Of a DNA stretch of 64,000 bases, positions 1 to 64,000 are shown piece after piece. Location of the stretch: sequence record PQ511146.1. One strand, written 5' to 3'. The stretch comes from Escherichia phage NHEP1. The translations under genes and the position numbers were made by a program. Within the stretch, counting starts at the first letter, position 1, and each line of letters opens with the position of its first letter. The notes under the pieces are model-generated. The model was not told the origin of the DNA, made no database searches, and saw only the letters and a program-made list of their open reading frames with translations.

Positions 1-1467
1 CAACAATCACGTGGCGGTTCTGCAACAGTATCATTCCTTGCACTGGACCCGCAGATTGATGAGCTAATCCGTTTGAGAAACCCTATGACTGTTGCTTCAA
101 AAAGAATCAACACCATGGACTACTCTATAGGTATTAATAGGTCGTTTATCAACCGTGTGGCTAAGAATTTAGATTGGATGCTTGTTTCTTATAAGCACGC
201 GCCTCAACTGCATGAGGGTATCTTCACCATGTCTATGGAGGAGTTTGATGCAGAGGTTGATCGTATCGCTAAAGATGACAGTATTCCTAAAACATGGATC
301 CGAGCTAGAGATCTTGCTGTTGAGCTGATCACGCAGCGTACCGAGGTTGGAAGGCTGTACGTATACTGGACAGATGAGATGAATAGACATACACCTTTTA
401 AAGATGTAATCTATTCAAGTAACCTGTGTGCAGAAATAGCCCTCCCGACAAAAGGCTATTCAGATATGCGTAATATCTTCAAGTACGATGTTGATGATGG
501 CGAAGTTGCATTGTGCTTCCTGTCATCTCTTGTAGCTGGAAGGGTTACCCCAGAGGAGTATGAGGATGTTGCATACTACACGGTGCTTATGATTGACAAT
601 GTTATGGAAATCATGACATATCCGTATGAAAATATGGAGAGCACTGTTAAAAAACGCAGATCCATTGGGGTTGGCCTTACTAATGTTGCACATTTTATTG
701 CCAGCCACAAGGTTACTTACGGATCTCCTGAAAGTAAACAGCTTGTTCACGATCTTGCAGAGCTCCACAGCTACAGCTTGCATAAGGCAAGTTTACGATT
801 GGCAAAAGAGCGTGGTGTCTGTGAGTGGATGCATAAAACAAAATACCCGGAGGGTTGGTTACCAATCGACACCTATAACAAAGAGGTCGATAGTGTGGTG
901 AAAGATCCTTCTCTTAAGCAGGATTGGGAAGGGTTACGTAAAGAAATCATTGAAAATGGTGGGCTACGTAATAGCGTTCTTGAAGCATATATGCCTAATG
1001 AAAGCTCTTCGCTGGCAACAAACACCACTAACGGGGTTTATCCTGTCCGTGAGCACATTATCTTTAAAAAGTCGCCACAAGGTCAGGTGCTGTTTATCGT
1101 TCCTGAATATGATGAACTGAAAGAGTATTATACCTCGGCTTGGGACGTTGATACTAACGACATGATTGATATGTATGCTGTGATTCAAAAATTCACAGGG
1201 CAGGCAATCAGTGCTGACCTATATATTGATTACACCAAGTTGAAAGATGGTAAAATTTCAATGAAGGAGCAGCTGGGGTATCTTATCCGTGCTACTAAAT
1301 TCGGGATGAAGACATGGTATTACTTAAACTCTCGGGTTGGTGCTGGTGACTCTTTGACAGAGGAGCTTCACGCGAAGAAACAGGCTGAAGATGAAACCAG
1401 AAAGAACTATCCTTTGATTGCAGATAGTTCAGTTGAAGGTCCATATTGCGAAAGTTGTGCACTGTAA
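1..1467 (+). CDS. nrdA: Ribonucleotide reductase class I large subunit, 3' portion (gene begins upstream of window)
   Basis: Frame open from nt 1; active-site-like NLCAEI motif; C-terminal Cys pair CESCAL; followed by nrdB. Confidence 0.9.
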   Translation, partial: QQSRGGSATVSFLALDPQIDELIRLRNPMTVASKRINTMDYSIGINRSFINRVAKNLDWMLVSYKHAPQLHEGIFTMSMEEFDAEVDRIAKDDSIPKTWIRARDLAVELITQRTEVGRLYVYWTDEMNRHTPFKDVIYSSNLCAEIALPTKGYSDMRNIFKYDVDDGEVALCFLSSLVAGRVTPEEYEDVAYYTVLMIDNVMEIMTYPYENMESTVKKRRSIGVGLTNVAHFIASHKVTYGSPESKQLVHDLAELHSYSLHKASLRLAKERGVCEWMHKTKYPEGWLPIDTYNKEVDSVVKDPSLKQDWEGLRKEIIENGGLRNSVLEAYMPNESSSLATNTTNGVYPVREHIIFKKSPQGQVLFIVPEYDELKEYYTSAWDVDTNDMIDMYAVIQKFTGQAISADLYIDYTKLKDGKISMKEQLGYLIRATKFGMKTWYYLNSRVGAGDSLTEELHAKKQAEDETRKNYPLIADSSVEGPYCESCAL

Positions 1468-1475
1468 TTTAAAAA

Positions 1476-1495
1476 GGGGCTTCGGCCCCATTTTA
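1476..1495 (+). terminator. Stem-loop GGGGC-TTCG-GCCCC plus T-run between nrdA and nrdB (terminator or attenuator)
   Basis: Inverted repeat followed by ATTTT seen directly. Confidence 0.5.
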
Positions 1496-1506
1496 GAGGT
1501 AGAATA

Positions 1507-2595
1507 ATGGCTGTATTTAATACTGAGAACACTGCTCATAAAACTGGTGATTATCCGCTGTTTTTAGGACAGCAGATGGGGATGTACGACTCTATTAACA
1601 AAAAGTACCCACAGCTGTTTGAACTATACAAAAAACAAAAAGAACAAGATTGGGCAGAGGACGAAGTAGATTTGTCACAGTCTATTTCGGATTTCGTAAC
1701 ATGCTCAAAGTCAACTTACGATGTGATGGTGCAGACACTTATGTGGCAATGGGAGGCAGACAGTGTTGCAGCAAGATCTATCATTTGTCTGTTTTCACCA
1801 TTTATCACCAATAGTGAACTTTTCACCTTGTTGATGAAGCAGTCTGAGATTGAGGTTCTTCATGCACTAACTTACTCAGAGATTGTTAGACAATGCCTTC
1901 CTAATGCTCGTGAGATTATAGAAGAGATTCAGGAAAACCAGAACGTGCTGAGCAGATCTGGAGTTATTGTCAAATACATGCAAGAGCTTGAGGTTATTGG
2001 TGCAAAATACCGACTGGATCCTTCCAGTGTTGAAGAAGATGTTGTACGGAAATGTATCCTTAGAGCACTTTTTGCACTTTTAGCTCTAGAAAGTATTGAG
2101 TTTATTGCAAGTTTTGCATGTACGTTCGCAGTAGCTGAGCAAGGTATTTTTGTTCAAGTTGCACAACTCGTTCAAAAAATTATGCTTGATGAAATGCTGC
2201 ATTCGAAAGGCGATTTTGCTATCATCGATATCCTGCTTGATGATCCTGCATGGGAGCAAAGCTTTCTTGAGATTAAGGGTGAGTTAAAAGAAATTCTTGA
2301 CGAAGTGCGAATCAAGGAGTACGGTTGGAGTGACTATATTTTCAGCGAAGGAAGAGCAATTATAGGTCTTAACTCACCATTACTTAAAGAATGGGTTGAC
2401 TATAACTGCTCACCGATTTATGATTACTACAACATCGACAAAGACTTTGTGCCGCCAACAAAGGACCCGTTACCGTTTATGCAGGTGTGGATGAAACCTT
2501 CACTGCAACAGACGGCTAACCAGGAAATGTCTAACACCGACTACCGCGTCAACACAACTGTTAATGACGCTGAAGAAGAAATTTGGGAGTTTTAA
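1507..2595 (+). CDS. nrdB: Ribonucleotide reductase class I small subunit
   Basis: 362 aa, immediately downstream of nrdA, size and position typical of R2; no intron-like interruption seen. Confidence 0.8.
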   Translation: MAVFNTENTAHKTGDYPLFLGQQMGMYDSINKKYPQLFELYKKQKEQDWAEDEVDLSQSISDFVTCSKSTYDVMVQTLMWQWEADSVAARSIICLFSPFITNSELFTLLMKQSEIEVLHALTYSEIVRQCLPNAREIIEEIQENQNVLSRSGVIVKYMQELEVIGAKYRLDPSSVEEDVVRKCILRALFALLALESIEFIASFACTFAVAEQGIFVQVAQLVQKIMLDEMLHSKGDFAIIDILLDDPAWEQSFLEIKGELKEILDEVRIKEYGWSDYIFSEGRAIIGLNSPLLKEWVDYNCSPIYDYYNIDKDFVPPTKDPLPFMQVWMKPSLQQTANQEMSNTDYRVNTTVNDAEEEIWEF

Positions 2596-2598
2596 TAT

Positions 2599-2877
2599 AT
2601 GAGCTGTGAAAAATCTTTTTTCATTATCATCTACGGTAAGGATAACTGCCCACATTGTGTAAGAGCAAAAGAATTTGCAGCAAGCAAAGGTATACCTTTC
2701 GTATACAAGACGCTTGGTGAAGGATACACAAAAGAAGAGCTTATTGAGAAGTGTAGTCCATTTGTTCCCAGAACGTTGCCTCAGATCTTCTTGGAAAGCA
2801 ACCTTGATAGTGTCCACATCGGTGGTGCTGACGATTTCATCTCTTTTGTTAAGAATGGTTTTGGAGAGAAAAAGTGA
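2599..2877 (+). CDS. Glutaredoxin/NrdH-like thiol-disulfide oxidoreductase
   Basis: 92 aa with CPHC redox motif near N-terminus; sits between nrdB and nrdD. Confidence 0.7.
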   Translation: MSCEKSFFIIIYGKDNCPHCVRAKEFAASKGIPFVYKTLGEGYTKEELIEKCSPFVPRTLPQIFLESNLDSVHIGGADDFISFVKNGFGEKK

Positions 2878-4997
2878 AAATTGTAAAACGGGACGGTAGA
2901 GAAGAGGTCTATAACGGAGTTAAGGTAATCAAGGCGGCAGAGTCCGCCTTACTTGAGTCTGGGCATACTGAAGAAGAAGCTTACCGGATCGCTTGTACGG
3001 TTAATGAAGTTGTTGCCAACAATCTACCAACCGACCAGTGCACGATCTCTGTAAAAAATATCCATATCCTTGTTGAAGATGCTCTTATGGATATGGGTTT
3101 AAAATGTGCAGCCAGAGAATATATCCAGTATAGACAGACAAGAGATAATAACAGAGAGGCAGGTGGAAAACTGCTTGCAGATATTAGTGGCTTCTTGGAT
3201 CGAACTTGTGATGAATTTACAAAAGAAAACGCAAATAAGCCCACTAATCATGTACATACTCATCGTGACCTGCTTGCAGGTATCCTTAGCAAACACCTTG
3301 CATCAACACAGATACTGCCAGATCGTGTCTCCGAAGAGCACAACAAGGGATTCATCCATGTGCATGATCTTGACTATCTGATCAGTCCGTTAACAAACTG
3401 CTGTTTGGTGAATTATCCGGATATGCTGGAAAACGGATTCAACATTGGCAACGCCCATGTCAGTAAGCCGAAGTCAATAGGGGTTGCAACAACAATCCTC
3501 AGCCAAATCTCTAGTGCAGTAGCTAGTGCTCAATATGGTGGTCAGACCATGAGCCATATTGATCATTACCTGGCGCAGTATGCTGAAGCAACCTATGAGA
3601 AGAATCTTAAATTTTGTCAGGAACATTGGTTGCCGGATGCTGAGACTGTTGCAATGCAAATGACGGATAAAGACGTGTTTGATAGTATGCAAACTTTGCT
3701 ATACCAAATCAATACGTTAACTTCTGTCAACGGGCAAACCCCATTCATCACATTAAGTTTAGGACTGGATACCTCAATCTTTGGTAGAATGATTACCAAA
3801 AACTACCTGAAAGTCCACAAAATGGGTCTTGGTGAAGAACGTATCACACCTGTGTTCCCTAAGGTGCTGTTCTTCCTGGAGGAGGGTATCAACATGAACC
3901 CTGGGGATCCTAACTATGATTTGAAACGATTAGCTCTGGAATGCTCTGCAGAGCGGATTTATCCTGACTTCGTATCTGTACCACTAAATAGAAAAGTGAC
4001 AGGTTCAACAGAAGGTAATGTCACAAGCATGGGTTGCCGGAGTTTTCTTAGCAAATACAATGACTTGGAAACAGGAGAGGAGAAATACCTTGGCAGATTT
4101 AACTTAGGTGTTGTTAGCCTTAACCTACCAATGATTGCGGCAAAAGCTAAAACGGAAGGTGTTGATTTCTTTGCAGTTCTTGACGAGTACTTGGATCTGG
4201 CATACGAGGCTCACCTTGTAAGGGTTAACCGTCTAAAAGGAACAAAGGCAGGGCAGAACCCCATCATGTGGTGTGAAGGAGCCCTTGCTCGCCTGGATCC
4301 TGAAGAGAGCATTGATAAACTCTTCTATGACGGGTATGCTTCCATAAGTATTGGGTATATTGGTGTGTATGAAACCTGCCAGATTTTAGGCAGAGAGGGA
4401 GACAAGTCCTTAGCTCTTGGGATCCTTCAACACATGAAAGACGCTTGTGATCGGTACAAAAAAGAAAGTGGTCTGGCATTCAGCTTGTACGGCACTCCTT
4501 CAGAGAGCTTGTGCTATAAGGCTGCAACATGTCTAGATCGTGAATACCCTGAAGTGTTGAAGCACGAGCACGAATACCTTACCAACAGTTTCCACCAACC
4601 CGTGTGGATCAATAGCTCACCTTTTGACAAGTGGAAGTATGAGGAAGGTTTTGCTATGATCTCTTCTGGCGGCAACATTGGATACATAGAAACACCTAAC
4701 CTGAAAAACAACCTGGATGCTTTGGAATCCCTTGTCGATTTCGGGTATAAACACATTATGTATTTTGGTATTAACCAACCTGTGGATAAATGTCTTAAGT
4801 GCGGATTCTCTGGTGAGTTCAGTGCAACAGCTAAAGGCTTTGTATGCCCAGAGTGCGGAAACCATGAAGAGGGAACGATCAGTGTGATTAGACGTGTATC
4901 TGGGTATCTGTCCAGTCCAAACTCCCGCCCTTACAATAAGGGTAAGCAGGCTGAGGTTATAGAACGGGTTAAGCACTACGGAAGTTGTGGTTGCTGA
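2874..4997 (+). CDS. nrdD: Anaerobic ribonucleoside-triphosphate reductase (class III)
   Basis: 707 aa; C-terminal zinc ribbon CLKCGF...CPECG and glycyl-radical motif RVSGY. Confidence 0.9.
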   Translation: MKIVKRDGREEVYNGVKVIKAAESALLESGHTEEEAYRIACTVNEVVANNLPTDQCTISVKNIHILVEDALMDMGLKCAAREYIQYRQTRDNNREAGGKLLADISGFLDRTCDEFTKENANKPTNHVHTHRDLLAGILSKHLASTQILPDRVSEEHNKGFIHVHDLDYLISPLTNCCLVNYPDMLENGFNIGNAHVSKPKSIGVATTILSQISSAVASAQYGGQTMSHIDHYLAQYAEATYEKNLKFCQEHWLPDAETVAMQMTDKDVFDSMQTLLYQINTLTSVNGQTPFITLSLGLDTSIFGRMITKNYLKVHKMGLGEERITPVFPKVLFFLEEGINMNPGDPNYDLKRLALECSAERIYPDFVSVPLNRKVTGSTEGNVTSMGCRSFLSKYNDLETGEEKYLGRFNLGVVSLNLPMIAAKAKTEGVDFFAVLDEYLDLAYEAHLVRVNRLKGTKAGQNPIMWCEGALARLDPEESIDKLFYDGYASISIGYIGVYETCQILGREGDKSLALGILQHMKDACDRYKKESGLAFSLYGTPSESLCYKAATCLDREYPEVLKHEHEYLTNSFHQPVWINSSPFDKWKYEEGFAMISSGGNIGYIETPNLKNNLDALESLVDFGYKHIMYFGINQPVDKCLKCGFSGEFSATAKGFVCPECGNHEEGTISVIRRVSGYLSSPNSRPYNKGKQAEVIERVKHYGSCGC

Positions 4998-5060
4998 TAC
5001 TTGACAAAAGTCACAAGGATGTGGCATATTGTTGTCACACAGTAAACTAGGAGGTGCAAT

Positions 5061-5177
5061 ATGTCTACAGGTATTTATAAAATTTGCAAGTGTGGTTGTC
5101 ATTGCAATCTTCGTTGGTGTAAGGCACTGGACGATTTTATTTGGCATTGTCCTAAATGCGATGCGGAGTACGTATGA
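5061..5177 (+). CDS. Small Cys-rich zinc-ribbon-like protein (38 aa), stop overlaps nrdG start
   Basis: AGGAGG 6 nt upstream of ATG; translation MSTGIYKICKCGCHCNLRWCKALDDFIWHCPKCDAEYV; ATGA overlap with nrdG; below the 60-aa track cutoff. Confidence 0.5.
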   Translation: MSTGIYKICKCGCHCNLRWCKALDDFIWHCPKCDAEYV

Positions 5178-5647
5178 ATATTGTCGGGTATACAGAGATA
5201 TCTTACACCGAGGGGCCAGGCATTAGGACAGCTTTGTGGGTATCTGGGTGCCCACACGCTTGTCCTGGTTGCTTTAATCAAGCATTTTGGTCAAAAGATA
5301 AAGGAAGAGAGTTCACCGAAGAAGATTTGCAGAAAATTTTGTCGGATTTAGACAATGAATCTGTATGCGGTATTTCTTTGCTTGGTGGAGAGCCTTTGGC
5401 TACGTATAATGAGCCCGGTATTATTAAACTTATGAGGAGAATTAAGGAAAAGTTTGGTGACAAGAAAACTATTCTTGTGTATACTGGGTTCACATTTGAG
5501 CATATCTCTAGTGATGTTCTTGAGCTGGCTGATATCATCATTGATGGCAAGTATGTAAAAGATTTACCAACAAAGAAACCATTCCGAGGCAGCGATAACC
5601 AAAGAATGTTTAAAAAGGTAGCAGGCGGTTGGGTTCAGGTTGACTAA
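5174..5647 (+). CDS. nrdG: Anaerobic RNR activating enzyme (radical SAM)
   Basis: CPHACPGC (CxxxCxxC) cluster motif; start moved to ATG 5174 (MNIVGY). Confidence 0.85.
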   Translation: MNIVGYTEISYTEGPGIRTALWVSGCPHACPGCFNQAFWSKDKGREFTEEDLQKILSDLDNESVCGISLLGGEPLATYNEPGIIKLMRRIKEKFGDKKTILVYTGFTFEHISSDVLELADIIIDGKYVKDLPTKKPFRGSDNQRMFKKVAGGWVQVD

Positions 5648-5650
5648 TCG

Positions 5651-5680
5651 TTGACAAAGCTTTGGTAAGTTGGTTATAAT
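5651..5680 (+). promoter_or_regulatory. Sigma70-like promoter TTGACA-N18-TATAAT
   Basis: Consensus hexamers seen at 5651-5656 and 5675-5680. Confidence 0.5.
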
Positions 5681-5709
5681 TATCGTAATGAAAGCAGAGG
5701 AGGTGCCAA

Positions 5710-5823
5710 ATGGCTAAAAAAGCCTTGAAGAAGGCGTACAAGAAAGAGATTGCGCTTGAGCTTAAGAAAAAACACAAGCGTGAAAAGAAATATCATGAAG
5801 ATGAAGAGGGGGTGCAACAGTGA
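5710..5823 (+). CDS. Small lysine-rich protein (37 aa)
   Basis: GAGGAGG 6 nt upstream of ATG; MAKKALKKAYKKEIALELKKKHKREKKYHEDEEGVQQ; stop overlaps GTG start of next ORF. Confidence 0.4.
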   Translation: MAKKALKKAYKKEIALELKKKHKREKKYHEDEEGVQQ

Positions 5824-6170
5824 CACAAGAGCGTATTGATTTAGCCAGTAAGTTTGTAGATCTCATTTTGCCACGGTTGGTTACTCAACATGCAGACGCT
5901 ATTTCTACTAATCTTGATGGCTTACGCCTAATGCTGAACCGAACAGATGACCCACGTATTCGGGCCGATTTAGAGGCCTCTGCCAACAAACTGGAAAAGT
6001 TCTTGCAAGTAGACACGCAAGAAGCCTTGCACAAGATTATGGTGGAAGGTTTCTCTAAAGAATTCACCGTTAAAGAGCTTAAGGAGCTGATCCGCCAAGA
6101 AGAGATGAATATCCGAGTTCAGGCTGTTGCAAGCAGCATGGAAGCGGCTATTGAAAAACTGTTGCAGTAA
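5820..6170 (+). CDS. Hypothetical protein (GTG start)
   Basis: Track ORF, 116 aa, coupled to upstream small ORF. Confidence 0.5.
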   Translation: MTQERIDLASKFVDLILPRLVTQHADAISTNLDGLRLMLNRTDDPRIRADLEASANKLEKFLQVDTQEALHKIMVEGFSKEFTVKELKELIRQEEMNIRVQAVASSMEAAIEKLLQ

Positions 6171-6208
6171 AAGTCCTTGACACATCTCAATCTGAAAGGA
6201 GTCCCAAC

Positions 6209-6997
6209 ATGGGTCGAGCTAAAGAAACAAAACGCATGCGTGATGAAGCCAGAGAGGCTCGCAAATCTGATCGCCTGCGTAAGGCTGCTGAGAAATTTGC
6301 TGACGAACGAGAGCACACAGCTCCAGCTCTCCGACCAATGAACAAAAAGCAGCAAAAGTATCTTGATTATCTAGGATCGCGTAAGATTATTATTGTAAAC
6401 GGTGTGTTTGGATCCGGTAAGACATTCATGGCATCCGCATATGCAGGTGATCTTTTGCGTAAGAACGAGATTGATAAGATCATTGTTGCACGCCCTTACG
6501 TTCAGACAGGAAAGACTTCAGGGTTTAAACCTGGAAACGCAATGCAGAAACTGTGGCCCTATCTCCGAAGCATGATGGACACGATTTGTCGTCGTGTTGG
6601 CAAAGGTGCTTTTGCCGCAATGCTGGGAGATGGTCAGAACAGTCGTATCGAGATCTGTGAAGTTGAAAGCATTCGTGGTCGTAGTTTCGATGAGCGGTGC
6701 TTTGTCCTAATTGACGAGGCACAGCAAACTAACCCTGAAGAAATGTTGTCAATTATCACAAGGATCTCTGATCAGGCCACACTTGTAATCATGGGTGATA
6801 ATAGCCAACGTGACATCCCTGGTAAGTCTGGACTTGCATGGGTAACGGATTTCTTTACTCGTCATCCAGATCCTGAGGTTGGGATGATTAGCTTTGATAG
6901 CCCAGATGATGTCGTTCGTTCCGGGTTGGGTCGTCAGATTGCACTCAATCTTATCGAGGATCGTGCAAATCATATTTGGACCCCTGTTTCCGAGTAA
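6209..6997 (+). CDS. phoH: PhoH-like ATPase
   Basis: Walker A GVFGSGKT and PhoH-like downstream motifs; RBS AAAGGAG upstream. Confidence 0.9.
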   Translation: MGRAKETKRMRDEAREARKSDRLRKAAEKFADEREHTAPALRPMNKKQQKYLDYLGSRKIIIVNGVFGSGKTFMASAYAGDLLRKNEIDKIIVARPYVQTGKTSGFKPGNAMQKLWPYLRSMMDTICRRVGKGAFAAMLGDGQNSRIEICEVESIRGRSFDERCFVLIDEAQQTNPEEMLSIITRISDQATLVIMGDNSQRDIPGKSGLAWVTDFFTRHPDPEVGMISFDSPDDVVRSGLGRQIALNLIEDRANHIWTPVSE

Positions 6998-7042
6998 TAC
7001 AGAAGGGTGGTTATTCCACCCTTAAATATCTAAAACGATTAT

Positions 7043-7070
7043 TGACAAACAGATAAGTTTTAGGTATTAT
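7043..7070 (+). promoter_or_regulatory. Sigma70-like promoter TTGACA-N16-TATTAT
   Basis: Hexamers seen upstream of 7096 ORF. Confidence 0.4.
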
Positions 7071-7095
7071 CGAACAAAACAAGGAGAATGACAGT

Positions 7096-7407
7096 ATGGC
7101 TACAATACAAGAGAGACTGAATAAGATATACTGCCTATTTGTCTATAACGGTGAGACAATTTTGGCAAACAAAGGATACAAGAATGTGTGGATTAAGGAC
7201 AGCGGTGGTAACATAATCAACTTGGCGCTACTACGTGAGCGAAGACACCGATTCTTCACTGAGTCCCGTGTTATTGAAAGCAACACATTTTACAGAACAG
7301 GGGATAAAGTAATTGTTGACAATGACACGTGGTATGTGGTAGACTGGCAATCGTTGACCTGTGATGCTTCTGACAATTGTAAGTATTCCATGGTAATTGC
7401 TAAATAA
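7096..7407 (+). CDS. Hypothetical protein
   Basis: Track ORF 103 aa with AAGGAG RBS. Confidence 0.5.
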   Translation: MATIQERLNKIYCLFVYNGETILANKGYKNVWIKDSGGNIINLALLRERRHRFFTESRVIESNTFYRTGDKVIVDNDTWYVVDWQSLTCDASDNCKYSMVIAK

Positions 7408-7468
7408 AGGCAAATGAGAATCAGGTTTAAATAGATCGCTTTTAACTTTCCAACATTAAGGACCTCAC

Positions 7469-8518
7469 ATGAATTTAACACCTCGCAGCACCATGGTACA
7501 CGGCATGAAAGAAAAACAGAACGGCTTCGAACCGATGAGTAATAAAATGTTTGGTATGCCTGGTGGTATTATGGAAACATACAGCTACCCAACGCCAGTT
7601 GTTGACCACGTGCTTTATATTGACGATCTTGAGGATTTGCAGGATCATATGTCCCGTTTGCAAACAATTCGTATGGCACAGCCGGAAGAAAGTATCCGTG
7701 TAATTGTTAACAGCCCTGGTGGTTGCGTCCACATTGCCATGGCGTATTTGCAGGCATTCCGCGAGTCTCAGGCAAGCGTTGTTGTACACGCTGAAGGGAT
7801 GTGCTGCTCAGCAGGAACAATCTTATGGCTGGGTTGCAAAGAACGAACTGTGGCTCCGGACACAGAGTTTATGTTCCACTACTATCAAGGTGGCACCTAT
7901 GGCAACGGTGTGAACATGAATACTCAGGTCAACTACTGGAAGAAACGTTTTGAACGCCTGATCGAAAAATACTACGGTGGGGTTCTGACAGAAGATGAGA
8001 TCGCATCCATCACGGCTGGTGGAGAAGTGTGGTTGGATGGAGAAGAGCTGGCAGCTCGAACTGGTGCTATCATTCTGGACGATGAAAACATTCAGCGCAT
8101 TCAGAATGGGCAGAAACCGAAAAAGCTTTTGGCAAAAAGTGATGAAGAAGGTGTGCTAGGCGAAGCAGGCCTGCCAGAGATTCACCAATGCACATCTCTG
8201 GACGAGCTGGTTCACGCTGTTGAGTCTGCAAAAGCAAATGGTATGAAAGGTGATGTTCACACTGTGTTCCTGAATCTGCAGATGGAGAGTGGTGAGACCG
8301 TTAAGATTGCACTGGGTGAGATTACCTCGGAAGATCTGCAGCGATTCTCTGTGGTAGAGCTTCAGGACATTTTGTCCCAATTGAAAACCACCCTGAACGG
8401 AGGTGAAGAAGTTCAGGTTAAAGATAAGACCCGCAAGCGTCTGGTGGACAATATTATTAAAACAGCAAAAGAGCTCAATGAAAAAATCCTGGGCGCAGGA
8501 ATTATCGAAGAAGCTTAA
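7469..8518 (+). CDS. ClpP-family serine peptidase-like protein with C-terminal extension
   Basis: VNSPGG motif, candidate Ser in MCCSAG and His in MFHYYQGG spaced as in ClpP. Confidence 0.65.
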   Translation: MNLTPRSTMVHGMKEKQNGFEPMSNKMFGMPGGIMETYSYPTPVVDHVLYIDDLEDLQDHMSRLQTIRMAQPEESIRVIVNSPGGCVHIAMAYLQAFRESQASVVVHAEGMCCSAGTILWLGCKERTVAPDTEFMFHYYQGGTYGNGVNMNTQVNYWKKRFERLIEKYYGGVLTEDEIASITAGGEVWLDGEELAARTGAIILDDENIQRIQNGQKPKKLLAKSDEEGVLGEAGLPEIHQCTSLDELVHAVESAKANGMKGDVHTVFLNLQMESGETVKIALGEITSEDLQRFSVVELQDILSQLKTTLNGGEEVQVKDKTRKRLVDNIIKTAKELNEKILGAGIIEEA

Positions 8519-8530
8519 ACATTAATCTTA

Positions 8531-8556
8531 AAGCCCTCTTCGGAGGGCTTTTATGA
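8531..8556 (+). terminator. Rho-independent terminator
   Basis: AAGCCCTC-TTCG-GAGGGCTT followed by TTTAT. Confidence 0.6.
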
Positions 8557-8569
8557 TCTGGAGATTTGC

Positions 8570-9103
8570 ATGACTTGTGCTAGAAAACCTGACGAACAAC
8601 GTAACGCCTATGATGAATATGTGACACCAGAGTGGTGTGCAGAAGGGTTGTATGACCTCATTCCGTTCCCAGAAGATTGGACCTATTTGGAGCCTTGCAG
8701 GAATAGCGCCTCAGGTGTGTTCTACTCCCGTATGCCGTTAGGATCTGCATGGGGAGAAATCCAAGAAGGTGTTGACTATCTGAATACAGAATACAACCAT
8801 GTTGACTGTATTATCACCAACCCGCCGTACAGCCTGGCTCGTGAGTTTGTGGACAAGGCGTTGAAAGATGCCGACGTAGTTATTATGCTTTTGCGTCTTA
8901 ATTTTCTGGAAAGCAAGGCCAGATTTGAATGGTGGCTTGATAATGCCCCTACCACTGTGATCACAATATCTAAGCGTCCATCATTCCAATCGAATGGCAG
9001 AACTGACGGGCAAGCATATGCATATTTTGTGTGGGACAAGAAGAACCGTTTAGACCTACCACCATTTATGTGGTTGGCACCTCCGGAGGCAGATTTGAAA
9101 TGA
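8570..9103 (+). CDS. Small phage Dam-like DNA N6-adenine methyltransferase
   Basis: NPPY catalytic motif (ITNPPYS) and N-terminal W..TPEW-type motif typical of small phage Dam proteins. Confidence 0.65.
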   Translation: MTCARKPDEQRNAYDEYVTPEWCAEGLYDLIPFPEDWTYLEPCRNSASGVFYSRMPLGSAWGEIQEGVDYLNTEYNHVDCIITNPPYSLAREFVDKALKDADVVIMLLRLNFLESKARFEWWLDNAPTTVITISKRPSFQSNGRTDGQAYAYFVWDKKNRLDLPPFMWLAPPEADLK

Positions 9104-9384
9104 AAATGAGTGCTAAGGACAAGTTGCACCAGTTAGCGCTAAAACGTCCTGTAACTCTCCCTGACGAGCTTAACTCCATTTATGATGCGATTGTAGGGGA
9201 GATACAAAATAAGGCGTTAGCAGGCTTTCTGGGATGCGGATTTTCGATAAATCTTCCATCACACCTCTCAGACTACTTCCCACACATCGTTGGGGATTTG
9301 AGGGCAGGAGGTCTGCAGGTGGATGTTGTTGGCATCTCCCCGGAGAAAAATAACACAGTTGCCTACTTGACAGTGACCTGGTAG
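9100..9384 (+). CDS. Hypothetical protein
   Basis: ATGA start/stop overlap with preceding gene; start moved to ATG 9100. Confidence 0.5.
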   Translation: MKMSAKDKLHQLALKRPVTLPDELNSIYDAIVGEIQNKALAGFLGCGFSINLPSHLSDYFPHIVGDLRAGGLQVDVVGISPEKNNTVAYLTVTW

Positions 9385-9419
9385 TAGTGTATTTTGTTTT
9401 CAACAAGAGGGGGTCATCT

Positions 9420-9659
9420 ATGTATAAGTCATTTTCAATTTACTCAAGACAGGCAAAACACTACACAGAGATTCTGATCACTCAGAAAAAATCTGTGGAA
9501 GGTGAGTGGGAATATCATCATAAAATGTTGCGTCCAGACTGGGTTTTTGATAGGCTTATTGCTATGATCCCTCTTGGAGAAGTATACCCTCTGACAGGTC
9601 ATAGGGATGCTTGGGATTTAATTGACTATATAGATTCATTTAAGGAGCCTAGATTATGA
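9420..9659 (+). CDS. Hypothetical protein
   Basis: In-frame ATG at 9420 preceded by GAGGGGG. Confidence 0.5.
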   Translation: MYKSFSIYSRQAKHYTEILITQKKSVEGEWEYHHKMLRPDWVFDRLIAMIPLGEVYPLTGHRDAWDLIDYIDSFKEPRL

Positions 9660-10054
9660 AGATTGAGATTACTGAAGAAGGTAAGAAAGTCTCTGGTAAC
9701 TATGCAACAGTTATCCGTGATGTAATGTTCGAAGTCACTAAGATTGGCACATCCAAGGTTGGTCAAACGGTGAGTGTGCAAGGTAATATCACCTCAGGAG
9801 AGAAGATATTCATCGTGATAAAAGGCCAGGATCCTGTAGAAGGGACAGTTGGACGTGGTGGATACTTGTGTATCTCTGAAGAGCCTCGCATGCTAGTTGC
9901 TGATAACTCCACAGGTAAAAAGCGAGTATGTAACACGGACGAGGTGATGATTATCTATCCAGTCAACCCGGATGATCCGGCAACATGGATTGTGGGAAAT
10001 GAAATCTTCTCTTTAGAAGAGTTATCCTTCCCAGCTCCGCGATCTGTTCAGTAA
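9656..10054 (+). CDS. Hypothetical protein
   Basis: Track ORF 132 aa, ATGA overlap with upstream gene. Confidence 0.55.
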   Translation: MKIEITEEGKKVSGNYATVIRDVMFEVTKIGTSKVGQTVSVQGNITSGEKIFIVIKGQDPVEGTVGRGGYLCISEEPRMLVADNSTGKKRVCNTDEVMIIYPVNPDDPATWIVGNEIFSLEELSFPAPRSVQ

Positions 10055-10093
10055 TAATTTATCTTACCAGGGACGGTAAAAGCAGGAGGTAGC

Positions 10094-10327
10094 ATGAAAG
10101 TTAAATTTCTTACAGATTTAGGGTACCCTTCCTTGGTTGACTGCGTTGGTAAAATTGTGGAAGCAAAACGGCTATCTGCAAACGATAATGTTGTCATGGT
10201 TAAGGGAAAAGATTTACTAGCTGCAGGTGCAGAGTCTGGCAGGATCTCTCCTGACTATACGTATTACCTGTCTTTAAGTAATCTACCAGAACGAGGCGGC
10301 AAAGGCCTTGAAGTTGTGGAGGAGTGA
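10094..10327 (+). CDS. Small acidic protein, paralog family A (MKVK...KG.DL.AAGA...VVEE)
   Basis: Shares N-terminal MKVK, KGxDLxAAGA core and acidic C-terminus with 13749, 13966, 15838, 16106 ORFs. Confidence 0.55.
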   Translation: MKVKFLTDLGYPSLVDCVGKIVEAKRLSANDNVVMVKGKDLLAAGAESGRISPDYTYYLSLSNLPERGGKGLEVVEE

Positions 10328-10869
10328 CAGGTATGCTTCTGATTAACTGGGAAGACCTCTATGGGGACAAAGACCCTGTTGCGTTTGTTGATCGTAGGTG
10401 GAGATACACTGAAGAACAACTGGCTGCAAAAAATTTAACTGCAAAACGCAGAAAGATCATCCAGTGCAAGTACAAATACGCACAGTTTGCTGCAAAAGTG
10501 TCTCCACAAATCGAGAGTTTTGTACTTAAATTGTATGACGAGTACCTCAAATTCAAATTGGATTTTGTACAGGTATACCGTGCACAGGTACGTCCAGATA
10601 CCAACATCTGTAGATGGAAGGTTGTTTGTGATGGTAAAGATTTGCCGCTCAGTTTGACAATTGAGTGGCGTTGGGGGTATCATGAGTGCGGTTTGTGTGA
10701 TATTTGGGATGTCATTGTAGATCCTGCTAAGTACCTGAACACAGAGGAGCTGGAATATATCAATAAGGTTATTCTAGATATGTTTTTCAGCTACACCCGT
10801 GAAAACTCTGAGAAAGAACGGGATAATTTTCTTGACACCCTCGGCAACCACCTGCAGTGTACAATTTAA
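10324..10869 (+). CDS. Hypothetical protein
   Basis: Track ORF 181 aa. Confidence 0.55.
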   Translation: MTGMLLINWEDLYGDKDPVAFVDRRWRYTEEQLAAKNLTAKRRKIIQCKYKYAQFAAKVSPQIESFVLKLYDEYLKFKLDFVQVYRAQVRPDTNICRWKVVCDGKDLPLSLTIEWRWGYHECGLCDIWDVIVDPAKYLNTEELEYINKVILDMFFSYTRENSEKERDNFLDTLGNHLQCTI

Positions 10870-10887
10870 CCTACAAAGGAGGAGCCA

Positions 10888-11124
10888 ATGAGTATAGATG
10901 CTGTGCTGATAGGTTACCTGGTAGTAGCTGTTATAACAGCAGTAATCTTGGCAGGTATATGCATCGTGTCTACACGAAGGGTGAAGTTTGATGATTTTAT
11001 CACCATCATCACTGCTGCGCCCTTTTGGCCTGTTGTTATCTTCATCGTAATAATGTGCCTAGTTGATTACCACAAGAATACCCGTAAGGAGAAAAAGGAG
11101 AGTAGGGATGGATACCGCACCTAA
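10888..11124 (+). CDS. Small membrane protein
   Basis: Hydrophobic N-terminal segments; RBS AAGGAGGAG. Confidence 0.5.
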   Translation: MSIDAVLIGYLVVAVITAVILAGICIVSTRRVKFDDFITIITAAPFWPVVIFIVIMCLVDYHKNTRKEKKESRDGYRT

Positions 11125-11239
11125 AACTGTTTATACTGTTCTTAAAGAGATTGCGTTCTACGCAGATCTTAGCCGGGCACCTTTATGGGAAAAGAATATG
11201 TATTTAAAATGGTGCGTGAAATTAGAGGGGGCCTTCTAA
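11108..11239 (+). CDS. Small ORF (43 aa)
   Basis: AAGGAGAG RBS 7 nt upstream; TAATG overlap with next small ORF. Confidence 0.3.
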   Translation: MDTAPKTVYTVLKEIAFYADLSRAPLWEKNMYLKWCVKLEGAF

Positions 11240-11358
11240 TGTTTCAAGCCATGTTTATTGAAATGCTCTCTGGGGTATTACTGCTGGTAGCCATTTTGGG
11301 TGGCGCGGCACTGATGTATAATTATCTTGAAAAAGGAGACAGTAATGACAAAAAATAA
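11239..11358 (+). CDS. Hydrophobic micro-protein (39 aa)
   Basis: MFQAMFIEMLSGVLLLVAILGGAALMYNYLEKGDSNDKK; overlaps next gene by 14 nt; junction sequence repeated at 18635-18659. Confidence 0.35.
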   Translation: MFQAMFIEMLSGVLLLVAILGGAALMYNYLEKGDSNDKK

Positions 11359-11530
11359 ATCCTTAGAACAGGCTGAAAACCTTCTCCACGAGCTGGTAAA
11401 GGAGTGGAAAGTTGAATACTCAGATTTTAATGCAAGAGAGGGGGAAGATTATTGGCCTACGGAGCGCTCAGAGGGAGAGTGGTATCAAGATTTCATAGAA
11501 TGGCTATATCAGACGTGCGATGAGGGGTGA
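11345..11530 (+). CDS. Hypothetical protein
   Basis: ATG 11345 with AAAGGAG RBS; track start 11327 is TTG. Confidence 0.45.
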   Translation: MTKNKSLEQAENLLHELVKEWKVEYSDFNAREGEDYWPTERSEGEWYQDFIEWLYQTCDEG

Positions 11531-11988
11531 CGATGTTTGTTAAATATGTAAAAACGTGCCTCAACAACCTTGGTAGAGAGCATTGGTACACACTGCTTGA
11601 AAAAGGAGAAATTTTAACAAAATCTGGAAAGATAACTTTGATACCTTTGGACGATAAAGACCCGTCACTACTTGTCATAGATGATTACGTTACAGGTGTG
11701 TCGTACGAGGTATCTGTGGAGAGGTTAATACGCAGATCTGGAGGTCCTTATGACCGAAGAGAGTATGTTTTCGATTCCGTTACAGAGAAGGAAGATCCGT
11801 CCCTGATGTTTAGGATGGTAATCAGGGATATGAAATCATCTATAAATAGGATCGTAAAGGACATTAAGGAGCCTTTTAGGGTAAAAGTTAAGAAGTTTTT
11901 TGATTCTAAGATCAACATACTCGCCGTTGTGCTGGGCGTAATTCAACTTCTGTTAATTTTGCACTATTTTGAACTGTTGTTTAAGTAA
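11527..11988 (+). CDS. Hypothetical protein with C-terminal hydrophobic segment
   Basis: Track ORF 153 aa. Confidence 0.5.
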   Translation: MTMFVKYVKTCLNNLGREHWYTLLEKGEILTKSGKITLIPLDDKDPSLLVIDDYVTGVSYEVSVERLIRRSGGPYDRREYVFDSVTEKEDPSLMFRMVIRDMKSSINRIVKDIKEPFRVKVKKFFDSKINILAVVLGVIQLLLILHYFELLFK

Positions 11989-12048
11989 TGTGCATTATGG
12001 CACAAAGGATGTGCCATAATTAAATAAACTAAGAAAGAGGTAGAGAGA

Positions 12049-12396
12049 ATGTCAAAGATTAAATCGATATTAATGTGGGTGTCTGTTGTAGCTTTTGTAG
12101 GATACTGGACTTGGGAAACTGAATTAAAAGATATTGGGTATACCAGCCTTGAGAGTAAGGCGTGCATTGGCATAACCGATGCATTCAGGCAGAATGCTAT
12201 GGATCACGAATGTGTCGATGCAGATATAGATGAGAAACTGTCTAAGGACAAAGATTTTTACCATGGTCATGCCTTGCTTGATAGTGGTGACACTGTAGAA
12301 TTCTGGTCGTGGTTCCGTGAAGATGGGACAATAAAGACAGCAGTAAAGATTTCCAACAAAGAGTTGATGCTGTTGCAGCAGAAGGAGGTGCAATGA
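12049..12396 (+). CDS. Hypothetical protein with N-terminal signal/TM segment
   Basis: Track ORF 115 aa; AAAGAGG RBS. Confidence 0.5.
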   Translation: MSKIKSILMWVSVVAFVGYWTWETELKDIGYTSLESKACIGITDAFRQNAMDHECVDADIDEKLSKDKDFYHGHALLDSGDTVEFWSWFREDGTIKTAVKISNKELMLLQQKEVQ

Positions 12397-12680
12397 TCTG
12401 GATATCCTACGCTGATGGCACCATGCTGTATACTGCAGGTACTAGATATGAAGTTAAGGAGGACGATAAAAAATTTATCGTAAAAACATTTGACAAGGAC
12501 GACAACCTTTTGCTAGAATTGACTTACAAGGTTGGGGATGTATCTAGCATCCAATTGGATTGCGGTCATAAAGATAACCCGCTCAAGAAACCTGGGGTAG
12601 GTAAAGCTTCAGAAGAACGCCTGTCTCGTATTGCAGAAAGCGTTTCTGCACAAAAATCTAAAAAGGGGACTAGAAAATGA
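12393..12680 (+). CDS. Hypothetical protein
   Basis: Track ORF 95 aa. Confidence 0.5.
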   Translation: MIWISYADGTMLYTAGTRYEVKEDDKKFIVKTFDKDDNLLLELTYKVGDVSSIQLDCGHKDNPLKKPGVGKASEERLSRIAESVSAQKSKKGTRK

Positions 12681-12871
12681 AAAACTTACATTTTAACACT
12701 TATTACTACAACACTTTGAATGATTTGTATTATATTGTTCGAAGTAAAAATCCTGAAACAGTCCTATTCTGCCGCGAACCTTTCAAAGGAGAGGAAGTGG
12801 AGTCTGAGATGAATGTTAGCCAGATTACCTCTTTGTTGCTCTCAGGTGCAATGGAAGAAGCAATATTCTAA
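12677..12871 (+). CDS. Hypothetical protein
   Basis: Track ORF 64 aa. Confidence 0.4.
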   Translation: MKNLHFNTYYYNTLNDLYYIVRSKNPETVLFCREPFKGEEVESEMNVSQITSLLLSGAMEEAIF

Positions 12872-12889
12872 ACCAGGCGGGAGGGTTTT

Positions 12890-13075
12890 ATGAAGCACTA
12901 TTGTCTGTCTGGTAGGATGGGGGTGGATTGTGATTGGGTTTTCTTAAAACTTGTCAGCGTTCGAGAGTCCATTCCAGAGGAAGAGCAAGAAAGTGAGCTG
13001 ATGTCATGGATCAACTATTACGGCAACACTTTCCGGTATGTCAAAATGGAAGAGCTGCCAAACGAGGATGATTGA
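12890..13075 (+). CDS. Hypothetical protein
   Basis: Track ORF 61 aa. Confidence 0.4.
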   Translation: MKHYCLSGRMGVDCDWVFLKLVSVRESIPEEEQESELMSWINYYGNTFRYVKMEELPNEDD

Positions 13076-13170
13076 TTATGGTAGCATCAATATTAACGTT
13101 TATGGGTGGCGTGGCATTCGGATTCATTCTTTGTCTGTTTATAGTTATTATGGCTATGCGAGGCTGAATT

Positions 13171-13455
13171 ATGAAACTGTTCGAGTGGTTTAAAAAGTTT
13201 AAATACCAGGCTGTTGCTGTATCGAAATGGACCGTCCGCTGGGTGGACGATGATGGAACACAAATTCCTGGTGATCAGGATACCGGATACTGGGTTATGA
13301 TGGAGAACGGATTTGGGAAAAGGAAGTTTAAATGTGCTGGCGCTCCTACTCTTTTAAATGTTAGGAATGTACCAGGGTACAGCACTATGGTTGTTTGGGA
13401 GCTATCCGGTGTTCCTCCTGCCAATGTGCAATATCTGCCAAACCCAGAAAAATAA
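13171..13455 (+). CDS. Hypothetical protein
   Basis: Track ORF 94 aa. Confidence 0.5.
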   Translation: MKLFEWFKKFKYQAVAVSKWTVRWVDDDGTQIPGDQDTGYWVMMENGFGKRKFKCAGAPTLLNVRNVPGYSTMVVWELSGVPPANVQYLPNPEK

Positions 13456-13467
13456 AAGGAGAAGATA

Positions 13468-13752
13468 ATGAGCAATGGTGTCAGCAACAGTGCTGCAGAG
13501 TTTAAAGTGATCTGTAAAGGAACTTATTGGATAGTGAAACAGAAGGTGTACCTATTCGGTTTCATACCGTTTTGGCAGAGATTTTGCTGGGGAGCTAACG
13601 AGCTTAAGAGATACGCCACCAAGGCTATGGCACTTATTGGTATAGCTGAATACATTGCTGCCAGGGACAGAGAGGGGAAAACTTGTTACTACACTGCTGA
13701 CGAGATTCGTAACAGTGTTTACGTTCCACAACCGCCTGAGGGAGACCGTTGA
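13468..13752 (+). CDS. Hypothetical protein
   Basis: Track ORF 94 aa with AAGGAG RBS. Confidence 0.5.
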   Translation: MSNGVSNSAAEFKVICKGTYWIVKQKVYLFGFIPFWQRFCWGANELKRYATKAMALIGIAEYIAARDREGKTCYYTADEIRNSVYVPQPPEGDR

Positions 13753-13976
13753 TGAAAGTTAAAGTTTTAGATTCAAGCTTCTATATTGGTCAGGAGCCCT
13801 TAGTGGGGAAAGTGTTTACCGCTATCCCTAACGAAGATTATCCTGACCTTTTAAAAATAAAAGGTGCAGATCTTATTGCCGCTGGTGCATCCCAGGAATG
13901 CTTTGACAGTCAGTGGACCTACAACTTTGCCCTAGGAGAGGATGTGGAGATAGTGGAGGACGATCATGAAGGTTAA
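13749..13976 (+). CDS. Small acidic protein, paralog family A
   Basis: MMKVKVLDSSFYIGQ...IKGADLIAAGA motif. Confidence 0.55.
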   Translation: MMKVKVLDSSFYIGQEPLVGKVFTAIPNEDYPDLLKIKGADLIAAGASQECFDSQWTYNFALGEDVEIVEDDHEG

Positions 13977-14220
13977 AATTCTTGACTCTAACGTCTACTT
14001 GGGACAATCCTTCCTGAAAGGAAAGGTCGTACCTGCTGTATACTTCGAAGGGTTGCCGTGGGACGATCCTGTGCGGCAAAATCACAGCCATGTAGGCCAC
14101 AATGTGGTGTTCATCTTGGGATCAGACCTGATCGCGGCTGGTGCCCCGGAATATTATTTCGGAGAGGACTTGTATTATGCCTTTGGGGCAGGGTCAGATG
14201 CGGATATTTTAGAGCTGTGA
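13966..14220 (+). CDS. Small acidic protein, paralog family A
   Basis: MKVKILDSNVYLGQ...GSDLIAAGA motif; tandem to 13749. Confidence 0.55.
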   Translation: MKVKILDSNVYLGQSFLKGKVVPAVYFEGLPWDDPVRQNHSHVGHNVVFILGSDLIAAGAPEYYFGEDLYYAFGAGSDADILEL

Positions 14221-14232
14221 TGGGGAACTATT

Positions 14233-14631
14233 GTGAAAAATAAACTGTTCAAAGTTACAATGAAAATTCGCGGAGCTTGGAGCGTAAAGCAAGGGCGTAT
14301 CCCCGAATTTGAGAAAGACTTCTACGTAGTCTCCACCTCGGAGGAGGCTGCATGCTGGCAGGCTGGCTATGCCTATGCAAGAACCTGGTACGAAGGATAC
14401 CAGACTGGTGGCTATGACGGAGAAATTATCAGCAAGGGTGTAGAAGAAATTAATGTGTTGACAAGTGAAAAAGTTTTTGTTATAGTGCATCCAGATTCCA
14501 GAGTGAAGCATTACTGGAATGCCAGAACAAAAACTTGGACACCGTTTGCAGATTCTGCTACACCACTTTTAAGCCAGAAAGCTCTTGACTCTGCTCCAAG
14601 CTACGGGGTTGTTGAAGAAAAGCTAAACTGA
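14233..14631 (+). CDS. Hypothetical protein, paralog family B
   Basis: C-terminal half similar to 16438..16833 (HP.S...YYW.....W TP motif). Confidence 0.55.
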   Translation: MKNKLFKVTMKIRGAWSVKQGRIPEFEKDFYVVSTSEEAACWQAGYAYARTWYEGYQTGGYDGEIISKGVEEINVLTSEKVFVIVHPDSRVKHYWNARTKTWTPFADSATPLLSQKALDSAPSYGVVEEKLN

Positions 14632-14648
14632 AACAGTGAGGTACCAAC

Positions 14649-14939
14649 ATGATGGATTTAGTTCTGGACACTGATAACACCGGAGCGTTTAAAAAGGATG
14701 GTGCAATAAGCATTGACCAATTCTTCCCTGCCAAGATTGACTCAAAATGGACCTACAAGTTTGACGGTGAGATCTTCGCAAATGATGAGAAGGTCGTGGA
14801 TGCTGTAGCCATTTTAAACGCTTTAGGGTATGACCCTGTGAACTCATTGATCAAGGATCCTGTTGAGTTTGCAGAGTATGTTCGTAAAATGGCAGATCTT
14901 GCAGTAGATATTTTAAAAACTATCGACAACAAGTTGTAA
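14649..14939 (+). CDS. Hypothetical protein
   Basis: Track ORF 96 aa. Confidence 0.5.
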   Translation: MMDLVLDTDNTGAFKKDGAISIDQFFPAKIDSKWTYKFDGEIFANDEKVVDAVAILNALGYDPVNSLIKDPVEFAEYVRKMADLAVDILKTIDNKL

Positions 14940-14945
14940 AAACTG

Positions 14946-15001
14946 TTGACACAACGCTTCAGATTTAGTATCATTGTTTTCAAAGAGGGTTGGTTCCCTC
15001 T
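14946..15001 (+). promoter_or_regulatory. Sigma70-like promoter (TTGACA-N17-TATCAT) followed by 5'UTR stem-loop AGAGGG/CCCTCT
   Basis: Hexamers at 14946-14951 and 14969-14974; hairpin 14984-15001; precedes HPF-like gene. Confidence 0.5.
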
Positions 15002-15020
15002 TCTTTAAAAGGAACACATT

Positions 15021-15338
15021 ATGCAAATTGAAATCACTGGCAACGTAGAGATCACTGAAGGTATGGTGTCTTTCATTTCCAACAAAATGTCCAAGCTGGA
15101 GCGTTTGCACCCCTCTGCCAACTATGCACGTGTGAGTGTAAAAGTTGAAAATGATCACCAGGAAGTTATGGCTTTCATTTTTGACAATTCTGGGAAAGAA
15201 GTTATCGCCAAAGCTAAAGGCAGCGATGCTTACGAGGCAACTGACCGTATGGTGGATGTTGCAGCACGCCAGTTGGCTAAATGCGGTGGAAAGAAAGGTA
15301 AGGGAAAAGGTAAAGTAAAGATTGACTTTTTAGATTGA
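15021..15338 (+). CDS. Ribosome hibernation promoting factor / RaiA (S30Ae family) homolog
   Basis: MQIEITGNVEITEG...KLERL...VKVE...ARQLAK pattern matches bacterial HPF/YfiA; Lys/Gly-rich tail. Confidence 0.8.
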   Translation: MQIEITGNVEITEGMVSFISNKMSKLERLHPSANYARVSVKVENDHQEVMAFIFDNSGKEVIAKAKGSDAYEATDRMVDVAARQLAKCGGKKGKGKGKVKIDFLD

Positions 15339-15475
15339 GGTGCTACAATGGGCATGATTAAGAAATTAGTCCCAAATGTAGAGATTGCATGCTTTGAAAT
15401 TATGTTTGCAATCGCAGTTGTAGTTAATGTGTTAGGTTACGGCTATTAATATCAAATAATTGAGGAGACCTCTAA

Positions 15476-15745
15476 ATGAAAATTAAATTATTCCAAACTG
15501 AGCTGGCAGACAAAAACTGTGGACTGGTTGAAGGCATGATCGTTGAAGCACAACCAGTTGACTACATGAAGGTGGTTCGTGATGCCCTGGGTGAAGGTTT
15601 TGATCTGATGGAGCCAGCTCTGCGAGAAGATGTCATCGAGATGGCTAAAAAGCACACACCGGAAGGTTTGGTAGTGTTTGTTGCACCAGGTAACGGGGAA
15701 GAGTTGATTGTAACTCCGGATGTGTATGAGGTTGTAGAAGAGTAA
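15476..15745 (+). CDS. Small acidic protein (C-terminal YEVVEE), paralog subfamily
   Basis: MKIKLF start and C-terminal VYEVVEE shared with 16913 ORF. Confidence 0.5.
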   Translation: MKIKLFQTELADKNCGLVEGMIVEAQPVDYMKVVRDALGEGFDLMEPALREDVIEMAKKHTPEGLVVFVAPGNGEELIVTPDVYEVVEE

Positions 15746-15837
15746 TCCTGCTTGGGTTAGCATACTTTCCTCTACAAGAAAGGTTTGTAATTATTTGTGG
15801 GAAAGGAATCCCCATCTCTTACCAGAGGTGATACTAT

Positions 15838-16101
15838 ATGATTGTTTATTTTAAAACTTCAGGTGGATACCCTGATTCTCAAAGCTTGATTGGAAAAACG
15901 TGCACAGCATACTCACCTCTTGATGAGGAGGTAAGCAATATCCTACGAGATATGTATCGGATTGATCCCCAAGAAGCTTTTGATCAAAACCTTGTATTTG
16001 TCAAGGGATCAGACATAAAGTCTTTGGGGGCATTCCCTGAAGCAGATGATGATGCTGTTTATTCGTTTATGACACCTTTTGAAGCTATGATTGTGGGGTG
16101 A
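15838..16101 (+). CDS. Small acidic protein, paralog family A-like
   Basis: VFVKGSDIKSLGA core motif. Confidence 0.5.
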   Translation: MIVYFKTSGGYPDSQSLIGKTCTAYSPLDEEVSNILRDMYRIDPQEAFDQNLVFVKGSDIKSLGAFPEADDDAVYSFMTPFEAMIVG

Positions 16102-16105
16102 GAAT

Positions 16106-16438
16106 ATGAAAGTACGCTTTATTGGTGAAACAATTCCTGTGCATCTCCGGTCTCCTGAAGACTCTGCAGATCTTGCATCTCAAAAGGCGAGAGGGTATGA
16201 TAAGAAAGTGATCTCAAGCAATGTAGAGCTTGAGGCCACCAGTCTACCTGACCCAGCTGCATTCTTCAATCATTATGGCTACTATTTTAGCAATCTGATG
16301 AATATTGGTGAGCTTGTGTTTATTAGTGGTGGAGAGATAGTTAGCAAGCTTGGTGGAGATCCGGATATCTTTCATGAAACCTGCCCTTTTGCATTTGTGG
16401 TGGGTTCAGATGTGGAAGTTATTGAGGAGGTTCGGTAA
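16106..16438 (+). CDS. Small acidic protein, paralog family A-like
   Basis: ATG 16106 (MKVRF) after GGGGTGAG; C-terminal VEVIEEVR. Confidence 0.5.
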   Translation: MKVRFIGETIPVHLRSPEDSADLASQKARGYDKKVISSNVELEATSLPDPAAFFNHYGYYFSNLMNIGELVFISGGEIVSKLGGDPDIFHETCPFAFVVGSDVEVIEEVR

Positions 16439-16833
16439 TGGTAAGTCTATACCGTGTTGAGTATAGCTCGGATACTGTATACAATGTAAGAAGCAAAGAT
16501 CGCAGTGACAGAGTGCAAGAAATGTATGTTCTTGCAGACAGTCCGTTATCTGCAGCGTTCAAGGCAGGAGCTCTTGCATCTCGTTGGAAATTTGAGGGTG
16601 GATCTTTCTATGAAGAAACCCTTGAAGATTCTGTTGTTATTTCTTCTGTAGAGGTTTCAACCGACTACGAAGGGAAAAAGTTCGTAATGCGGCACCCACA
16701 CAGCAACATTGCGTACTACTGGGATGTTCTGAACAATGAGTGGACCCCTGATCTTCAGAAGGCCACTGTTCTAACCCCATTCCTGGCAGATAAGTTTCCA
16801 CCAGAAGGTAATTTATCTGCACTGTTTCAGTAA
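16438..16833 (+). CDS. Hypothetical protein, paralog family B
   Basis: Similar to 14233..14631 over C-terminal half. Confidence 0.55.
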   Translation: MVSLYRVEYSSDTVYNVRSKDRSDRVQEMYVLADSPLSAAFKAGALASRWKFEGGSFYEETLEDSVVISSVEVSTDYEGKKFVMRHPHSNIAYYWDVLNNEWTPDLQKATVLTPFLADKFPPEGNLSALFQ

Positions 16834-16842
16834 TTTTATGCC

Positions 16843-16880
16843 ACACAGGTGTTGACAACACCAACCCTGTGTGCAATAAT
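16843..16880 (+). promoter_or_regulatory. Promoter TTGACA-N17-AATAAT embedded in a 12-bp-arm palindrome
   Basis: CACACAGGTGTTG...CAACCCTGTGTG inverted repeat overlapping the -35. Confidence 0.4.
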
Positions 16881-16912
16881 ACCTTCATCTTAACAAGATA
16901 GGAGACCGATTG

Positions 16913-17170
16913 ATGAAGATTAAATTGAAAAACCTTGAAACGGCAGAGATTCAGGAAGGTATTGATTTCCGTTCTAAAGATGGAGACATCCTGGAGGCGA
17001 ATGTCCCGACATATAAGTTGATTAAAGGTTTTGGCAACGTTCCGGAGGAGGATATTACAGACATTCTTATGATGTTGATCCTTGACGGGACTGTGTTTGT
17101 AGGTGAAGGTGAGAACGCTATTGCAATCCCGAGCCATTTTTATGAAGTAGTTGACGAAGAGGTGCTGTAA
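16913..17170 (+). CDS. Small acidic protein (C-terminal YEVVDEEVL)
   Basis: ATG 16913 after AGGAG RBS. Confidence 0.5.
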   Translation: MKIKLKNLETAEIQEGIDFRSKDGDILEANVPTYKLIKGFGNVPEEDITDILMMLILDGTVFVGEGENAIAIPSHFYEVVDEEVL

Positions 17171-17521
17171 ATGAAAGTAGAGATCACAGGTTTTGATATG
17201 AATGCGGTTCCGGAAGATATTTTAGCTAAACTCCCGGAAGGTTTTGGTAACGGTGTTGTGGTTGATGCTGTTCCTCCTACCAAAGACATCCTGCTGCAGT
17301 ATGGTGTGGCAGAGGAAGATGTTGATAAAGTTCTTACAATGATGGCAATCGACCGTGTTGTCGTTGTTAAAGGTCTTGAAGGTTTTGATAACGATCCTCT
17401 GATTATTCGTGGTGATGACTATCATGTCATCGACAACGAAGGCCAAGAGTTCTACGAACCTTCTGCTGAAGATGTTCTTAACTTACTACTGGAAGCAGGC
17501 ACCGAAGAGGAGGAAGAATAA
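17171..17521 (+). CDS. Small acidic protein with poly-Glu C-terminus
   Basis: Track ORF 116 aa ending EEEEE. Confidence 0.5.
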   Translation: MKVEITGFDMNAVPEDILAKLPEGFGNGVVVDAVPPTKDILLQYGVAEEDVDKVLTMMAIDRVVVVKGLEGFDNDPLIIRGDDYHVIDNEGQEFYEPSAEDVLNLLLEAGTEEEEE

Positions 17522-17850
17522 TGAAAATTGATCCGTTACTGAAGGCTCGTGCAGAAAAAGCATACACTATCAAGCTGACCTCTCTGGTCCCTACTTGTCA
17601 TCCGGATGTAGGTTGGCCTGAAGGCTTGGTAGAGGGGACTGTAACAGCTGCATACCTTCCTAACATCAAATACCTCATGGAGATCTTGGAGATGGATGAG
17701 GAAACGGCAGAACAGTTCCAGTTAGACATGAAGCAAAGTGGGACTCTGGTTATTCACGGGTGGTATAATACTAAAGATGCAGAAGATCCCCTGGTAACTT
17801 CTAATCTGGCATATGAGATCTTAGGGCCTTTGAACTTGGGGGAAGACTAA
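17521..17850 (+). CDS. Hypothetical protein
   Basis: Track ORF 109 aa, ATGA overlap. Confidence 0.5.
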   Translation: MKIDPLLKARAEKAYTIKLTSLVPTCHPDVGWPEGLVEGTVTAAYLPNIKYLMEILEMDEETAEQFQLDMKQSGTLVIHGWYNTKDAEDPLVTSNLAYEILGPLNLGED

Positions 17851-18137
17851 TGAAAGATTTGGTTAAGATCAAGATTAAAGACACCAATGGAGAACTCAGC
17901 CATTTTGGAATTAACGATGGTGACGAGCTGATCGCCCACCTGCCTACCAAGGAAGTTGTAAGCAAAGCGGTTGCCGGAGAAGAAGATGCAATGCAGGCTG
18001 CAGGTGTGGATGAAAGCTATGTAGCAATGTGTATGTGCCGAGATCAGGTTGTTCTGTATAAAGCGTATCGACCAAATGGAGCACCTGAGTGGCTTGTTTT
18101 CCGACCCGAAGGGTATGAAATTTTAGAGACGCTATGA
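17850..18137 (+). CDS. Hypothetical protein
   Basis: Track ORF 95 aa. Confidence 0.5.
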   Translation: MKDLVKIKIKDTNGELSHFGINDGDELIAHLPTKEVVSKAVAGEEDAMQAAGVDESYVAMCMCRDQVVLYKAYRPNGAPEWLVFRPEGYEILETL

Positions 18138-18226
18138 TAAATCTTGCCAAGGTTGCAACGGCACTGTTAATTATTTGCTGGATAGTGACCTTGGCACTAT
18201 GTCTTGTATTTCATTAAGGGGGCTAT

Positions 18227-18490
18227 ATGAACATCTTGGTGTGGGTTGTAGCAGTAGCGTTTGTTGCGTGCCTCTCTTGTTGGGTTGCTGTGAGGATTTC
18301 TATAGCCACTCTTCGGAAATTAGGGTTCTCAGAGTGGGATATTAATATCCTTTCTTTTCGCAATGAGACAATCTCAGCCGCCCTGCTGTGTAAGAAGTTT
18401 AAGTGGGAACCTTGTGAGGTCATGAACTATCTAAGAACAGGAGATATTCCTGAGAGATTTAAAAAAGTTCTTGACGGCAAAGACAAATGA
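18227..18490 (+). CDS. Small membrane protein
   Basis: Hydrophobic N-terminus ILVWVVAVAFVACLSCWVAV. Confidence 0.5.
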   Translation: MNILVWVVAVAFVACLSCWVAVRISIATLRKLGFSEWDINILSFRNETISAALLCKKFKWEPCEVMNYLRTGDIPERFKKVLDGKDK

Positions 18491-18518
18491 TAGTATAGTG
18501 ACTAACAAGAGGTGAGGA

Positions 18519-18659
18519 ATGACTGATTTTACTGAAGCTTTAATGATGGCCTTATCTGTTTTAGCGCTATCGGTGTGTTTTGGGGCGTTATTCACATCTC
18601 TGGTTAAAGTTTTACATACCATATTCTCACCCAAGGAGCACAGTAATGACGAAGATTGA
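18519..18659 (+). CDS. Hydrophobic micro-protein (46 aa)
   Basis: GAGGTGAGGA RBS; overlaps next gene by 14 nt; C-terminus HSNDED resembles 11239 ORF C-terminus SNDKK. Confidence 0.35.
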   Translation: MTDFTEALMMALSVLALSVCFGALFTSLVKVLHTIFSPKEHSNDED

Positions 18660-18897
18660 CTTAAATGCTGGCGACCATGTTGTTGTCAAATGCATCGGGG
18701 ATTATCTTGGATTCACAATCGGCAATACTTACGAGGCAGTGGTGGCGAAGGTTTATCATGATAAAGTCCTCAGCCTTGTATTTGACTGCGATGATGACGG
18801 AGATGACCGTTACGTCTGTGAGGTGCTGGCACGTGACGATAGTGAAGACCAAAAATTCCTGGTTATTGAACTGAACGGTATTTTTGTAGAACGTTAA
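18646..18897 (+). CDS. Hypothetical protein
   Basis: ATG 18646 with AAGGAG RBS; track start is upstream alternative codon. Confidence 0.5.
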   Translation: MTKIDLNAGDHVVVKCIGDYLGFTIGNTYEAVVAKVYHDKVLSLVFDCDDDGDDRYVCEVLARDDSEDQKFLVIELNGIFVER

Positions 18898-18925
18898 TTT
18901 AAAACAATATAAGGAGACTCTTACT

Positions 18926-19231
18926 ATGGCTAAATCTAAAGTTGAACTGTTCACCTCTCTGCCTTCTGACATTGCAGAGCGTGATCGCCTCCGTAAAACA
19001 ATTGAAGAGCTGGTGGAACTTCAGCTTCAGATTAAAGATCTGAAAGATGCTATCAAAGATATTATTCTTGTCGAGAAGCAGGATCACTTGTATTCTCCTA
19101 AGTTTATCAAGTCATTGGTGGCTACCGAGTTCGATATCCGCTACGAAGCTGAAAAACGTCGAGCTAAAATCGAAGAGGAGGTTGAGCACATGTCTGAAGC
19201 AGACATTCTGTTCAAACGCTCTGCAGAATAA
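18926..19231 (+). CDS. Hypothetical coiled-coil-like protein
   Basis: Track ORF 101 aa; AAGGAG RBS. Confidence 0.5.
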   Translation: MAKSKVELFTSLPSDIAERDRLRKTIEELVELQLQIKDLKDAIKDIILVEKQDHLYSPKFIKSLVATEFDIRYEAEKRRAKIEEEVEHMSEADILFKRSAE

Positions 19232-19235
19232 TGAC

Positions 19236-19262
19236 AAAGAGGGGTCTTGGCCCCTCTTTTTA
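19236..19262 (+). terminator. Rho-independent terminator
   Basis: AGAGGGGTC-TTGG-CCCCTCT followed by TTTTT. Confidence 0.6.
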
Positions 19263-19284
19263 CTATCTATGAAGGAGATCAGAG

Positions 19285-19611
19285 ATGCTAATGCCGATTA
19301 CTGTAAAAGAACTAAATGAACGTGATGCAGGAGGCCTGTGGCCTGCACGGAAAATACGCTGCGTTTATATGAAAGAGAATCTTGAACACCTTGATCAACA
19401 GATTGCGGTTGGCGATATTTTCGAAGTTCTCTATTCTAATCGCCGCAACTGGGAAACCATTCAACCTTCCGGTTTTGTTCTTGCCAGACTTGATACCGGA
19501 GAAGTGATTATCCCCGGGCTGGATATTGTCTTCGAAATTATCCAGGAGTGGGATCCTGATAAGATTAAATATGAAGAGTTATTCGGCGAAGGTATTATCA
19601 AGCCTGTGTGA
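19285..19611 (+). CDS. Hypothetical protein
   Basis: Track ORF 108 aa; GAAGGAG RBS. Confidence 0.5.
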   Translation: MLMPITVKELNERDAGGLWPARKIRCVYMKENLEHLDQQIAVGDIFEVLYSNRRNWETIQPSGFVLARLDTGEVIIPGLDIVFEIIQEWDPDKIKYEELFGEGIIKPV

Positions 19612-19619
19612 GGTGGATT

Positions 19620-19919
19620 ATGTCTACAACGACAGCTAAATACTCCTATATGCCAGCAACCTCAGCAGAAATAGACTTCAGTTTCGATGTGTTTCCATTG
19701 TTTGAGATAGTCCTGGCATACCCAACAATTCTATCTACTCCTGAATCACTTGTACCTGTTAAGTTGCAGAACGCTATGCATTCCATGCACTACAACAATA
19801 AATGCAGGCACAGATGGTGTCAGGACGAGGAAAAAGATCTGGAGAGTTTGAAAGATTTTGACAGTCACCTTTTGACACCTTTTAGTTACTCAAACCTAGA
19901 CAAGCCTTCATGGGTATAG
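19620..19919 (+). CDS. Hypothetical protein
   Basis: ATG 19620; track start 19608 is GTG. Confidence 0.5.
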   Translation: MSTTTAKYSYMPATSAEIDFSFDVFPLFEIVLAYPTILSTPESLVPVKLQNAMHSMHYNNKCRHRWCQDEEKDLESLKDFDSHLLTPFSYSNLDKPSWV

Positions 19920-19943
19920 CAAAGTATCAAATTTAAGGCACAT

Positions 19944-19970
19944 AGGACGCTCTGTGGCGTCCTTTTCTTT
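19944..19970 (+). terminator. Rho-independent terminator
   Basis: AGGACGC-TCTGT-GGCGTCCT followed by TTTTCTTT. Confidence 0.6.
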
Positions 19971-20547
19971 ATCTGGTGAACGATTCCATACCTTAAGCAG
20001 TTAATATCATTACAGAGCGTTTAAAGGCGGCTTACAAGCAACTCTCTATTTCGAGCGTAGCGAGAACGCACGTCCGTTTTGACCCAAATCACCATACGCT
20101 CGGATTTTAACCAAACCCTCGCGGTGTTTCTGTTGACACATTACCGCTCCTGAAATATGCTTATAGCATCGACACGTTCCAGCCATATGTCGATAAAGTC
20201 TTATTTTTTAAACATGTTGCCGGAATACTCACGGGTGGAACATGACCAACACACATGCATCTACAGAAACATCTGGAGGAGTGAAAGAGGAAAACTTCAA
20301 TTCTGAGGATTCTCTATCTCCGTCCCAGGTGGATCCTGAGGCTGATGACCTAACGTGGGAGGATATCATAGCCATCTGGTTCTCTATTATGCCTGAGCAC
20401 GAAGAGTTCAGAGGTGGGAGACTATAAAGCACCGAGCCCACATAAGTTTATCATGCTAAAGCATGGCCTGAAGAGGCAAACGTGCATAATTCCATCGTAT
20501 TGGAACGTGTAAACCCTGTTCACACTCTCATTTCCAGAGGAGATTCC

Positions 20548-20763
20548 ATGAAAATAGAGATATTTGGTGGGGCTGACAACACTCGTGGCCTGATTTACCT
20601 TGAATTCGATGAATCATACCTGCCAGAGGTGTTAAATATAGATGCTGTTGCGGAAGCCCTTGATGTAGACCCTAAAGATCTCTACTCCCGTGCTGAGATT
20701 GATGGTTGGGAAGAGACTCTGAACATTGATTTCAGTGAAGTAGTAGATGAACCTTTGGACTGA
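20548..20763 (+). CDS. Small acidic hypothetical protein
   Basis: ATG 20548 after GAGGAG; 71 aa. Confidence 0.4.
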   Translation: MKIEIFGGADNTRGLIYLEFDESYLPEVLNIDAVAEALDVDPKDLYSRAEIDGWEETLNIDFSEVVDEPLD

Positions 20764-23270
20764 CACACAAGTCTGCTTTGCAGGTTTAGCTGCTCAGCTA
20801 AGGTTCTGGAGGCACCTATAACATCTTCCAACTAAATTTCCTACCAACACAGTTACTTACCTACCACACATGACTGTTTGCTTGTTTAGTGAGCAGTCAT
20901 CACTTGACATTCTTGCCTATCTTGATAAAATTAAGTTCTTCTCTTTTCTTTTACCGAGTAATTCGGGTTTTCTGTTCTCTTCGGTTTGAAGGGGTATGGA
21001 GATACACCTGAGTGAACAGGGTGAACAACCGAACCTTTAGCTATGGCATTAGCATGGCGAAGCGGACGGGTGACGAAAGAGGGGCCGGAGGACACCAGTC
21101 ACTGCCATATAGTATATGGGTGATAACCTGAAGAGTCTGAATAAGTGTTTAAGTACCAGTCAGAGGAAAAGGTGAATGGTAGCCGAAGGGGGAGGGGGGT
21201 TTCTTATATCTTTAATTTGTATACTTTATATACACTTGTAAACCAATTCAATTAGAATCTGTTTACCACACAAAGGGGATGGAGACAAATATCACCTATT
21301 AAACTTGAATTATTTATAGAAAATACCACAACACCCGTTAAGTCTTTGATTTTACACACAAATCTTACAAATATCCTACCTCCACATTTAACATACTTGT
21401 AACATATTCCATATCCTACCTGCCTGATCAATTTACTCCATCACATTCCCACATTTTCCCTGTCTGTACTACCCCACCCCCGCCGGGAGTCCCGTCATAT
21501 CTGGCTTTCCAGCAAATATCACACCAACAAATATCATCACCTGAAGAGGGTTTCATCCCATAATACCTGCCTTACCTGAAGAGCGCTTCATACACCACGT
21601 AAATTTTTTAATTGACCCCTCCCCGCCGCCAGAGAGGTTGGCTTTTCCCACACAGGCCTGAAGAGTCAGCCAGAAATATCTGAACAGGCAGTTATGTCCC
21701 GATTTTGTGCTTGTCCTACAGGAGTGCTGCCAGGCGGACGGAATGGGAATACTTCTCATTCTTATAATAATTCTCAAATATCGAGGCAGTGAGGCAAATT
21801 AATAGGCCAGGCCGTTCACACAGTGGCACAACATTTGCAATCTATCTTGTGTGGATGAATGAGAATACCTATCATTGTGAGAATGGTTATCATTACGGGC
21901 AATTTAACATAATACCCATTATGCGCACCACTGGCGATACATACAGGGATTGATAACATGGGTTACTGTTTACGCATATAACAATTATATTTCTTACTAT
22001 TTGTGTGGGATATAGTTAGCAACCAATAGATTAGATATTGACCTGCAGACTTCTGACCGTCCAGACGTCTAAACGCCCACACAACAAGGATTATACATAC
22101 ACTCCTGCATGTAACCAGGGCCGCAAAAATGCTACCATACCAGTTTGTAAATTTTTCATGCAGCACTTGACAAAGAGGAGAAAAACTTGTCTGACACAAT
22201 GTGACAATTTTGTCACTTTTGACACTTTTACCTTTGACACAATATGACACAATAACGGCTGTTACTATTCCATATCTCACTGTTTACGCCTGAATAGTTT
22301 ACGCAAAAACTGTTTACACAGAGATGATAAGCCATGCCATTCGTTTGCATGAAAACAATTAACAAGATAACAATTGACAAGCTAACAGCCAACAAGCTGA
22401 CAGTTAATAAGTTAATAAGTTATGACATAATATAAAAGCAGGGCAACTATTAGAAGATCTATAGTTGCCTTGCTTGTTATGTCATGATTAACTAAATACA
22501 AGGCAACTATGATCTGAATAATAGATTGCAGACAAACTATCACGGGGGTGATTGTTACTGCTTTTATATTATGTCGCGACTCCGTCGCGCCATGCCATTC
22601 GTTTGCATAGTTGCCTTATTGTTACAGGTAAAACAATTACATTATTAATTATTTCTTATCTTTCTCTTAGTCATCTAATGATTCCAGTCAGTATAGTAAT
22701 GTACAGTAAACATTAGACGACTAAATATTTCTCTGTGTATAATAACTTATCGTGACAATTTCGAACTGTTTACGAAAAATGTTGACACCTGAGCTGATTT
22801 ATGTTATGCAGTTTACACGAATAATTATTTTATGCAGGTATTGACTATTCCGTTATTCTGTGGTTGGAATAAATACTTTGCAGACTATAGAATGGCGTGC
22901 GTACGTGAATTCTGAGATCTGGCGGCTATAGTTATACTCGATTTTTCGCGTAGAACACGCTTTCGATGCTGTGTAAGTGTATGACTTATAAAGATTTTTA
23001 GTTGTTGACAAGATATTGGAGATGTGCATCAGGTTAAAATTTGTGCAATAGCGGCATTACGTGCACTTTTGGGAGAGAAAACGGGTAAAAATGGCCCTGC
23101 TACCACACAATGAAAGATTATGCAATAGTTATTTTCCATGTATATTTGTACAGTATGTGGGATTGATGGCTAGTCAATTATTCCACTTGCCAGGTAGGGC
23201 CGTTTATGGTAGGAGAAGAGCAGACAAAAAGAAAGGGGCCTTTAAGCCCCTTGATAATTCAGTTAAGAAA
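20764..23270. repeat. ORF-poor, repeat-dense non-coding zone at the convergence of plus and minus transcription blocks
   Basis: No convincing ORF of 100 aa or more; at least five short repeat families seen (see findings). Confidence 0.6.
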
Positions 23271-23690
23271 TTATAATGATTCGTATATTTCAAAAATCCG
23301 ATTTGCCAGGTCGTTACGGTAGCGGAATTTTTCATCGCGCTTGATCATTAAATCCTTATAGCCGTACTCTTTAAGCACTTCATTAACTTTATAGCGGCAT
23401 ACCTGCATATTATCTTGAGCGTCACCAATAAACTTGTTGCTGTGGTGCATTGCTTTAATTTCTTCTTCCAGGACCAGGGCAACTACCCGGACCGGATCAA
23501 GCTGATAGGCGGTAACATCTATGCGGCATTGTAGACGGCTTTTAACGTCTGCCACCGGATATACTGCAACCTCTTCCCCGTCAACATTGACAATAATTAG
23601 TTTACCATCGATTTCGAATCCTTTCGCCGCCGGACCGTGACAAAAAGCGTTATCAAAGCTATATGCCGGATTATCAGATTTAATGTTCAT
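23271..23690 (-). CDS. Hypothetical protein
   Basis: Track ORF 139 aa; ATG with AGAGG RBS. Confidence 0.5.
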   Translation of the reverse strand: MNIKSDNPAYSFDNAFCHGPAAKGFEIDGKLIIVNVDGEEVAVYPVADVKSRLQCRIDVTAYQLDPVRVVALVLEEEIKAMHHSNKFIGDAQDNMQVCRYKVNEVLKEYGYKDLMIKRDEKFRYRNDLANRIFEIYESL

Positions 23691-23834
23691 GGTGTTTTTA
23701 CCTCTTAGTTAATTTTCTTACAACTTCCCTTCAAAAAAGAATATAGCAAAACTGCCGATCCCTGTCAACAAGGGATAGCATAATTTTTATGTGATCAAGG
23801 GGCTTTATCGCCCCTGACCATGCAACCTGTTGTA

Positions 23835-24098
23835 TTATTTGTTGCTCATCCAGTTTTCCCAAGCTGCCTGATAATCTGCCTCACTACGGCGGATCTCTTC
23901 TTGTTCTTCAAGCCGGATCTCTTCTTCCAGGTACCCCAAGATGTCAGCCTTTTTAGTCTGGCGCAACATCCAATCGTCTTTTTTGCGAGTAAAGATCTTG
24001 TACGCTTTCTCGCAAACTTCTTTTTTGCTACCTTTTTGGACTTCAAGAATTCTGTAAGCCATGTACTGAACTAGTTTGAGCTGGTCAAGACGTTTCAT
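23835..24098 (-). CDS. Hypothetical protein
   Basis: Track ORF 87 aa; promoter and hairpin upstream. Confidence 0.45.
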   Translation of the reverse strand: MKRLDQLKLVQYMAYRILEVQKGSKKEVCEKAYKIFTRKKDDWMLRQTKKADILGYLEEEIRLEEQEEIRRSEADYQAAWENWMSNK

Positions 24099-24161
24099 GA
24101 TGTTTTCCTCTTTATGGGGTTCTGGTTTGGTGGGGGCCTTTTGGCCCGTGTCATTATCTTA

Positions 24162-24434
24162 TTACTTACGGCGGCAAAATTCAAGTGTTTTTAATTGATA
24201 ATCTTCCTCAGCCTGGAGTACAACCGCCTCGATCATTTCGTTGGCATTGTTGAAGCCATACCCTTGAGCGAACTCATCCGCGCCACCTTTGTGATCATGT
24301 TCTGCGTTCATCGCTTCCACAAAATGGAATTCAAGATTATTGAGGTAGGGGCTTGATGTTCCGTCCTCTTTTTCGATGAGATCCCAGATAGCGTTAAAAC
24401 GTGATTCGACTTCTTGGTTAATCCAGCTTGACAC
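24162..24434 (-). CDS. Hypothetical protein
   Basis: Track ORF 90 aa. Confidence 0.5.
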   Translation of the reverse strand: MSSWINQEVESRFNAIWDLIEKEDGTSSPYLNNLEFHFVEAMNAEHDHKGGADEFAQGYGFNNANEMIEAVVLQAEEDYQLKTLEFCRRK

Positions 24435-24537
24435 GGCGTTTTCCTCTCTTCTGGTTGTTGTGTGGGCACTTTTGCCCCTTCAAGGTAAATGCTACCCCAC
24501 CACCCGGCAGATGTCAACGGTTTTTATAGTTTTTTAT

Positions 24538-24588
24538 ATGACAGGCACCCCCGGTGATTGTCTCCCCCCGTCGCCAGGTGCCTGCCGT
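24538..24588. repeat. Imperfect hairpin element (copy A), related in inverted orientation to 33699-33880
   Basis: ACAGGCACCCCCGGTGATTGTCTCCC is the exact reverse complement of GGGAGACAATCACCGGGGGTGCCTGT at 33854-33879. Confidence 0.6.
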
Positions 24589-24639
24589 GAAATAAGCATA
24601 ACAAAAAACAGGACAAAAACAAGCCCTGTTTTGTAAAGA

Positions 24640-24843
24640 TTAGATGATCTGCATATCCTCCACGATAATTTCTAATTTCCAAATAAGATGATCTAAGCTC
24701 CCTGATAAAAATGATTCCGATACATAACCGCCATCGGATACCGTAGCAAGGATCTCGCCATTTGCTTGCTCTTTGATTTGAACATCCAGGCGGTTAGCCT
24801 TTGCTTTATTCAGGACGGCGATCAGGCGGTTAGCTGTAGTCAT
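24640..24843 (-). CDS. Hypothetical protein
   Basis: Track ORF 67 aa. Confidence 0.45.
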   Translation of the reverse strand: MTTANRLIAVLNKAKANRLDVQIKEQANGEILATVSDGGYVSESFLSGSLDHLIWKLEIIVEDMQII

Positions 24844-24927
24844 GGTGTTTTCCTTCCAGTTGTGAGCGGCACTATTGCCGCCCTACGTGATACATCTTAC
24901 ACTATCCGGCACATCATGCAAGCTATT

Positions 24928-25119
24928 TTATACTTCCTCACCTATAAAGTCGGATCTATTCTTCTCCGTCATGCGTTTAAGTAGTTCTTGCATGTTGCTG
25001 ATAGCTTGCAATGTATCTTCTTCCAGGCTTGAATCAAGATAATCAGGATCATTCTTCACCTTGCTATGATTGTGATACCGCAACGCTGCTAATACCTTTC
25101 TAACTTGTTCTGCATTCAT
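24928..25119 (-). CDS. Hypothetical protein
   Basis: Track ORF 63 aa. Confidence 0.45.
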   Translation of the reverse strand: MNAEQVRKVLAALRYHNHSKVKNDPDYLDSSLEEDTLQAISNMQELLKRMTEKNRSDFIGEEV

Positions 25120-25131
25120 TTTTATTACTCC

Positions 25132-25344
25132 TTAAAACCAGGTGCCAACCGTTTCCAATAGGTCACTGACTACCAGAACAACACCGATTAGCACATATTT
25201 AATCAGGAAGGGGATTAGCGCCAGCGCCGCTACTATGATCCCCATTGTCATGATTATTTTTCTCATGGTTAACGGTTCACGTAAGTTTTTTTTTCCCATC
25301 TTCTGATCCTCTGTTAGCATACGATAGCGATCACGCCGCCACAA
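25132..25344 (-). CDS. Small membrane protein
   Basis: Two hydrophobic segments. Confidence 0.45.
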   Translation of the reverse strand: MWRRDRYRMLTEDQKMGKKNLREPLTMRKIIMTMGIIVAALALIPFLIKYVLIGVVLVVSDLLETVGTWF

Positions 25345-25577
25345 ATAGAAGGTAAATCAAAACGGTCTAACTTGCAAGCTATTTTTAAACGAAAGGCAAC
25401 ATAAAAGAAAATTTGCAAACAATCGATCATTGTGTTAGCTGTTGAAACGCTGCCAGCATTAAACACCACCCCGCCCACGGCGTTAAACGTTGCGTTACTC
25501 ACGAAAGCGGAAAGGCAAGCGATCACGGTGGCGATCATAATGTTGCGTTTTGTCAATCTGTAGATGATGTTTTTCAT
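25314..25577 (-). CDS. Hypothetical membrane-like protein
   Basis: Start moved to ATG (MKNIIY) downstream of the promoter and GGCGGCAGCATTGCCGCC hairpin that the longer track ORF reads through. Confidence 0.45.
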   Translation of the reverse strand: MKNIIYRLTKRNIMIATVIACLSAFVSNATFNAVGGVVFNAGSVSTANTMIDCLQIFFYVAFRLKIACKLDRFDLPSICGGVIAIVC

Positions 25578-25646
25578 TCTGTCATGTTGGCGGCAGCATT
25601 GCCGCCCTACGAAATACATTCTACCCGATTTGTAATTGTTGTCAAA

Positions 25647-25916
25647 CTAATTTTTCAAGCTCGACCAGTCAAAACACGGCGGGATCTCGTTAAAACTTGT
25701 GCCCTGTAAAGCACATAATTTTTTAGCAATAGCCGCCGTGACCTGGCGCTGTACGCGCGGATCTGCTACTGATTGGAGAAAGTAGGCGGCTTTATACGTG
25801 ATCATGCTTTCGCCTGTTTCCTTGCTAACATGATGCACTATTTTAGCCTTATCATCTTTTACCAGGGTGTAACCGGATTCGATGGCCTTGATTGCAACGT
25901 CCAATGATATTTTCAT
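25647..25916 (-). CDS. Hypothetical protein
   Basis: Track ORF 89 aa. Confidence 0.5.
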   Translation of the reverse strand: MKISLDVAIKAIESGYTLVKDDKAKIVHHVSKETGESMITYKAAYFLQSVADPRVQRQVTAAIAKKLCALQGTSFNEIPPCFDWSSLKN

Positions 25917-25963
25917 GATTTATCTCTTTATTGATGGCGGGGAATACTCCCCCGCCTTATTAA

Positions 25964-26134
25964 TTACTCTTCATCGTCGCCGTTATAGTATTCAATGCCG
26001 TTTTCATCGGTTACGGTAATATTAACGCCACCGATAGCAACACGATCACGGGCAAACGTCATGGCTTCATTTAAATCTTCAGACCAAAAAATATTGTGAC
26101 CTTTGCGCGATACGTAAAACATAGTCGGGATCAT
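25964..26134 (-). CDS. Small ORF (56 aa)
   Basis: Not in track; ATG preceded by promoter plus GC-clamp hairpin cassette; translation MIPTMFYVSRKGHNIFWSEDLNEAMTFARDRVAIGGVNITVTDENGIEYYNGDDEE. Confidence 0.4.
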   Translation of the reverse strand: MIPTMFYVSRKGHNIFWSEDLNEAMTFARDRVAIGGVNITVTDENGIEYYNGDDEE

Positions 26135-26216
26135 GATTTGTTTCTCTTTTGTTGTGAGCGGGAAACCATTTCCCGCCCTATGTGATACATCTTAAACTAA
26201 TTTAAAACGTTGTCAA
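26135..26216 (-). promoter_or_regulatory. Promoter (TTGACA-N16-TAAGAT) followed by GC-clamp 5'UTR stem-loop (PeSL-like cassette)
   Basis: Minus-strand hexamers map to plus 26211-26216 and 26189-26194; hairpin GAGCGGGAAACCATTTCCCGCCC at 26156-26178. Confidence 0.5.
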
Positions 26217-26446
26217 TTATTTTCAAAAAATTTTTCTGCCGTGATATTCTTCCCGGTAGGGTTCGCTACTTTCAAAATTTTATCATGCACTGGACGCCCA
26301 AAAGAATAAGCGCCGTACACAGTGCACCAATAATCGCCGTCAGGCTGTACTATTACCGCCGCATAGGGTACGCCTTTTTCGTTTTTGCTGACAAAATAGA
26401 TCACATTGCCATTAATAGCCTCAGCGCGTTTAATTTGTTCCATCAT
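26213..26446 (-). CDS. Hypothetical protein
   Basis: Track ORF 77 aa. Confidence 0.5.
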   Translation of the reverse strand: MMEQIKRAEAINGNVIYFVSKNEKGVPYAAVIVQPDGDYWCTVYGAYSFGRPVHDKILKVANPTGKNITAEKFFENN

Positions 26447-26509
26447 GATGATTCACCTATCTTTATTTTTTCATAGTTTCAGGAGGGGCCTTTTTCGGCC
26501 CCGCCAGGC

Positions 26510-26794
26510 TTATTTATTGATGGCGTGCAGCGGGAAAGGTACGCCAGGTTGATAGATAACTTTTACAACCTCATCAGGGCAAAAGAAGTTACAAAATTCA
26601 CCCCGATAAGCTTCATCTTCTTTTAATTCTTCATCAACATACTCAAAAAAGTAGTCGATGCTTGGATAATCCTGGCCGGGATTATAGTCAACCATTGTCA
26701 GGACCAGTTCAAGATCGTTGCGTAGGATATGCATACCTGCTTTTAAGTATTTTGCTTCCATTTCTACTACATCGCCAACGGTAACAATAGCCAT
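26510..26794 (-). CDS. Hypothetical protein
   Basis: Track ORF 94 aa. Confidence 0.5.
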   Translation of the reverse strand: MAIVTVGDVVEMEAKYLKAGMHILRNDLELVLTMVDYNPGQDYPSIDYFFEYVDEELKEDEAYRGEFCNFFCPDEVVKVIYQPGVPFPLHAINK

Positions 26795-26998
26795 GGTTTT
26801 AACTCCTATCTATCTGGTTAATGATTGGAGGCCTCACCGCTCCCCCGACACCCTTTATTATCCATATTGTAGGACTTGATGCAAGTACTTCTTTAAAAAT
26901 TTTTAAGCGCCTTGAGGCCGCTGTAACGCCAAAATAATAAAGGCCATGCGGTTGCATAGCCATTAGATGATTATATCGCTGTAGGCCCTGCTGGGGCC

Positions 26999-27349
26999 TT
27001 ATTTTGCATTATTTCCTATATTGCCGCTACGGTACCAGCGTTTACGGTGAAAATGGTAATAATCGCCATCGGCATTAAACATCAGATGGTTTTCAATAAC
27101 CAGCTTACGAAGGTGGGCCGGATCTTGTTCCATTCTTGCCAGATTCTGGCGGCTGTTACGTAAGCGGATAAATTCCATATTCAGGCCGTTGATTGCAGCA
27201 TGGATGTCAAAGTAACCACCTTTGAGACGTTCACGCATGGCGTTAATCTCAACACAATATACAGATTTCTCACAAATCAAGGTATTAGCCAGGGCGCGGA
27301 CCTGGGCAAGGGGGTTAAGCTCATTAAGGTAATATAGTTTTACTTTCAT
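26999..27349 (-). CDS. Hypothetical protein
   Basis: Track ORF 116 aa. Confidence 0.5.
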   Translation of the reverse strand: MKVKLYYLNELNPLAQVRALANTLICEKSVYCVEINAMRERLKGGYFDIHAAINGLNMEFIRLRNSRQNLARMEQDPAHLRKLVIENHLMFNADGDYYHFHRKRWYRSGNIGNNAK

Positions 27350-27366
27350 AAAATAACCTGCTGAAA

Positions 27367-27672
27367 CTAGTTTGAGAAAACATCGTTCACAATAGCGATC
27401 ACAATGCCGTTCACCTTGTCACGGTCAACAATGCACAAATCACCATAGATCATGTGGTAGTCTGGATGATCTTTGACGGAATAGTCAATCAATGTTTTCT
27501 TATCATCCAGCTTACCAACTTCCATTCTCATAACGATATGAGAATCATCAAAGGCATTATTCCGAAAAGTCATAACCTGACCGCCAGGGCACCCAGTGAT
27601 TTCCACCTCCACGCCGTCTACGATCTGACCATCAAAGAAATAAAGATTATTAGCCTGGATAAACATGATCAT
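27367..27672 (-). CDS. Hypothetical protein
   Basis: Track ORF 101 aa. Confidence 0.5.
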   Translation of the reverse strand: MIMFIQANNLYFFDGQIVDGVEVEITGCPGGQVMTFRNNAFDDSHIVMRMEVGKLDDKKTLIDYSVKDHPDYHMIYGDLCIVDRDKVNGIVIAIVNDVFSN

Positions 27673-27716
27673 TACTCCTTTTTTGCACTGATTATTTTAA
27701 CAGGGTTTAAATTTAC

Positions 27717-27756
27717 TTTATTGATGGCCCTGGAATCAAGGCCATCTAAAAATAAA
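27717..27756. repeat. Conserved 40-bp hairpin cassette TTTATTGATGGCCCTG..CAAGGCCATCTAAAAATAAA (copy 1 of 3)
   Basis: Near-identical copies at 31423-31462 and 32045-32084. Confidence 0.6.
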
Positions 27757-27758
27757 TT

Positions 27759-27959
27759 TTACAGGCCTACAATCTCTTTAATTCGTTTTACTGCTGCCTC
27801 AGCGCCTTGAGGGTAAAAATTATGGTAACCAATCACGCGAGTGATACTAATCGCCGTTTGATGATCTTCATAATCACCTTTAAAGATTTCTTGACCGTCA
27901 ATCAGCACGGCAATTTTTTCTTCTTTTTTGAAGTTAATAACGCGGATATTGTTGCTCAT
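27759..27959 (-). CDS. Hypothetical protein
   Basis: Track ORF 66 aa; promoter, GGGGAGCAATCCCC hairpin and AAAGGAG RBS upstream. Confidence 0.5.
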   Translation of the reverse strand: MSNNIRVINFKKEEKIAVLIDGQEIFKGDYEDHQTAISITRVIGYHNFYPQGAEAAVKRIKEIVGL

Positions 27960-28434
27960 TTTGTTTCTCCTTTCTAGTCTTTGTGGTGGGGATTGCTCCC
28001 CGTTGATTGTTATTATCCATATTCCGGACCGGATTGCAACACCCTAGAAGAAAAATTTTTGAAAAAGTTAAGCCCCCAGGGATTGGGGGCCGTTATCAGT
28101 TACTTACAGCGATAAAGTACATCCCTACGCCTAACAATATTTCAAGAGCGATGATCTCAAGCCATACCGTAACACGGCGCACCTTATCGGTGCGGGGCTT
28201 ATCCTTGGGTGTCATCGTCTCCCCCTTTCCTCCTGTTAGCAGTTACGTGGTTTGCAATGGTCCCCAGGAGTATTATCACCACGCACATTACAAGAAAAAT
28301 TATCTCTGTCGTTGTTCGATCCATTGTTATAAAATTCCTTAAGATCAGGCCTGAAAATAAAGCTTTCGTTATTGAATCCATCCCGCCAGGCGGCTGGCTT
28401 CAAATCTTCACTAAATGGATTAATTAACGTGGCA

Positions 28435-28836
28435 TTATTTCGGCTGGCCCACATATTTTCTATTCCTCTTAAATAAGCGATCCGCCTCAGTTAAACAAAT
28501 CTCATGGGCGTGATCTCTGGTTTTAGCTTCATCGAAAACCTGTTGTGCAAGGCTGCAACGTAGGGAGACTGGAAGATCACTATAATAGGCGTTGACAAAC
28601 GTTTGAGCGTCGTACAGGTCTGAAAATACTTTACCCTTTCTATTATTCCCCTTGTCAACAATTGCAAGGATAACCAATACAATAGTTGCAACCACCCCCA
28701 GGAAAATAGATATAATAAACCATAAAAAGGCGGATCTTCCCATCTTGCCAGCGATCCAGGCGTTAAACAAGGCAACCAATACAGCCAAAATAATAAATTC
28801 CATTCTATGTACCTCTTTTACAGTTCTGATTAACAA
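28435..28836 (-). CDS. Membrane protein (two predicted TM segments)
   Basis: Hydrophobic stretches FIILAVLVALFNAWIAG and FLWFIISIFLGVVATIVLVILAIV. Confidence 0.5.
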   Translation of the reverse strand: MLIRTVKEVHRMEFIILAVLVALFNAWIAGKMGRSAFLWFIISIFLGVVATIVLVILAIVDKGNNRKGKVFSDLYDAQTFVNAYYSDLPVSLRCSLAQQVFDEAKTRDHAHEICLTEADRLFKRNRKYVGQPK

Positions 28837-28867
28837 TAAGGCGGCAAATATGCCGCCTGTTACCTGA

Positions 28868-29248
28868 TTAAAAATTATCGCCGTAAATCTTTCCGCTTTC
28901 TACCCATACCACCACGCGAGGCATACTATCCCACACGTCTTGTTTTAGATTGAGCGCGTGCAATTCTTCGGTGGTGCTCATACCAGGCACGGGCTGATTG
29001 TATACTGCAAAACGACCACCCGCATAATCATAGGCCAGGGTTAAATCACACTGGATCATCTTTTTGATCATGGCATTAAGCATGGCGTTAGCCGCATATT
29101 GATCACGTTTTAAAGGCAACTCTTTGATTAGTTTGCGATAGTTTTCGATATGGTCGCACACTGTTTCACGCGGAAGATCTTTCATATCTTCACGGAATGT
29201 GACCAGGTTAAACATAACGGTGTCAATAGCCTTGGTAGTGTTTTTCAT
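28868..29248 (-). CDS. Hypothetical protein
   Basis: Track ORF 126 aa. Confidence 0.5.
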   Translation of the reverse strand: MKNTTKAIDTVMFNLVTFREDMKDLPRETVCDHIENYRKLIKELPLKRDQYAANAMLNAMIKKMIQCDLTLAYDYAGGRFAVYNQPVPGMSTTEELHALNLKQDVWDSMPRVVVWVESGKIYGDNF

Positions 29249-29338
29249 GATGTTATCCTCTTTGTTTTGTGTTGGGGCAAACGTCTTGCCCCCTTGAGTT
29301 TTAATATAGCAGGTTTTTAGGTTATTGCAACACTTTAT

Positions 29339-29962
29339 TTATGAAAAAGTCATCTCACCATATTCATCGACATCAAACCGCCAATCATTGGCCTCGATAA
29401 GGCCGATCAGGTTTTCTGCGGTGAACTGTTCTAGATAGGCCTCCTCCAGGTCTACGTAAACCTTGCGGGATAGCTCCCGTGCCGTCTCGGTGATCAGTTC
29501 TTCCAGGTCTTCCACTTTGTTTTCTTGTTTGGCGGTCAGATCTAGCCAAGTGGTATCAATGTACCCGTTTACAGTGTTTTCATGGCTGTAATGGCTGTAC
29601 TTGTCGCGTTCAATACTGGCGGATAGTTCGCCATCGTGCATTGTGCCGAACAAGTGACGAATTGATCTGAACTTGGTCAGGGCCTTGACTTTACGCAAGA
29701 ATTTTTCTAAGTCTACATTTTCAGCACTGATCGATGCGCCATCGCCTTGACACCAAAAGCCGGACCAATGTACTTCGGTATCTTCAAGGCCGTACTCTGG
29801 AAAGATATATTCTTTGTAGTATTCAATTACATTTTCTGCAAAAAAGTCATCCCCGCTGCGTTCTTCTCTTTCGCGTACCATTTCAATGGCTTTTTCTTTT
29901 TGTTCGTCGGTCAGCACGTCGAAAGATAAATTGTAACCTGTGGTAATGTTAACGGTGGTCAT
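29339..29962 (-). CDS. Hypothetical protein
   Basis: Track ORF 207 aa; preceded by promoter and hairpin cassette. Confidence 0.55.
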   Translation of the reverse strand: MTTVNITTGYNLSFDVLTDEQKEKAIEMVREREERSGDDFFAENVIEYYKEYIFPEYGLEDTEVHWSGFWCQGDGASISAENVDLEKFLRKVKALTKFRSIRHLFGTMHDGELSASIERDKYSHYSHENTVNGYIDTTWLDLTAKQENKVEDLEELITETARELSRKVYVDLEEAYLEQFTAENLIGLIEANDWRFDVDEYGEMTFS

Positions 29963-30048
29963 GATATTTTCTCCTGTTTTCTTTGTTAGTGGCGGGAAGT
30001 TTTCCCGCCTGCGTGTTTAATTATACTTATTGGGATTTACTTGTCAAC
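29963..30048 (-). promoter_or_regulatory. Promoter (TTGACA-N16-TATAAT) followed by 5'UTR stem-loop GGCGGGAAGTTTTCCCGCC (PeSL-like cassette)
   Basis: Minus-strand hexamers map to plus 30042-30047 and 30020-30025; hairpin at 29991-30009. Confidence 0.55.
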
Positions 30049-30297
30049 ACTATTTTTTAAATTATTGTGGCGCAAAATGTTTAAAATCTCCTCAACGTCA
30101 TCAACACGGCGGCAATTTTTAAACGCTACCAATTGCCCCATGATTTTAATCACTGGGCGGCCTTGCCAGTGCCCCTGAAGAAAGCGCGCCTTGACTTTAT
30201 CGGTGGAACTATCACGCCACCAAATAGCCTTGTTGTTGCAGTAGTAAAAATTATTCAGGATAACATCAACTTTATCAAAATTTTTTAATTTACGCAT
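30037..30297 (-). CDS. Hypothetical protein
   Basis: Track ORF 86 aa. Confidence 0.5.
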   Translation of the reverse strand: MRKLKNFDKVDVILNNFYYCNNKAIWWRDSSTDKVKARFLQGHWQGRPVIKIMGQLVAFKNCRRVDDVEEILNILRHNNLKNSVDK

Positions 30298-30516
30298 GGC
30301 GTTTACTCCTTTCTCTCTTTGATGTGGTTAGTATAGCTAACCTGTTGACGATGTCAATGATATTTTTAACGCCATAAAACGGCCCTGGGCGATGTTTTCA
30401 GGTTAAAGGGGGGCGATTGCATAGGTGGGGGCCTTTTTGGCACTTACAGGGCCAACCAGGGGCGCTATTCGTAGGATAGAAATAAAAAGCCCCGCACAAT
30501 GGCGGGGCGTTGGTTG

Positions 30517-30738
30517 TTATTTGTCTTTATGGCGGTATCGTTCTGCCTGTCGTTCACGTTCCAAAAGTAGGCAGGGCAATTTACGATCATAATGATTCCG
30601 CCAGATCTTCCCAAACCTTTTTGGCTTATTCAGTTTATTGTTACGCTGTCGGCGTTCTGGCAGCTCTTCGGAATCATGAGGGCGCTTTACAATTTTCTCG
30701 AAATTAATTTTCATATATTCCCCCCTTGCTAACTTCAA
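30517..30738 (-). CDS. Small basic hypothetical protein
   Basis: Track ORF 73 aa, Arg/Lys-rich; chosen over the overlapping plus-strand ORF for strand consistency. Confidence 0.4.
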   Translation of the reverse strand: MKLARGEYMKINFEKIVKRPHDSEELPERRQRNNKLNKPKRFGKIWRNHYDRKLPCLLLERERQAERYRHKDK

Positions 30739-31075
30739 TATTGGCCTGAATGGCCCGGATACGGCGCTTTATAACTTCCTGATCTGTGTGGTCGTATCCC
30801 CAAAAGTCCACAATTTTTGCGCCCCCAGCCTCCAGGCGGTATAGTGTTTCCTGCATTTTGTAAGCCGGGATCGGTCGCGGTGTTACTTGGTCACCTTCTT
30901 TATTTTTATACTTTATAATATAATCTTCGTTATCGTTGAATTCCCAAAATGGATATTCTGCAAGGGCGGTACTTCCTCTTTCCTTTTTATCCTGGATCTT
31001 ATTTACAATTAAAGCCGTAGCAATAGCGCCAATAATAAAACTAGCCCCGCTGATCATGTTACTTTCTCCTTTCAT
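30704..31075 (-). CDS. Hypothetical protein with N-terminal TM segment
   Basis: Track ORF 123 aa. Confidence 0.5.
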   Translation of the reverse strand: MKGESNMISGASFIIGAIATALIVNKIQDKKERGSTALAEYPFWEFNDNEDYIIKYKNKEGDQVTPRPIPAYKMQETLYRLEAGGAKIVDFWGYDHTDQEVIKRRIRAIQANIEVSKGGIYEN

Positions 31076-31131
31076 GGTGTTAATAAATTATCTTTATAGA
31101 TGGCCCTGCAACCAGGACCACCGAAAAATAA

Positions 31132-31377
31132 CTATTTCACAATGCCTACAAAACAGATCCCGCCTTCACCTATGTAAGCAATATCGGTCACTTTGTAGTC
31201 GGTTAAGATCTGTTTATTCAGATCATTAATAAAATCGGTCATTGCGTTGGTGTAGTTGTCTTCTGTATCTAAGGCATAATCCCAGGTGTAAACCTTTTTA
31301 CGTCCGAAGCCTTTTACCATGATACGGGCGCTTTTGGTGTTAGTAGGGGCATAATACTTGGTGATTAGTGCTGCCAT
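31132..31377 (-). CDS. Hypothetical protein
   Basis: Track ORF 81 aa; GAGGAG RBS. Confidence 0.5.
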   Translation of the reverse strand: MAALITKYYAPTNTKSARIMVKGFGRKKVYTWDYALDTEDNYTNAMTDFINDLNKQILTDYKVTDIAYIGEGGICFVGIVK

Positions 31378-31422
31378 GGTTTTAACTCCTCATTAGTTCA
31401 GTGTTAACAGTGTAAAGTTTAC

Positions 31423-31462
31423 TTTATTGATGGCCCTGAAGTCAAGGCCATCTAAAAATAAA
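31423..31462. repeat. Conserved 40-bp hairpin cassette (copy 2) carrying a minus-strand TTGACT -35 in its loop
   Basis: Minus strand reads TTGACT-N18-TAAACT upstream of gene 31132..31377. Confidence 0.55.
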
Positions 31463-31464
31463 TT

Positions 31465-31806
31465 TTACTCGTTTTCTTCCAGCTTTGAAAGCTCTTCTTT
31501 CACTTCTTCAAGCTCTGTCTGCAATTCTTGGTATTCTTCGTCGTCCTCAATATCCAGGCTGTCGATGTAGTCGCTAAATCCGCAGCGGTAAGCGATAGGA
31601 TCTAACTCCTTGAGGATACGCGACGGAAGAAAAGAAATGCTTCCGATCATAATTTCGCCGTAGATCTCGTCTAACCATTCATCATAGTTTTCGTCGTACT
31701 TGTCCTCGTCGATTTCAAAGTTATCGATCTTGTTCTCAAGGTCTGCGATCTGTTTTTTCAGCGCGGCGATCTGCATAGCTTTTTCTGCGGCGGTCATAGT
31801 AGTCAT
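31465..31806 (-). CDS. Acidic coiled-coil-like hypothetical protein
   Basis: Track ORF 113 aa. Confidence 0.5.
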   Translation of the reverse strand: MTTMTAAEKAMQIAALKKQIADLENKIDNFEIDEDKYDENYDEWLDEIYGEIMIGSISFLPSRILKELDPIAYRCGFSDYIDSLDIEDDEEYQELQTELEEVKEELSKLEENE

Positions 31807-32044
31807 GGTGTTTTCTCCTTTTGTGTATTCTGGGAAGTTTTCCCGTTTACGTGTTTAAGTATATCAATCTAAGTTAGCTTGTCAATTAAAAATTTAAGAA
31901 AAATTTTGCAAAACTGTTAGCGCTACTCATTAACATTTGCGCCAGGATGTAACCGACAACGCAAACGATAATAGTTACCTTTGTGTATTGGCGTGTAGTG
32001 CTCATCTTAAAGCCCCCTTTTTCGCTTAGTTGAGACTAGTTTAC

Positions 32045-32084
32045 TTTATTGATGGCCCTGGAGTCAAGGCCATCTAAAAATAAA
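32045..32084. repeat. Conserved 40-bp hairpin cassette (copy 3)
   Basis: Same sequence family as 27717 and 31423. Confidence 0.55.
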
Positions 32085-32085
32085 C

Positions 32086-32490
32086 TTAATAAGTTTTCAG
32101 TACTTTACCGTCCAACCTGTCAAGCTGGATCTCAATAGCTGCAGAAAACCTATTGTACACCACGTCGCCCATGGAATCCAACCAGTCTATGACGTTATAC
32201 ACCTGCTCTTTGTTCTTGCAGGTCCGGATCCGTTTCATGATGTAAGCCGGATCAATATTGGTACTTTCGTTGGTGTTCCCCTGTACCTGATTTGCCGTAT
32301 TAGTTACATCTTTAATGGCCTTTACCACCACCTGGAAGGGCTTTAAGGTGCCTTTTGCGTTCATCTCACGCACTTTTGCGGCGCGGTTGTTATAGGTTAC
32401 ACAACGGCGGCAAATGTTCACTAAGTGCATGTCAATAATTTTTTCATCGTTTGCCAGTTCGTTCATGATGCGGCGTACGTTCTTATTCAT
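32086..32490 (-). CDS. Hypothetical protein
   Basis: Track ORF 134 aa. Confidence 0.5.
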   Translation of the reverse strand: MNKNVRRIMNELANDEKIIDMHLVNICRRCVTYNNRAAKVREMNAKGTLKPFQVVVKAIKDVTNTANQVQGNTNESTNIDPAYIMKRIRTCKNKEQVYNVIDWLDSMGDVVYNRFSAAIEIQLDRLDGKVLKTY

Positions 32491-32566
32491 GATCTTTTTC
32501 CTTTGTGTTGGCGGGAAACATTCCCGCCTTTTGTGATTAGTTTACTTGAATTTTGCAGCGTGTCAA
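32491..32566 (-). promoter_or_regulatory. Promoter (TTGACA-N16-TAAACT) followed by stem-loop GGCGGGAAACATTCCCGCC
   Basis: Minus-strand hexamers map to plus 32561-32566 and 32539-32544; hairpin 32510-32528. Confidence 0.5.
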
Positions 32567-32572
32567 CAATTT

Positions 32573-32971
32573 TTATTCGTGGGCGCATGTTACAATGTGC
32601 TTTTTATAGCCCAGGTGGTTAGCAAGTGCCGACAAAAACTCTTCTTCATAGATCCAGCCGTTGGCAGTGATCCCCATAGCATTTAATGCGCTCTCAAGTG
32701 CTGCATTAGCTTTATCGTAACCGTGACCGCTCGCCTTCCCGCCAGTATAACCGTACTTATTGTTCTTGTTGTCGTGAATCCAAAAAACACAGTATTGAGT
32801 GTTCCCGCTGGCGGCGGCATAATACCGGATCTCAGCTACTTCGTGCAAATTATTGTCATCGTCCAGGCCCACCAGATTATAAGCCTTGTAAAATCCACGA
32901 TCACGGCGGCAGTTCTTGACATCAGAAAAAGAAAAGTCCGCATTATCAAAATTAAAGGTAGTGGTTTTCAT
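32573..32971 (-). CDS. Hypothetical protein
   Basis: Track ORF 132 aa. Confidence 0.5.
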   Translation of the reverse strand: MKTTTFNFDNADFSFSDVKNCRRDRGFYKAYNLVGLDDDNNLHEVAEIRYYAAASGNTQYCVFWIHDNKNNKYGYTGGKASGHGYDKANAALESALNAMGITANGWIYEEEFLSALANHLGYKKHIVTCAHE

Positions 32972-33035
32972 GATTTTATCCTCTTAGTGTCTTTTGTGCT
33001 TTTAGTGTATTTGGTGTCAGAATGTATGTCAATAC

Positions 33036-33233
33036 TTATTTTTTATTAAACCAGTGGTTGATCTGGCCTTTTGTCAGGGCGCAACGATTAAGCTGTTGCC
33101 GGGTGTAGCTCTGACCGCGACGGAATTTATAAAGGCCTTGCCCGTTGTTGATGGTTACGTCCACCTGGCAAATCATTTGATCGGTGACGGCCTGGCGAGT
33201 GTTGCGACGTACTTTAATTCCGTAGGCGTTCAT
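33036..33233 (-). CDS. Hypothetical protein
   Basis: Track ORF 65 aa. Confidence 0.45.
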   Translation of the reverse strand: MNAYGIKVRRNTRQAVTDQMICQVDVTINNGQGLYKFRRGQSYTRQQLNRCALTKGQINHWFNKK

Positions 33234-33633
33234 GATTTTTATCCTCTCTGTTAATTAGTGTGGTGTTGTTCACCTTGCGAGGATAAGAATAACAGAACTA
33301 TCCGAGCTGTCAACCATTAGTTAGAATTATTTTTTGGGCAGAATTCTCCAGCCGCCGCCACTGCCAGGTTAACCATCATTTTTTCGTACTCTTCTTTATG
33401 TTCCAACGCTCCCGCCATAGCCTTTTCAACCAGGGCGATAGCCTCAGCGTCATTAATCGCTACATTTTCCAGGGGGGATCCTATTACCTTTCATTTTTGT
33501 ACCTCTTCTTCAGTTGTTGCCTACCCTGCATAGGCCCACCAGGTTTGCAAGCCTTCATTCTCCCCTACCTGGTCAGTTAGGTCCTGCCAGGCTGGCCCCG
33601 CCAGGTTGCAACGGTTAGCGCATCAGGTTAGAA

Positions 33634-34510
33634 TTTTTTTTTTTTTTGAAAGTGTTGACAGCGGCCCCGCCAGGTGGCACAATATACCTATCGAAAGGAC
33701 GGCAGGCACCGGTGACGGGGGAGACAACCACCGGGGATGGGCGCTGCATAAAATGAGAACGGTTATCATTATCATTTAAAAATTTATGCAAAAAATCCTT
33801 GCTCTCTTTGTCCTGTGTGATACTATAATAACAAGCCGGGGCAACAGGGGCCGGGAGACAATCACCGGGGGTGCCTGTTATTCTGCAAACGAGAATGATT
33901 ATCATTCAAAATTCTAAATGAGAACTTCTCGCATTTCATAAATTTAATTAGCATGCTAATTACCTACCGTGACAATTCTATATAAAATAATACCTCCTTA
34001 AGTATTTCCATATACAAATTTTAAAAATCCATTTCCGAAAACGAAAAATCGCTTTCGTTCCCAAAAATTTCAGGTCGAGCGCCGGAACGATTTCCAGAAA
34101 ATCTGATTCAGAAAACGAAAAACAGATCGAGTACTGAGAAATTTATCGAGAAAAATTTTCAGAAAATTCAATCTTTGAAATGAAAAACAGATCGAGTACT
34201 GAGAGAGATGTGCCTAAACTTCCTGATAATGATGGGCTTATTGTTATAAAAGGCCAGAAGTAAGTTGGGAAAGTTCTGGTAGATGGGTGAGAGTGTGTGC
34301 GGAAAATCTGGAACGGTGATTTGAAGTACGGTGCGAATGATAGAATGAGTAGCGCAGCTTATCGTGCCTGTCTTGAAAAAATCCATTTTAGTTTTCGATC
34401 CATTTTCTGATTTTCTAAGAATTTTAAAATATCCGACTAGGTAAAATATCAAAAGGAGGAAATCTATTTTAGAAACCCTCCTTATACTTGATGTGCCAGG
34501 GATTTTCAAG
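33634..34510. repeat. Repeat-dense non-coding hub: T14 tract, split hairpin element (copy B), direct repeats, 18-bp perfect palindrome
   Basis: T-run 33634-33647; GGGAGACAAYCACCGGGG twice; TAATTAGCATGCTAATTA at 33945-33962; GAAAAACAGATCGAGTACTGAGA twice. Confidence 0.55.
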
Positions 34511-34512
34511 TA

Positions 34513-34842
34513 TCAACTATCTTTGTTTTTAGGCTTGTACATGCGTAGAGGTATAGTTTTTATAACACTCCATCTCCCCAGCCCTTCCCAGTTCCAGTTG
34601 TGGGCATGGTACCCGGTTATGCATGCACTGCTGGCGTGATCATAAGCATAAGAGAACGCTATGCGTAACAAACGAGGCCAGTCTTTCCATGGTTGTGGTC
34701 CGTAAGCTTTTCTCCAACACCGACACAAACTAAATGTCTCAAGAATAGGCAGGATAACAAATCCATACACCGCCACCAGAATGGTCAGCGCAATGATTGT
34801 CAGGAATACATACCCTGCAGTTGAAATAATGATCTCTGTCAT
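34513..34842 (-). CDS. Hypothetical protein with N-terminal TM segment
   Basis: Track ORF 109 aa. Confidence 0.45.
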   Translation of the reverse strand: MTEIIISTAGYVFLTIIALTILVAVYGFVILPILETFSLCRCWRKAYGPQPWKDWPRLLRIAFSYAYDHASSACITGYHAHNWNWEGLGRWSVIKTIPLRMYKPKNKDS

Positions 34843-35042
34843 TTGTCATCCCCTTTCTTACGGATATAGATGTGAGAGCCTGCTTGTACATAAATTTCCC
34901 GACCATCTTCTGCAAAGATGTGGAATACACGGTCACCTTCGTATTCAATACGAGATATCTTCATAACGGTCTTCCCACCCGGAATGCGGATCTCATCGCC
35001 TACAGCAATGTTCCATGCAGATTTAAGCTTAAACATCGTCAC
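34839..35042 (-). CDS. Hypothetical protein
   Basis: Track ORF 67 aa. Confidence 0.45.
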   Translation of the reverse strand: MTMFKLKSAWNIAVGDEIRIPGGKTVMKISRIEYEGDRVFHIFAEDGREIYVQAGSHIYIRKKGDDK

Positions 35043-35274
35043 CCTCCTTTGGGAACTTGAACTCTGGCATAGCCATATACGCTACAACAGGGTTGTGATC
35101 AAAGTAGAACTGACCATTAATTATCCCAGTTTTTTGCACATAGTCACCAGATCCTGCAAGAACAACCTCGCAAGCTCCGAAATCTACATTGCCATTCTCG
35201 TCAGCCATGGCTACGATATACTTTCCGAGAGGCATGTTTTTAACGCCGTCTACAAATGTCCACCCTTTGTTCAT
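35029..35274 (-). CDS. Hypothetical protein
   Basis: Track ORF 81 aa. Confidence 0.45.
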   Translation of the reverse strand: MNKGWTFVDGVKNMPLGKYIVAMADENGNVDFGACEVVLAGSGDYVQKTGIINGQFYFDHNPVVAYMAMPEFKFPKEGDDV

Positions 35275-35294
35275 ACTTTATCTCCTGCACTTTC

Positions 35295-35627
35295 TTAAGG
35301 TAACCAGTAAACAATCTCGCCTTTCAGTTCCATACCATTACCTACATAAATTTGCCAGCCATCCATCTTAGCTGCTGCAGGAGTAAAATCTTCAGAGCCT
35401 CTAACCTCTTTCCATGAGCCATAGTCTGGCTGCCAGATATAAAATCCACCTTCTTTGTCCCATGCGCAATACACCACGTTCAACCAGTTACCCATTGCAA
35501 CAATGGTGGGCCGTGGGAATAATACATCTACAGATGCGCAGCAATATCGGGTATCTTTTAAATTGCAATCCCAAAAGATGTCTGCCAGTGTGGCGGCGAT
35601 AGCTTTACGTCTTTCTAATGTTACCAT
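35295..35627 (-). CDS. Hypothetical protein
   Basis: Track ORF 110 aa. Confidence 0.5.
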   Translation of the reverse strand: MVTLERRKAIAATLADIFWDCNLKDTRYCCASVDVLFPRPTIVAMGNWLNVVYCAWDKEGGFYIWQPDYGSWKEVRGSEDFTPAAAKMDGWQIYVGNGMELKGEIVYWLP

Positions 35628-35637
35628 GGTACGATAC

Positions 35638-35829
35638 TCACTTGTTGTTAAGAAGTTCTAAAACTTTCTGTTTTACTTTATCAAGATCTGTTGATTCAAA
35701 AACTGTGCGATATCCCCAACTTTGCCCATAGGAATGACTGCAATCACCGTAACACCATTGCTCAACCTGATAGTATTCAAGGAATGGGTGCTGTCTAACT
35801 ATGATACCGTCTCGATTAAAAATTACCAT
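35638..35829 (-). CDS. Hypothetical protein
   Basis: Track ORF 63 aa. Confidence 0.45.
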   Translation of the reverse strand: MVIFNRDGIIVRQHPFLEYYQVEQWCYGDCSHSYGQSWGYRTVFESTDLDKVKQKVLELLNNK

Positions 35830-35892
35830 AATTTATCCCTCTCTGCTAGTTTATGTTTATATTATATACCGCAGTTTTCAGATGTCAACCTT

Positions 35893-36144
35893 TTACAGGT
35901 TACTCCAGTATACTCGGCATTTACACTTCGGGCAATGAGGTTCTTTTATGTAATAACCGTCAGTCTTTGGAACACTTTTTGGTGCAGTTTTAAGATTGTA
36001 CCGAGTAAAGCAACGGAAGCAGGTTACCTCTCCTACCTGTTGATCGTTTATCCACTCGCCAGAGTAAAGCTCTTTCTTGTTTCTCATAATTATCTCCCCA
36101 AGCCTCTGCAATCTTCTACCAGAATCTCCAGCCAGAAAGCACAC
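35893..36144 (-). CDS. Small Cys-rich zinc-ribbon-like protein
   Basis: CFRCF...CPKCKC motif pairs. Confidence 0.5.
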   Translation of the reverse strand: MCFLAGDSGRRLQRLGEIIMRNKKELYSGEWINDQQVGEVTCFRCFTRYNLKTAPKSVPKTDGYYIKEPHCPKCKCRVYWSNL

Positions 36145-36338
36145 GGGAACACTTTGATGATTGAATCTTCACTCGGCTCGGAAGTTCTTTTTCCGTAGGG
36201 CAGGTAGAAATACCCTCCTGCAGATTCAAACATGGCTCCTTCTGTTGTATCTATCACAGCTAGAATTAAGATTTTAGTCTCCATAGTGCTCCCCTGTCTT
36301 AATCGTTGTGGTGACTATACCACCTTAAAATATAGCTG

Positions 36339-36878
36339 TCAACACTCTTTGTACTCCACCACGATAATATCTATATCAAAAGTGGCAAGGTTAATAATGT
36401 CCTCTACATGTTCCCACTTCAAACCGCCTATGCCGCACCCGATCTTAGGGATGTAGAATGGTAAAATCGACCCCTCAAATACTTCATTGACTCGCTCAAA
36501 TCCTTTCAGTATTGAGAAATATTCAGCATTAGGCCCTGGGTAGAACTGAGTATACAGATTTATTCCGTAGACAATACCTCTCGGAGATAAGTGCTCCCAG
36601 CGGGAGAACGCGCCCAGTTTACTTAGGCAACCGTGCATAGTCATTTTATCAGCTTCCAATGCTTGAGGGAACTCACGGGCAATCTGTTTTGCTACACCCT
36701 TACCCATTGTGTGGAAGCAGTTACAACCGTGGATCAGGTGACCATCACCGCTCTTAAAAAGGGAGATTAAATCTCCCTCTACAGTATCAATAATCACGAT
36801 ATTCCAGCTCCTCTTCCACAATTTCAAAAAACTCAGTCCAGCACTGTGGCATATTGGAGTTACCGAAGTGGCTTTCAT
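36339..36878 (-). CDS. Macro-domain-like protein (putative ADP-ribose binding/processing)
   Basis: GDLI...HGCNC...MGKGVAKQI and later GCGIGG glycine-rich motif, in the order expected for macro domains. Confidence 0.5.
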   Translation of the reverse strand: MKATSVTPICHSAGLSFLKLWKRSWNIVIIDTVEGDLISLFKSGDGHLIHGCNCFHTMGKGVAKQIAREFPQALEADKMTMHGCLSKLGAFSRWEHLSPRGIVYGINLYTQFYPGPNAEYFSILKGFERVNEVFEGSILPFYIPKIGCGIGGLKWEHVEDIINLATFDIDIIVVEYKEC

Positions 36879-37212
36879 AGTAAAGGTTTTTACCGCTCGG
36901 AAGATAAAAATCTGTTACCTCATAAAATCCACAATCGTCGCACTCTCCCTCTTCAAACTTGGCCTTAACCTTAATGCCGAGGAAGGTGAAAAGTTTATGG
37001 ATATCTTCGGTCTCGAACTCCCAATTAATGTTGTTTTCCGCATCGGTGTAAAACTGGATCAGTAGGCCATCATCCATTTTTCCAAAATATTCTGTGAAGT
37101 AGCTTCCTTCCCAGAAGTCTTTGTGACAAATAATATCCATGCGCTTGCCCATAATAAAGGTGTGGGCGTTTCGTGCATCGTCACGAATCAGTTTTGGCAT
37201 TTCATAAATCAT
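36787..37212 (-). CDS. Hypothetical protein
   Basis: Track ORF 141 aa. Confidence 0.5.
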   Translation of the reverse strand: MIYEMPKLIRDDARNAHTFIMGKRMDIICHKDFWEGSYFTEYFGKMDDGLLIQFYTDAENNINWEFETEDIHKLFTFLGIKVKAKFEEGECDDCGFYEVTDFYLPSGKNLYYESHFGNSNMPQCWTEFFEIVEEELEYRDY

Positions 37213-37277
37213 CGTAGTTCTCCAGGATCAATAGGTGGTGCTACAGGAAGATCATAAAACATGGCGATCACATTCTC

Positions 37278-37475
37278 TTACGCAGGGATTGCTTCAAACA
37301 GGCCGTTATCGATACCATCCTTCAAGTAAAGATTATACTCTATGTCAGTATCTGTGTAAAGGGCAGCATCTAGCATTCTATCTGTTAGTCCATCCATTGG
37401 GTGGAGAAACCACCACCCACGCCAGTCAAAGTAACAACCTGGTGCATCTTCTCTCACACGGATTCGATAAATCAT
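37278..37475 (-). CDS. Hypothetical protein
   Basis: Track ORF 65 aa; AGGAGG RBS. Confidence 0.4.
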   Translation of the reverse strand: MIYRIRVREDAPGCYFDWRGWWFLHPMDGLTDRMLDAALYTDTDIEYNLYLKDGIDNGLFEAIPA

Positions 37476-37571
37476 GGGCAGTGGCCTCCTGTTAGTTACA
37501 CATCCCAGTTTTCTTCGTTCATTACATCCTCCAGCTCAACAAGGTTATAATTGCACACCTTACAACCCGTG

Positions 37572-37988
37572 TCAACAGAAAACTTCAACAAATTCTTCCA
37601 CAGTTTTAATGTCGTGGGAAAAAGGTTTGCGGCTATAACGGGCAATAGCACTGTCAACCACCGCCCGGTACTCCAAATCTTCAGAATATTTCATGAAGCA
37701 TTGCAACGTCTCTGGACAGATAGCCAGATAGCTCCACCACCCCTCTTCAGATTGGTAGTCAAATCCCATACTCTCTAGCCACGAAGCGTATACACCTGCA
37801 CCTTCCAGCCAGTGAGTATTTTCATCAAGGAACTTGTTCACAGTCATGTGAGCTTCTAAGCATTTATCCAACTCTTTTCCGTTAACCAGCCACGCACTGA
37901 CAGTGGCGCATCCAAGGTCCACAGATTGGGTTGATAGATTGTATTGGTCATAGTTCTCAGGTTTAACAATGATATCTTCTAATGTCAT
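37572..37988 (-). CDS. Hypothetical protein
   Basis: Track ORF 138 aa. Confidence 0.5.
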   Translation of the reverse strand: MTLEDIIVKPENYDQYNLSTQSVDLGCATVSAWLVNGKELDKCLEAHMTVNKFLDENTHWLEGAGVYASWLESMGFDYQSEEGWWSYLAICPETLQCFMKYSEDLEYRAVVDSAIARYSRKPFSHDIKTVEEFVEVFC

Positions 37989-38007
37989 TTTTCAGTCCTC
38001 TCTATAC

Positions 38008-38035
38008 AAAAATGCCCCACCCTTTCGGGCAGGGC
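38008..38035 (-). terminator. Rho-independent terminator (minus strand)
   Basis: Minus strand GCCCTGCCC-GAAA-GGGTGGGGC followed by ATTTTTGT; identical hairpin recurs at 49129-49150. Confidence 0.6.
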
Positions 38036-38050
38036 TATGTTGACTAGATG

Positions 38051-39277
38051 TTAAAAAGGTATGTCATCATCAAAGGCGTACTGTGCCGGATTCTGATCCA
38101 TCGGGTCGTCTTCCGCATCATCTACAGGAGGAGCGTCTACAGTGTTTTGCTGTGGGGCGGCTTCCTGTTTGGCAGCTTGAGGCTCTTGATGGTCAGTGAC
38201 TCCAGCACCGTTCTTGATCCAATCATACAACGGTTCAGCAAGATTAGTCAAGACATCTTTTGCCTCTGCAGTAATTGCTACTGCAAAATCATCAACTTTC
38301 GTTTTCTTGTCAATACGGCGACAAGCGTTCAATACCGCATTACCAACACTGGCACCTACTTCATCTTCAGTTCGGTTAGTGGCTTGAGCGTACTCTTTCT
38401 TAAGCTCGATGGTGACCACGTGCAGTGTTTTAGCCACATCTAAAGGACTGTCAATCTTAAACCCGCGATCCAGGATGATCTGCAATGCATTGATACTGTG
38501 CCCTGTCTCTACACCGATGGGGTCGTAAGAGGATTTACGCTTACCACCAGAACCTTGTGTACCGTTCTCTGCTTTAGGCGGGTAGGCCTTGAAGCCGCTG
38601 ATAATATTCCCGGTGTCTTTGTCAACAATAGCTGCAACACGACCACCTACCACCAGGTCTTTAAGCTGCTCATCAGAGACAACCATAGCACCTTCACCAA
38701 TCTTGTGATCATTGACAGTAACCACGTTGCCAACAATCTGAGTCACATCGCCATAGATGCGTAAAACGTCCTGATTGGCATTCTGCTGAGGTTTCTGCTT
38801 CTGGCCTTGTGATTGTGCACCTTGTTGCTGTTTTTGCTGCTGAGTCGCTGCTGGAGCCTCTCCTGCACCCAGCTTGACCATCTTAGCCAGGGAGCCTTTG
38901 TAATAGATCTTACCGTTATGCTCGTTTGCCTTCAAAGGGATATTTACGATCCATCCTGGCGTTACAGTTTCCCACTTGTCATCAATTTTAACAGAGACAG
39001 AGTCTTGATGACCCGGTTTAAGCAGCTTATCACCCATACTGATCCAAACTTCTTCACCACCTTGAAGCAGGTTATCAGAGGAATCCAGTTCAGAAATCAG
39101 TAAAGAGATGGTGTGGCTGGATTCAATTTTCTTACCTTGCCACACAGTGGTTTTAATACCTGTTGTAGGATCAGCACCTTTGATAGGCTTGATGCTGACA
39201 CGTTTAATCATGCCGTGAGCCAGTAAAACAGTTTCACGCGGATTCATCGGGTTAGCGAATTGTTGAATAACGCTCAT
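38051..39277 (-). CDS. Hypothetical protein with Gln-rich linkers and bacterial SSB-type C-terminal tail (DDDIPF)
   Basis: 408 aa; C-terminus ...AQYAFDDDIPF; N-terminal region unlike a canonical SSB OB fold by eye. Confidence 0.6.
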   Translation of the reverse strand: MSVIQQFANPMNPRETVLLAHGMIKRVSIKPIKGADPTTGIKTTVWQGKKIESSHTISLLISELDSSDNLLQGGEEVWISMGDKLLKPGHQDSVSVKIDDKWETVTPGWIVNIPLKANEHNGKIYYKGSLAKMVKLGAGEAPAATQQQKQQQGAQSQGQKQKPQQNANQDVLRIYGDVTQIVGNVVTVNDHKIGEGAMVVSDEQLKDLVVGGRVAAIVDKDTGNIISGFKAYPPKAENGTQGSGGKRKSSYDPIGVETGHSINALQIILDRGFKIDSPLDVAKTLHVVTIELKKEYAQATNRTEDEVGASVGNAVLNACRRIDKKTKVDDFAVAITAEAKDVLTNLAEPLYDWIKNGAGVTDHQEPQAAKQEAAPQQNTVDAPPVDDAEDDPMDQNPAQYAFDDDIPF

Positions 39278-39753
39278 TATTTATCTCCTTGTTCTTCGTT
39301 AGTGTTTGCCGTGTGTGCAAACCCTGCTTGAATTAATTTGTCCTGAACTTGAGCCAACAGGCCCATTGCAAAACTTGTGGTCCCAGAGAGGGCCATCAGC
39401 ATATCTCGTTGTTGAGCTACCCAACCTAAGGCATAGTCCAAACGACGATATTTTTCTTCTTCACGCAGAGCCTGGAATAATTGTTCAGCCTCTGGCTGTT
39501 GTGTAAGCTCCTGAAGTCTTCCCATGAAAGAAGAAAGCACTAGCAGAAGAGACACTTGATCTTTACTTAACCCTAAGAAAAATTCTTGAGGTTGTTCTTG
39601 CTCGTTCATCGCAACCGACGCTTGATCGTTCATTTGTTCCATTATGGAATCTCCGATTTTATTTGAACAACATAGAAGGAGACACCATTTTAGCATCTCC
39701 TTCTGCAAATTACAACAGGTATTTGTTAGCCAATTACTTCGAAAGTACCCCAA
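39277..39753 (-). CDS. Hypothetical protein
   Basis: Track ORF 158 aa. Confidence 0.5.
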   Translation of the reverse strand: MGYFRSNWLTNTCCNLQKEMLKWCLLLCCSNKIGDSIMEQMNDQASVAMNEQEQPQEFFLGLSKDQVSLLLVLSSFMGRLQELTQQPEAEQLFQALREEEKYRRLDYALGWVAQQRDMLMALSGTTSFAMGLLAQVQDKLIQAGFAHTANTNEEQGDK

Positions 39754-39971
39754 CTCCCGTTCAGCAGGCAGGTGATCGGATCACCATCATCGTCAATTAT
39801 TTCAAAGTTTTCAACATCCAGAATATGGTCATCGAACACAATGCTCTTATCGCCACCACCAGAAATAACAGCGTATTCCTTACCTTGTGTTAGGTTCTGG
39901 CAACCTTTGCCGCCGAAACCAACTTCAACACAACGTACTTTCTGTCCTGCGCGAGCAACTACTCCAGCCAT
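39726..39971 (-). CDS. Hypothetical protein
   Basis: Track ORF 81 aa. Confidence 0.45.
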   Translation of the reverse strand: MAGVVARAGQKVRCVEVGFGGKGCQNLTQGKEYAVISGGGDKSIVFDDHILDVENFEIIDDDGDPITCLLNGSWGTFEVIG

Positions 39972-39988
39972 CTTAAGGTCTCCTGATA

Positions 39989-40309
39989 TTAATCGTCAAG
40001 TTCAAAATAGATTTTAACAGCTTCATCAAAGATTGGAATCCCGATGTTGTTGATAAGCTGCCAAACTACCATATCTTTTCCTGGATCTGGGAGAATGTCA
40101 ACCTTTCTCCATGCGCTATATATCCAGTTCGGACCGCCTTCTGCACTAACTGGTAGATTTTCACCAGCTTCTTGTAAATACTTATACAGCAAAAGGTATT
40201 CTGGGTACTCTAGAACACTGTCCTCTGTAGTATATAGCAGTTCACGGTATACTTTCAAGAATCCTGTTGGGTTGATGTTTTCAGTCTTCATTTGCTGCTT
40301 CTCCTGCAT
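39989..40309 (-). CDS. Hypothetical protein
   Basis: Track ORF 106 aa. Confidence 0.5.
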   Translation of the reverse strand: MQEKQQMKTENINPTGFLKVYRELLYTTEDSVLEYPEYLLLYKYLQEAGENLPVSAEGGPNWIYSAWRKVDILPDPGKDMVVWQLINNIGIPIFDEAVKIYFELDD

Positions 40310-40685
40310 TCATCAGATCTGCCATAGCGTCACCAACGAAGAGGACAACCACGTCGTTGACAGCGTCAGCATCATCTTTATTGATGTTGCTGAATTTGGG
40401 GCACACTGCAATGACCATATAGACCCCGTTGCCCAACTGAACAGTGCGTGTAGTGCACATTAGTGTGGTGCTTGTGCCTTCTTTAAAGGCAAATCCTTGC
40501 AGACGTTCTTCCAGAGAGTCACCTGTGGATTTCAACAAGGCAAGATCGCCCAATGCGTAGGTAGTGTCCTCATAGGTCAGTCCAGAGGTCAATGTTGCCT
40601 TTCCATCAGAAACTATAATAACCCCATCGGCACCGTCAAGCTCAGAGGCTTCAAAGATATTAATATCCCAAATGTTTTTCATCAC
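40281..40685 (-). CDS. Hypothetical protein
   Basis: Track ORF 134 aa. Confidence 0.5.
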   Translation of the reverse strand: MMKNIWDINIFEASELDGADGVIIVSDGKATLTSGLTYEDTTYALGDLALLKSTGDSLEERLQGFAFKEGTSTTLMCTTRTVQLGNGVYMVIAVCPKFSNINKDDADAVNDVVVLFVGDAMADLMNAGEAANED

Positions 40686-41002
40686 GCTTCCTCGTCATCT
40701 AATGGGTTGAAGATTTCACCGAAGTATTCTAAGACTTCCAGCTCACGGGTGGTGCAGAAAACACAGTCCCCGTTGTCATCTTCGATAACGGCCTCTTTAC
40801 CAAGAACATCAACTTCAAATTCGTCGTTTAACAGAACGGAACCTGTGTAAACTTTATCTGCCGTGCAGTCCCGAAAAGCAGAGTCCTTCTCCAAGTAGTC
40901 TGGCTTAACCTTGGCTTTAATTCGTTGATATTGTTTGGTCATTGCTGTGGTCCCCTTTCGTTTTGATAGGGCCATTATATTAGGCCCTATCGCTATTGTC
41001 AA
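40682..41002 (-). CDS. Hypothetical protein (paralog of 41006..41260)
   Basis: Shared AF(R/K)DCT and DD(N/E)GD.V(F/W)CT motifs. Confidence 0.5.
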   Translation of the reverse strand: MTIAIGPNIMALSKRKGTTAMTKQYQRIKAKVKPDYLEKDSAFRDCTADKVYTGSVLLNDEFEVDVLGKEAVIEDDNGDCVFCTTRELEVLEYFGEIFNPLDDEEA

Positions 41003-41005
41003 GTA

Positions 41006-41260
41006 TTAATGCTCAGGTTTTACAAAAACTACTTCGTTAACAGTGCACCAGACAGAATCCCCTTCATCATCTTTAAAGGTAAGACACTGGGCCGAGTTTT
41101 CCAACTCATCAAGTTCTTCTTGTGATAAATAGGTCCCTTCTTCCAGAAGGGCTTTTACCAGAGGGTTCTCACAAAACTCTGCTTCATAAATTGCACCGAG
41201 TGTGCAATCTTTAAAAGCTCGGTCATTTGCAACGCATTCTGGCTTCAAAGTAATTTTCAT
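41006..41260 (-). CDS. Hypothetical protein (paralog of 40682..41002)
   Basis: Shared motifs with the upstream neighbour. Confidence 0.5.
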   Translation of the reverse strand: MKITLKPECVANDRAFKDCTLGAIYEAEFCENPLVKALLEEGTYLSQEELDELENSAQCLTFKDDEGDSVWCTVNEVVFVKPEH

Positions 41261-41335
41261 CTTGGCGGTCTCCTTAATTATTTAAAATCAACGCTCTGTC
41301 TGTGTGGGGTATCTTACATCTACCCCAACTTGTTG

Positions 41336-41734
41336 TCAACGACTATTTTCAATCATCCACCAAGGATCGAGATAAGTTTGTTGACTTTTTGCCCACTGGC
41401 AAACTTCATTGTACATCTGGATCTCTTTGTCCGTCAGTTCACGAATAGGCTCATCTATACCCTCATTTTTGTGGTAATCCCAGTCGGCATCGATTTCCCA
41501 CAACCATGACTTACGATCTTCACGTTTACGCACACAGAAGTCCCCAGGACGGCCTGCCAGTGCATTTAGGAACTCGTTCTCCGCTCGCTCCTGGAGAATA
41601 CTAAGGAGCAAAACGTTGGAGCATGACCGTAAAATATGCTTCAGCTCACAATCATCGATCTCAACTTCAATACGTTGCTTGACTGTGTGGGTACCTTTTA
41701 CTAACATTCTACCTCCTCTAGACGAACTCTGCAA
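41336..41734 (-). CDS. Hypothetical protein
   Basis: Track ORF 132 aa; consensus promoter upstream. Confidence 0.5.
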   Translation of the reverse strand: MQSSSRGGRMLVKGTHTVKQRIEVEIDDCELKHILRSCSNVLLLSILQERAENEFLNALAGRPGDFCVRKREDRKSWLWEIDADWDYHKNEGIDEPIRELTDKEIQMYNEVCQWAKSQQTYLDPWWMIENSR

Positions 41735-41912
41735 GGGTTGTGTTGTTCACTGCACCGCAGTAGATGGAGTATCCCAACCCGTTAGGGTGTAGAAACCACG
41801 GCACACCTTGATCATCCTTCACGTATACATCTCCATTTTCCGTAAAGGGCCAATACTCTTCTCCAAGGGTAAAATACCTACTCATACCTTCAGCCAGATA
41901 CTTTACTTTCAT
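41718..41912 (-). CDS. Small protein, DDxGxxW(F/Y)L paralog family
   Basis: KDDQGVPWFLHPNGLGYSIY motif shared with the next two ORFs. Confidence 0.45.
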   Translation of the reverse strand: MKVKYLAEGMSRYFTLGEEYWPFTENGDVYVKDDQGVPWFLHPNGLGYSIYCGAVNNTTLAEFV

Positions 41913-42136
41913 AGATCCTCTTCAACAGCTACAAACTTGGCAAGTAGGGTGGTTCCATAGATATGATACTCACCGTTTGCCAGATGGGAGATAAACCAGG
42001 CAACACCGTCCTCGTCTTCGATCATATTGTTTCTGCGATCCTCGTCGTAATAAACCTTGTAGACCTTACCTTCTTCAAAGAATGATAGGTCTGTCATCTT
42101 CTCTTCTACAAATGTCGCTTTAACCAAAGTTGTCAT
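41909..42136 (-). CDS. Small protein, DDxGxxW(F/Y)L paralog family
   Basis: DEDGVAWFISHLANGEYHIY. Confidence 0.45.
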   Translation of the reverse strand: MTTLVKATFVEEKMTDLSFFEEGKVYKVYYDEDRRNNMIEDEDGVAWFISHLANGEYHIYGTTLLAKFVAVEEDL

Positions 42137-42507
42137 TGATCTGCCTCCTTCTTGTTGAGCCGGAACACTGCAATAATAGCATTTCCAAGATGCAGTGTCA
42201 AATCATTTCCCAGATACCATAACATTCCACGGTCATCTTTAATGAAAGGGTAACAATCCGGTGCCTTCCAGACATTATACACTTTGCCGACCTGAAAGAA
42301 ATCAGGCCCTGTTGGAATTTTAGTACCGGGCCATACTTGGGACACCTGAACGCATTCTACCTGCATAATGACAGGGATAGTCATGGAGGTAAATGTTTTT
42401 GTTGGTTCTACTACCATAAAAGTCTCCTCTCTGTCTAACAACACTTCCGTGTGTTGATAGTTTACATTAGTGACAATCACCCCAGTTACGACCGCACAAG
42501 TATTCAC
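42133..42507 (-). CDS. Small protein, DDxGxxW(F/Y)L paralog family
   Basis: KDDRGMLWYLGNDLTLHLG. Confidence 0.5.
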   Translation of the reverse strand: MNTCAVVTGVIVTNVNYQHTEVLLDREETFMVVEPTKTFTSMTIPVIMQVECVQVSQVWPGTKIPTGPDFFQVGKVYNVWKAPDCYPFIKDDRGMLWYLGNDLTLHLGNAIIAVFRLNKKEADQ

Positions 42508-45500
42508 CTGTGATCTGGAACGGAACGCCCATCATTTTAGAAGCCTGCCAGAAGCAATGCACCACCATTTCGCCCACAGGGCTCCAGATAAGCTCAAGCT
42601 TTCCGTCATCATTCAAGATAGGATCGTATACCGTATTTCCATCCTTGTCAACCACTTCGTTTCCGTCCTCATCTTTGCGTGCCTTTTTGTACTTATGACC
42701 GTCGAACACATGAAGTTTAGCCTCTTGTTGGGCTTTAAATGTTTCCAGCTCTTCAATTGTGTCGAAGGTGTATACGGTTTTATACTTAGGTGTGTCAGGC
42801 ACTTGAAGCTGATATTCGTCATGGTAATAGATAATACGACGAACACCCTCATCATACCATCCACGCTTCACCATCTGGTGGTGCATGAGGATTCCGACCA
42901 AGTCGCACAACGATGCACCGCCATTTTGCTGATATGCATTAAGCAAAGAGTGTTTAGAGCGGGTCCAAATGGCATGCCCGTCAAAAGAGTAGATAAATTT
43001 CTTACCTGTTGCTTCCCAGAATTTCTCCAGATCCTCTTTACGCCCCTTAAGGCCCGGGTTGGCATCCCAGAGAGCATCAATTACTCTCTGTCCAAGTTCT
43101 GGAGAGATATCTAGCATATCTGCAACTTTATCTTTTTGTGCCCCGTACATAACCCCATATGTGACAGGCTTACCATCGTTACGGGAAATCTCCTTGCCTG
43201 CTACAGAAGAGTAAGCTTTGGCGTTATTACAGTTACCGCACACTGCCACTTTACCATTCCTTCTCACAATGATTGCTCCAGAAGGGACGGTAACGCAATA
43301 AACCAAAGAACCGCTCACCTCGACAGACTCTTTAGATAGTGTCAGCAACCCTGCTCTCTGTTTGCTACCAATCGTGATTCTGTGCTGTACGGAACGACCT
43401 TTTTTGTGAATCGCCACCGTATTATTCCGTAAACCACACTGAGTAGCCAGCGCAGACACAACCTCTACAGATTTCTTCCTGCACCCGGCCTGAGAGTAGT
43501 AGGCAACTTTTCCACCTTCGGAAGATACCCACCCGTCCCAGTTAGATAAAGAAGCTATAAACAGGTTTTTAGATTCTTTATCAAGGTCCATCAGGTTGTA
43601 GGTGAAATCCTTATTGCTGTCCAAAAACTCAAATACCCAGGACGGAACGTGGAATTGGAACCTTCTCGCCAGTAAGCCCCCTTTTGTGGTTTTCCCGCTC
43701 TGCTCTACATAACTAAGGCTTAGAGCAGAAAAAGTATCTAAAAGCGTTGCAACTTTTCTGCCCTTCCCGACCTGAATCCTGCACACGATGCTGCCGTCCT
43801 TATTTGTATGCAAGTGCCCATCATCGTGAATAGCAATAAGCAAATTAACCTGGGCAGGAGATAAGGTTGTATTCCCATAAAACTCTGCCGCATGGATAAA
43901 CCTTCTTCCTGAATTAGACCCTTTACCTGCTTTCAGGTCTTTTGCCAAATCTTCAAACAATTTATTGCTTCTGTGATCCACGGTCAGCATCCTGTGTTGA
44001 TCTGTAACCATAAAATCCACACTGCTGTTGTGGAAATGATACATATCCCCACAATAACTACGCTTAACGTAATTTAATGGAGTAACAAGGTTCATCGACG
44101 AGGTGTTGTGATCGTACTGGAACACCTGTGTTCCCGGATCAAGATCTTCAAACCTCACCCACCCTTTCTCCGTGAGAATTTGTGTATCTCCTGAATAACA
44201 GTGTGCATCGCCGTTACTTACAACATCATAATACAGACCGTTGTCAAACTCAAAGGCACCCCAGGCCCCGATGAGCTGCTCTAAGTTGGACCCGTCAATA
44301 CCGATCTCAAAGTATCCTGGAGGAACACCCCACAGACTACGCATCTCTTTACCCATAACCACTTTAGGAGATGGTTTAGGCATGTTTGCACAAATACTAT
44401 GTTTCTGTCTGGAAGTGTTTGTTAATCCAGAACTTTTAGCAGGAAGCTTGTGGTCAATCTTCAAACGTGGATGATTAAGAAGACCAGTATCAACCTTATC
44501 TTCCTTGATTGGATCAAGGACCGATCTGCGGTTTCGCAATGATAACCACAAAACGATATCTTTAGCCATCTCTCCGTTCAATTTTTCAAGATTCGGGCAC
44601 AGGTGTCCAAACGTATCTTTCAGTTGCGGAGAAGTAATAAGCGCTCTGGCTTTTCTACGTATCTTCCCAAACACTTCCTTTTTAATCCTTTCTGAGTTAG
44701 GGAAGCTTCGGAACTTATGCACAGTTGTCTGGAACTTGGCATCAGTTTTGTTCCAGAAGTTGATAATTAGATCACAATACTCTGACTCCAAAAGCTCGTC
44801 CATATATGCATATACTCGTGCATCAACATCTGCATCAGGTAAAGCTTTCTTCTTGCTGTCTTTAGTTACATCTTTAGTTCTCCACATTGTTGGGAGCCAA
44901 CCAGCACTGATCAGGTATCGCTTGATGTCGTCCTGATTGCTGATTTTCATAGGTATCTTGCAGTCAGGCATTCGCTTCTGCTGTAGGTCACTTATCGCCT
45001 GATCCATCAGCTCTTTAGGTAAAGGGTGTGGTGTAGAAGTTCCTTTGATATACCCCCTCAAGAAATCAGCCATCTTATCGGGGTCTTTACAGCCCATCTC
45101 TTCACACCATTTTATCCCCATCTTACTTACATCCCCTGTGGAGGTAAATGCTCGCTTAGGAGGAGCTTTGAACTCTAAAGCACTCATGTCCACAGGGTAG
45201 CCAAGCTTGTCTTTTAACCATTTCCAACCATTATTGGAGATTGTCCCATCTTGGTTAAACGGCTTTTCAGGGAACTTAGGCCGCTGAGACATTGATAACT
45301 CTTTTAAAGGAAGTTGTGGTTCAACACGATCAGCGATCTCTTTCATCCACGCATCGCAACGGTCACGTAAAGCAATAGCCCCATCTATGTCGAAATACAC
45401 CCCCTGTCGAGCCTGCAGCTCCATCAGGAAGTGCTGTAACATGCCTCGGCGTAATGCGTTCTTCCAGGTGATCTTCTTGAAGCCTTTCGGCTTCTCTTTG

Positions 45501-46213
45501 GCAGGATCGTACATAAAGTTCTGCATGTCAGATTTGCCGTAGAATACACCTTTTGATTCCGCTACCAACTCCTTCCAGAGCAACTCCTGGATGATAACGT
45601 CCTCGAACACACGATCCACATACTTCCACAGTGGAAGCTCACGCCAGTCATCGATTTGAACTTTCTGGTTACCAAGGGCATAGCCCCATGCCATAAGGCC
45701 ATGAGGCCCAACAGGCTGCATTTTCTTGGTAACTGGATTGAATACTGCGTCCGGACAACCTTTTGGCAAAGGGCGGTCAGGCCACAAGATTCGGCTCATC
45801 GCTAACGTATCAAACAGATTAACCGGGTGGTCGTTGATAGTCCCCATGCATTTAGGATCACGGAACATATCAAAATGAATACCGGATAATCTTTCCATCA
45901 GCATAAAGTCGTAACTGTAGCAGTTATGACAGTTCAAAGCCGTAGGTGACCAGTCTGAATTGCCTGTAAGCCAACCTTCCAACTCTGAAAAATCTGCTAT
46001 GCGAGCCTCAAAATCTGTATAAAGGGTCTTCTTTGCCAGAATGAAGTTCTTAGCTTTCTCCACATCCTCTTCAGAGTAGTGTGTGCGGTCATTTAGAGGA
46101 AGGAACAGCATAAAACGGTTCTTATTCAGCTCTTTAAACAAACCGCAGTGATAATAAAGATCTGGGTCTTCCAGCAGGCCAGAGGCCTCAAAATCGAACG
46201 ACCACATGCTCAT
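42467..46213 (-). CDS. DNA polymerase, family A (T7 gp5-like), intein-containing
   Basis: N-terminal exonuclease motif FDFEASGL and YHCG; motif A-like GIDGSNLEQ...FDNG; motif B-like NAK...YGVMYGA; motif C-like YYHDEYQ; AAGGAG RBS. Confidence 0.85.
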   Translation of the reverse strand: MSMWSFDFEASGLLEDPDLYYHCGLFKELNKNRFMLFLPLNDRTHYSEEDVEKAKNFILAKKTLYTDFEARIADFSELEGWLTGNSDWSPTALNCHNCYSYDFMLMERLSGIHFDMFRDPKCMGTINDHPVNLFDTLAMSRILWPDRPLPKGCPDAVFNPVTKKMQPVGPHGLMAWGYALGNQKVQIDDWRELPLWKYVDRVFEDVIIQELLWKELVAESKGVFYGKSDMQNFMYDPAKEKPKGFKKITWKNALRRGMLQHFLMELQARQGVYFDIDGAIALRDRCDAWMKEIADRVEPQLPLKELSMSQRPKFPEKPFNQDGTISNNGWKWLKDKLGYPVDMSALEFKAPPKRAFTSTGDVSKMGIKWCEEMGCKDPDKMADFLRGYIKGTSTPHPLPKELMDQAISDLQQKRMPDCKIPMKISNQDDIKRYLISAGWLPTMWRTKDVTKDSKKKALPDADVDARVYAYMDELLESEYCDLIINFWNKTDAKFQTTVHKFRSFPNSERIKKEVFGKIRRKARALITSPQLKDTFGHLCPNLEKLNGEMAKDIVLWLSLRNRRSVLDPIKEDKVDTGLLNHPRLKIDHKLPAKSSGLTNTSRQKHSICANMPKPSPKVVMGKEMRSLWGVPPGYFEIGIDGSNLEQLIGAWGAFEFDNGLYYDVVSNGDAHCYSGDTQILTEKGWVRFEDLDPGTQVFQYDHNTSSMNLVTPLNYVKRSYCGDMYHFHNSSVDFMVTDQHRMLTVDHRSNKLFEDLAKDLKAGKGSNSGRRFIHAAEFYGNTTLSPAQVNLLIAIHDDGHLHTNKDGSIVCRIQVGKGRKVATLLDTFSALSLSYVEQSGKTTKGGLLARRFQFHVPSWVFEFLDSNKDFTYNLMDLDKESKNLFIASLSNWDGWVSSEGGKVAYYSQAGCRKKSVEVVSALATQCGLRNNTVAIHKKGRSVQHRITIGSKQRAGLLTLSKESVEVSGSLVYCVTVPSGAIIVRRNGKVAVCGNCNNAKAYSSVAGKEISRNDGKPVTYGVMYGAQKDKVADMLDISPELGQRVIDALWDANPGLKGRKEDLEKFWEATGKKFIYSFDGHAIWTRSKHSLLNAYQQNGGASLCDLVGILMHHQMVKRGWYDEGVRRIIYYHDEYQLQVPDTPKYKTVYTFDTIEELETFKAQQEAKLHVFDGHKYKKARKDEDGNEVVDKDGNTVYDPILNDDGKLELIWSPVGEMVVHCFWQASKMMGVPFQITGEYLCGRNWGDCH
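43232..44200 (-). mobile_element. Intein (about 323 aa) with LAGLIDADG-like endonuclease motifs inside the polymerase gene
   Basis: Begins CYSGDTQIL right after GDAH; T..H block; LIAIHDDGHL and FIASLSNWDGW motifs; ends ...VAVCGN before +1 Cys; extein boundaries by alignment-by-eye. Confidence 0.75.
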
Positions 46214-46219
46214 ATACAG

Positions 46220-46260
46220 TTCTCCTTAAAGGGGAGGCGGTTGTACTACCCCTCCCACTC
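46220..46260 (-). terminator. Stem-loop between primase-helicase and polymerase (terminator or attenuator)
   Basis: Minus strand GGGAGGGGTAGTACAACCGCCTCCCC followed by TTTAAGGAG. Confidence 0.4.
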
Positions 46261-46271
46261 TTGGTTAAACA

Positions 46272-48350
46272 TTAAAAAGGTGTTTCGTCGTCTTCAAAAC
46301 CAGGAACGTGGTTAGAGGACGGATCATCATACTGAAGGTCTTCCTGTGTGTCAACAGGGTTAACAGCAGGGGTTATAACCTTATCAGCCACAACCTTGCC
46401 CACAGGTGTTTCTACAACTGCATGCTCCTGATCCTCAAACATAGCCTGAGGTCTCCAAACAACCTCCCCACCTTCCCCGTCTGTAAACATCTGCATTTCT
46501 TTGTCCCAGTACCAGTTGCTGGCATCATAGAACTTGCCTGTGTGGGGATCCATAACTAGAGTGTCCGCAATACCTAAGGTTTTTGCTGGGCGGTTTTTAA
46601 GACCTACCAGTCGGACACGTCCACGGGAACGATCCACCATCTCCTCTGCCTCTACCCCGACAACCACCCAGCTAAGTTGCTCCAATCCGGCACTACCGCG
46701 AAGGTTCTCTTTTCGTACAGGGTACCAGAAAGGTAACGGATTTCCATCCTTATCCTTCGGAGGTACAATCTCTGTGCGCTTCAGGTGAGCAATCACCAAG
46801 ATAAACACATTAAACTGCTTACAGAACGCGGCTAGTTGAGTCATAGCCATGTCAAGCTCTTTACGCTCATCCTTAACATTAAGCCCTGAAATCACCATAG
46901 ACAGGTGATCCAGCACAATGTAACGGCAGTGATACAGGCACACCATTTGTTTAAGCTTAGTGATCAGCTCATCTACAGGGATGGAGCCGAAATGCTTGAA
47001 CACTTTGATTTTTCCGGCCTTGGCCCAAGATTGATGAATCTCAGCGTGCTCCTGATCGGTCAGGAACTGACTGGGGTCTTCAACAAACTCTTTAACATCA
47101 AACCCCAGCTGGTTAGCGTACAGAGAGTTGATTGCTTCCTCAGGATCCTCTTCAAGGTGAATCAGGCACAGGCGATCATCCTCTTCATAATCATCAGCTT
47201 TAGGGCATGTTGGATCCATCAAGTATCTTGCAATGCAATGTTCCAGCTTCTTGGCTACAGTTGTTTTACCACCGCCAGACGGGCCTGTCAGCATCATCAA
47301 GGTGCCTTTGTGGAGTCCTTTCAGCATCTTCTGCAGTTTAGGGAACTCTGCACTGATATCTACGCCATTGGAAGTCTTCTTACGAAGAGATTCAATGGAG
47401 AAGTCTTCTAAATCAGATACAGCATCAGGCACATATTTGACTGGGTGACGGAACATGTTGACAATATCTTCCAGCTTTTTAGCCTTCAGCATGTCACGAA
47501 TATCTTTTACACCATCAGGGTCGTTTACCTCACCCGGGTATTCCACGTGGTAAACGTTATCAGCCATCAAAAATGCTGCGATATTATGTGTGGCTTCAAC
47601 ACCTTTAATAACGTGTTTTTGCTTCTCTACCTCGTTAGCTGCATCGTTGTCCATTGCAAGGACCACTGTTCCGTAGCTACGGATAAATTTCTCATTGTTC
47701 GCAAAAGTGTCTACGGCGTTTGCACACCCACAGTTAATTCCAACAAAAGGCAGGCATGGTTTTCCTGCCAGATCCCCGCCGTTGATAACTGCATCAATCC
47801 CATCCTGGACTTCTTTAGCCCACTGCTTCACCTTCGCTGGGGCTTTAGCATTGGTGAGAATTCCTTTTACTTGTATCTGATATGCAGCCTGCCACGCTGC
47901 AATAACATCTCCTTCTCCCTCACAAACGTTAATCTGCTTACGGTTGTTGGAGGATGCACACAGCTTTTGACCAAACATCTGGGAGTTGGCCTTTACTATG
48001 CCAACAACCGAGAAATGGCCCCTTTGCTCTTTAGGGATTGTCCAGTCACGCTTTTTAAAGCCAGATAGATTACCGTAGCGGTCATAATACGGAAAGTAGG
48101 TGGCAGTAACAGTTACACCATCCTCTTGGGATAGCGATGATCGTACACCAAAATATTGTGCAGCCATCAGTCCAATATTTTGTTGTGGAACAGGGACAAT
48201 TTTAGTGTTTTCTAAAACAGTCTCCACAGTTTCAACTTCTTTTTCATCACGATAGTCTCGTTTCACACTCCCCCCACTTTTATACTTAGTTGCTTTCGGG
48301 TTTGGCTCACCGAAACGGTTGTATGCAGATGCCATGAATTTACTGCCCAT
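46272..48350 (-). CDS. DNA primase-helicase (TOPRIM plus DnaB-family helicase, T7 gp4-like)
   Basis: TOPRIM-like VCEGEGD and LAMDNDAAN; Walker A GPSGGGKT; Walker B-like FILVIAHL; AAGGAG RBS. Confidence 0.8.
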   Translation of the reverse strand: MGSKFMASAYNRFGEPNPKATKYKSGGSVKRDYRDEKEVETVETVLENTKIVPVPQQNIGLMAAQYFGVRSSLSQEDGVTVTATYFPYYDRYGNLSGFKKRDWTIPKEQRGHFSVVGIVKANSQMFGQKLCASSNNRKQINVCEGEGDVIAAWQAAYQIQVKGILTNAKAPAKVKQWAKEVQDGIDAVINGGDLAGKPCLPFVGINCGCANAVDTFANNEKFIRSYGTVVLAMDNDAANEVEKQKHVIKGVEATHNIAAFLMADNVYHVEYPGEVNDPDGVKDIRDMLKAKKLEDIVNMFRHPVKYVPDAVSDLEDFSIESLRKKTSNGVDISAEFPKLQKMLKGLHKGTLMMLTGPSGGGKTTVAKKLEHCIARYLMDPTCPKADDYEEDDRLCLIHLEEDPEEAINSLYANQLGFDVKEFVEDPSQFLTDQEHAEIHQSWAKAGKIKVFKHFGSIPVDELITKLKQMVCLYHCRYIVLDHLSMVISGLNVKDERKELDMAMTQLAAFCKQFNVFILVIAHLKRTEIVPPKDKDGNPLPFWYPVRKENLRGSAGLEQLSWVVVGVEAEEMVDRSRGRVRLVGLKNRPAKTLGIADTLVMDPHTGKFYDASNWYWDKEMQMFTDGEGGEVVWRPQAMFEDQEHAVVETPVGKVVADKVITPAVNPVDTQEDLQYDDPSSNHVPGFEDDETPF

Positions 48351-49134
48351 TAATTCTTCTCCTTACTGCAGGCTCGTTTGCTAAGAATACAGCTCTTGCC
48401 CAGCCACGTGGTGTAAGGCTTCGAATCATCTTCGTCCTTGCACTCTTTCCACCTAGCTTAGCGTGTTGCATGGAATAACCACTAACCGCATCAACTATTT
48501 GCGGGACAGGTTTTGTGGCGGGGATTATAAATCCATTGCCTATCCAACCGCAAGTTATTTTTGGGTAGGCATCACGTGGAGCTATAAATTCAGGAAACCA
48601 TGGGTTTACATCATCCTCTGGTAAATACCCACCATAATCCGAAGGATGAAAACGGTAATCAGGTTTTCGCCACAGTGTTGACATAACTCCTACAGGGTTC
48701 TCTACATGCCACGGGCAATCGTAAATCTCTCCCAACTCTTCTGCAACCCGAGCATCTTTCACAGCATTAATTTGGATCAGAGGATCCTTAGCCAGCTTTT
48801 TCTTAAAGTGTGCAGCTCCGGATACTGCTAAATGCGTGCACGGAGGAAATGCAAGAATAAAGTCTGGAGCCGGATACATGCAAAAAGTTTCTTGAGGGAA
48901 CCATGGATCAATCCAATAATCCACATAGTGAATGTTAGGATGATCGGTTATCACCTCTACATAACTACCGTGGTCAGCACCTTCTGCATTAAAGCACAGG
49001 CACAGGTACCCAGCTTTTGCCCAGTCAATAACTGCACCACCGGACCCGTCAAATAGACTCCACACGACACCTTTGTGGTAGTGTTCTTTGTAGATAAATT
49101 TCAATTTGCTGTCTCCTAATGCAAAAAGCCCCAC
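48340..49134 (-). CDS. Putative C5-cytosine DNA methyltransferase-like protein (start codon uncertain)
   Basis: Motifs LFDGSGGA (I-like), FPPCTHLAVSGA (PC motif), HVENPVG (ENV-like) in canonical order; track start is GTG inside a terminator hairpin, TTG at 49104 with GGAGA RBS is an alternative. Confidence 0.4.
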   Translation of the reverse strand: MGLFALGDSKLKFIYKEHYHKGVVWSLFDGSGGAVIDWAKAGYLCLCFNAEGADHGSYVEVITDHPNIHYVDYWIDPWFPQETFCMYPAPDFILAFPPCTHLAVSGAAHFKKKLAKDPLIQINAVKDARVAEELGEIYDCPWHVENPVGVMSTLWRKPDYRFHPSDYGGYLPEDDVNPWFPEFIAPRDAYPKITCGWIGNGFIIPATKPVPQIVDAVSGYSMQHAKLGGKSARTKMIRSLTPRGWARAVFLANEPAVRRRINGQ

Positions 49135-49150
49135 CCTTTCGGGCAGGGCA
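49129..49150 (-). terminator. Terminator hairpin identical to the one at 38012-38033
   Basis: GCCCCACCCTTTCGGGCAGGGC on plus strand. Confidence 0.45.
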
Positions 49151-49155
49151 TAGTG

Positions 49156-49638
49156 TTAAACCCGGATACCTATTGTATACTCGGTGGATACCAATGTCAA
49201 ATCTAAATTTAAAATTTCTTGCATCTCATAGTATGCGTCCAGGGTGAGATACATTTCACCATCCTTTTCTACATACTTGTCAAGGTGTTTTAGGCACTTT
49301 GGATAGCTATCAAGGGCAGCCTTTAGGCACTCAAACTCCGTGCTGTTGATGAATCCTTCCATCTTGGCTACCCGTTCCGGAGTAACGATAGCACTGTAGT
49401 GAGATTTAGCTTCCTGAATGCAATGGGTCCAAGCATCAACTTTCTCTTCGAAAAGTCCGAAGAACTTCTTCTTGGTGAGCTTCAGATTCTTTAAGTGCTT
49501 AAGAACTCGGTTGCCGATTACAGACACATCACGAAACTTAAGGATCACTTTGTCAATATCCTCGCGGCCTATTTTCACAAAGCAGGCCTCACACATTTCA
49601 GGAGAGGCATAGCCTACTTTCCACATAAAATCTGACAT
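49156..49638 (-). CDS. Hypothetical protein
   Basis: Track ORF 160 aa. Confidence 0.5.
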   Translation of the reverse strand: MSDFMWKVGYASPEMCEACFVKIGREDIDKVILKFRDVSVIGNRVLKHLKNLKLTKKKFFGLFEEKVDAWTHCIQEAKSHYSAIVTPERVAKMEGFINSTEFECLKAALDSYPKCLKHLDKYVEKDGEMYLTLDAYYEMQEILNLDLTLVSTEYTIGIRV

Positions 49639-49650
49639 AGCACTCCCTCC

Positions 49651-50049
49651 TTATTCCTGAAAAGCAACGATATCGTATGAGCTTGCAGACGAGCCGGGGG
49701 AAGAGTGACTCCAGTCTAGATCATCAGAGAAGTCAGCATACTGTGCACCACTCCGCAGTTTATATTTTACCCACTTACCTGGTGCAGGGTTTTCACCACC
49801 CTCCCATACTTCCCAACCTTCTGGCAAGCCGTTATCTTGGGAGTAACCATCAACTTCACTAGTGATCTCTGGGTTTGGCACCAAGATCCATGCAGGCTCT
49901 TCCTTCTTAGCAAGTGTCCACACAATGTATGTGTCTGAGCAGGAGCATGTCAGTAAAGTATACCCACTGTTCAGAACTTCTGCAAGCTCTTTTTCAGCAT
50001 CTTCTAATTTGGTTAGGTGGTATTGGATAATCTTCACATCTGTAATCAT
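49651..50049 (-). CDS. Hypothetical protein
   Basis: Track ORF 132 aa. Confidence 0.5.
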   Translation of the reverse strand: MITDVKIIQYHLTKLEDAEKELAEVLNSGYTLLTCSCSDTYIVWTLAKKEEPAWILVPNPEITSEVDGYSQDNGLPEGWEVWEGGENPAPGKWVKYKLRSGAQYADFSDDLDWSHSSPGSSASSYDIVAFQE

Positions 50050-50351
50050 TAGAAGCCTCCTACTTCTTCAGCAAATGCTGCCGCTGTCGTCGCTGCATCC
50101 AGATAGGACTCTAGTTCACGTGCTGCACGTTTGTAAATCGAGTGGCGCAGATCGTTTGGTAACTGGTGAAAATCCACCTCTTCTCCGTTGTGGTAAACAT
50201 GCACATCAGTAATCTGTCTAAATCCATAATAATCAACATCAGAATCACGGCACTCCAGATCTGGCAACTGGACAACTGCCTGAGCCTCTACAGTGAGCAT
50301 ATCGTCAAGTTCGAAATCGATTTCAAAAGTGTATGGTTTATAACGCTTCAT
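50049..50351 (-). CDS. Hypothetical protein
   Basis: Track ORF 100 aa. Confidence 0.5.
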   Translation of the reverse strand: MKRYKPYTFEIDFELDDMLTVEAQAVVQLPDLECRDSDVDYYGFRQITDVHVYHNGEEVDFHQLPNDLRHSIYKRAARELESYLDAATTAAAFAEEVGGF

Positions 50352-50410
50352 TATTCGGTGTTCTCCTTATCTTGTGTGAAGAGTAGACCTCTCCTTCGAT
50401 ATTTTAAATA

Positions 50411-51754
50411 TTACTCTAAATCTTCTTCTGAGTCAAGCTTATCTTTCACAGCTAAATTAGGGGCAAGTTTGTAATAGCGAAAGCCCCCACCGCCTTGCCA
50501 GTTTACAGATTTAGAAATACCACTTTGATCTTCACCATCGATCACTTTTTGCAAGCGTGGAATAATATGGGTATGACAATGATCTCCTAGCTCAACCGAG
50601 ATCCAACGTCTTTTCATCTTGTGAGCTACAGCAGCAGTAGTTCCAGAACCACCAAATGAATCCAATACTAAATCTCCTTCTCGCGTACACATTTCTAAAA
50701 TCCGCTTCAAAAGCGCTTCAGGTTTTTTTCCATTTTTGAAACTAACGCCCCCTTCATTTGCTATTCCATTCCAACTAATGTCAGTCCAAACATCAGTTAT
50801 TAGTTCAGCAGGCTGCATCTCACCGTCAATTTCCAAAAGCCTGTTGGAATAAAAGACCATTTGCCTACCATTTGCGATATAAAAGCCTTCGACATCCTCA
50901 TTTGGATGTACATAAACCTTATCCCTATCTTTCTTTGACTTCTCGATAGTTTCTTTTCTCTTTATTTTGGCACCACCGCCAATTGCAACGGATTGAAATA
51001 CACGTTCTGCATTATCAATTGCAAATTGTGCTAATTCATCATCAAATGTATCAGGCAGTTTTTTCTTGGCTTCTTTTGTATCTTTATAGCCATTGGCCTT
51101 TGCAAACGCATCGGCAATACCGCACCACGTCCAACTTTTATAATGGTCATCTGGGTTTAATAGATATTTGTTATATCCCGTATCATACTCTTTAGGTATA
51201 TAGATTTTGTTAAGTGGTTTCTTGGTACGATCTTTTGCATATACAAGCAAAAAGTTTGCTGTGGAGAAAACTGTAGTTCCTGTTGCCTTAAAGCCTGAAG
51301 GGCAATTTGTAGTCATCGATATGGTATTTAACTGATTTGCACGACCAAAAATCTCGTCCATCAAGACTTTTAAATAAGCCATTTCGCAGTCATCTAAGTG
51401 AACGAATATCACTCCATCATCGCTTAGCAGATTACGAATTATTTCTAATCTGTCCCGCATTAAGCCCAGCCAAAGGGAGTGCTCCAGGCTATCATCGTAG
51501 TGCTCAAAATCCCTTCCGGTATTGAATGGCGGGTCTATGTAAACACACTTCACTTTGCCTGCATACTCTTGCTCTAGTGCCTTCAATGCCAGTAAGTTAT
51601 CTCCAAAAATCAGTTTATTATCAAAAATATCGTTTTCGGTCACCTTTTTACTGGCGTGATAAGACTTGCTCGAATCTTCTAACAAAATGTGAGGCTCTAG
51701 CTTTTTGCGCTCGTTCTTACCTATCCAGGTAAGTTCTAATTTGGTTTTACTCAT
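50411..51754 (-). CDS. DNA methyltransferase, beta-class N6-adenine/N4-cytosine type
   Basis: Catalytic DPPF motif (YIDPPFN) preceding SAM-binding FGGSGTT motif. Confidence 0.8.
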   Translation of the reverse strand: MSKTKLELTWIGKNERKKLEPHILLEDSSKSYHASKKVTENDIFDNKLIFGDNLLALKALEQEYAGKVKCVYIDPPFNTGRDFEHYDDSLEHSLWLGLMRDRLEIIRNLLSDDGVIFVHLDDCEMAYLKVLMDEIFGRANQLNTISMTTNCPSGFKATGTTVFSTANFLLVYAKDRTKKPLNKIYIPKEYDTGYNKYLLNPDDHYKSWTWCGIADAFAKANGYKDTKEAKKKLPDTFDDELAQFAIDNAERVFQSVAIGGGAKIKRKETIEKSKKDRDKVYVHPNEDVEGFYIANGRQMVFYSNRLLEIDGEMQPAELITDVWTDISWNGIANEGGVSFKNGKKPEALLKRILEMCTREGDLVLDSFGGSGTTAAVAHKMKRRWISVELGDHCHTHIIPRLQKVIDGEDQSGISKSVNWQGGGGFRYYKLAPNLAVKDKLDSEEDLE

Positions 51755-51815
51755 CGTTTGGTGCTCTCCTTAGTTTTTGTGGGGAGGAGTGCCTCCCCTT
51801 TATACTCACATCTTA

Positions 51816-52157
51816 CTACTCAAGGTCTTCAGAGTCAAGCTCAAAAAGAATCAAACTGTGCATGCCTGCAGAGAGATCAACACACCCTGCAACAATAAGG
51901 GTTTGATAGTAAGGTTCAGCACCCTCAATATCTTCGTTAAAATCCACAACAAGGTAGTCACCTTTGTTAAAGGTGTATTTGTCCGATGTAAACGCAAAAC
52001 CTGCCCAGTCCCCTACTGCAGGATCTTTATCAGTCACCTTTGTTAGCAGTAGATCTTTTTCACGAGATCTTTTAGTAAAATCGTGAATCACAACATCCTT
52101 CTCTTCAGGAGTCGGATTGCCACACACGTAGTTAACGATATTTCTCCACAAACTCAT
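51816..52157 (-). CDS. Hypothetical protein
   Basis: Track ORF 113 aa. Confidence 0.5.
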   Translation of the reverse strand: MSLWRNIVNYVCGNPTPEEKDVVIHDFTKRSREKDLLLTKVTDKDPAVGDWAGFAFTSDKYTFNKGDYLVVDFNEDIEGAEPYYQTLIVAGCVDLSAGMHSLILFELDSEDLE

Positions 52158-53524
52158 ACGTCCCCCTTTTCTGCTCTAGTTTCAAAATCTTTCCTGACTT
52201 TCTCGTCTAAGCCAGGGAAAGTTGTATTATAAAACTCTACGACTCTCGGGTCAACAATAATATCCACCTCTCTTAATGGACGCAACAAGTTTATTCCTTG
52301 TATCGTCTTAACCCGACTCAAGGCAACATACGTCATTCCGGGAGAGAAAGCTCCGTTCTTTCCGAGGTCTAGGTTGTAACAATCTAACGTAAGTCCTTGA
52401 CTTTTATGCGATGTTACTGCGTACCCAGATTTCAAAGGAAGTTGCTCATAAGACCCGATCACAACCCTCTCTATGAACTTCTCCATCTTCCTTTCGGCAA
52501 TATTGTACCTCTGGGAAGGTTTGTACTCGTTATTCTCCCACAATCTCGGCTCAATTTCAACCTGTGTCCCGTCTTCCAGCTCAACCACCACAGACTTGGT
52601 CTTGAATTTTACCACTGTGGCGCGTGTCCCGTTGACATAGTACGGAACTTTATGTGTCGGGTCAACATCGTTTGAGGTTATCATAACCTTCATCCCTATC
52701 TTCAGCCTCATTTCCTGCTCCACAGGCAGTGTGGAGGGGAACTTACCTTTCATTTTACCAATGTAGGTCTTCTCTGGGGCCTTGATGGCATCATAGAAAC
52801 GTCTGTTCACCTCCTCTGCTTGCTTATTGGTGGCACAGATGGTCAAGGCATCTGTTGGGACACCACCATGATAGCAACGAGTGTTAAGCTCTGCTACAAC
52901 CTCTTTTATGCGACGACCTTCACGAACACAGTTCAACATTGTGGCGAAGCGAACAGATTCCTGACGGAACTGGTCTACTAATGCTATATTGTGAAGATTA
53001 AGATCCTCCCAAGATTTTGTATAGCAACACAGGTCTGTGTGGTAGAAGTTGAAGTAGGCTTCTTTCTCCATAGAAGAGACAACTGGGGGTGCTTGGTAGA
53101 AATCTCCAAACAATAGCACCTGAATGCCTCCGAAAGGTTTGTCATTTTTCCGAAGAAAGCGGAGTTTTCTATCCATCTCTATGAACTTGTCAGCACGGAT
53201 CATAGAGATTTCATCGATAATTAGGATGGTAAATGCCTTGCTTTTCAGAGGCTTTGCTGTTTTTGCCCTTATTGCTGTCCAGTCTGACTCCATGCTCACA
53301 CCTGCGGCAAGATCGAAAGTTCGGTGCGCTGTTGCTCCATTAACGTTTAAAGCGGCTACCCCTGTCGGGGCAACCGTTATGCAAGAGTCTCCATACATGG
53401 ACTGGATCATGTTGATAAGATATGTCTTCCCGGTTCCACCGGGTCCACTTACGAAGACATTCTCACCACTCATGATTGCAACAAGGGCAGCATCTGTGCC
53501 TACATCGTACTGCCCTTTTTCCAT
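52154..53524 (-). CDS. SF1 DNA helicase, Dda/RecD-like
   Basis: Walker A GPGGTGKT; IIDEISM Walker B-like; HKSQGLT motif. Confidence 0.85.
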   Translation of the reverse strand: MEKGQYDVGTDAALVAIMSGENVFVSGPGGTGKTYLINMIQSMYGDSCITVAPTGVAALNVNGATAHRTFDLAAGVSMESDWTAIRAKTAKPLKSKAFTILIIDEISMIRADKFIEMDRKLRFLRKNDKPFGGIQVLLFGDFYQAPPVVSSMEKEAYFNFYHTDLCCYTKSWEDLNLHNIALVDQFRQESVRFATMLNCVREGRRIKEVVAELNTRCYHGGVPTDALTICATNKQAEEVNRRFYDAIKAPEKTYIGKMKGKFPSTLPVEQEMRLKIGMKVMITSNDVDPTHKVPYYVNGTRATVVKFKTKSVVVELEDGTQVEIEPRLWENNEYKPSQRYNIAERKMEKFIERVVIGSYEQLPLKSGYAVTSHKSQGLTLDCYNLDLGKNGAFSPGMTYVALSRVKTIQGINLLRPLREVDIIVDPRVVEFYNTTFPGLDEKVRKDFETRAEKGDV

Positions 53525-54765
53525 TACGCCTCCTCGTAGATAATGTCGATAGTATTACCGTCGCGGTCAACCACGTACTCAATTGGGTCGCCATCTTTGC
53601 GTGATTCTGGAGCTACTACGATTTCGTAGCGGCATGCACGGCACTTGGCGCTGTTGTGTTGGTAAGGTACACTAACTACATCAGCAGGGTCAACCATGAC
53701 CGTCATCACAGTTCCGTAGCTCTTTGCATACTCTTTGCTGGCACAGTGCAGGCCATAAGAGCATGCAGCTTCCGGATCATCCTCTACAAAGTTACGGGGC
53801 ATGGATACAAAAGCTCCCTGGTATTGTGGGACTTTACCACTGTGCCAATCCACCCACTTGTCGCCGTTAAACTGAACCCCTTTGTAGCAAATGATTCGAC
53901 CATCTTCTGCAATCTGAATGTCGTTTGCCTGCATAAAATCGTAGAGCATGTTTACAGATTTTGCAGAAGGATTGCGTAGCAGGCGAACGAGGAATTTCAC
54001 ATAGCGGTCATCCAGTGTTCCGTCTGCATAATCTTTCTCAATTTTCTTTGCAATGGTGGATCGCATCTCTACACCGTAGTAGTAGAGCTTACCATCTTTC
54101 ATGATCAGGTTGTCTGCAAGTGTGGTGAACTCATTCTTGCGTTCCAGCCAGACAAGGATTTCACCAATTGCCTCGTCATATTCCTGAACAGAGATATGGT
54201 CGAAGACTTTCTGGTAAACTTCCTCACTTTCACTGCGGCGAATTTCAAAAATACCTTCGTTGCAGGTGATCTGGAGGAGTTCCCCGCAAATAACCACCAA
54301 AGGCTCGATGCTTCGGGTCTGTTGCTGAGACACACTGCTCACCACCTCCAGCACCGGGTCTTTTACTTCTACTAAAGGTTCTTCTGACTTGATTGCTACC
54401 CCAGTGAACCCTACACCGTGAACAACACACAGTGGATATACCACACCCCAACGTTTAACGGAACCTTCTCCTGAATCTAAGATCATGGCGTACTTACCGT
54501 TATCTTCCAGCCCATATCGAAATAAACGGGCCTCTTCACGGGTTTCAAAATCCTCACGGGTGTAGCAGACGCTGTCACGGTCAGGATCGAACAACTCTGG
54601 GGCACCTACTGCCAGTGTCCAGGTTGTGTTACCTTTCTCAATAGCGCATGTGAAACCCTTCTTCTCAAGCTCTGCACGGCGGTCACGTGCTTCTTTACGA
54701 GTTTTGAAATGTTCGTAGATGAAAATCATCTTGGTCTCCTTATTTGATGTTATTCTTTGTATCAA
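53524..54765 (-). CDS. rIIB: rIIB-like protein
   Basis: Motifs LYDFMQANDIQIAEDG and ACSYGLHCASKEY...VVSVPYQHNSAKCRACRYEIV resemble T4 rIIB; adjacent to rIIA. Confidence 0.8.
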   Translation of the reverse strand: MIQRITSNKETKMIFIYEHFKTRKEARDRRAELEKKGFTCAIEKGNTTWTLAVGAPELFDPDRDSVCYTREDFETREEARLFRYGLEDNGKYAMILDSGEGSVKRWGVVYPLCVVHGVGFTGVAIKSEEPLVEVKDPVLEVVSSVSQQQTRSIEPLVVICGELLQITCNEGIFEIRRSESEEVYQKVFDHISVQEYDEAIGEILVWLERKNEFTTLADNLIMKDGKLYYYGVEMRSTIAKKIEKDYADGTLDDRYVKFLVRLLRNPSAKSVNMLYDFMQANDIQIAEDGRIICYKGVQFNGDKWVDWHSGKVPQYQGAFVSMPRNFVEDDPEAACSYGLHCASKEYAKSYGTVMTVMVDPADVVSVPYQHNSAKCRACRYEIVVAPESRKDGDPIEYVVDRDGNTIDIIYEEA

Positions 54766-56722
54766 TCAGTTCACGGTATTCAATCATAGCAGGAGTGTCC
54801 CAATATTTCAAGCCTACATGCTTCAAAAGTGGATATTTCTTTTCCAATCTTGCAATATAGGCCTTCCCGCACTTAACCCGGTTGGCGATTAAGATTTTGG
54901 CACGATGATTTAGCTCACCGTACTTCCACGTGGTGCTACCTTCCCACTTGTGGAAATGTGGCCGATAACTTCCAAAATCCTGCATGGGGATAATTTTACC
55001 TAACTGTCTGTACAGGCTGTCATATGAAGTTTCATTTGCTGCGCGAGTTAGTAAGAATTTCCAAGCATCCTCTTTCAACAAATGTTCCACATTCTTCTCT
55101 GTAACATATTGGCAATCAGGATCAGTCCAAAGCAGACGAGATTCCGACACCAGGTACAGATCTTCCCCTTCAGGAATCTGGAGTGCCGCACGCACACGGT
55201 CATAATCTTGCTGGTAGATGTTGCTCATCTGCCCTAGCCAACAACTTCCGCGTTGGATATCCCCCTCATACGGTATGCAGTGCTTAATCTTCCTGAACTC
55301 TGCCTTAGTAATACGCTCACGCCGGAAGTAACCATCCTTCTCAAGTTTTTTAACCCAATAGCCTGGTTCGTAACGGGTTTTGGTTTCACCTTTCTTCGTA
55401 GGTCGGCGTGGAAGCTCCGATAACAATTTGACCGTATCTGCAAAAAACGGATGGTGTGCCGCCTCTTTAAACTCTTTCACCAGATCCGTGTTACGGCAAT
55501 AGAAAACGTTGCGTCCGGTAATCTCGCTTAAGTAGTTACACTTATTCCGGTTATATTTGCCGTCTCCGTCGTTAAATACTAAATAAACTCCCCGTAAGAA
55601 TTCTACCTTTCCGTAGCAGGCGTAACCTATGCGGCCTTTATTTAAGCCGCCAGCGAAGATCTCGCAGTCCCCCAAATTTCCTAGCCCTGTTTCTTCCCAG
55701 CGGTCATACATAAAATTCTTACCGAAGATGTGCCCGAACACTCCACTGTTCTTCATCATCTCGCGTGCTTCTGAGGATGTTTTTGCTGTCTCCAGTTCTG
55801 CAACAACTTCTGCTCCACGAAGGCGAATGCCTTCTTTGACAAAAGCTTCCAAACGCTCTTGGAATCCACCATCGTCGTGACCTTCTATGGTCCATTCACG
55901 CCCTGGGTTAATATTGCAATCTCCGATAGGGATCTCTACACAAATTGCAGGATAATCTATTAGTGTCTCCAGGAACTTAGAACGGTAAGGTTGGTGACCC
56001 ATTACCACACGACTCTCGTCAGAGCTGGTATAACCCTTCAGGATGGTCATCTTCCAACCATCTTTTTCATAATAATACTGCGCCTCTACTTTGTCTCCCT
56101 CCAGCATCTTGCTCGTCATCGGGTCGGTGACAGTGAACGGAAATTTTGCATAGCGCAGGCATGATGCAATAGCGGTGCGATATTTCAGAACATGCTCTTT
56201 CTTAACATGAAACTGAACTTTTACCCCGTTGTGCTCTTCAGTCTTCCGCTCACGGATCTTGGTGACATTTGGGATACCCTGGTCCAAGAACAATAGGTAT
56301 GTGCTTTCCACACCGTTGTGCACACTGATTACATCGAAAGTGTCCACCATACTGAACGGGGCCTTTGAACCAACACCTTTATTGCCTACCAGAGCGTTGC
56401 TGTTGCGCTTGGTTGACTCTCCGAGGTTCATGAAGGTGTTGCGGACCATCTCTTCTGACATGCCTAATCCAACGTCCTGCACAAAGAAGTATGGTTCAAG
56501 GTCTGTAGGAGAGTGAATGATGATCGGAACATCACCCCGTCCAGACTCAACATGGGAGTCCACAGCATTGAAGATCGGTTCACGGCAGCTTGCCAGCACC
56601 TTATCTTCATAAATCCCTTTGATGATTAGCCCAAAAGTCTCTTTGTTCAGAGAAATTGATCCCCTGGTTACCTCCATATTCCCAGTTAGCACCGCTTTAG
56701 TTTCACTGCTGTTTACAATCAT
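54740..56722 (-). CDS. rIIA: rIIA-like protein (GHKL ATPase-like N-terminus)
   Basis: LEPYFFVQDVGLGMSEEM and VGNKGVGSKA motifs resemble T4 rIIA N-terminal domain. Confidence 0.85.
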   Translation of the reverse strand: MIVNSSETKAVLTGNMEVTRGSISLNKETFGLIIKGIYEDKVLASCREPIFNAVDSHVESGRGDVPIIIHSPTDLEPYFFVQDVGLGMSEEMVRNTFMNLGESTKRNSNALVGNKGVGSKAPFSMVDTFDVISVHNGVESTYLLFLDQGIPNVTKIRERKTEEHNGVKVQFHVKKEHVLKYRTAIASCLRYAKFPFTVTDPMTSKMLEGDKVEAQYYYEKDGWKMTILKGYTSSDESRVVMGHQPYRSKFLETLIDYPAICVEIPIGDCNINPGREWTIEGHDDGGFQERLEAFVKEGIRLRGAEVVAELETAKTSSEAREMMKNSGVFGHIFGKNFMYDRWEETGLGNLGDCEIFAGGLNKGRIGYACYGKVEFLRGVYLVFNDGDGKYNRNKCNYLSEITGRNVFYCRNTDLVKEFKEAAHHPFFADTVKLLSELPRRPTKKGETKTRYEPGYWVKKLEKDGYFRRERITKAEFRKIKHCIPYEGDIQRGSCWLGQMSNIYQQDYDRVRAALQIPEGEDLYLVSESRLLWTDPDCQYVTEKNVEHLLKEDAWKFLLTRAANETSYDSLYRQLGKIIPMQDFGSYRPHFHKWEGSTTWKYGELNHRAKILIANRVKCGKAYIARLEKKYPLLKHVGLKYWDTPAMIEYRELIDTKNNIK

Positions 56723-57219
56723 TTATTGCGCTCCTTGTAGTAGATATGACTCCCGAATTGAGCTGTCCTCTGCATCTTTTTTGCCCATTTCGGTCGTACT
56801 TTTGTTGTATGGTAGTGTGTTGCTCCGCCTGTTATATCCATAGCCATGTATGCAACATGGTTGTTATTATAGACCTTTAGAAGCATCTTTGCAAGACTTT
56901 TAGCGTGATCCCATGAATCTTTTTCTGTCACCTTAAAAGTTTTGCCGTGGTTTGTCCACGAAAACTGGTTAGGTTGGTAGACAATCTTTCTTATAGTGTC
57001 TGGGTATTTGGGGTGAGATTTCCTGTTTAGTGTGGCAAACCCAGATGCCAGCATACCCATCGTGCCATCCCCTCTAGCCTCCCTGTAGATATTGCATGCC
57101 AGAATGTTTTCCTTAGTATCCGACGGCTTGCAGGTGTGATATACTTTTTGTTTTGGTGCTGCAACAACAGGCAGCGATAAAAATGCGCTCAAAATAATAG
57201 CAAAGATCTTAGTTTTCAC
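56719..57219 (-). CDS. Secreted cell-wall hydrolase, SleB/CwlJ (Hydrolase_2) family
   Basis: N-terminal signal-peptide-like segment; NIYREARGDG...ATLNR...IVYQPNQFSW motif. Confidence 0.75.
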   Translation of the reverse strand: MKTKIFAIILSAFLSLPVVAAPKQKVYHTCKPSDTKENILACNIYREARGDGTMGMLASGFATLNRKSHPKYPDTIRKIVYQPNQFSWTNHGKTFKVTEKDSWDHAKSLAKMLLKVYNNNHVAYMAMDITGGATHYHTTKVRPKWAKKMQRTAQFGSHIYYKERNK

Positions 57220-57224
57220 AATAG

Positions 57225-57250
57225 CTCCAAATAGAAAATCCCCGCCGAAG
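57225..57250 (-). terminator. Terminator hairpin (minus strand)
   Basis: Minus strand CCCCGCTTCGGCGGGG followed by ATTTTCTATTT. Confidence 0.5.
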
Positions 57251-57268
57251 CGGGGTGTGTCTTAGAAA

Positions 57269-57649
57269 TTAATCGTAGTGTGCCAAAATCTCTCCATCGT
57301 TGCAAGTCCCCTCTACGAAGTTGTGAAGATTCATGCATTCATCTTGATAGAAGAATTTACCGCTTTTCAGCCGTAGACCAAACAACTCCGCATCTCCACG
57401 ATGGCAAGCCTCTACAAGTTCATAGATTTCATACGGTAACTCTCCATCGTCATGGAAGAACCCCGCTTTATCGTTGACATAGATGAAGAAATAGTCACTG
57501 CTGTCGCAAGCGTCCAGTATTTTAAACCAGATTTCATCCACATCTTTTTCTCGGATATCGATCACACAAGTGGAGCTGCATTCGTACTCCTTCTCCGGCT
57601 CCTCGGTCAATACCACCAAGTAGTTTCCCCGCTTACCTACTTTAGCCAT
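57269..57649 (-). CDS. Hypothetical Cys-containing acidic protein
   Basis: Track ORF 126 aa. Confidence 0.5.
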   Translation of the reverse strand: MAKVGKRGNYLVVLTEEPEKEYECSSTCVIDIREKDVDEIWFKILDACDSSDYFFIYVNDKAGFFHDDGELPYEIYELVEACHRGDAELFGLRLKSGKFFYQDECMNLHNFVEGTCNDGEILAHYD

Positions 57650-57658
57650 ACAACCTCC

Positions 57659-58843
57659 TCAAGCTTTAGCTAAAATGGCGCTAAACTCTTCACCAAACTC
57701 TTTTACAATCTTCATCAGGTTTGGGTATGCTTTGATCAGCTGAGCGACGATCTTGTCCCTGCCTTTACCAATAAGTAAGGCATTTCCTAAGGCGTTAGGT
57801 TTCATCATCGCCATAAAGACTGAGAATACAAAGTCTCGGTTCTCATCCTTGAAATTTTCCCAAAGGAAATCAAGGAAGTTTGCCACACAGCTGACAAGAT
57901 CTTCGTCGGAGATACTTGCATTTTCCATCATATTACGAATAGCGATACAACCTTCTGACCCCAGAATCCACAAGATGTCTGGCTGCTTAGGACCTACATA
58001 TTCTTTGCAGCCTCCTGCCATAATCCGACCGATTTCTGGCAAGTTTCGTTTCTTGGTGTGGTAGGTCCAAATTTCTACCGCTGCAGTGTGACCAATTGCA
58101 CCTTGTAGAAGGACACGGGCCATAGCGTCAGAAATAATACCGCTGTCAAAATCGTGCAGGATGTCAGATGCAGCAACCCAAGATCGCGGTGTGGCAAAAG
58201 ATGGACAATTAATCTCAGCCATGGCCTCATAATTATCAATGGCTGATGGGACTCTTTTCAGATATCCAATTACAGAGGAGTGCACCCCATTAAGGAATGC
58301 ATAGTCCTCAATAAACACCTCTGCACTGCTTGTAACTTCTACAATGATAAAGCGGTTAGCTAGAGGAGCTTCGAGCGCCGAAAGAACAGCACCGTCTGTA
58401 GCACGGTTACCTGCAGCTACAAAAACAGAGCCCTTAGGAAATGCATAGGTGCCGCACTTGTGGTCGAGCATAATTTGCATTGCAACCTTCTGCAGGTAGT
58501 TATCTGCATGAGTAAGCTCGTCTAGAAAGATAATTCCGCTCCAGTCCGGATCTGCAGGCCAAAATTCTGGAATTGCAAACACTGTACGTGTAGTCCCATC
58601 CGACTCTACAGGGATAGGTAGCCCAGATAAGTCAGCAGGGTCTTTATCTGACAGTCGCACGTCAACAAGGTTGTCATCTCGCTCACCGAACATATTATCA
58701 GCGATCTGCTTCATCACCTGACTTTTACCCACACCCATTGGTCCCAAAATTAGGACAGATCGGCTATGACGTTGGGCAAACTGAATAATGGCTGGCAACT
58801 CACGGACAGTGATTTGACCACTTTCGAATACGTTTCTTGACAT
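57659..58843 (-). CDS. MoxR-like AAA+ ATPase
   Basis: Walker A GPMGVGKS; Walker B IIFLDELTHA; about 390 aa. Confidence 0.8.
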   Translation of the reverse strand: MSRNVFESGQITVRELPAIIQFAQRHSRSVLILGPMGVGKSQVMKQIADNMFGERDDNLVDVRLSDKDPADLSGLPIPVESDGTTRTVFAIPEFWPADPDWSGIIFLDELTHADNYLQKVAMQIMLDHKCGTYAFPKGSVFVAAGNRATDGAVLSALEAPLANRFIIVEVTSSAEVFIEDYAFLNGVHSSVIGYLKRVPSAIDNYEAMAEINCPSFATPRSWVAASDILHDFDSGIISDAMARVLLQGAIGHTAAVEIWTYHTKKRNLPEIGRIMAGGCKEYVGPKQPDILWILGSEGCIAIRNMMENASISDEDLVSCVANFLDFLWENFKDENRDFVFSVFMAMMKPNALGNALLIGKGRDKIVAQLIKAYPNLMKIVKEFGEEFSAILAKA

Positions 58844-59145
58844 TAGTAAAAGTCCTCTACTTGTGTGTAAGTGTTTTCAAAGTTTTCCAAAACAGATGTC
58901 ACATCGGATCTGTCAATATCGTACACAACTTCCCAGTTGTATGCAACCCTTTCTGCTGTTGCTTCTTCGGGACTTAACCGCCTACTGGGGTGAAAGAATG
59001 TTGGAGTGCACTTTCTTAGCTGTTTCCCGATTTTCCCATAACAATACCTGTGGATAATTTTGTCAAAATTTAACTCTTTTTCTGCACAAAGTTCATGTTT
59101 CTGGTATAGCATGTTTATTACTCTTTTAAGTGGCCTCCTTGCCAC
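58843..59145 (-). CDS. Hypothetical protein
   Basis: Track ORF 100 aa. Confidence 0.5.
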   Translation of the reverse strand: MARRPLKRVINMLYQKHELCAEKELNFDKIIHRYCYGKIGKQLRKCTPTFFHPSRRLSPEEATAERVAYNWEVVYDIDRSDVTSVLENFENTYTQVEDFY

Positions 59146-59151
59146 TACCTG

Positions 59152-59532
59152 CTAGAATGCAGTTCGAATCCAAACAAGGTTTTTATCTGCCCAATCATAA
59201 AGGCAAGTCATTGCACTGTTGAATTGCTCGCATGGTGGATAATCCTCTTCCATTCGGCGCATACCAGAACCTTGAGGGAAAAGACTCATTGCTGCAAACC
59301 ACGAATCGTAGTCATCCACAGTGTCGAAGTAGTATACAACATCCTCCAATTCAGGGTCGAATTTTAAATTATCAGGATCCAGCAGCTCAGGAAACTTGGC
59401 ACGTAACTTGCCAGCTACGATACTTGCCAGCTCGCTAACATGCTTGTTGTCCCAATCTACCAGTTTCCCGTCTTCATCGATGCGTCCTAGCCACTGTTCA
59501 TGGAGATCAACTGTTGTCTTCCACTGTGCCAT
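59152..59532 (-). CDS. Hypothetical protein
   Basis: Track ORF 126 aa. Confidence 0.5.
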   Translation of the reverse strand: MAQWKTTVDLHEQWLGRIDEDGKLVDWDNKHVSELASIVAGKLRAKFPELLDPDNLKFDPELEDVVYYFDTVDDYDSWFAAMSLFPQGSGMRRMEEDYPPCEQFNSAMTCLYDWADKNLVWIRTAF

Positions 59533-59534
59533 TA

Positions 59535-59792
59535 TCAGTCTACCTCTTCTTCCCGTTGCAGCTCAAGATACCCATAGGTCTGGATATCTTCAAGGGTGTG
59601 AAACTCCCCGTCAGCAGCCAAGGCGCGAACAACTTGGCGCAAAACTTTATGAGGGACTTCATCCAGCCCTAGATTCAGTGCAGGAAACACCTTATCTAAG
59701 TCAACAAAATAAACGAACTGTAGTTCACCAGCTTCAAAAGGTGTATCTTCAATAAACATCTTCTCGGCATTGGTCAAGATCTGCACTTTCAT
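59535..59792 (-). CDS. Hypothetical protein
   Basis: Track ORF 85 aa. Confidence 0.5.
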   Translation of the reverse strand: MKVQILTNAEKMFIEDTPFEAGELQFVYFVDLDKVFPALNLGLDEVPHKVLRQVVRALAADGEFHTLEDIQTYGYLELQREEEVD

Positions 59793-60148
59793 TATTCTAC
59801 CCCCTCTTCTTTTTCTTCAGCATTAGTTTCAGTGCTACCCCACTCTGGAGTTTCCACCTCGATAGTAAACTCACGCACTACACGGTAATTGCCCATGAAG
59901 CGCTCCACTTCTTCAAGGCTTATGGAGAGGCCATTGGCAACCAAGTCTGCAGCACCCTTCTCTACCAGGTAGTCCAGATTGGCTTCCAAGGCTTCAGGCT
60001 CAAACCCTGTCAATGCAATCATATAACCTTCCCCTTCATCAGGGAGGGCAATACAGCCCAACTGATTTTCTTTAAAAAAGCAGTGACCATCATTATTGAT
60101 TGGGTGCTCATTGCAGTAAATAGCTGCACGATAAGTAACTTTAGACAT
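59792..60148 (-). CDS. Hypothetical protein
   Basis: Track ORF 118 aa. Confidence 0.5.
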   Translation of the reverse strand: MSKVTYRAAIYCNEHPINNDGHCFFKENQLGCIALPDEGEGYMIALTGFEPEALEANLDYLVEKGAADLVANGLSISLEEVERFMGNYRVVREFTIEVETPEWGSTETNAEEKEEGVE

Positions 60149-60160
60149 TGATAGGCCTCC

Positions 60161-60439
60161 TTAGGCAACTGTCATTTTACATTCTTTGAATTTTAGCACA
60201 AGACGGTGATTGTGTCTAGTGTCTAAAAAGATTTTTTCAACCATCAGGCACACGGTGTAACCGTCCATCTTATTGACAACAAAATCTCCAGGGTAAGGGA
60301 GAATGTCACCTGGACTGGGGAAACATAGCCCACTCAAGAAGGCATCGTCGGTGGTGGATTTAATGGATTTCCACACACTGTCTGCCTGAATATTTTCACC
60401 CACATAATATACACTACCACATGCCTTCATCATAGTCAA
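60161..60439 (-). CDS. Hypothetical protein
   Basis: Track ORF 92 aa. Confidence 0.5.
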   Translation of the reverse strand: MTMMKACGSVYYVGENIQADSVWKSIKSTTDDAFLSGLCFPSPGDILPYPGDFVVNKMDGYTVCLMVEKIFLDTRHNHRLVLKFKECKMTVA

Positions 60440-61335
60440 ATCTCCGCGTAAATTAAACTGGAATCAGTATACTTCTTTAGTGGGTAAATATCCTGTCCAT
60501 AGATGCCGTCATTAAACACCTCATCTACCCAAAGGCTACACTTATATCCCATCATCTCTAAAACACCCATCTCTTCTTCGGTAAACTTATCACCGCTCTT
60601 GCAAGATGTCAATACCTCATTCTGTACTCTTGCCACCTCGAAGCGGTTATTGGCAATATCGCTATTAGCGATCAAATACTCACCCAAAGGGTGTGCGGCA
60701 TTAAAGATGCACAGTGGACGGTTGACGTAATAGTCTCCAGGTGTATAAAAATTATTGAGGTCTTTCACTAGAACATTCTTATCAGTCACTTCATTCATAA
60801 CATCATGCATATCGCACATCTTTATATGTTTGAGGATTCCATCCCCCATCACAAAATAAAAACTTGCTGAAACACTTTCGGCATAGATCTTACTAGATCC
60901 GTTGTAGTTGTATTTTACTCGGATGCTAACGGGGGTTTTTCCTGTCGCGTTAGCCATCATCCAAAGAAATGGCAGCTCATACTTCTCCTCTGAGGAAACA
61001 AAAGGTGAAGTTGCCAGAGATCGGAAACCTCCAGAGAAGTTGAAAGTTACAGAACCGCTCCGGCGGTATGATACTGCGTATTCCACTTTTATATCAACAT
61101 ATCCGTTGGAGTAAGTATGCCCTCCATTATCAAGGTATGTCCACTTATCGGACCCAGATACCAACCTCCGCTCAATTACCTTCATCACTACAGGGATTAG
61201 CGGATTAGTACAAACCGATTTTGAAGTAGCTTTATCATCCAAAGCCTCGTAAATTGCAGAAAGGATATCACCTGCTGAGAGATTGGTTGTGATATCTTGT
61301 TTCCACCTGGTGCTAAAACTGTTAAGATTTGCCAT
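60436..61335 (-). CDS. Hypothetical protein
   Basis: Track ORF 299 aa; first gene of the minus-strand block. Confidence 0.55.
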   Translation of the reverse strand: MANLNSFSTRWKQDITTNLSAGDILSAIYEALDDKATSKSVCTNPLIPVVMKVIERRLVSGSDKWTYLDNGGHTYSNGYVDIKVEYAVSYRRSGSVTFNFSGGFRSLATSPFVSSEEKYELPFLWMMANATGKTPVSIRVKYNYNGSSKIYAESVSASFYFVMGDGILKHIKMCDMHDVMNEVTDKNVLVKDLNNFYTPGDYYVNRPLCIFNAAHPLGEYLIANSDIANNRFEVARVQNEVLTSCKSGDKFTEEEMGVLEMMGYKCSLWVDEVFNDGIYGQDIYPLKKYTDSSLIYAEI

Positions 61336-61375
61336 GAGTAAGTGCTCCTATGTTAGTTTTCTTTTGAATGGGTGC

Positions 61376-61446
61376 ACTATATCGTGGATTTAGAGTAAAG
61401 TCAACACGTTTTTCAGGTTGACATCTTCTCAGGCACTTGGTAAGAT
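61376..61446. promoter_or_regulatory. Divergent sigma70-like promoter pair
   Basis: Plus: TTGACA (61418-61423)-N17-TAAGAT (61441-61446); minus: TTGACT (plus 61399-61404)-N17-TATAGT (plus 61376-61381). Confidence 0.5.
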
Positions 61447-61477
61447 TTCTCCACCCACAGAGAACAAGAGACAACTC

Positions 61478-62467
61478 ATGAATCTTGAAAAATATTATAC
61501 ACCAGAAGAGTTAGAGCGCTTGCTCAAAAAATACAGACGCAAACAGAATAACGCACGGAAACGGGATATAGAGTTCAACCTGTCATGGGAAGAATATCTC
61601 CTATTTGGTAAAAAACTTTTAGGAGAGGGAGTATGCGACTATACCCTTATACCTTTCGACATGCACACAGATGAAAACGGACTGGGAAATCCTTTCTACC
61701 CATCTCTGGAGCGGATAGATGATGAAGGTCCTTATGCGGTTGACAATTGTTGTGTGGTGGGATTGAGATGCAACTCCCTAAAGGACTGCCTGGTAGATAA
61801 AAAGACCGCAGTCTTGATTAAAGACAAAACTGATCGAAAAATTGTCCAGCAGATGATGCTCCACCTGAGCGAAGAGCGTATGGAGAAATTGAAAGGTGAT
61901 TACACTTTTGAAGATTTCATCTTGCAATATGGAACGGAAGAGGATAAACTAGCACTCTTTGACGAAGAATGGGAGGAAGATATGTCACCGATGCAGGATT
62001 TTAAAAACTTCATGGCTAATCGTGGAGCCAACAAGCACATTTCTGACATTGTAAACGAGCCTGTAGTAGAGGAGATTGGAGAGATGACGCAACAGGCTTA
62101 CGAAGAGGAAAAAGAGCCTCAAGTGGTCGAAGAAGAGCTTACAGAAGAGGTTCCTGCACTGCCTGACGATGTTGAGATTGCCAAAGCTTACACTTTCTAT
62201 TGCCAGACGTTCTACGATGCAGGTATGAAAGTTGATCTGTCATTCAGCCAGTTTAAGAGCACATACATTCGAAAATGTTGTGCTTTAACTGGTGAACGTC
62301 TCGGTGCCGGACTTAAACCCCTATTAGTTACCGACTGGAACAAAGGTTTCACCAAAGGTAACTTCATGGTAGTATCTCCAATCATGGAGAAGGCTATGAC
62401 AGACCTTATGAAGACCACTCGCATGACAATGACCGAGTTGGCTGGTATTTTCAAGCACGTTAAATAA
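61478..62467 (+). CDS. Hypothetical protein
   Basis: ATG 61478 (MNLEKYY); the longer track ORF begins at a TTG that is the promoter -35. Confidence 0.55.
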   Translation: MNLEKYYTPEELERLLKKYRRKQNNARKRDIEFNLSWEEYLLFGKKLLGEGVCDYTLIPFDMHTDENGLGNPFYPSLERIDDEGPYAVDNCCVVGLRCNSLKDCLVDKKTAVLIKDKTDRKIVQQMMLHLSEERMEKLKGDYTFEDFILQYGTEEDKLALFDEEWEEDMSPMQDFKNFMANRGANKHISDIVNEPVVEEIGEMTQQAYEEEKEPQVVEEELTEEVPALPDDVEIAKAYTFYCQTFYDAGMKVDLSFSQFKSTYIRKCCALTGERLGAGLKPLLVTDWNKGFTKGNFMVVSPIMEKAMTDLMKTTRMTMTELAGIFKHVK

Positions 62468-62500
62468 TGACAGGGGCCATTGGCCCCTTCTGGAGTTTTA

Positions 62501-63961
62501 ATGGATAGCAGAAGTTCAGAAATCATTACCGCACAAAAAGATGATGCCTTGCGAATGCTGCAGGCCGCTCGCATGTACCTTCTTGAAAAGCTGCCGTTTT
62601 ATGGCACACTGTTGTCAGGGTTGCAGTTCGTAGAAAACCACACATGGTGCTCCACTATGGCAACAGACCATAAACGCATCTACTACAGCCCTGAGTTCAT
62701 TATGGGGTTGGCAGATGAGCGTAAAACCATTCTTAAAGCATCTCTGACTGACAAGCAGTTTGAGATGGCTGAAGTTTTCTATTCCCCAAAATCTGTGAAA
62801 GAGGTGGCCTTTCTTCTGTCACATGAGGTGGGGCATATTATCTGTGATCATCTGGTCCGTGGTAAAAGCTTTGAGCCGGAACTGTTCAATATTGCTTGTG
62901 ATCACGTTATCAACACAGGTCTTGTGGTTGACTTTAGCAAGCCTCCTTGTGTTTTCTTCCCGAAGGGGAAAAGCACTGAGTTCGTAAAAGGTAAGCCTTT
63001 TGGCTTCTTAGCTAATTGCTACTGCGACATGAAGTTTCATGGATGGATTGCGGAGAACGTCTATGCAGTTCTTGATAAACAAAGAGATCAGAATGGCGGT
63101 AAAAGTAAGAACGGTAAAGGTGAGAACTCCCAAGGAGATAAACGACAAACCGATGATCACATGAGCGGGAACGGTGGCACTAGTGATGATCTTGGAAAGG
63201 CTATGGGGTATGATCAGCCGCAACCAGTAATCAGTCAATCGGATAAAGATCAGGCCATGCAGGACTCTGGTGACATGTTGGAAGCAGCAATGCAAGCTTC
63301 AGGAGGTCGTTGCCCCGAGGCGGTGCGCGAGTTTGTCAAAAACAGAGGCAAGCCTGTAATCAATTATATAGATATTATTAAGCAACGTATGTTATCTAAA
63401 AGAAAGGCTGAGTTAACCTACAGAAAACCTGGTCGCCGATCTGGGTCTTTGACCACCACAATGCGAAAAGTTGGAGCTATAAACAAGAATCAACACGTTA
63501 TTGTTCCTGGTCGTAATCCGGAAAACACTATAGATATTGTAGTGGCTTTAGACGTTTCTGGGTCGATCTCACAAAGAACTTTAAAGAAAATGTTCAATGA
63601 GATCACCGGGTTGTGCAATTTGTATAAAGAGTTTAAGGTTACGATGTTCTGTTGGTCAACCGAGGTTGGAGAGGTTAAAGTATACACTCGCGGTAACATC
63701 GATGAGATGATCAACTATGAGGTCCACTCAACATGGGGCACAACAGCCGCCTGCGTGTTCGAGTATCTTGATGCTAACATACCGAATGCAAAAGATGTCA
63801 TCGTCCTTACCGACCTCTACTTTGAGCATAACTTTGAACAAAAGGCTGTTGACAACAAGTGGAAAAAGTACGATACTTTATGGGTTCTCACCGAAGGGTA
63901 TAATAAAAATTATATCCCGAGCTTTGGGAAAACTGTGGAATTAATCGAGTACGCTAAGTAA
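62501..63961 (+). CDS. VWA-domain protein with N-terminal HExxH metallopeptidase-like motif
   Basis: HEVGHIICDH and MIDAS-like DVSGS motifs; ATG 62501 after GGGGCC/GGCCCC hairpin. Confidence 0.7.
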   Translation: MDSRSSEIITAQKDDALRMLQAARMYLLEKLPFYGTLLSGLQFVENHTWCSTMATDHKRIYYSPEFIMGLADERKTILKASLTDKQFEMAEVFYSPKSVKEVAFLLSHEVGHIICDHLVRGKSFEPELFNIACDHVINTGLVVDFSKPPCVFFPKGKSTEFVKGKPFGFLANCYCDMKFHGWIAENVYAVLDKQRDQNGGKSKNGKGENSQGDKRQTDDHMSGNGGTSDDLGKAMGYDQPQPVISQSDKDQAMQDSGDMLEAAMQASGGRCPEAVREFVKNRGKPVINYIDIIKQRMLSKRKAELTYRKPGRRSGSLTTTMRKVGAINKNQHVIVPGRNPENTIDIVVALDVSGSISQRTLKKMFNEITGLCNLYKEFKVTMFCWSTEVGEVKVYTRGNIDEMINYEVHSTWGTTAACVFEYLDANIPNAKDVIVLTDLYFEHNFEQKAVDNKWKKYDTLWVLTEGYNKNYIPSFGKTVELIEYAK

Positions 63962-63976
63962 GAGAGGATGGTATTT

Positions 63977-64000
63977 ATGGCAACAGAGGTAGTAATTAAA
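63977..64000 (+). CDS. Start of a further plus-strand gene (truncated by window end)
   Basis: AGAGAGGA RBS then ATG; only 8 codons visible. Confidence 0.3.

Follow-up and report, generated by a model that had tools for sequence, protein, structure and literature searches.

Solitary methylase genes of an rV5-like Escherichia phage, one of them a C-terminally truncated counterpart of a chromosomal type III Mod

One of the solitary methylases of Escherichia phage NHEP1, here called MT2, can be paired with an identifiable host system: it closely matches the Mod protein of a chromosomal mod-res pair of E. coli, recognition domain (TRD) included, and lacks the C-terminal part of that protein. We consider it likely that MT2 is a truncated Mod of bacterial derivation that would provide narrow self-methylation, and that its two companions, MT1 and MT3, are constrained and probably site-specific DNA methylases. 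The new part is the pairing of MT2 with the chromosomal mod-res, the near-identity of the TRDs, the absent C-terminal part and the status of the gene as a cassette. Phage solitary methylases as such are textbook matter. Those described here are already annotated in public records, their names being present in the GenBank entries of rV5, FV3 and the BASEL phages, so that the original prediction of several orphan methylases in this DNA repeats a known observation and adds little.

Three solitary methylase genes and their surroundings

The window, by which we mean the whole stretch of 64,000 nucleotides that was analysed (PQ511146.1), belongs to a Vequintavirus (an rV5/FV3-like E. coli myovirus) and shares 98-99.8% identity with phages ECP26 and S127 BCL3. 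It contains three solitary methylase genes, each belonging to another class (Table 1); a fourth methylase gene of the phage lies outside it. The two ORFs named by the original prediction are real and contain the motifs given for them, NPPY in MT1 and DPPF in MT2. The beta-class label attached to MT2 is also correct, as DPPF (motif IV) precedes FGGSGTT (motif I) and PF01555 is matched with E 5e-44. The MT3 gene had been passed over, though it lies within the span that was then considered.

Table 1. Positions of the methylase genes and of the features of MT2 in the window
Feature	Position	Strand	Basis
MT1, minimal amino-methyltransferase core, 177 aa	8570..9103	+	ORF, phrog_799, fold, motifs
MT3, compact C5-cytosine-methyltransferase-like, 254 aa from TTG	48340..49104	-	phrog_757, motifs, fold
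MT2 presence/absence cassette, approximate limits	50377..51750	-	relatives without MT2
MT2, beta-class N6-adenine methylase derived from type III Mod (predicted), 447 aa	50411..51754	-	PF01555, PADLOC MTase_III
DNA homology of MT2 to E. coli mod	50425..51767	-	blastn against locus L014
MT2 FGGSGTT, aa 367-373	50636..50656	-	
MT2 recognition-domain (TRD) region, aa 178-335	50750..51223	-	conservation and position between Mod-aligning stretches
MT2 DPPF, aa 74-77	51524..51535	-	

That no endonuclease gene adjoins these methylases is borne out within the reach of profile searches. Ten flanking ORFs (94-456 aa) were compared with Pfam, PHROGs and PADLOC, and none of them matched a nuclease family, the limit being what such profiles detect. 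A PIF1/RecD-like helicase, a ClpP-like protease and small products without assigned function make up these neighbours. MT2 itself is surrounded by proteins of 100-160 aa without assigned function and by the helicase, a 456-aa protein of superfamily SF1; no res gene, which would encode an SF2 helicase with a nuclease in ~900 aa, was found next to it, and the complete genome of DrSchubert, a relative, has no annotated Res either.

Strong purifying selection acts on all three methylase genes, much as on the primase-helicase: compared with their counterparts in DrSchubert and rV5, dN/dS is 0-0.08. The three genes lie in modules of nucleotide-metabolism and replication genes, which suggests that the enzymes may be made during phage DNA replication. 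Word statistics for the window and for the whole genome of one relative were considered as a guide to the target sites and set aside: many GC-rich palindromes are avoided and GATC, TGCA and CTGCAG are not, a pattern that points to the site of none of the methylases. The literature searched yielded no Vequintavirus methylome, enzyme assay or restriction-digest evidence.

MT2 and the chromosomal mod-res pair

MT2 matches the PADLOC profile MTase_III (PDLC03636) with E 3e-205 over positions 2-445 of 575, its PDB matches are type III Mods, and its TRD lies between two stretches that can be aligned to solved Mods. Against EcoP15I Mod the alignment covers residues 52-521, and MT2 ends together with its alignment to the EcoP15I methylase domain; residues 539-644 of EcoP15I Mod form the C-terminal domain that contacts Res (PMC4490356). 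Both the profile coverage and the end of this alignment thus place the Res-docking domain outside MT2, which has the methylase domain of a type III Mod and neither the C-terminal domain nor an adjoining res.

The chromosomal counterpart (WP_213054361) matches MTase_III over its full length (E 6e-284). This Mod (P0241) has 567 aa, of which MT2 lacks the last ~125; identity is 422/443 (95%) at the protein level, and 93.9% over 1,344 nt at the DNA level. DNA homology to the E. coli locus is restricted to the gene, starting 13 nt upstream of the start codon and ending 14 nt before the phage stop codon. Conservation peaks in the middle: nucleotides 601-900 are 98.7-99.3% identical, whereas the flanking catalytic parts reach 91-95%, and the TRDs are 98.7% identical in amino acids. 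Directly downstream of the E. coli mod lies a gene for Res (WP_228594636; 910-912 aa; PADLOC REase_III, E 9e-191). The pair resides in a chromosomal defence island in 29 of 5,426 complete E. coli genomes (about 0.5%), and the phage gene matches 24 of these 29 at 94% nucleotide identity. Strains APEC E16002 and 2014C-3011 are examples of carriers. Two known systems were considered for the island and rejected: from MADS, whose methylase has a bipartite site, only the mad1-like HTH gene matches, and the components of ARMADA II differ. We treat the pair as type III mod-res.

MT2 was most likely taken from bacteria by the phage lineage. A full-length homologue in Acinetobacter, 72% identical, adjoins a Res gene, in line with the full-length form having arisen in bacteria. 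In another phage lineage (P0245) the TRD is 96% identical but the catalytic parts only 73-81%. The E. coli mod is 94-95% identical in nucleotides to each phage allele, and the two groups of phage alleles are 93% identical to each other; distances so alike would fit more than one direction and number of transfers. Among relatives the gene behaves as an accessory cassette: 85 of 116 (73%) carry it, while in phage ECP32 and ~30 others the flanks are joined directly, and similar intergenic sequences, resembling ribosome-binding sites and hairpins, are found at both ends. This carriage seems at odds with the rarity of the cognate system in E. coli.

Because MT2 is near-identical to the E. coli Mod, TRD included, it should set the same protective mark on phage DNA, and probably disguises it from that single type III system. 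The enzyme has the catalytic and recognition domains of Mod almost unchanged and has lost the part that, by alignment, corresponds to the Res-binding domain. By homology with EcoP15I, one protomer of an MT2 dimer would read an asymmetric site of 5-6 bp while the other methylates one adenine, so that progeny DNA would carry the host system's own 'self' mark and would not be cut. Protection would be narrow. The cassette is found in about three quarters of relatives, and the system that it would mimic in few E. coli genomes.

Published data run counter to broad protection. Vequintavirinae are described there as 'exceptionally susceptible' to restriction-modification (RM) systems, and the BASEL phage DrSchubert, whose MT1, MT2 and MT3 are 100%, 95% and 97% identical to those of the window, plated on EcoRI with an EOP of ~1e-3 and gave no plaques on EcoRV and EcoCFT_II (one experiment row of the raw data); ARMADA II also acts against it. 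Since a relative with a near-identical set of methylases is strongly restricted, broad protection is excluded and any benefit must be narrow. The protective self-methylation originally proposed thus keeps its footing for MT2, as a close copy of a host Mod, and loses it as a general shield.

Could MT2 act mainly as a poison subunit, forming mixed dimers with the host Mod that disable assembly of Mod2Res? EcoP15I Mod dimerises through its N-terminal and methylase domains, regions which MT2 retains; its Mod dimer is a stand-alone methylase; and Res is contacted by the C-terminal domain of one protomer only (PMC4490356), the very part that is missing from MT2, which stops at the end of the methylase-domain alignment. 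On the other hand, DPPF and FGGSGTT are intact under purifying selection (dN/dS 0.07-0.08), and the TRD is the best-conserved part of the protein, as expected for site-specific methylation and needless for a pure poison. Moreover, a phage protein made once the genome has entered the cell could prevent its cleavage no faster than methyl marks brought along from the preceding cycle. We regard this alternative as highly unlikely. A combined reading, in which MT2 is a live arms-race cassette and MT1 has a role outside defence, is also unlikely in our view. Here, Vequintaviruses would time and again acquire, shed and recombine a Mod without its C-terminal part, the TRD of which would track that of a defence-island type III system circulating in avian and bovine E. 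coli, and protection would be dual, with MT2 both methylating phage DNA and titrating host Mod away from Res.

MT1 and MT3

In MT1, motif X (YVTPEW, aa 17-22) is followed by a degenerate motif I (LEPCRNSASG, aa 40-49) and by motif IV (NPPY, aa 84-87, within TNPPYS, aa 83-88). In the family alignment T19 and TNPP are invariant, P20 is present in at least 90% of members and EPxxGxG in most. The order X (YxTP) - I - IV (NPPY) on a Rossmann-type core places the protein in the gamma class. It matches phrog_799 with E 5e-67, and its AlphaFold model (pLDDT 89) resembles HsdM, M.BseCI, CamA and Dim1/KsgA, with query-normalised TM scores of 0.55-0.62 for HsdM, M.BseCI and PacII. The protein stops after this core, with neither a C-terminal recognition domain nor a separate specificity subunit. 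A 94-aa ORF overlapping its stop codon (9100..9384) was considered for the latter and rejected: the neighbours of distant MT1 homologues are unrelated, and tblastn found no counterpart beside them.

The description of MT1 as 'Dam-like' lacks support. Its PF05869 score is 19.2 bits, where the cut-off is 28.1, its TIGR01712 score is 16.1, where the cut-off is 97, and PF02086 gives no hit. Membership in the phage Dam family PF05869 was pursued by hhalign against a prophage member and discarded, the probability being 40% and the match confined to 32 columns around NPPY in motif IV. Neither the window nor the whole genome of one relative avoids GATC, which host Dam would explain equally well.

Whether MT1 acts on DNA at all deserves some thought, as NPPY also occurs in HemK and TrmN6, a weak match to the HemK family exists (E 0.07), and one GenBank record calls an orthologue TrmN6. 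The fold matches include Dim1/KsgA and TrmN, those to rRNA and tRNA methylases being about as good as those to DNA methylases, and the missing recognition domain and the invariance of the protein would both suit an enzyme making m6A in tRNA or rRNA, or a HemK-like glutamine methylase. The degenerate glycine loop (CRNSASG) likewise counts against our main reading. However, the best fold matches are the DNA adenine methylases HsdM, M.BseCI, CamA and PacII, MT1 shares the order YxTP - EPxxGxG - NPPY with gamma-class DNA amino-methylases, its PHROG family and most annotations name it a DNA methylase, and distant homologues are found among replication genes, beside DnaB, DnaG and DNA polymerase, for example. 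An RNA or protein substrate appears to us decidedly unlikely.

MT3 is annotated from TTG in relatives, while its longest ORF starts from GTG at 49134 and encodes 264 aa. In the numbering of the latter it contains FDGSGG, an invariant PPC (C99), ENP (145-147) and RSLTPRG. It matches phrog_757 with E 4e-87 and has a PF00145-type fold with the catalytic Pro-Cys of motif IV and the Glu-Asn of motif VI. No Pfam or NCBIfam family threshold is reached, and 3 of the 120 MT3 homologues listed have a precomputed PF00145 hit. A 'Dcm-like' label by sequence was rejected, as hhalign against E. coli Dcm gives 0.3% probability and fold and motifs alone match.

Both families are solitary and so far occur in phage or prophage settings only: neither gene has a DNA match in the 5,426 E. 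coli genomes, all distant homologues examined are in such settings, and the precomputed Pfam hits of the genes beside them include no restriction-enzyme family. MT1 and MT3 are most likely sequence-specific DNA methylases with sites outside GAATTC, GATATC and the type III sites tested in BASEL. Their role may lie in countering further defences or in DNA transactions of the phage itself.

The second option, in which the methylases, and above all MT1 and MT3, do not serve restriction evasion, would include, for example, a packaging mark, transcription timing, avoidance of host mismatch repair or shielding from a phage nuclease that degrades host DNA. MT1 is 100% identical to its DrSchubert copy (dN/dS 0) despite a dS of 0.17, its place beside a ClpP-like gene is kept in distant relatives infecting Klebsiella and Erwinia, the 3' end of the MT3 gene overlaps the primase-helicase start by 11 nt, and carriers of both remain as susceptible to RM as described above. 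Conversely, neither family is known to act in regulation or packaging, MT3 is patchy across 1,480 very different phage records, as is typical of accessory counter-defence genes, and in one relative the slot after ClpP is filled by a PF02086 Dam-type methylase in place of MT1, which speaks for a function that is exchangeable and not essential. Taken together, we find this option doubtful as the main explanation. For MT1 the protective role originally proposed is putative. The gene is ultra-conserved and common among related phages (copies at least 90% identical occur in 118 phage records), unlike the patchy arms-race type.

Implications and comparison with known systems

The useful part of this work is that one phage methylase is paired with an identifiable host system. 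Carriers of the mod-res island, among them APEC O1:K1:H7 and isolates from cattle, are predicted to be permissive only to MT2-positive rV5-like phages, which bears on the choice of phages for therapy or biocontrol; natural pairs of MT2-positive and MT2-negative phages exist, ECP26 and DrSchubert having the gene and ECP32, AlexBoehm and HeinrichReichert lacking it. A puzzle is that phages so susceptible to restriction hold three to four methylases under strong selection.

Like T4/T2 Dam, T1 Dam and the methylases of the lambdoid nin region, the enzymes described here are phage-borne and have no cognate nuclease, and their expected role would be the pre-methylation of progeny DNA. Unlike the phage Dams, MT1 falls by score in neither PF02086 nor PF05869, and a GATC specificity is putative at most. 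A further difference is that relatives of this phage are unprotected from the common RM systems tested in BASEL. Hia5, a Dam/DpnM-related DPPY enzyme of 281 aa (PMC3299994), and M.EcoGII are phage- or prophage-borne like MT1 and MT2 and shield against many enzymes; a non-specific methylase of this type was rejected for MT1, given the size, motif and Dam kinship of Hia5 and given that EcoRI and EcoRV cut DrSchubert, whose MT1 is identical, a sensitivity that makes non-specific activity of MT1 or MT2 very unlikely. C5-cytosine methylases of PF00145 (M.HhaI, the catalytic domain of DNMT3A/B, 3g7u of prophage CP-933R) have PCQ and ENV where MT3, of only 254 aa and with a putative activity, has PPC-T and ENP. 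Finally, MT2 differs from type III Mods such as EcoP15I Mod (4zcf) and H. pylori Mod (6k0w) in having no adjoining res and no Res-contacting C-terminal part, and in residing in a gene cassette of a lytic phage. It shares with them the beta-class motif order with DPPF and FxGxG and a TRD that splits the catalytic domain in two, and probably also their working mode, that of a dimer methylating one strand. Over 443 residues it is 95% identical to the E. coli Mod, the closest of these.

Methylase genes and their genomic setting

Both methylase genes named in the original prediction, MT1 and MT2, are real open reading frames, and neither has an endonuclease beside it: the ten flanking ORFs, searched against Pfam, PHROGs and PADLOC, contain no nuclease family and encode a ClpP-like protease, a PIF1-like SF1 helicase and small proteins without assigned function. 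In MT2, DPPF (residues 74-77) precedes FGGSGTT (367-373), the motif order of the beta class, and the protein matches PF01555 (E 5e-44). The picture of solitary methylases holds overall but needs amending in two points. A third methylase gene, MT3, lies within the same span and had been overlooked; this compact C5-cytosine-methyltransferase-like protein falls into phrog_757 (E 4e-87), and its counterparts in relatives are annotated 'DNA cytosine methyltransferase' or 'Dcm-like'. Moreover, the label 'Dam-like' for MT1 is unsupported, as both phage-Dam models score far under their cut-offs and PF02086 gives no match. Assignment of MT1 to PF05869 Dam was also rejected, the profile comparison with a prophage Dam of that family covering only 32 columns around NPPY at 40% probability.

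MT1 has hundreds of homologues, nearly all of 160-230 aa. In their alignment, TNPP and the Thr of an N-terminal YxTP never vary, the adjoining Pro hardly does, and most sequences carry EPxxGxG; the Vequintavirus members have a degenerate glycine loop (EPCRNSASG). AlphaFold models MT1 (pLDDT 89) as a bare Rossmann-type core, in which we found no recognition domain; nor does a conserved partner gene stand beside the homologues examined. The best fold matches of the model are the gamma-class DNA adenine methylases HsdM, M.BseCI, CamA and PacII, with rRNA/tRNA methylases (Dim1/KsgA, TrmN) nearly equal in fold score. Copies with 90% identity or more are found in 118 phage records, and copies with 60-80% identity in relatives whose hosts are Klebsiella, Erwinia, Salmonella, Cronobacter and Pectobacterium; among the matches listed, Klebsiella and Erwinia examples have the gene beside a ClpP-like gene. 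A fourth methylase-like gene, bas50_0197 of DrSchubert (Bas50, a relative from the BASEL collection), lies outside the window in Vequintavirus genomes, near DnaQ-like exonuclease and EndoVII genes; its family, phrog_5172, is weakly linked to phrog_799 of MT1.

The MT3 family is very large (4,178 protein clusters; 1,480 phage records), with members of 220-260 aa and invariant PPC, ENP and RSL-RG residues, and lies beyond the reach of the sequence profiles searched (Pfam, NCBIfam; hhalign against Dcm). A homologue in E. coli (55% identity) sits in the nin region of a lambdoid prophage beside a PF05869 Dam and is solitary too. Searches of 5,426 complete E. coli genomes gave no DNA match for MT1 or MT3. 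Translational coupling is suggested by two overlaps, one of 4 nt (9100..9103) between the MT1 stop and the start of a 94-aa ORF, the other of 11 nt (48340..48350) between the MT3 stop region and the primase-helicase start. We compared the window genes with those of DrSchubert and rV5: dN/dS was 0.00 for MT1 (identical protein, dS 0.17), 0.07-0.08 for MT2 and 0.04 for MT3, against 0.02-0.05 for the primase-helicase, RecD-like helicase and ClpP genes. Judged from these ratios, all three methylase genes appear to be functional.

We assign the window to a Vequintavirus genome (subfamily Vequintavirinae) because of its matches to Escherichia phages vB_EcoM-ECP26 (99.8% / 97.9%) and S127 BCL3 (99.6% / 98.0%), the best for the regions around MT1 and MT2, and to FV3 and rV5 among its more distant relatives. 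The two regions match 122 phage records. About 16-50 records MG0656xx (e.g. A141, C5, C7, D1) labelled 'Campylobacter phage' share 90-99% identity with E. coli Vequintavirus genomes over the compared regions and are probably mislabelled or contaminant assemblies. Ribonucleotide reductase genes are followed by a long block of small early genes and then by the replication module (DNA polymerase, primase-helicase, RecD/PIF1-like helicase, rIIA/rIIB). The polymerase has 925 aa in DrSchubert and S127 BCL3, as opposed to the longer protein of the window, and the annotated polymerase of rV5 is shorter still. The insertion begins with CYSGDTQILT and ends with VAVCGN followed by Cys; by its sequence it looks like an intein. 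It matches PHROG families annotated PhoH-like, ribonucleotide reductase and thymidylate synthase, which is consistent with a common inserted element such as an intein. The stretch without long ORFs holds many short direct and inverted repeats, including a perfect 20-nt direct repeat with copies 258 nt apart and a perfect 18-nt inverted repeat at 22424/22558. The stretch contains no tRNA gene, matches nothing in Rfam and may be an origin or control region.

Coordinates of features in the window and of the methylase-like gene of DrSchubert
Feature	Position	Strand	Remarks
MT1	8570..9103	+	177 aa; TNPPYS
Stretch without long ORFs	20763..23271		2.5 kb, between plus-strand and minus-strand gene blocks
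DNA polymerase ORF	42467..46213	-	1,248 aa
Insertion inside DNA polymerase ORF	43232..44200	-	323 aa, aa 672-994, clean
MT3	48340..49104	-	
MT2	50411..51754	-	447 aa
MT2 cassette	roughly 50377..51750		similar RBS/hairpin-like intergenic sequences at both ends
bas50_0197 (DrSchubert)	L008 20824..21642	-	272 aa; YYTNP, VEPSAGRGSF, IGNPPFG

MT2 and a type III Mod of E. coli

MT2 is probably a captured type III Mod. Its closest solved relatives are the type III Mods of H. pylori (6k0w), EcoP15I (4zcf) and Mbo45V, and the PADLOC profile MTase_III (PDLC03636) matches it with E 3e-205, only over profile positions 2-445 of 575. A protein search recovered the 567-aa E. coli 'site-specific DNA-methyltransferase' P0241, with 422 of 443 residues identical. 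MTase_III covers this protein from end to end (E 6e-284), and its gene lies directly upstream of one for a 910-912-aa ResIII-domain protein, which matches REase_III nearly full length (E 9e-191). The mod-res pair is located in a defence island, in the company of a mad1-like HTH gene, a DrmD-like SNF2 helicase, AbiD, an AIPR/AbiU protein and IS66 remnants. It occurs in 29 of the 5,426 complete E. coli genomes, chromosomal every time, and its carriers include APEC O1:K1:H7 and cattle, chicken and human isolates. In one carrier, NZ_CP126944, the pair occupies positions 915984-920450; the Mod has the accession WP_213054361. The phage gene matches 24 of these 29 genomes at 94% nucleotide identity (all 25 genomes matched by it were listed); neither K-12 nor CFT073 is among the genomes listed as matching mod-res or MT2.

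The DNA homology is confined to the gene: it sets in 13 nt ahead of the start codon and breaks off 14 nt short of the phage stop codon. It is strongest in the recognition region (gene nt 601-900), with 98.7-99.3% identity compared to 91-95% in the rest of the gene; the protein identity of this region is 98.7%. In P0245, a 444-aa short Mod from a phage-like contig, the recognition region is likewise the most similar part (96% identical; catalytic parts 73-81%).

What MT2 has lost can be read from EcoP15I Mod, which consists of an N-terminal domain (14-60), a methylase domain (62-262 and 390-516), a recognition domain (263-384) and a C-terminal domain (539-644) that makes extensive contacts with Res (PMC4490356). 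That Mod dimerises via its N-terminal and methylase domains into a stand-alone methylase, in which one protomer reads the site and the other methylates it (PMC4490356). MT2 aligns to residues 52-521 and differs, by this alignment, in being without the part corresponding to the Res-docking domain; by analogy, the missing domain would have the same role in the more distant Mod subfamily of MT2. A full-length Acinetobacter homologue (72% identical) is encoded next to a Res gene, with an SNF2 helicase upstream, and most homologues among the matches listed are full length (about 570-600 aa). The Res-linked long Mod is therefore probably ancestral and the short phage form derived.

A DrmD-like SNF2 helicase precedes mod-res in both E. 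coli (L014 3919..14464, L019) and Acinetobacter (L023 1366..10571), with AbiD and AIPR/AbiU in between in the former and an AAA_21 ATPase and DUF4276 in the latter; helicase and mod-res could be a conserved three-part system or mark a hotspot for defence cargo. Not every short Mod is solitary: at L021/L022 6001..9112, one of 442 aa that shares 64% identity with MT2 comes after a short SNF2/ResIII protein and before a protein of 560-628 aa whose N-terminal domain is a TnsA-like endonuclease.

Within its own genus MT2 is an accessory cassette. The gene is present in 85 of the 116 relatives that match the surrounding 2.8-kb region; ECP26, DrSchubert and MaxBurger are MT2-positive. About 30 relatives, among them ECP32 and two BASEL phages, AlexBoehm and HeinrichReichert, lack it and have one flank running straight into the other; ECP32 is otherwise 99.4% identical to the window around MT1. 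Close copies are confined to this genus within the phage collection, the next matches falling below 60% identity. On a metagenomic contig with Vequintavirinae-like gene order (L024 5089..9886), a short Mod is flanked by PhoH and ClpP genes, and the position following ClpP, where MT1 stands in the window, is occupied by a PF02086 Dam-type methylase. It appears that methylase genes can replace one another at fixed slots.

Restriction sensitivity and the reach of the proposed protection

Protective self-methylation against host restriction-modification systems, as originally proposed, is well supported by sequence comparison for MT2 and a named host system, the E. coli mod-res pair, but not as general protection. 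DrSchubert encodes an identical MT1 and close versions of MT2 (95%) and MT3 (97%). In one experiment row of raw data, this phage has an EOP of 0.6 on EcoKI and about 1e-3 on EcoRI, while EcoRV and EcoCFT_II each prevented plaque formation; it is also sensitive to ARMADA II (PMC13463889). Given this restriction, non-specific adenine methylation by MT1 or MT2 is very unlikely, and each enzyme, if active on DNA, would be site-specific for other sequences. The mod-res pair is seemingly not in the BASEL panel, so these data do not conflict with the explanation for MT2.

Many palindromes are strongly avoided, which looks like a second anti-restriction strategy. Eleven six-base palindromes do not occur at all in the 64-kb window, and in the 138-kb DrSchubert genome GTAC is depleted (z -10.9), GGCGCC is missing (0 vs 13.6 expected) and TGGCCA is rare (2 vs 15.5 expected). 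GATC is avoided in neither, and both analyses show TGCA and AGCT to be enriched; in the window, CTGCAG and TTGCAA are more frequent than base composition predicts.

Since the rV5 genome record, the methylase genes have been publicly available under the label 'methyltransferase'. In the literature searched we did not find the near-identity of MT2 to an E. coli Mod, the loss of the part aligned to the Res-docking domain or the cassette polymorphism. Solitary phage methylases are a standard anti-restriction device, and the MT2-Mod pairing, the lost part and the polymorphic cassette fit a known kind of mechanism.

Follow-up and report, generated by a model that had tools for sequence, protein, structure and literature searches.

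Large lytic phages carry multi-gene blocks of small early proteins, among them the early ORFs of T4, T5's pre-early genes, and the host-takeover module of SPO1. Such blocks are dense operons driven by host-type promoters and encoding proteins of ~120 aa or less, most of which have no known function, and the array described here is built likewise. It differs from them in that its ten genes fall demonstrably into paralogous sets on one predicted fold, with a domain that is common to unrelated phage groups. The T7 Ocr, ArdA, and T4 Arn proteins are small, acidic, and early-expressed, as the array proteins appear to be, but they belong to another fold class and give no sequence match. SH3-like small barrels (eukaryotic SH3, the KOW domain of Spt5/NusG, PsaE, and the C-terminal domain of PhnA) share just 4–25% sequence identity with the array proteins, at structural scores too low to pick one superfamily, and, in contrast to them, subfamily A of the array has a conserved one-turn helix (G-x-D-L-I-A-A-G-A) after strand 3. 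DUF7244 (PF23896) is, like the array proteins, a standalone coliphage protein (~60–80 residues) of the SH3 fold class whose function is not known; however, it has no detectable sequence relation to them and occupies a different genomic position (PMC13164509). Phage T1 has both, ST14 (DUF7244) beside its lysis cassette and, in the left-end region, the two-domain subfamily A relative ST71.

The array lies in Escherichia phage NHEP1 (PQ511146.1), a Vequintavirus, i.e., an rV5-like E. coli myovirus, and positions given here are those of the 64,000-nt stretch of this record that was analyzed (the window). Ten neighboring plus-strand genes for small, mostly acidic proteins are spread over positions 10094–18137. 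The best explanation is that they are variations on one ~70-residue predicted SH3-like beta-barrel, in two anciently diverged subfamilies of five. Literature searches turned up neither functional studies of these genes nor any remark on their paralogy; in a 2026 PNAS paper on daunorubicin, vequintaviruses appear merely as drug-sensitive.

Gene content and promoters of the array

All nine ORFs listed in a preliminary description of this DNA, which had counted "at least nine" members, were found on the plus strand and are real, but a tenth member (17521) was missing from that list; no family members beyond these ten were found within the window (Table 1, where each gene is identified by its first nucleotide). 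One start had been placed at the TTG of 13749; related records begin this gene at the ATG of 13752. A Shine-Dalgarno motif precedes all ten starts, and 13966 overlaps the preceding gene by 11 nt.

Table 1. Array genes, the accompanying paralog pair, and intergenic promoters (window positions)
Feature	Position	Strand	Size or elements	rV5 counterpart	Further data
Subfamily A member	10094..10327	+	77 aa	gp127	phrog_5009, E 2.5e-36
Subfamily A member	13752..13976	+	74 aa	gp140	AlphaFold-modeled
Subfamily A member	13966..14220	+	84 aa	gp141	
Subfamily A member	15838..16101	+	87 aa	gp147	phrog_13920; phrog_5009 at E 1.5e-4
Subfamily A member	16106..16438	+	110 aa	gp148	profile match 91% to 13752 and 13966
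Subfamily B member	15476..15745	+	89 aa	gp146	83.6% vs other four B
Subfamily B member	16913..17170	+	85 aa	gp150	AlphaFold-modeled; 85.1% vs other four B
Subfamily B member	17171..17521	+	116 aa	gp151	76.4% vs other four B
Subfamily B member	17521..17850	+	109 aa	gp152	85.5% vs other four B
Subfamily B member	17850..18137	+	95 aa	gp153 and gp154 (two genes in rV5)	91.3% vs other four B
Paralog pair C, copy 1	14233..14631	+	132 aa	gp142	phrog_7379 (no known function); E 2e-11 against copy 2
Paralog pair C, copy 2	16438..16833	+	131 aa	gp149	
Intergenic sigma70-type promoter	14946..14974	+	TTGACA, 17 nt, TATCAT	P144 (published prediction)	
Intergenic sigma70-type promoter	16852..16880	+	TTGACA, 17 nt, AATAAT, extended -10	P150 (published prediction)	

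A further paralog pair, C, is interleaved with the array, its first copy directly downstream of the subfamily A pair 13752/13966 and its second directly downstream of the pair 15838/16106; a search for relatives of C yielded vequintavirus orthologs only. This gene order is suggestive of a segmental A-A-C duplication (13752–14631 and 15838–16833), but 13752 and 13966 are mutual best matches, and the duplication was rejected.

Our scan for sigma70 promoters gave seven 11-of-12 matches, all on the plus strand, two of which are intergenic inside the array and coincide with the promoters predicted for rV5; the one at 16852 heads a block of four subfamily B genes. The earlier assignment to an early-type region agrees with these host-type promoters, which fit early accessory genes, and the array would be expressed early in infection.

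Sequence homology and predicted fold

The preliminary description had treated the array as one paralogous family, and homology is indeed far above chance within each of two groups, but the link between the groups is weak. All five members of subfamily A (10094, 13752, 13966, 15838, and 16106), which carries the G-x-D-L-I-A-A-G-A core, are connected by pairwise profile matches of 82–99.6%, and each matches a wide family profile at 98.5–99.5%, including the most diverged member, 16106 (98.5%). Subfamily B (15476, 16913, 17171, 17521, and 17850) is more diverged, yet coherent: in a leave-one-out comparison, each member scored 76–91% (E 1e-5 to 1e-6) against a profile built from the remaining four, whereas the best of 25 neighboring nonmember ORFs reached 3.6%. 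Between the subfamilies, narrow profiles matched at 7% only, and an enriched A profile (hhalign) gave a marginal link of 70% (E 4e-5, 80 collinear columns), compared with at most 1% for nonmember controls; common ancestry of all ten members is therefore probable but not proven. DNA-level repeats between the paralogs were not found except at ATGAAAGTTAAA gene starts, and the duplications are therefore old.

The shared features named in the preliminary description vary in their reach. The MK(V/I)(K/E) start holds for seven of the nine listed ORFs (15838 begins MIVY and 17850 begins MKDL), and the KGxDL(I/L)AAGA core is clear in 10094, 13752, and 13966, degenerate in 15838 (GSDIKSLGA) and 16106, and absent from the rest, while the acidic C-termini are as claimed. 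In the PHROGs database, the window proteins are full-length members (E 1e-31 to 1e-74) of families labeled "unknown function" throughout (phrog_5009, 13367, 8603, 13920, and 13661 for subfamily A; phrog_11868, 12359, 12155, 12457, and 12794 for subfamily B); the ten proteins fall in nine separate families, and their paralogy is unrecorded. Distant proteins of family A also match phrog_5009, 13367, and 7345. Two GenBank product names were rejected for want of Pfam support: orthologs of 15476 are labeled "sigma 54 modulation factor," although 15476 bears no similarity to the true HPF gene (15021), and one ortholog of 16913 is labeled "non-specific endonuclease."

AlphaFold models of 13752 (subfamily A; pLDDT 91) and 16913 (subfamily B; pLDDT 84) are both SH3-like barrels with identical strand order, the former with five strands and a short helix at GADLIAAGA and the latter with a helical segment inserted between its strands 2 and 3. 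As five-stranded small barrels, they find their best structural matches in SH3, KOW, or Tudor-type domains. The conserved barrel strands correspond to the N-terminal MKVK, to G-K-V-V-x-A, to V-x-I-x-G followed by the short helix, and to the C-terminal Y-E-V-V-E-E. In the alignments, the paralogs differ chiefly in the strand 2-3 loop, where paralog-specific insertions range from 0 to ~50 residues: 14 residues in 13966, a longer insertion in 15838, and ~50 in 16106. Member 17171 has an additional acidic C-terminal tail ending in EEEEE (net charge −22), and 10094, which lies at a distance from the other genes, is the nearest of all to a lambdoid-prophage copy (50% identity). Pfam offered no relevant SH3, SH3b, or KOW family for the ten members even at E ≤1, nor for 37 wider family-A members; sequence and profile searches of Pfam, NCBIfam, PADLOC, and the PDB with all members and the enriched family returned nothing usable, and these databases gave no sign of an enzyme or of any other known family.

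Conservation, origin, and relatives in other phages

The genes are real and conserved. All ten members are under purifying selection (dN/dS 0.04–0.19 against phage AlexBoehm), and at least 80% of an 8.2-kb query stretch is present in 114 of 121 matching phage records. The array is old and fixed; in a 128-kb relative at 28–75% identity, the gene order of all ten orthologs is the same. The preliminary description had called it a lineage-specific expansion, of which the multi-copy family is real; the array is not recent, however, and subfamily A is not confined to the lineage, since it also occurs outside it.

Subfamily A is part of a wider unannotated coliphage domain that is found in T1 ST71, RB49-like phages, lambdoid prophages, and many uncultured phages, often in multiple copies. 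A search for related loci with a narrow alignment yielded one locus. Copies form adjacent pairs in two of the loci (L005 and L007), and a third (L010) has two copies; single proteins may also contain two domains (T1 ST71) or three (P0096). The multidomain relatives P0096 and P0126 lie on short contigs, where gene context is uninformative. In lambdoid prophages, the copy sits between the Q antiterminator gene and the holin gene, and in T1 and LL5 it belongs to the early left end, away from the lysis cassette.

One relative is a hybrid gene (P0015), in whose product 45 of 46 N-terminal residues match 13752 and 23 of 24 C-terminal residues match a 13966-type protein, and which stands in for both genes in two independent contigs. 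The array would have originated by old tandem duplications, with copy number still shifting as unequal crossing-over occurs at the conserved stretch that encodes GADLIAAGA.

Possible roles of the array proteins

The reading we tentatively favor is that the array may encode an early-expressed set of protein-binding modules, diversified at one loop, and that these are genuine nonstructural accessory genes. As accessory proteins of the small-gene block, transcribed from host-type promoters, they would most likely act by stoichiometric binding, each paralog serving as a small module for a partner of its own, from host or phage, at an early stage of infection. The array would then be a diversified set of binders rather than of enzymes or DNA mimics; both binding and the diversification of targets are inferred. 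A bolder extension is rather improbable: the ten barrels would form a one-scaffold binder repertoire in which each paralog, by its own strand 2-3 insertion, neutralizes another host sensor or machine; unequal crossing-over and prophage exchange at the GADLIAAGA-coding stretch would renew this repertoire, and the domain would serve T1-like, RB49-like, and lambdoid phages in the same way.

Members are more acidic than their surroundings (median pI ~4.4 versus 5.8 for 25 other ORFs of the 8.5- to 19.6-kb block; Mann-Whitney P = 2e-4), and nine of the ten have a pI of 4.05–4.68 and a net charge of −6 to −22. This would suit DNA mimics, as had been proposed, or anti-restriction proteins, with an acidic surface that imitates DNA and sequesters DNA-binding host proteins, but nothing else points to mimicry: the predicted 70-residue SH3-like barrel is not like Ocr, ArdA, or Arn, whose Pfam families gave no match; 10094 has a net charge of just −1; strong acidity is lacking in many distant family members; and about half of the unrelated neighboring ORFs are acidic too. 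Moreover, the Vequintavirinae are reported to be "exceptionally susceptible" to restriction-modification (RM) systems (PMC8594841), and this argues against an anti-restriction reading, which we regard as very unlikely. Host-takeover or anti-defense roles, put forward at the same time, are plausible. Their most specific form, that every paralog targets another host immune protein, which it binds and blocks or for which it is a decoy, would suit small, acidic, multi-copy proteins of an early region that are diversified at one loop and have relatives in accessory or moron positions (the Q antiterminator-holin interval of lambdoid prophages and the early left end in T1 and in LL5). It is nevertheless unlikely, as no member matches a known anti-defense or defense-associated family (PADLOC HMMs matched none of the ten), the orthologs are fixed and under purifying selection over 100+ genomes rather than patchy, and the Vequintavirinae reportedly have little protection from RM systems and are sensitive to Fun/Z (PMC8594841).

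Instead of ten independent binders, the paralogs could form one hetero-oligomer, comparable to Sm-type barrel rings. Translational coupling (TAATG stop-start overlaps at 16438, where 16106 ends, and at 17521 and 17850, with 17170/17171 abutting), co-retention of the whole set in the distant relative, and the occurrence of the same domain as 2–3 tandem copies in single proteins of other phages are consistent with such a complex, which we consider distinctly improbable. A place among lysis-module accessories, like SH3b cell-wall-binding domains or the standalone SH3 of DUF7244, is suggested by 10094, which lies two genes upstream of the "putative holin" gp129 of rV5 (window 10888–11124) and whose nearest lambdoid-prophage relative is ~0.9 kb upstream of a holin, and it has a precedent in the Drexlerviridae, where a standalone SH3 adjoining the lysis cassette has been described (PMC13164509). 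However, only 10094 is near a holin, itself just predicted; the other nine are distant from any lysis gene, the rV5 endolysin gene (gp89) is far from the array, and the T1 and LL5 copies are at the left end, away from the lysis cassette. Pfam SH3b matches are also lacking, and neither the window proteins nor their family-A relatives match PF23896; conversely, T1 ST14 gives E 9e-29 with PF23896 and only 0.1–0.2% with the A and B profiles (hhalign). We therefore consider a lysis role extremely unlikely. Equally hard to credit is that the proteins are virion-associated, either structural or packaged and injected. The rV5 ortholog of 17521, gp152, is labeled "structural protein (MS evidence)" (PMC3606486, Table S3), but this rests on two single spectra, both from semi-tryptic peptides of 7 residues with a single charge (XCorr 1.8–1.9), compared with 1077 spectra for the head decoration protein and 14 for the nonstructural RNA ligase gp82 in the same preparation; the other members went undetected, and no member matches a known structural-protein family.

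Few E. coli myoviruses are isolated more often than phages of the rV5 type, which serve in biocontrol and therapy, while their ~88-gene block of small ORFs is without assigned functions. The present analysis removes a misleading DNA-mimicry lead and several unsupported GenBank product names. It also delineates an unannotated domain family that reaches T1 (ST71), RB49-like phages, and lambdoid prophages, in which genetics is easy, and it reduces ten orphans to a single experimental task, namely, to find the partners of a single predicted SH3-like scaffold in two subfamilies.

Two subfamilies of small paralogs

The nine small acidic-tailed ORFs were present as the preliminary description had them, and all nine belong to one array; a tenth member, 17521-17850 (the ortholog of rV5 gp152), had been overlooked. 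When the 35 plus-strand ORFs of the block were compared, significant local BLASTP links were confined to two groups, subfamily A (10094, 13752, 13966, 15838, and 16106, named by window start) and subfamily B (15476, 16913, 17171, 17521, and 17850). Pairwise comparison of ortholog profiles built for the members joined group A at 82-99.6% probability (E values of 1.6e-22 for 10094-13752, 1.2e-23 for 13752-13966, and 8e-7 for 13966-16106). Group B is far more diverged, with pairwise P of 2e-4 to 0.02 in collinear, full-length alignments; compared with a profile of the other four, each B member scored 76-91% (E 1e-5 to 1e-6), whereas the best of the 25 non-member ORFs of the block reached 3.6%. 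An HMM scan of the window in all six frames returned exactly these 5 + 5 genes and no further family member.

The homology proposed for the array is therefore strong within A and coherent within B, while the link between them ranged from 7% with narrow profiles to 70% (hhalign, E 4e-5, 80 collinear columns) with A6, a subfamily A alignment enriched with distant relatives. The latter alignment matches the MKVK, G-K-V-V-x-A, V-x-I-x-G, and C-terminal E-I-V-E-E strands, and the 25 control ORFs scored at most 1% against A6. The ten-member array, in two subfamilies whose common ancestry is probable, is statistically solid and real, and AlphaFold models of one A and one B member suggest that it is built on an SH3-like barrel scaffold.

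The rV5 gene table assigns a function to none of the nine genes listed below, and the words "paralog" and "duplicat" are absent from the text of that paper (PMC3606486). The 95-aa ORF 17850-18137 is intact in the window and in phage AlexBoehm; its annotation in rV5 as two pieces, gp153 (70 aa) and gp154 (44 aa), suggests a frameshift or truncation there.

Coordinates of array members, promoter-type matches, and hybrid genes
Feature	Position	Strand	Source or correspondence
gp127 ortholog	10094	+	rV5 gene table, PMC3606486 Table S3
gp140 ortholog	13752	+	PMC3606486 Table S3
gp141 ortholog	13966	+	PMC3606486 Table S3
gp146 ortholog	15476	+	PMC3606486 Table S3
gp147 ortholog	15838	+	PMC3606486 Table S3
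gp148 ortholog	16106	+	PMC3606486 Table S3
gp150 ortholog	16913	+	PMC3606486 Table S3
gp151 ortholog	17171	+	PMC3606486 Table S3
gp153 ortholog	17850	+	PMC3606486 Table S3
sigma70-type match, intergenic within array	14946	+	published rV5 prediction P144
sigma70-type match, intergenic within array	16852	+	published rV5 prediction P150
Hybrid gene, natural vequintavirus variants	L011 3001-3213; L012 3001-3213		

Genomic context, retention, and recombination

The array lies within a run of small, tightly packed plus-strand genes (~5.8-20 kb of the window). Escherichia phage vB_EcoM-ECP26 shares 98.7% identity with the interval 10000-18200, and this 8.2-kb query matched 121 phage records, all rV5-like myoviruses of the genus Vequintavirus, 114 of which covered at least 80% of it in a single place. 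Eighteen of the records are named "Campylobacter phage" (host given as Campylobacter jejuni in 16), with the region ~92% identical to the window; rV5-like phages of E. coli would not be expected to bear such names, which suggest mislabelled or contaminated isolates. Within the block, 11527-11988 is the ortholog of rV5 gp133 (151 aa, one predicted transmembrane segment), labelled "virion structural protein" in several genomes; the rV5 paper ranked gp133 among the predominant virion MS identifications, the data being 2 spectra and 15.9% coverage. In 20800-23300 (~2.5 kb), beyond the block, neither strand has an ORF above 105 aa, and tRNA genes and Rfam matches are absent; by coordinate offset this interval corresponds to the rV5 gap reported as "no observable ORFs 104013-106618". 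The GC skew switches sign here (near 20 kb), and short iterated repeats (TGACAC-type 9-10-mers and 15-mers) cluster at 21509-22422; the interval may be a replication origin or a control region separating divergent transcription units.

All ten members carry GGAG, GAGG, or GGGG within ~15 nt upstream of the start codon, and dN/dS against AlexBoehm (~92% nucleotide identity) is 0.04-0.19 across every member, resembling that of the adjacent ClpP-like, methyltransferase, and HPF genes. In a 128-kb metagenomic relative (L006), all ten occur in unchanged order at 28-75% amino-acid identity, so the duplications are older than the split from this relative and every paralog has been kept individually; no DNA-level repeats are left between paralogs except the common ATGAAAGTTAAA starts. 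Seven matches to the sigma70 consensus at 11 of 12 positions were found, every one on the plus strand, and TAATG overlaps at the 16438, 17521, and 17850 junctions suggest translational coupling. The literature search found no transcriptome.

Two other kinds of gene are interspersed. Mid-array, 15021-15338 encodes a ribosome hibernation factor of the HPF/RaiA family (PF02482, E 1e-12) behind a sigma70-type promoter of its own, at 14946. The C pair, 14233-14631 and 16438-16833, are paralogs of 132 and 131 aa (29% identity, E 2e-11, phrog_7379); each copy lies directly downstream of two A genes, giving an A-A-C order seen twice, and L006 has only one copy.

Hybrid genes also occur. The 70-aa hybrid P0015 matches 13752 over its first 46 residues (45/46) and a 13966-type protein over its last 24 (23/24), with the junction inside GADLIAAGA. 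Two independent contigs (one of 133 kb) have this single gene in place of the 13752 and 13966 orthologs, with a C gene directly 3' of it, the product expected of unequal crossing-over. In P0027, a prophage-type N-terminal half (41/44) is followed by a 13752 C-terminal half (28/28), with the junction again at GADLIAAGA; this protein is either a lambdoid-prophage/vequintavirus recombinant or an assembly artefact, a metagenome chimera being conceivable because it is known only from ENA contigs of at most 1.6 kb.

Distribution and database annotation

A word-indexed search for subfamily A returned chiefly vequintavirus orthologs, alongside which it picked out a lambdoid E. coli prophage protein of 75 aa and one of 107 aa from an SU10-like phage. 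Exhaustive HMMER searching gave 46 clusters at 50% identity (consensus MKVKLLNDGGY-G...VGKVV-A...V-I-G-ELI-AGA...F...Y-F..G-E-EVIEE), among them P0104, P0115, and P0096, with two or three tandem domain copies, and C-terminal fusions. By tblastn, A was also found in RB49-like Krischvirus phages, Tlsvirus LL5, Iodobacter PhiPLPE, and mEp554/mEp013. The hypothetical protein ST71 of phage T1 (L015 2344-2832) has two tandem A domains (E 3e-9) and is distinct from ST14, the DUF7244 SH3 protein of the T1 lysis cassette; its gene lies among the small genes of the left end, across the boundary where the annotated terminal-repeat feature (1-2800) ends. The contexts of subfamily A are consistently accessory: the prophage gene, present in 13 of 5426 complete E. 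coli genomes, is flanked by the Q antiterminator and holin, the SU10-like gene adjoins an HTH gene, and one on a 42-kb contig is flanked by primase and recombination genes. Multiple copies recur, as adjacent pairs in L005 and L007 and as two copies in L010. Matches to subfamily B and to the C pair came from vequintavirus-like contigs only.

The ten had no matches in Pfam, NCBIfam, or PADLOC, nor in the PDB by sequence or profile search; in PHROGs they fall into nine families, every match of "unknown function", and in BFVD their structural neighbours are uncharacterised small proteins from Merlin, CS01, RB49, Sf20, ZCKP1, and others. The array is already in more than 100 sequenced genomes, as "hypothetical proteins". 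In GenBank (e.g., PQ014731 and MK883717), 15476 orthologs are called "sigma 54 modulation factor" and one 16913 ortholog "non-specific endonuclease". Pfam supports neither name, and no similarity links 15476 to the true HPF gene adjacent to it; both names are probably annotation carry-over errors.

Candidate functions

Members have a pI of 4.05-5.39, with a median (~4.4) below that of the block's other 25 ORFs (~5.8; Mann-Whitney p=2e-4); acidic proteins are also encoded by about half of the unrelated neighbouring ORFs. The earlier proposal that the acidic members are DNA mimics is unsupported: the modelled fold is of another kind, 10094 is not acidic (net charge just -1), and exceptional sensitivity to RM has been reported for Vequintavirinae (PMC8594841). 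A virion structural role, to which the "MS evidence" label of rV5 gp152 might point, is very improbable, as that label reflects two single low-score 7-mer spectra, whereas a non-structural RNA ligase gave 14 spectra in the same preparation. By analogy with DUF7244, the standalone SH3 protein of T1-like phages (PMC13164509), the members might instead be lysis accessories; this too is highly unlikely, since no sequence relation to DUF7244 was detected and the position suits one member only. That the paralogs combine as a hetero-oligomeric complex is somewhat less remote, though still improbable.

We infer instead that the members are candidate binding modules, from (i) the fold class, (ii) small size without a catalytic signature, (iii) a conserved core with variation at one loop, and (iv) the retention of every paralog. 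What the analysis adds is that ten genes are unified and tied to a wider coliphage domain, itself unannotated and also present in T1 ST71, and that the DNA-mimic lead is removed.

Follow-up and report, generated by a model that had tools for sequence, protein, structure and literature searches.

Virulent coliphages encode small single-pass membrane proteins, such as Imm, Sp and RI of T4, and small, transmembrane (TM)-rich gene families are found in phages more widely. The genome paper of the Escherichia coli phage rV5 described "88 mainly small ORFs", including the 1-TMD membrane proteins considered here, and its Table S3 lists gp126 (ORF131), gp140 (ORF145) and gp151 (ORF156) as "membrane protein, 1 TMD" (Kropinski et al. 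2013, PMC3606486). For co-directional neighboring genes, translational coupling has been found to be most efficient at spacings of -4 to +3, and to drop with overlap beyond -4 (review PMC12548453).

The window analyzed here (the whole stretch of 64,000 nucleotides from Escherichia phage NHEP1, PQ511146.1) derives from a Vequintavirus (rV5/FV3-like E. coli myovirus), and the locus under study is 98.6% identical to phage ECP26, 95% to FV3 and ~91.6% to rV5-type phages. Micro-ORFs were compared across 12 related genomes, with a syntenic alignment to rV5 and ten other genomes, and further comparisons were made with a divergent sister lineage and two outgroup contigs (L018 and L019). A preliminary description had interpreted two gene pairs in the small-ORF block, all hypothetical CDSs in the FV3, rV5 and AlexBoehm annotations, as a duplicated junction module. 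We consider it probable (roughly 80%) that they are instead two pairs of small accessory genes, independent of and not homologous to each other, within the Vequintavirus small-ORF block, whose junctions resemble each other through convergence, not shared ancestry. Each pair would comprise a gene for a tiny single-pass membrane protein followed by a gene for a small, acidic, soluble protein. The features concerned are as follows.

10888..11124, + strand: two-TMD protein, 78 aa (rV5 gp124/ORF129), the context of module A
11108..11239, + strand: 43-aa ORF (rV5 gp125/ORF130; phrog_16157), directly upstream of micro-ORF A
11239..11358, + strand: micro-ORF A, 39 aa, predicted single-pass membrane protein (orthologue of rV5 gp126 (ORF131); phrog_15251)
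11333..11349, + strand: junction A, with Shine-Dalgarno sequence (SD) AAGGAG (11333-11338), spacer ACAGTA and downstream ATG (11345)
11345..11530, + strand: downstream gene A, 61-aa acidic protein (rV5 gp127/ORF132; phrog_8789)
13078..13167, + strand: 29-aa hydrophobic micro-ORF; variable sites 4/0/7 (codon positions 1/2/3); next gene at +3 nt
15348..15449, + strand: 33-aa hydrophobic micro-ORF (orthologue of rV5 gp140 (ORF145); phrog_15151)
18134..18217, + strand: 27-aa hydrophobic micro-ORF; variable sites 3/4/8; ATGA junction with the upstream gene
18519..18659, + strand: micro-ORF B, 46 aa, predicted single-pass membrane protein (orthologue of rV5 gp151 (ORF156); phrog_16755)
18633..18650, + strand: junction B, with SD AAGGAG (18633-18638), spacer CACAGTA and downstream ATG (18646)
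18646..18897, + strand: downstream gene B, 83-aa acidic protein (rV5 gp152/ORF157; phrog_12851)

Coding status and relatedness of the micro-ORFs

All five micro-ORFs are intact in 12/12 related genomes, and each encodes one 19-residue segment with a mean Kyte-Doolittle score of 2.2-2.8, a predicted hydrophobic helix of sufficient length to span a membrane. Their pooled variable sites fall at 14/8/40 on codon positions 1/2/3, and synonymous to nonsynonymous changes number 42:25 in frame, against 13:48 and 7:53 off frame. Judged by these substitution patterns, the five are real genes that are under purifying selection and evolve as coding sequence. Micro-ORF A has variable sites at 3/1/16, with 17 synonymous and 4 nonsynonymous changes, whereas the signal of ORF 15348 taken alone is weak (3/1/3). 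The true start of micro-ORF B could be M9 or M10, as some relatives have GTG as first codon and one has AGG.

Although small predicted single-pass genes thus recur in this region, as had been suggested, they do not represent a family. No BLASTP alignment was obtained between micro-proteins A and B (Smith-Waterman score vs shuffles, z = 0.2), and none of the pairwise comparisons among the five peptides was clearly above shuffled controls (best z = 2.1, nominal 0.04, uncorrected for ten comparisons). Moreover, the annotated micro-proteins belong to separate PHROGs (15251, 15151 and 16755), with full-length matches indicating orthology to the rV5 ORF131/145/156 groups (E = 1e-26 to 1e-35). By sequence comparison, the five micro-proteins are therefore taken to be mutually non-homologous. 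Given that the genes for three of the five were already labeled in the 2013 rV5 paper, the finding is an ordinary one. Pfam and PHROG profile searches matched no holin, antiholin, spanin, lysis or defense/anti-defense family. Membership in a lysis family (holin, antiholin or lysis peptide) was rejected on the lack of a profile match and on the distance from the endolysin, which in rV5 (ORF89) lies ~22 kb away (Table S3, PMC3606486).

The three hydrophobic micro-ORFs outside the two pairs all exist, although earlier coordinates required correction for two of them (to 15348-15449, 2 nt off, and to an end at 18217, 3 nt off). None overlaps the next gene (spacings +3, +26 and +9), and ORF 15348 begins 9 nt past a phage HPF/RaiA homologue. 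ORF 13078 is annotated in BASEL AlexBoehm and PMBT16, but not in the rV5 or FV3 annotations, and is missing from divergent lineages. ORF 18134, intact in 12/12 genomes, is unannotated in all annotated records examined and absent from the divergent lineage. Both are present in all 12 core genomes, while sister lineages are without them and the flanking genes abut there; hence, two of the five micro-ORFs are lineage-specific. Retention of the two overlapping micro-ORFs in divergent lineages, where two non-overlapping ones are missing, would also fit a functional link between micro-protein and partner.

Similarity of the two junctions

Overlapping junctions are frequent in the small-ORF block (14/38; sizes -1, -4, -11, -14 and -17). 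The start codon of micro-ORF A overlaps the upstream stop as TAATG, and the 43-aa ORF preceding it, part of the same tightly packed chain, has a 17-nt overlap with the two-TMD gene before it. A true tandem duplication is also found elsewhere in the block (genes 13752/13966, E = 3e-14).

The 14-nt out-of-frame overlap noted initially is present at both loci, and in each the downstream gene is read in the +1 frame. Junction A (full string at 11333-11351, AAGGAG-ACAGTAATGAC-AA) lies wholly within the tail codons of micro-ORF A (K-G-D-S-N-D; tail ...GDSNDKK), and junction B (18633-18653, AAGGAGCACAGTAATGACGAA) lies within those of micro-ORF B (K-E-H-S-N-D; tail ...EHSNDED). As letters, the junctions are indeed near-identical: both have AAGGAG and the exact 11-mer ACAGTAATGAC, at 11339 and 18640, in register with the start codon. 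DNA alignment of the two loci confined the likeness to the SD-ATG stretch, where 17/18 positions match with one gap. The SND-containing tails and MTK starts are likewise present at both loci; however, SND and MT are not independent observations, because both are read from this dual-coded 11-mer in two frames.

This resemblance could date from an ancient duplication in which a TM micro-protein gene and its partner were copied as a two-gene module; the coding regions would have diverged past recognition and left the junction as the sole relic, preserved by a triple constraint on tail codons, SD and spacing, and N-terminal codons. Such an origin would account for the 17/18 match and for the common architecture (TM micro-ORF, SD in its tail, 14-nt +1-frame overlap and acidic partner), and the 13752/13966 pair illustrates that real tandem duplications occur in the block. 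Nonetheless, when 5,671 pairs of start-site contexts from the same window were used as a null, eight had a longer in-register exact run (A/B ranked 9th ungapped and 8th gapped), and 7/8 better-scoring pairs join proteins without BLASTP similarity. Unrelated gene pairs can therefore have equal or better ribosome-binding site identity, and the junction likeness is essentially no greater than chance provides. Exact 11-14-nt repeats of micro-ORF sequence are also commonplace elsewhere in the window. Start contexts downstream of TM micro-ORFs account for only about 10 of the 5,671 pairs, and one such pair ranks in the top 8 (nominal p ~0.014, for features picked post hoc), a coincidence that is not negligible and counts against convergence.

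The proteins themselves give no indication of common descent. Similarity is lacking between the micro-proteins, as above, and between downstream proteins A and B (BLASTP E = 5). Structure models also differ, with protein A predicted to form a two-helix hairpin (helices 5-31 and 43-60, pLDDT 79) and protein B predicted to be all-beta with five strands (pLDDT 63, modest confidence), the latter without a significant neighbor in the PDB.

Comparison among relatives further separates architecture from sequence. Of the 12 genomes, four have an in-register A/B run of 11 nt and one has a run of 10 nt; in the other seven, rV5 among them, it measures 4 nt. The common 11-mer is confined to the FV3-like sublineage. 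Junction A varies to AAGGGG in other FV3-like genomes and to ACAGCAATGG[C/T] in rV5-type genomes; junction B varies to GCAGTAATGAC in rV5-type genomes and to AAAGAGGGTGATAATGGAA in the divergent lineage. Within rV5-type genomes, junctions A and B have only AATG in common, as do the two junctions of the divergent sister lineage (gaaaaagaggacgacaaaaATGagc and ccaaaagagggtgataATGgaa). That lineage nonetheless keeps both micro-ORFs and both 14-nt overlaps, with the pairs at 52-60% protein identity (micro-ORF A orthologue, 40 aa, 58%; micro-ORF B orthologue, 45 aa, 52%). The -14 architecture is thus conserved in every lineage examined, whereas the junction sequence is not. That both overlaps are exactly 14 nt, and are kept everywhere examined, might be a sign that function, and not packing alone, constrains them.

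Outgroup contigs L018 and L019 carry the rV5-type junction A, which indicates that the FV3-type state at locus A is derived. An identity that is derived and limited to one sublineage argues against a relic, which should be strongest in ancestral states, not weakest. With dissimilar proteins and differing predicted folds, the duplication proposed in the preliminary description is already largely refuted, and we regard it as highly improbable.

The same distribution bears on whether the junction is a specific cis-regulatory element, bound by a small RNA or by a translational repressor of the phage, or else the place where a programmed frameshift joins micro-protein and downstream protein into one fusion. 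In favor of such an element, both loci have an exact 11-mer that keeps register with the start codon, and an A6 run (GACAAAAAATAA) just upstream of the micro-ORF A stop could suggest slippage. However, 7/12 genomes depart from the 11-mer at locus A and 6/12 do so at locus B, and the divergent lineage departs from it at both. Elsewhere in the window, no other start has a copy, the sole one-mismatch match being on the minus strand (40938), and significant RNA structure is lacking at the junctions. Locus B lacks the A6 run, as does locus A of the divergent lineage. AAA-AAA-TAA is not known as an efficient shift site into the +1 downstream frame. A programmed frameshift fusion was rejected for want of a conserved slippery sequence (A6 only at locus A) and of a predicted stimulatory RNA structure. 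A cis-regulatory role for the junction is already disfavored, and we rate it as more improbable still than duplication.

Translation and possible function of the gene pairs

Under convergence between unrelated pairs, tight gene packing places the downstream ribosome-binding site inside the last codons of the micro-ORF. This site would be a strong SD (AAGGAG), a 6-7-nt spacer and ATG, with the micro-ORF stop falling 14 nt inside the next gene. The likeness of the junctions would then come from both being good E. coli-type sites, with a purine-rich SD and an A-rich spacer and second codon; read in frame, such sites would yield tails rich in Lys/Glu/Gly/Asp/Ser/Asn (e.g., EKGDSND and PKEHSND). 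The extra identity seen here would stem from two point substitutions that the FV3-like sublineage acquired at locus A.

Both are co-directional pairs with stop and start within a few nt (-14) and AAGGAG 6-7 nt before the distal ATG. Minimum free energies of 91-nt junction windows revealed no excess of RNA structure relative to shuffles (z = +0.40 and +0.73), and inhibitory mRNA structure over the distal ribosome-binding site was accordingly rejected at either junction. As -14 lies outside the best coupling range and no inhibitory structure was detected, coupling is probably weak or dispensable. Initiation of the downstream genes would mainly use their own strong, unstructured SD and be coupled at most modestly to translation of the micro-ORF, and the micro-proteins may insert in the inner membrane and serve as host-takeover or accessory factors.

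Alternatively, each micro-protein and its overlapping soluble partner may act together as a functional unit of two components, such as a membrane anchor and an acidic effector, with the overlap serving co-expression and the two units being analogous, not homologous. Candidate roles include superinfection exclusion, an anti-defense/host-takeover complex or, for module A, regulation of the putative holin gp124, and module A does lie two genes downstream of this two-TMD protein. Both pairs and their 14-nt overlaps persist in the divergent lineage at the protein identities given above, where two non-overlapping micro-ORFs are missing, although co-retention is weak evidence because the gene order of the entire block is kept in any case. 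Furthermore, poor coupling is expected of a -14 overlap, the partner gene carries a strong, unstructured SD of its own, no holin, antiholin, spanin, defense or anti-defense family was matched, and the "putative holin" label of gp124 (ORF129) in the rV5 paper was based on TM count alone (PMC3606486). We therefore view such units as unlikely.

A broader combination, only slightly less doubtful, is that each overlapping pair is an obligate two-component unit, analogous across loci, in a lineage that keeps generating single-pass micro-genes in accessory-gene gaps. If so, the role of the membrane peptide would be to tether the partner to the inner membrane or to gate it there, as in superinfection exclusion, anti-defense or, at locus A, the timing of the nearby two-TMD putative holin.

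Comparison with known systems

The NHEP1 micro-proteins have no sequence or profile similarity to any characterized protein of the T4 Imm/Sp/RI type. In gene traits they agree with these, being very short, with one predicted TM helix and a short polar tail, set among small uncharacterized genes, fast-evolving and taxonomically restricted. The coupled gene pairs of prokaryotes and phages (PMC12548453) resemble those of NHEP1 in their co-directional, short, out-of-frame overlap and in the SD inside the upstream coding sequence, and the NHEP1 block is also rich in -1 (TAATG) and -4 (ATGA) junctions. They differ in that the -14 spacing of NHEP1 falls outside -4 to +3 and no inhibitory RNA structure is predicted. 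The closest counterparts are those of rV5. A few substitutions set NHEP1 apart, among them the two at junction A through which its 11 nt became identical to those of junction B, and ORFs 13078 and 18134 are not in the rV5 table; otherwise there is no substantive difference. rV5 gp126, gp140 and gp151 are direct orthologues in the same positions and of the same lengths (39, 33 and 46 aa), at ~85-95% amino-acid identity, with the same TM prediction and the same 14-nt overlaps with gp127 and gp152.

Similarity of the two overlapping junctions

The preliminary description of this DNA proposed that a module, in which a hydrophobic micro-protein overlaps the start of the next gene, is duplicated at two loci. 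The sequence was read correctly, but the inference of duplication was wrong, as the two loci show no protein, profile or predicted-fold likeness. The genes concerned are:

11239-11358, + strand: micro-ORF A (39 aa; gp126/ORF131 of phage rV5)
11345-11530, + strand: its partner, downA (61 aa; gp127/ORF132)
18519-18659, + strand: micro-ORF B (46 aa; gp151/ORF156)
18646-18897, + strand: its partner, downB (83 aa; gp152/ORF157)

Within each pair, the overlap is 14 nt and the second gene is read in the +1 frame. The Shine-Dalgarno (SD) sequence AAGGAG is present at both junctions, followed at junction A by ACAGTA-ATG-AC and at junction B by the identical string one base later; they have an exact 11-mer in common, ACAGTAATGAC, at positions 11339 and 18640. 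The SND tail of the micro-proteins and the MT start of the partners are present at both loci, although they are not separate coincidences, being one 11-nt stretch read in two frames.

The junction similarity was compared with a null derived from the whole-window gene set, using the -20 to +15 contexts of 107 SD-preceded starts (5,671 pairs), and was not beyond chance. The A/B pair has an in-register exact run of 11 nt that includes the start codon; in eight other pairs this run is longer, at 12-18 nt, and A/B ranked 8th once gaps were allowed. Seven of the eight better-matching pairs were between proteins lacking BLASTP similarity at E < 1; hence, such matches reflect not paralogy but the uniform layout of start sites in this phage, in which an SD and an A-rich spacer precede the ATG and the second codon is again A-rich. 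Exact repeats of 11-14 nt from the micro-ORF sequence were also found elsewhere in the 64-kb window at BLAST E ~1. Starts downstream of transmembrane (TM) micro-ORFs account for ~10 of the 5,671 pairs, with one in the top eight (nominal p ~0.014, for features chosen after looking).

Duplication was further rejected by pairwise DNA alignment, BLASTP, shuffle-controlled Smith-Waterman alignment, PHROG/Pfam assignment and AlphaFold2 models of both partners. BLASTP gave no alignment between micro-proteins A and B, and E = 5 for downA against downB. None of ten pairwise comparisons among five micro-peptides (A, B and three others described below) was clearly above shuffled controls (maximum z 2.1, uncorrected). 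The annotated genes fall in separate PHROGs, each restricted to Vequintavirus and of unknown function, and no Pfam matches were above threshold. The predicted structures were a two-helix hairpin for downA (pLDDT 79) and an all-beta fold for downB (pLDDT 63). A search of the downB model against the PDB was not significant (best E 0.19), and its resemblance to small beta-barrels (SH3/Tudor-like) is generic and comes from a modest-confidence model. Real paralogues close by were readily detected (13752/13966 at E = 3e-14):

10094-10327, 13752-13976, 13966-14220, 15838-16101 and 16106-16438: MKVK... paralogue family with a G.DL(I/L)AAGA-like motif (the 13752/13966 value being its lowest BLASTP E)
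14233-14631 and 16438-16833: paralogue pair of ~131 aa each (E = 3e-8)

Junctions across related phages

The region was aligned with eleven relatives (91-95% nucleotide identity). Among these 12 genomes, junction A reads ACAGTAATGAC only in an FV3-like subset (the window, FV3, SYGMH1, WM and EI-SP-GF), and in all of these except the window its SD is AAGGGG in place of AAGGAG. In rV5, AlexBoehm, EPFV3, BP9, D1, naam and PMBT16, it reads ACAGCAATGG followed by C or T, the micro-ORF A tail is SNGKK and downA starts with MAK or MVK. Junction B reads GCAGTAATGAC (KERSND) in six genomes. As a result, A and B match in register over 11 nt in four of the 12 genomes and over 10 nt in one, whereas in the other seven, the type phage among them, the match shrinks to 4 nt (AATG).

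A divergent sister lineage (contigs of ~137 kb), recovered from a large protein database, encodes downB at 60% and downA at 75-83% identity and retains both micro-ORFs and both 14-nt overlaps. Its locus A encodes a 40-aa peptide, MLQAVVIEMLSGLLLLLLILGGALFLYKHLEKEDDKNEHQ, with a partner starting MSTNK, and its locus B a 45-aa peptide, MDFIDAVATALTVMALSVTMGAVFTYVVKVMVDLFTPKEGDNGKD, with a partner starting MEKIN. The corresponding junctions, gaaaaagaggacgacaaaaATGagc and ccaaaagagggtgataATGgaa, have only AATG in common. Junction A is of the rV5 type in an intermediate outgroup (contigs L018 and L019). The match seen in the window is thus a derived condition that arose by two substitutions, and it represents convergence rather than a relic. 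The apparent duplicated junction is a ribosome-binding-site look-alike.

Initiation of the partner genes

The most economical reading of these sequences is that each partner would depend for initiation mainly on a strong, accessible SD of its own, which would happen to sit within the permissive polar tail of the upstream micro-peptide. Read in frame, a purine-rich SD yields K/E/G/D codons (GAA AAA GGA GAC, CCC AAG GAG CAC, GAA AAA GAG GAC and CCA AAA GAG GGT), which accounts for the similar character of all four tails in the absence of homology. RNA folding indicated no significant structure at the junctions or at the micro-ORF starts, with neither junction above shuffled sequence, and obligate coupling through RNA structure was rejected. 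Fusion of micro-ORF and partner by frameshifting was also rejected, as no slippery site is conserved across the compared genomes. In reviewed experiments, translational coupling was best at spacings of -4 to +3 and fell as overlap grew (PMC12548453).

Evidence that the micro-ORFs are genes

Three further hydrophobic micro-ORFs had been proposed for the same region, and all were recovered:

13078-13167, + strand: 29-aa hydrophobic ORF, annotated only in BASEL phage AlexBoehm and PMBT16, not in rV5 or FV3
15348-15449, + strand: 33-aa ORF (rV5 gp140/ORF145)
18134-18217, + strand: 27-aa hydrophobic ORF with an ATGA link to the upstream gene and the TM core LLIICW

The hydrophobic character of the peptides is borne out by one 19-residue stretch in each of the five (mean Kyte-Doolittle hydropathy 2.2-2.8). 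Conservation across the alignment indicates that the five micro-ORFs are real genes. All are intact in 12/12 genomes, and in their pooled non-overlapping parts, variable sites fall at codon positions 1/2/3 in the ratio 14/8/40, with 42:25 synonymous to nonsynonymous changes in the annotated frame versus 13:48 and 7:53 in the other frames. By codon position, A has a strong individual signal (3/1/16) and 13078 a clear one (4/0/7); the signal of B (1/2/6) is modest, as is that of 18134 (3/4/8; weak taken alone), and that of 15348 is uninformative (3/1/3).

Divergent orthologues of micro-proteins A and B (52-58% identity) keep their TM cores (IEMLSG..LLL..ILGGA and AL.V.ALSV..GA.FT..VKV), while their tails diverge. 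The start codon of micro-ORF A is GTG in rV5-type genomes. For micro-ORF B, three genomes have GTG as the first codon and SYGMH1 has AGG; its true start may therefore be M9 or M10.

Nine relatives with annotated records were examined, none of which lists the 18134 ORF; two more records are unannotated. The divergent sister lineage lacks this ORF, and there the genes on either side of it adjoin directly. The TM core of the 18134 peptide weakly resembles the TM segment of a divergent homologue of the next gene, g18227 (z = 2.9, p ~0.015), a likeness that is only suggestive. The 13078 ORF is likewise lacking in sister lineages: on contigs L015-L019, the counterparts of genes 12890 and 13171 either abut or share a 14-nt overlap. 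These absences indicate that tiny TM genes turn over individually. A search within the window for the origin of the lineage-specific micro-ORFs returned only chance 10-14-nt matches.

The surrounding small-gene block

The 8-kb region comprises small, densely packed genes, all on the + strand. It is 98.6% identical to Escherichia phage vB_EcoM-ECP26, ~95% to FV3 and ~91.6% to rV5-type phages, and is matched by 120 Vequintavirus records. Eighteen records labelled "Campylobacter phage" (e.g., D1, MG065646, marked UNVERIFIED) are ~92% identical to this E. coli Vequintavirus; they are probably E. coli phages that were mislabelled or present as contaminants. The same part of the rV5 genome was described as "88 mainly small ORFs", "most closely packed or overlapping", with a GGAGGT-like ribosome-binding site before each (PMC3606486). 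Overlaps occur at 14 of 38 junctions in the block (-1 and -4 five times each, -11, -14 twice and -17); none of the three TM micro-ORFs other than A and B overlaps a neighbour. Features of the block include:

10888-11124, + strand: two-TMD protein (78 aa), orthologue of rV5 gp124 (ORF129 in the paper), with weak PHROG matches to "membrane protein" moron families
11990-12020, + strand: perfect 11-bp inverted repeat, ATTATGGCACA-aagga-TGTGCCATAAT, directly 3' of gene 11533-11988 and missed by a simple terminator scan
15021-15338, + strand: phage-encoded ribosome hibernation factor (HPF/RaiA) homologue, with a sigma70-like promoter before it (14946-14974) and the 33-aa TM micro-ORF 9 nt after it
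18471-18499, + strand: sigma70-like site TTGACG-N17-TATAGT (10/12), 20 nt upstream of the micro-ORF B start and not annotated in rV5

Gene 10888-11124 is the first in a series of overlapping genes, micro-ORF A among them, with spacings of -17, -1 and -14, and the inverted repeat is likely a terminator or processing hairpin ending the operon with module A. The rV5 authors proposed gp124 as a holin on the sole grounds of TM count and a basic C-terminus (PMC3606486). We infer that the micro-proteins insert into the membrane; their possible roles include host takeover, exclusion or lysis timing near this "putative holin".

The sigma70-type promoters P144 and P150, annotated for this block in the rV5 record, correspond to 11/12 consensus matches at 14946 and 16852. 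Site 18471-18499 may give module B its own promoter, which is only a hint given that the window scan as a whole was not above chance (29 sites versus a shuffle expectation of 23 +/- 4.5).

Virion mass spectrometry of rV5 detected ORF133 (C-terminal TMD), ORF137 and ORF152 (Table S3, PMC3606486), equivalent to 11533-11988, 12890-13075 and 17521-17850 (+ strand); their presence in virions is unexpected given their location among accessory small ORFs. In the rV5 reference (7703-7973; window 17850-18137), a frameshift splits a 95-aa gene, intact in the other 11 genomes, into gp148 and gp149; this reflects either an error in sequencing or a pseudogene particular to that strain. An opposite-strand small-gene block contains similar ORFs:

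25132-25299, - strand: SD-preceded small ORF (55 aa) with one hydrophobic segment
31886-32005, - strand: SD-preceded small ORF (39 aa) with one hydrophobic segment

Likewise, rV5 Table S3 includes four tiny 1-TMD proteins of 39-46 aa on the other strand (ORF170, ORF173, ORF181 and ORF193; PMC3606486).

Distribution and comparison with rV5

In a tblastn search of 50,697 phage records, hits to the two partners were confined to Vequintavirus (≥95% identity), and a 5.8-billion-protein search with the partners added one further divergent lineage. An exhaustive HMMER search of 1.84 billion representatives with micro-protein A returned just two clusters, its own and that of the divergent orthologue, and all relatives of micro-protein B in the protein database search were at least 83% identical. 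These searches thus yield no distant family to inform function, and we found nothing on the expression or function of these genes in the Vequintavirinae literature.

For sequence-only scans, the results provide a calibration: strong SD-spacer-ATG contexts of unrelated genes in dense phage blocks routinely share 11-18 identical bases, and where an upstream ORF contains such a site, similar charged peptide tails are imposed. The genes themselves are already known from rV5, where ORF131 (39 aa), ORF145 (33 aa) and ORF156 (46 aa) were listed in 2013 as "membrane protein, 1 TMD" (Table S3, PMC3606486), and their value as a discovery is small. Relative to that description, there are two small additions: 13078-13167 and, in particular, 18134-18217 are conserved, under-annotated TM micro-genes missing from most or all annotations, and sister lineages differ by the gain or loss of such genes.
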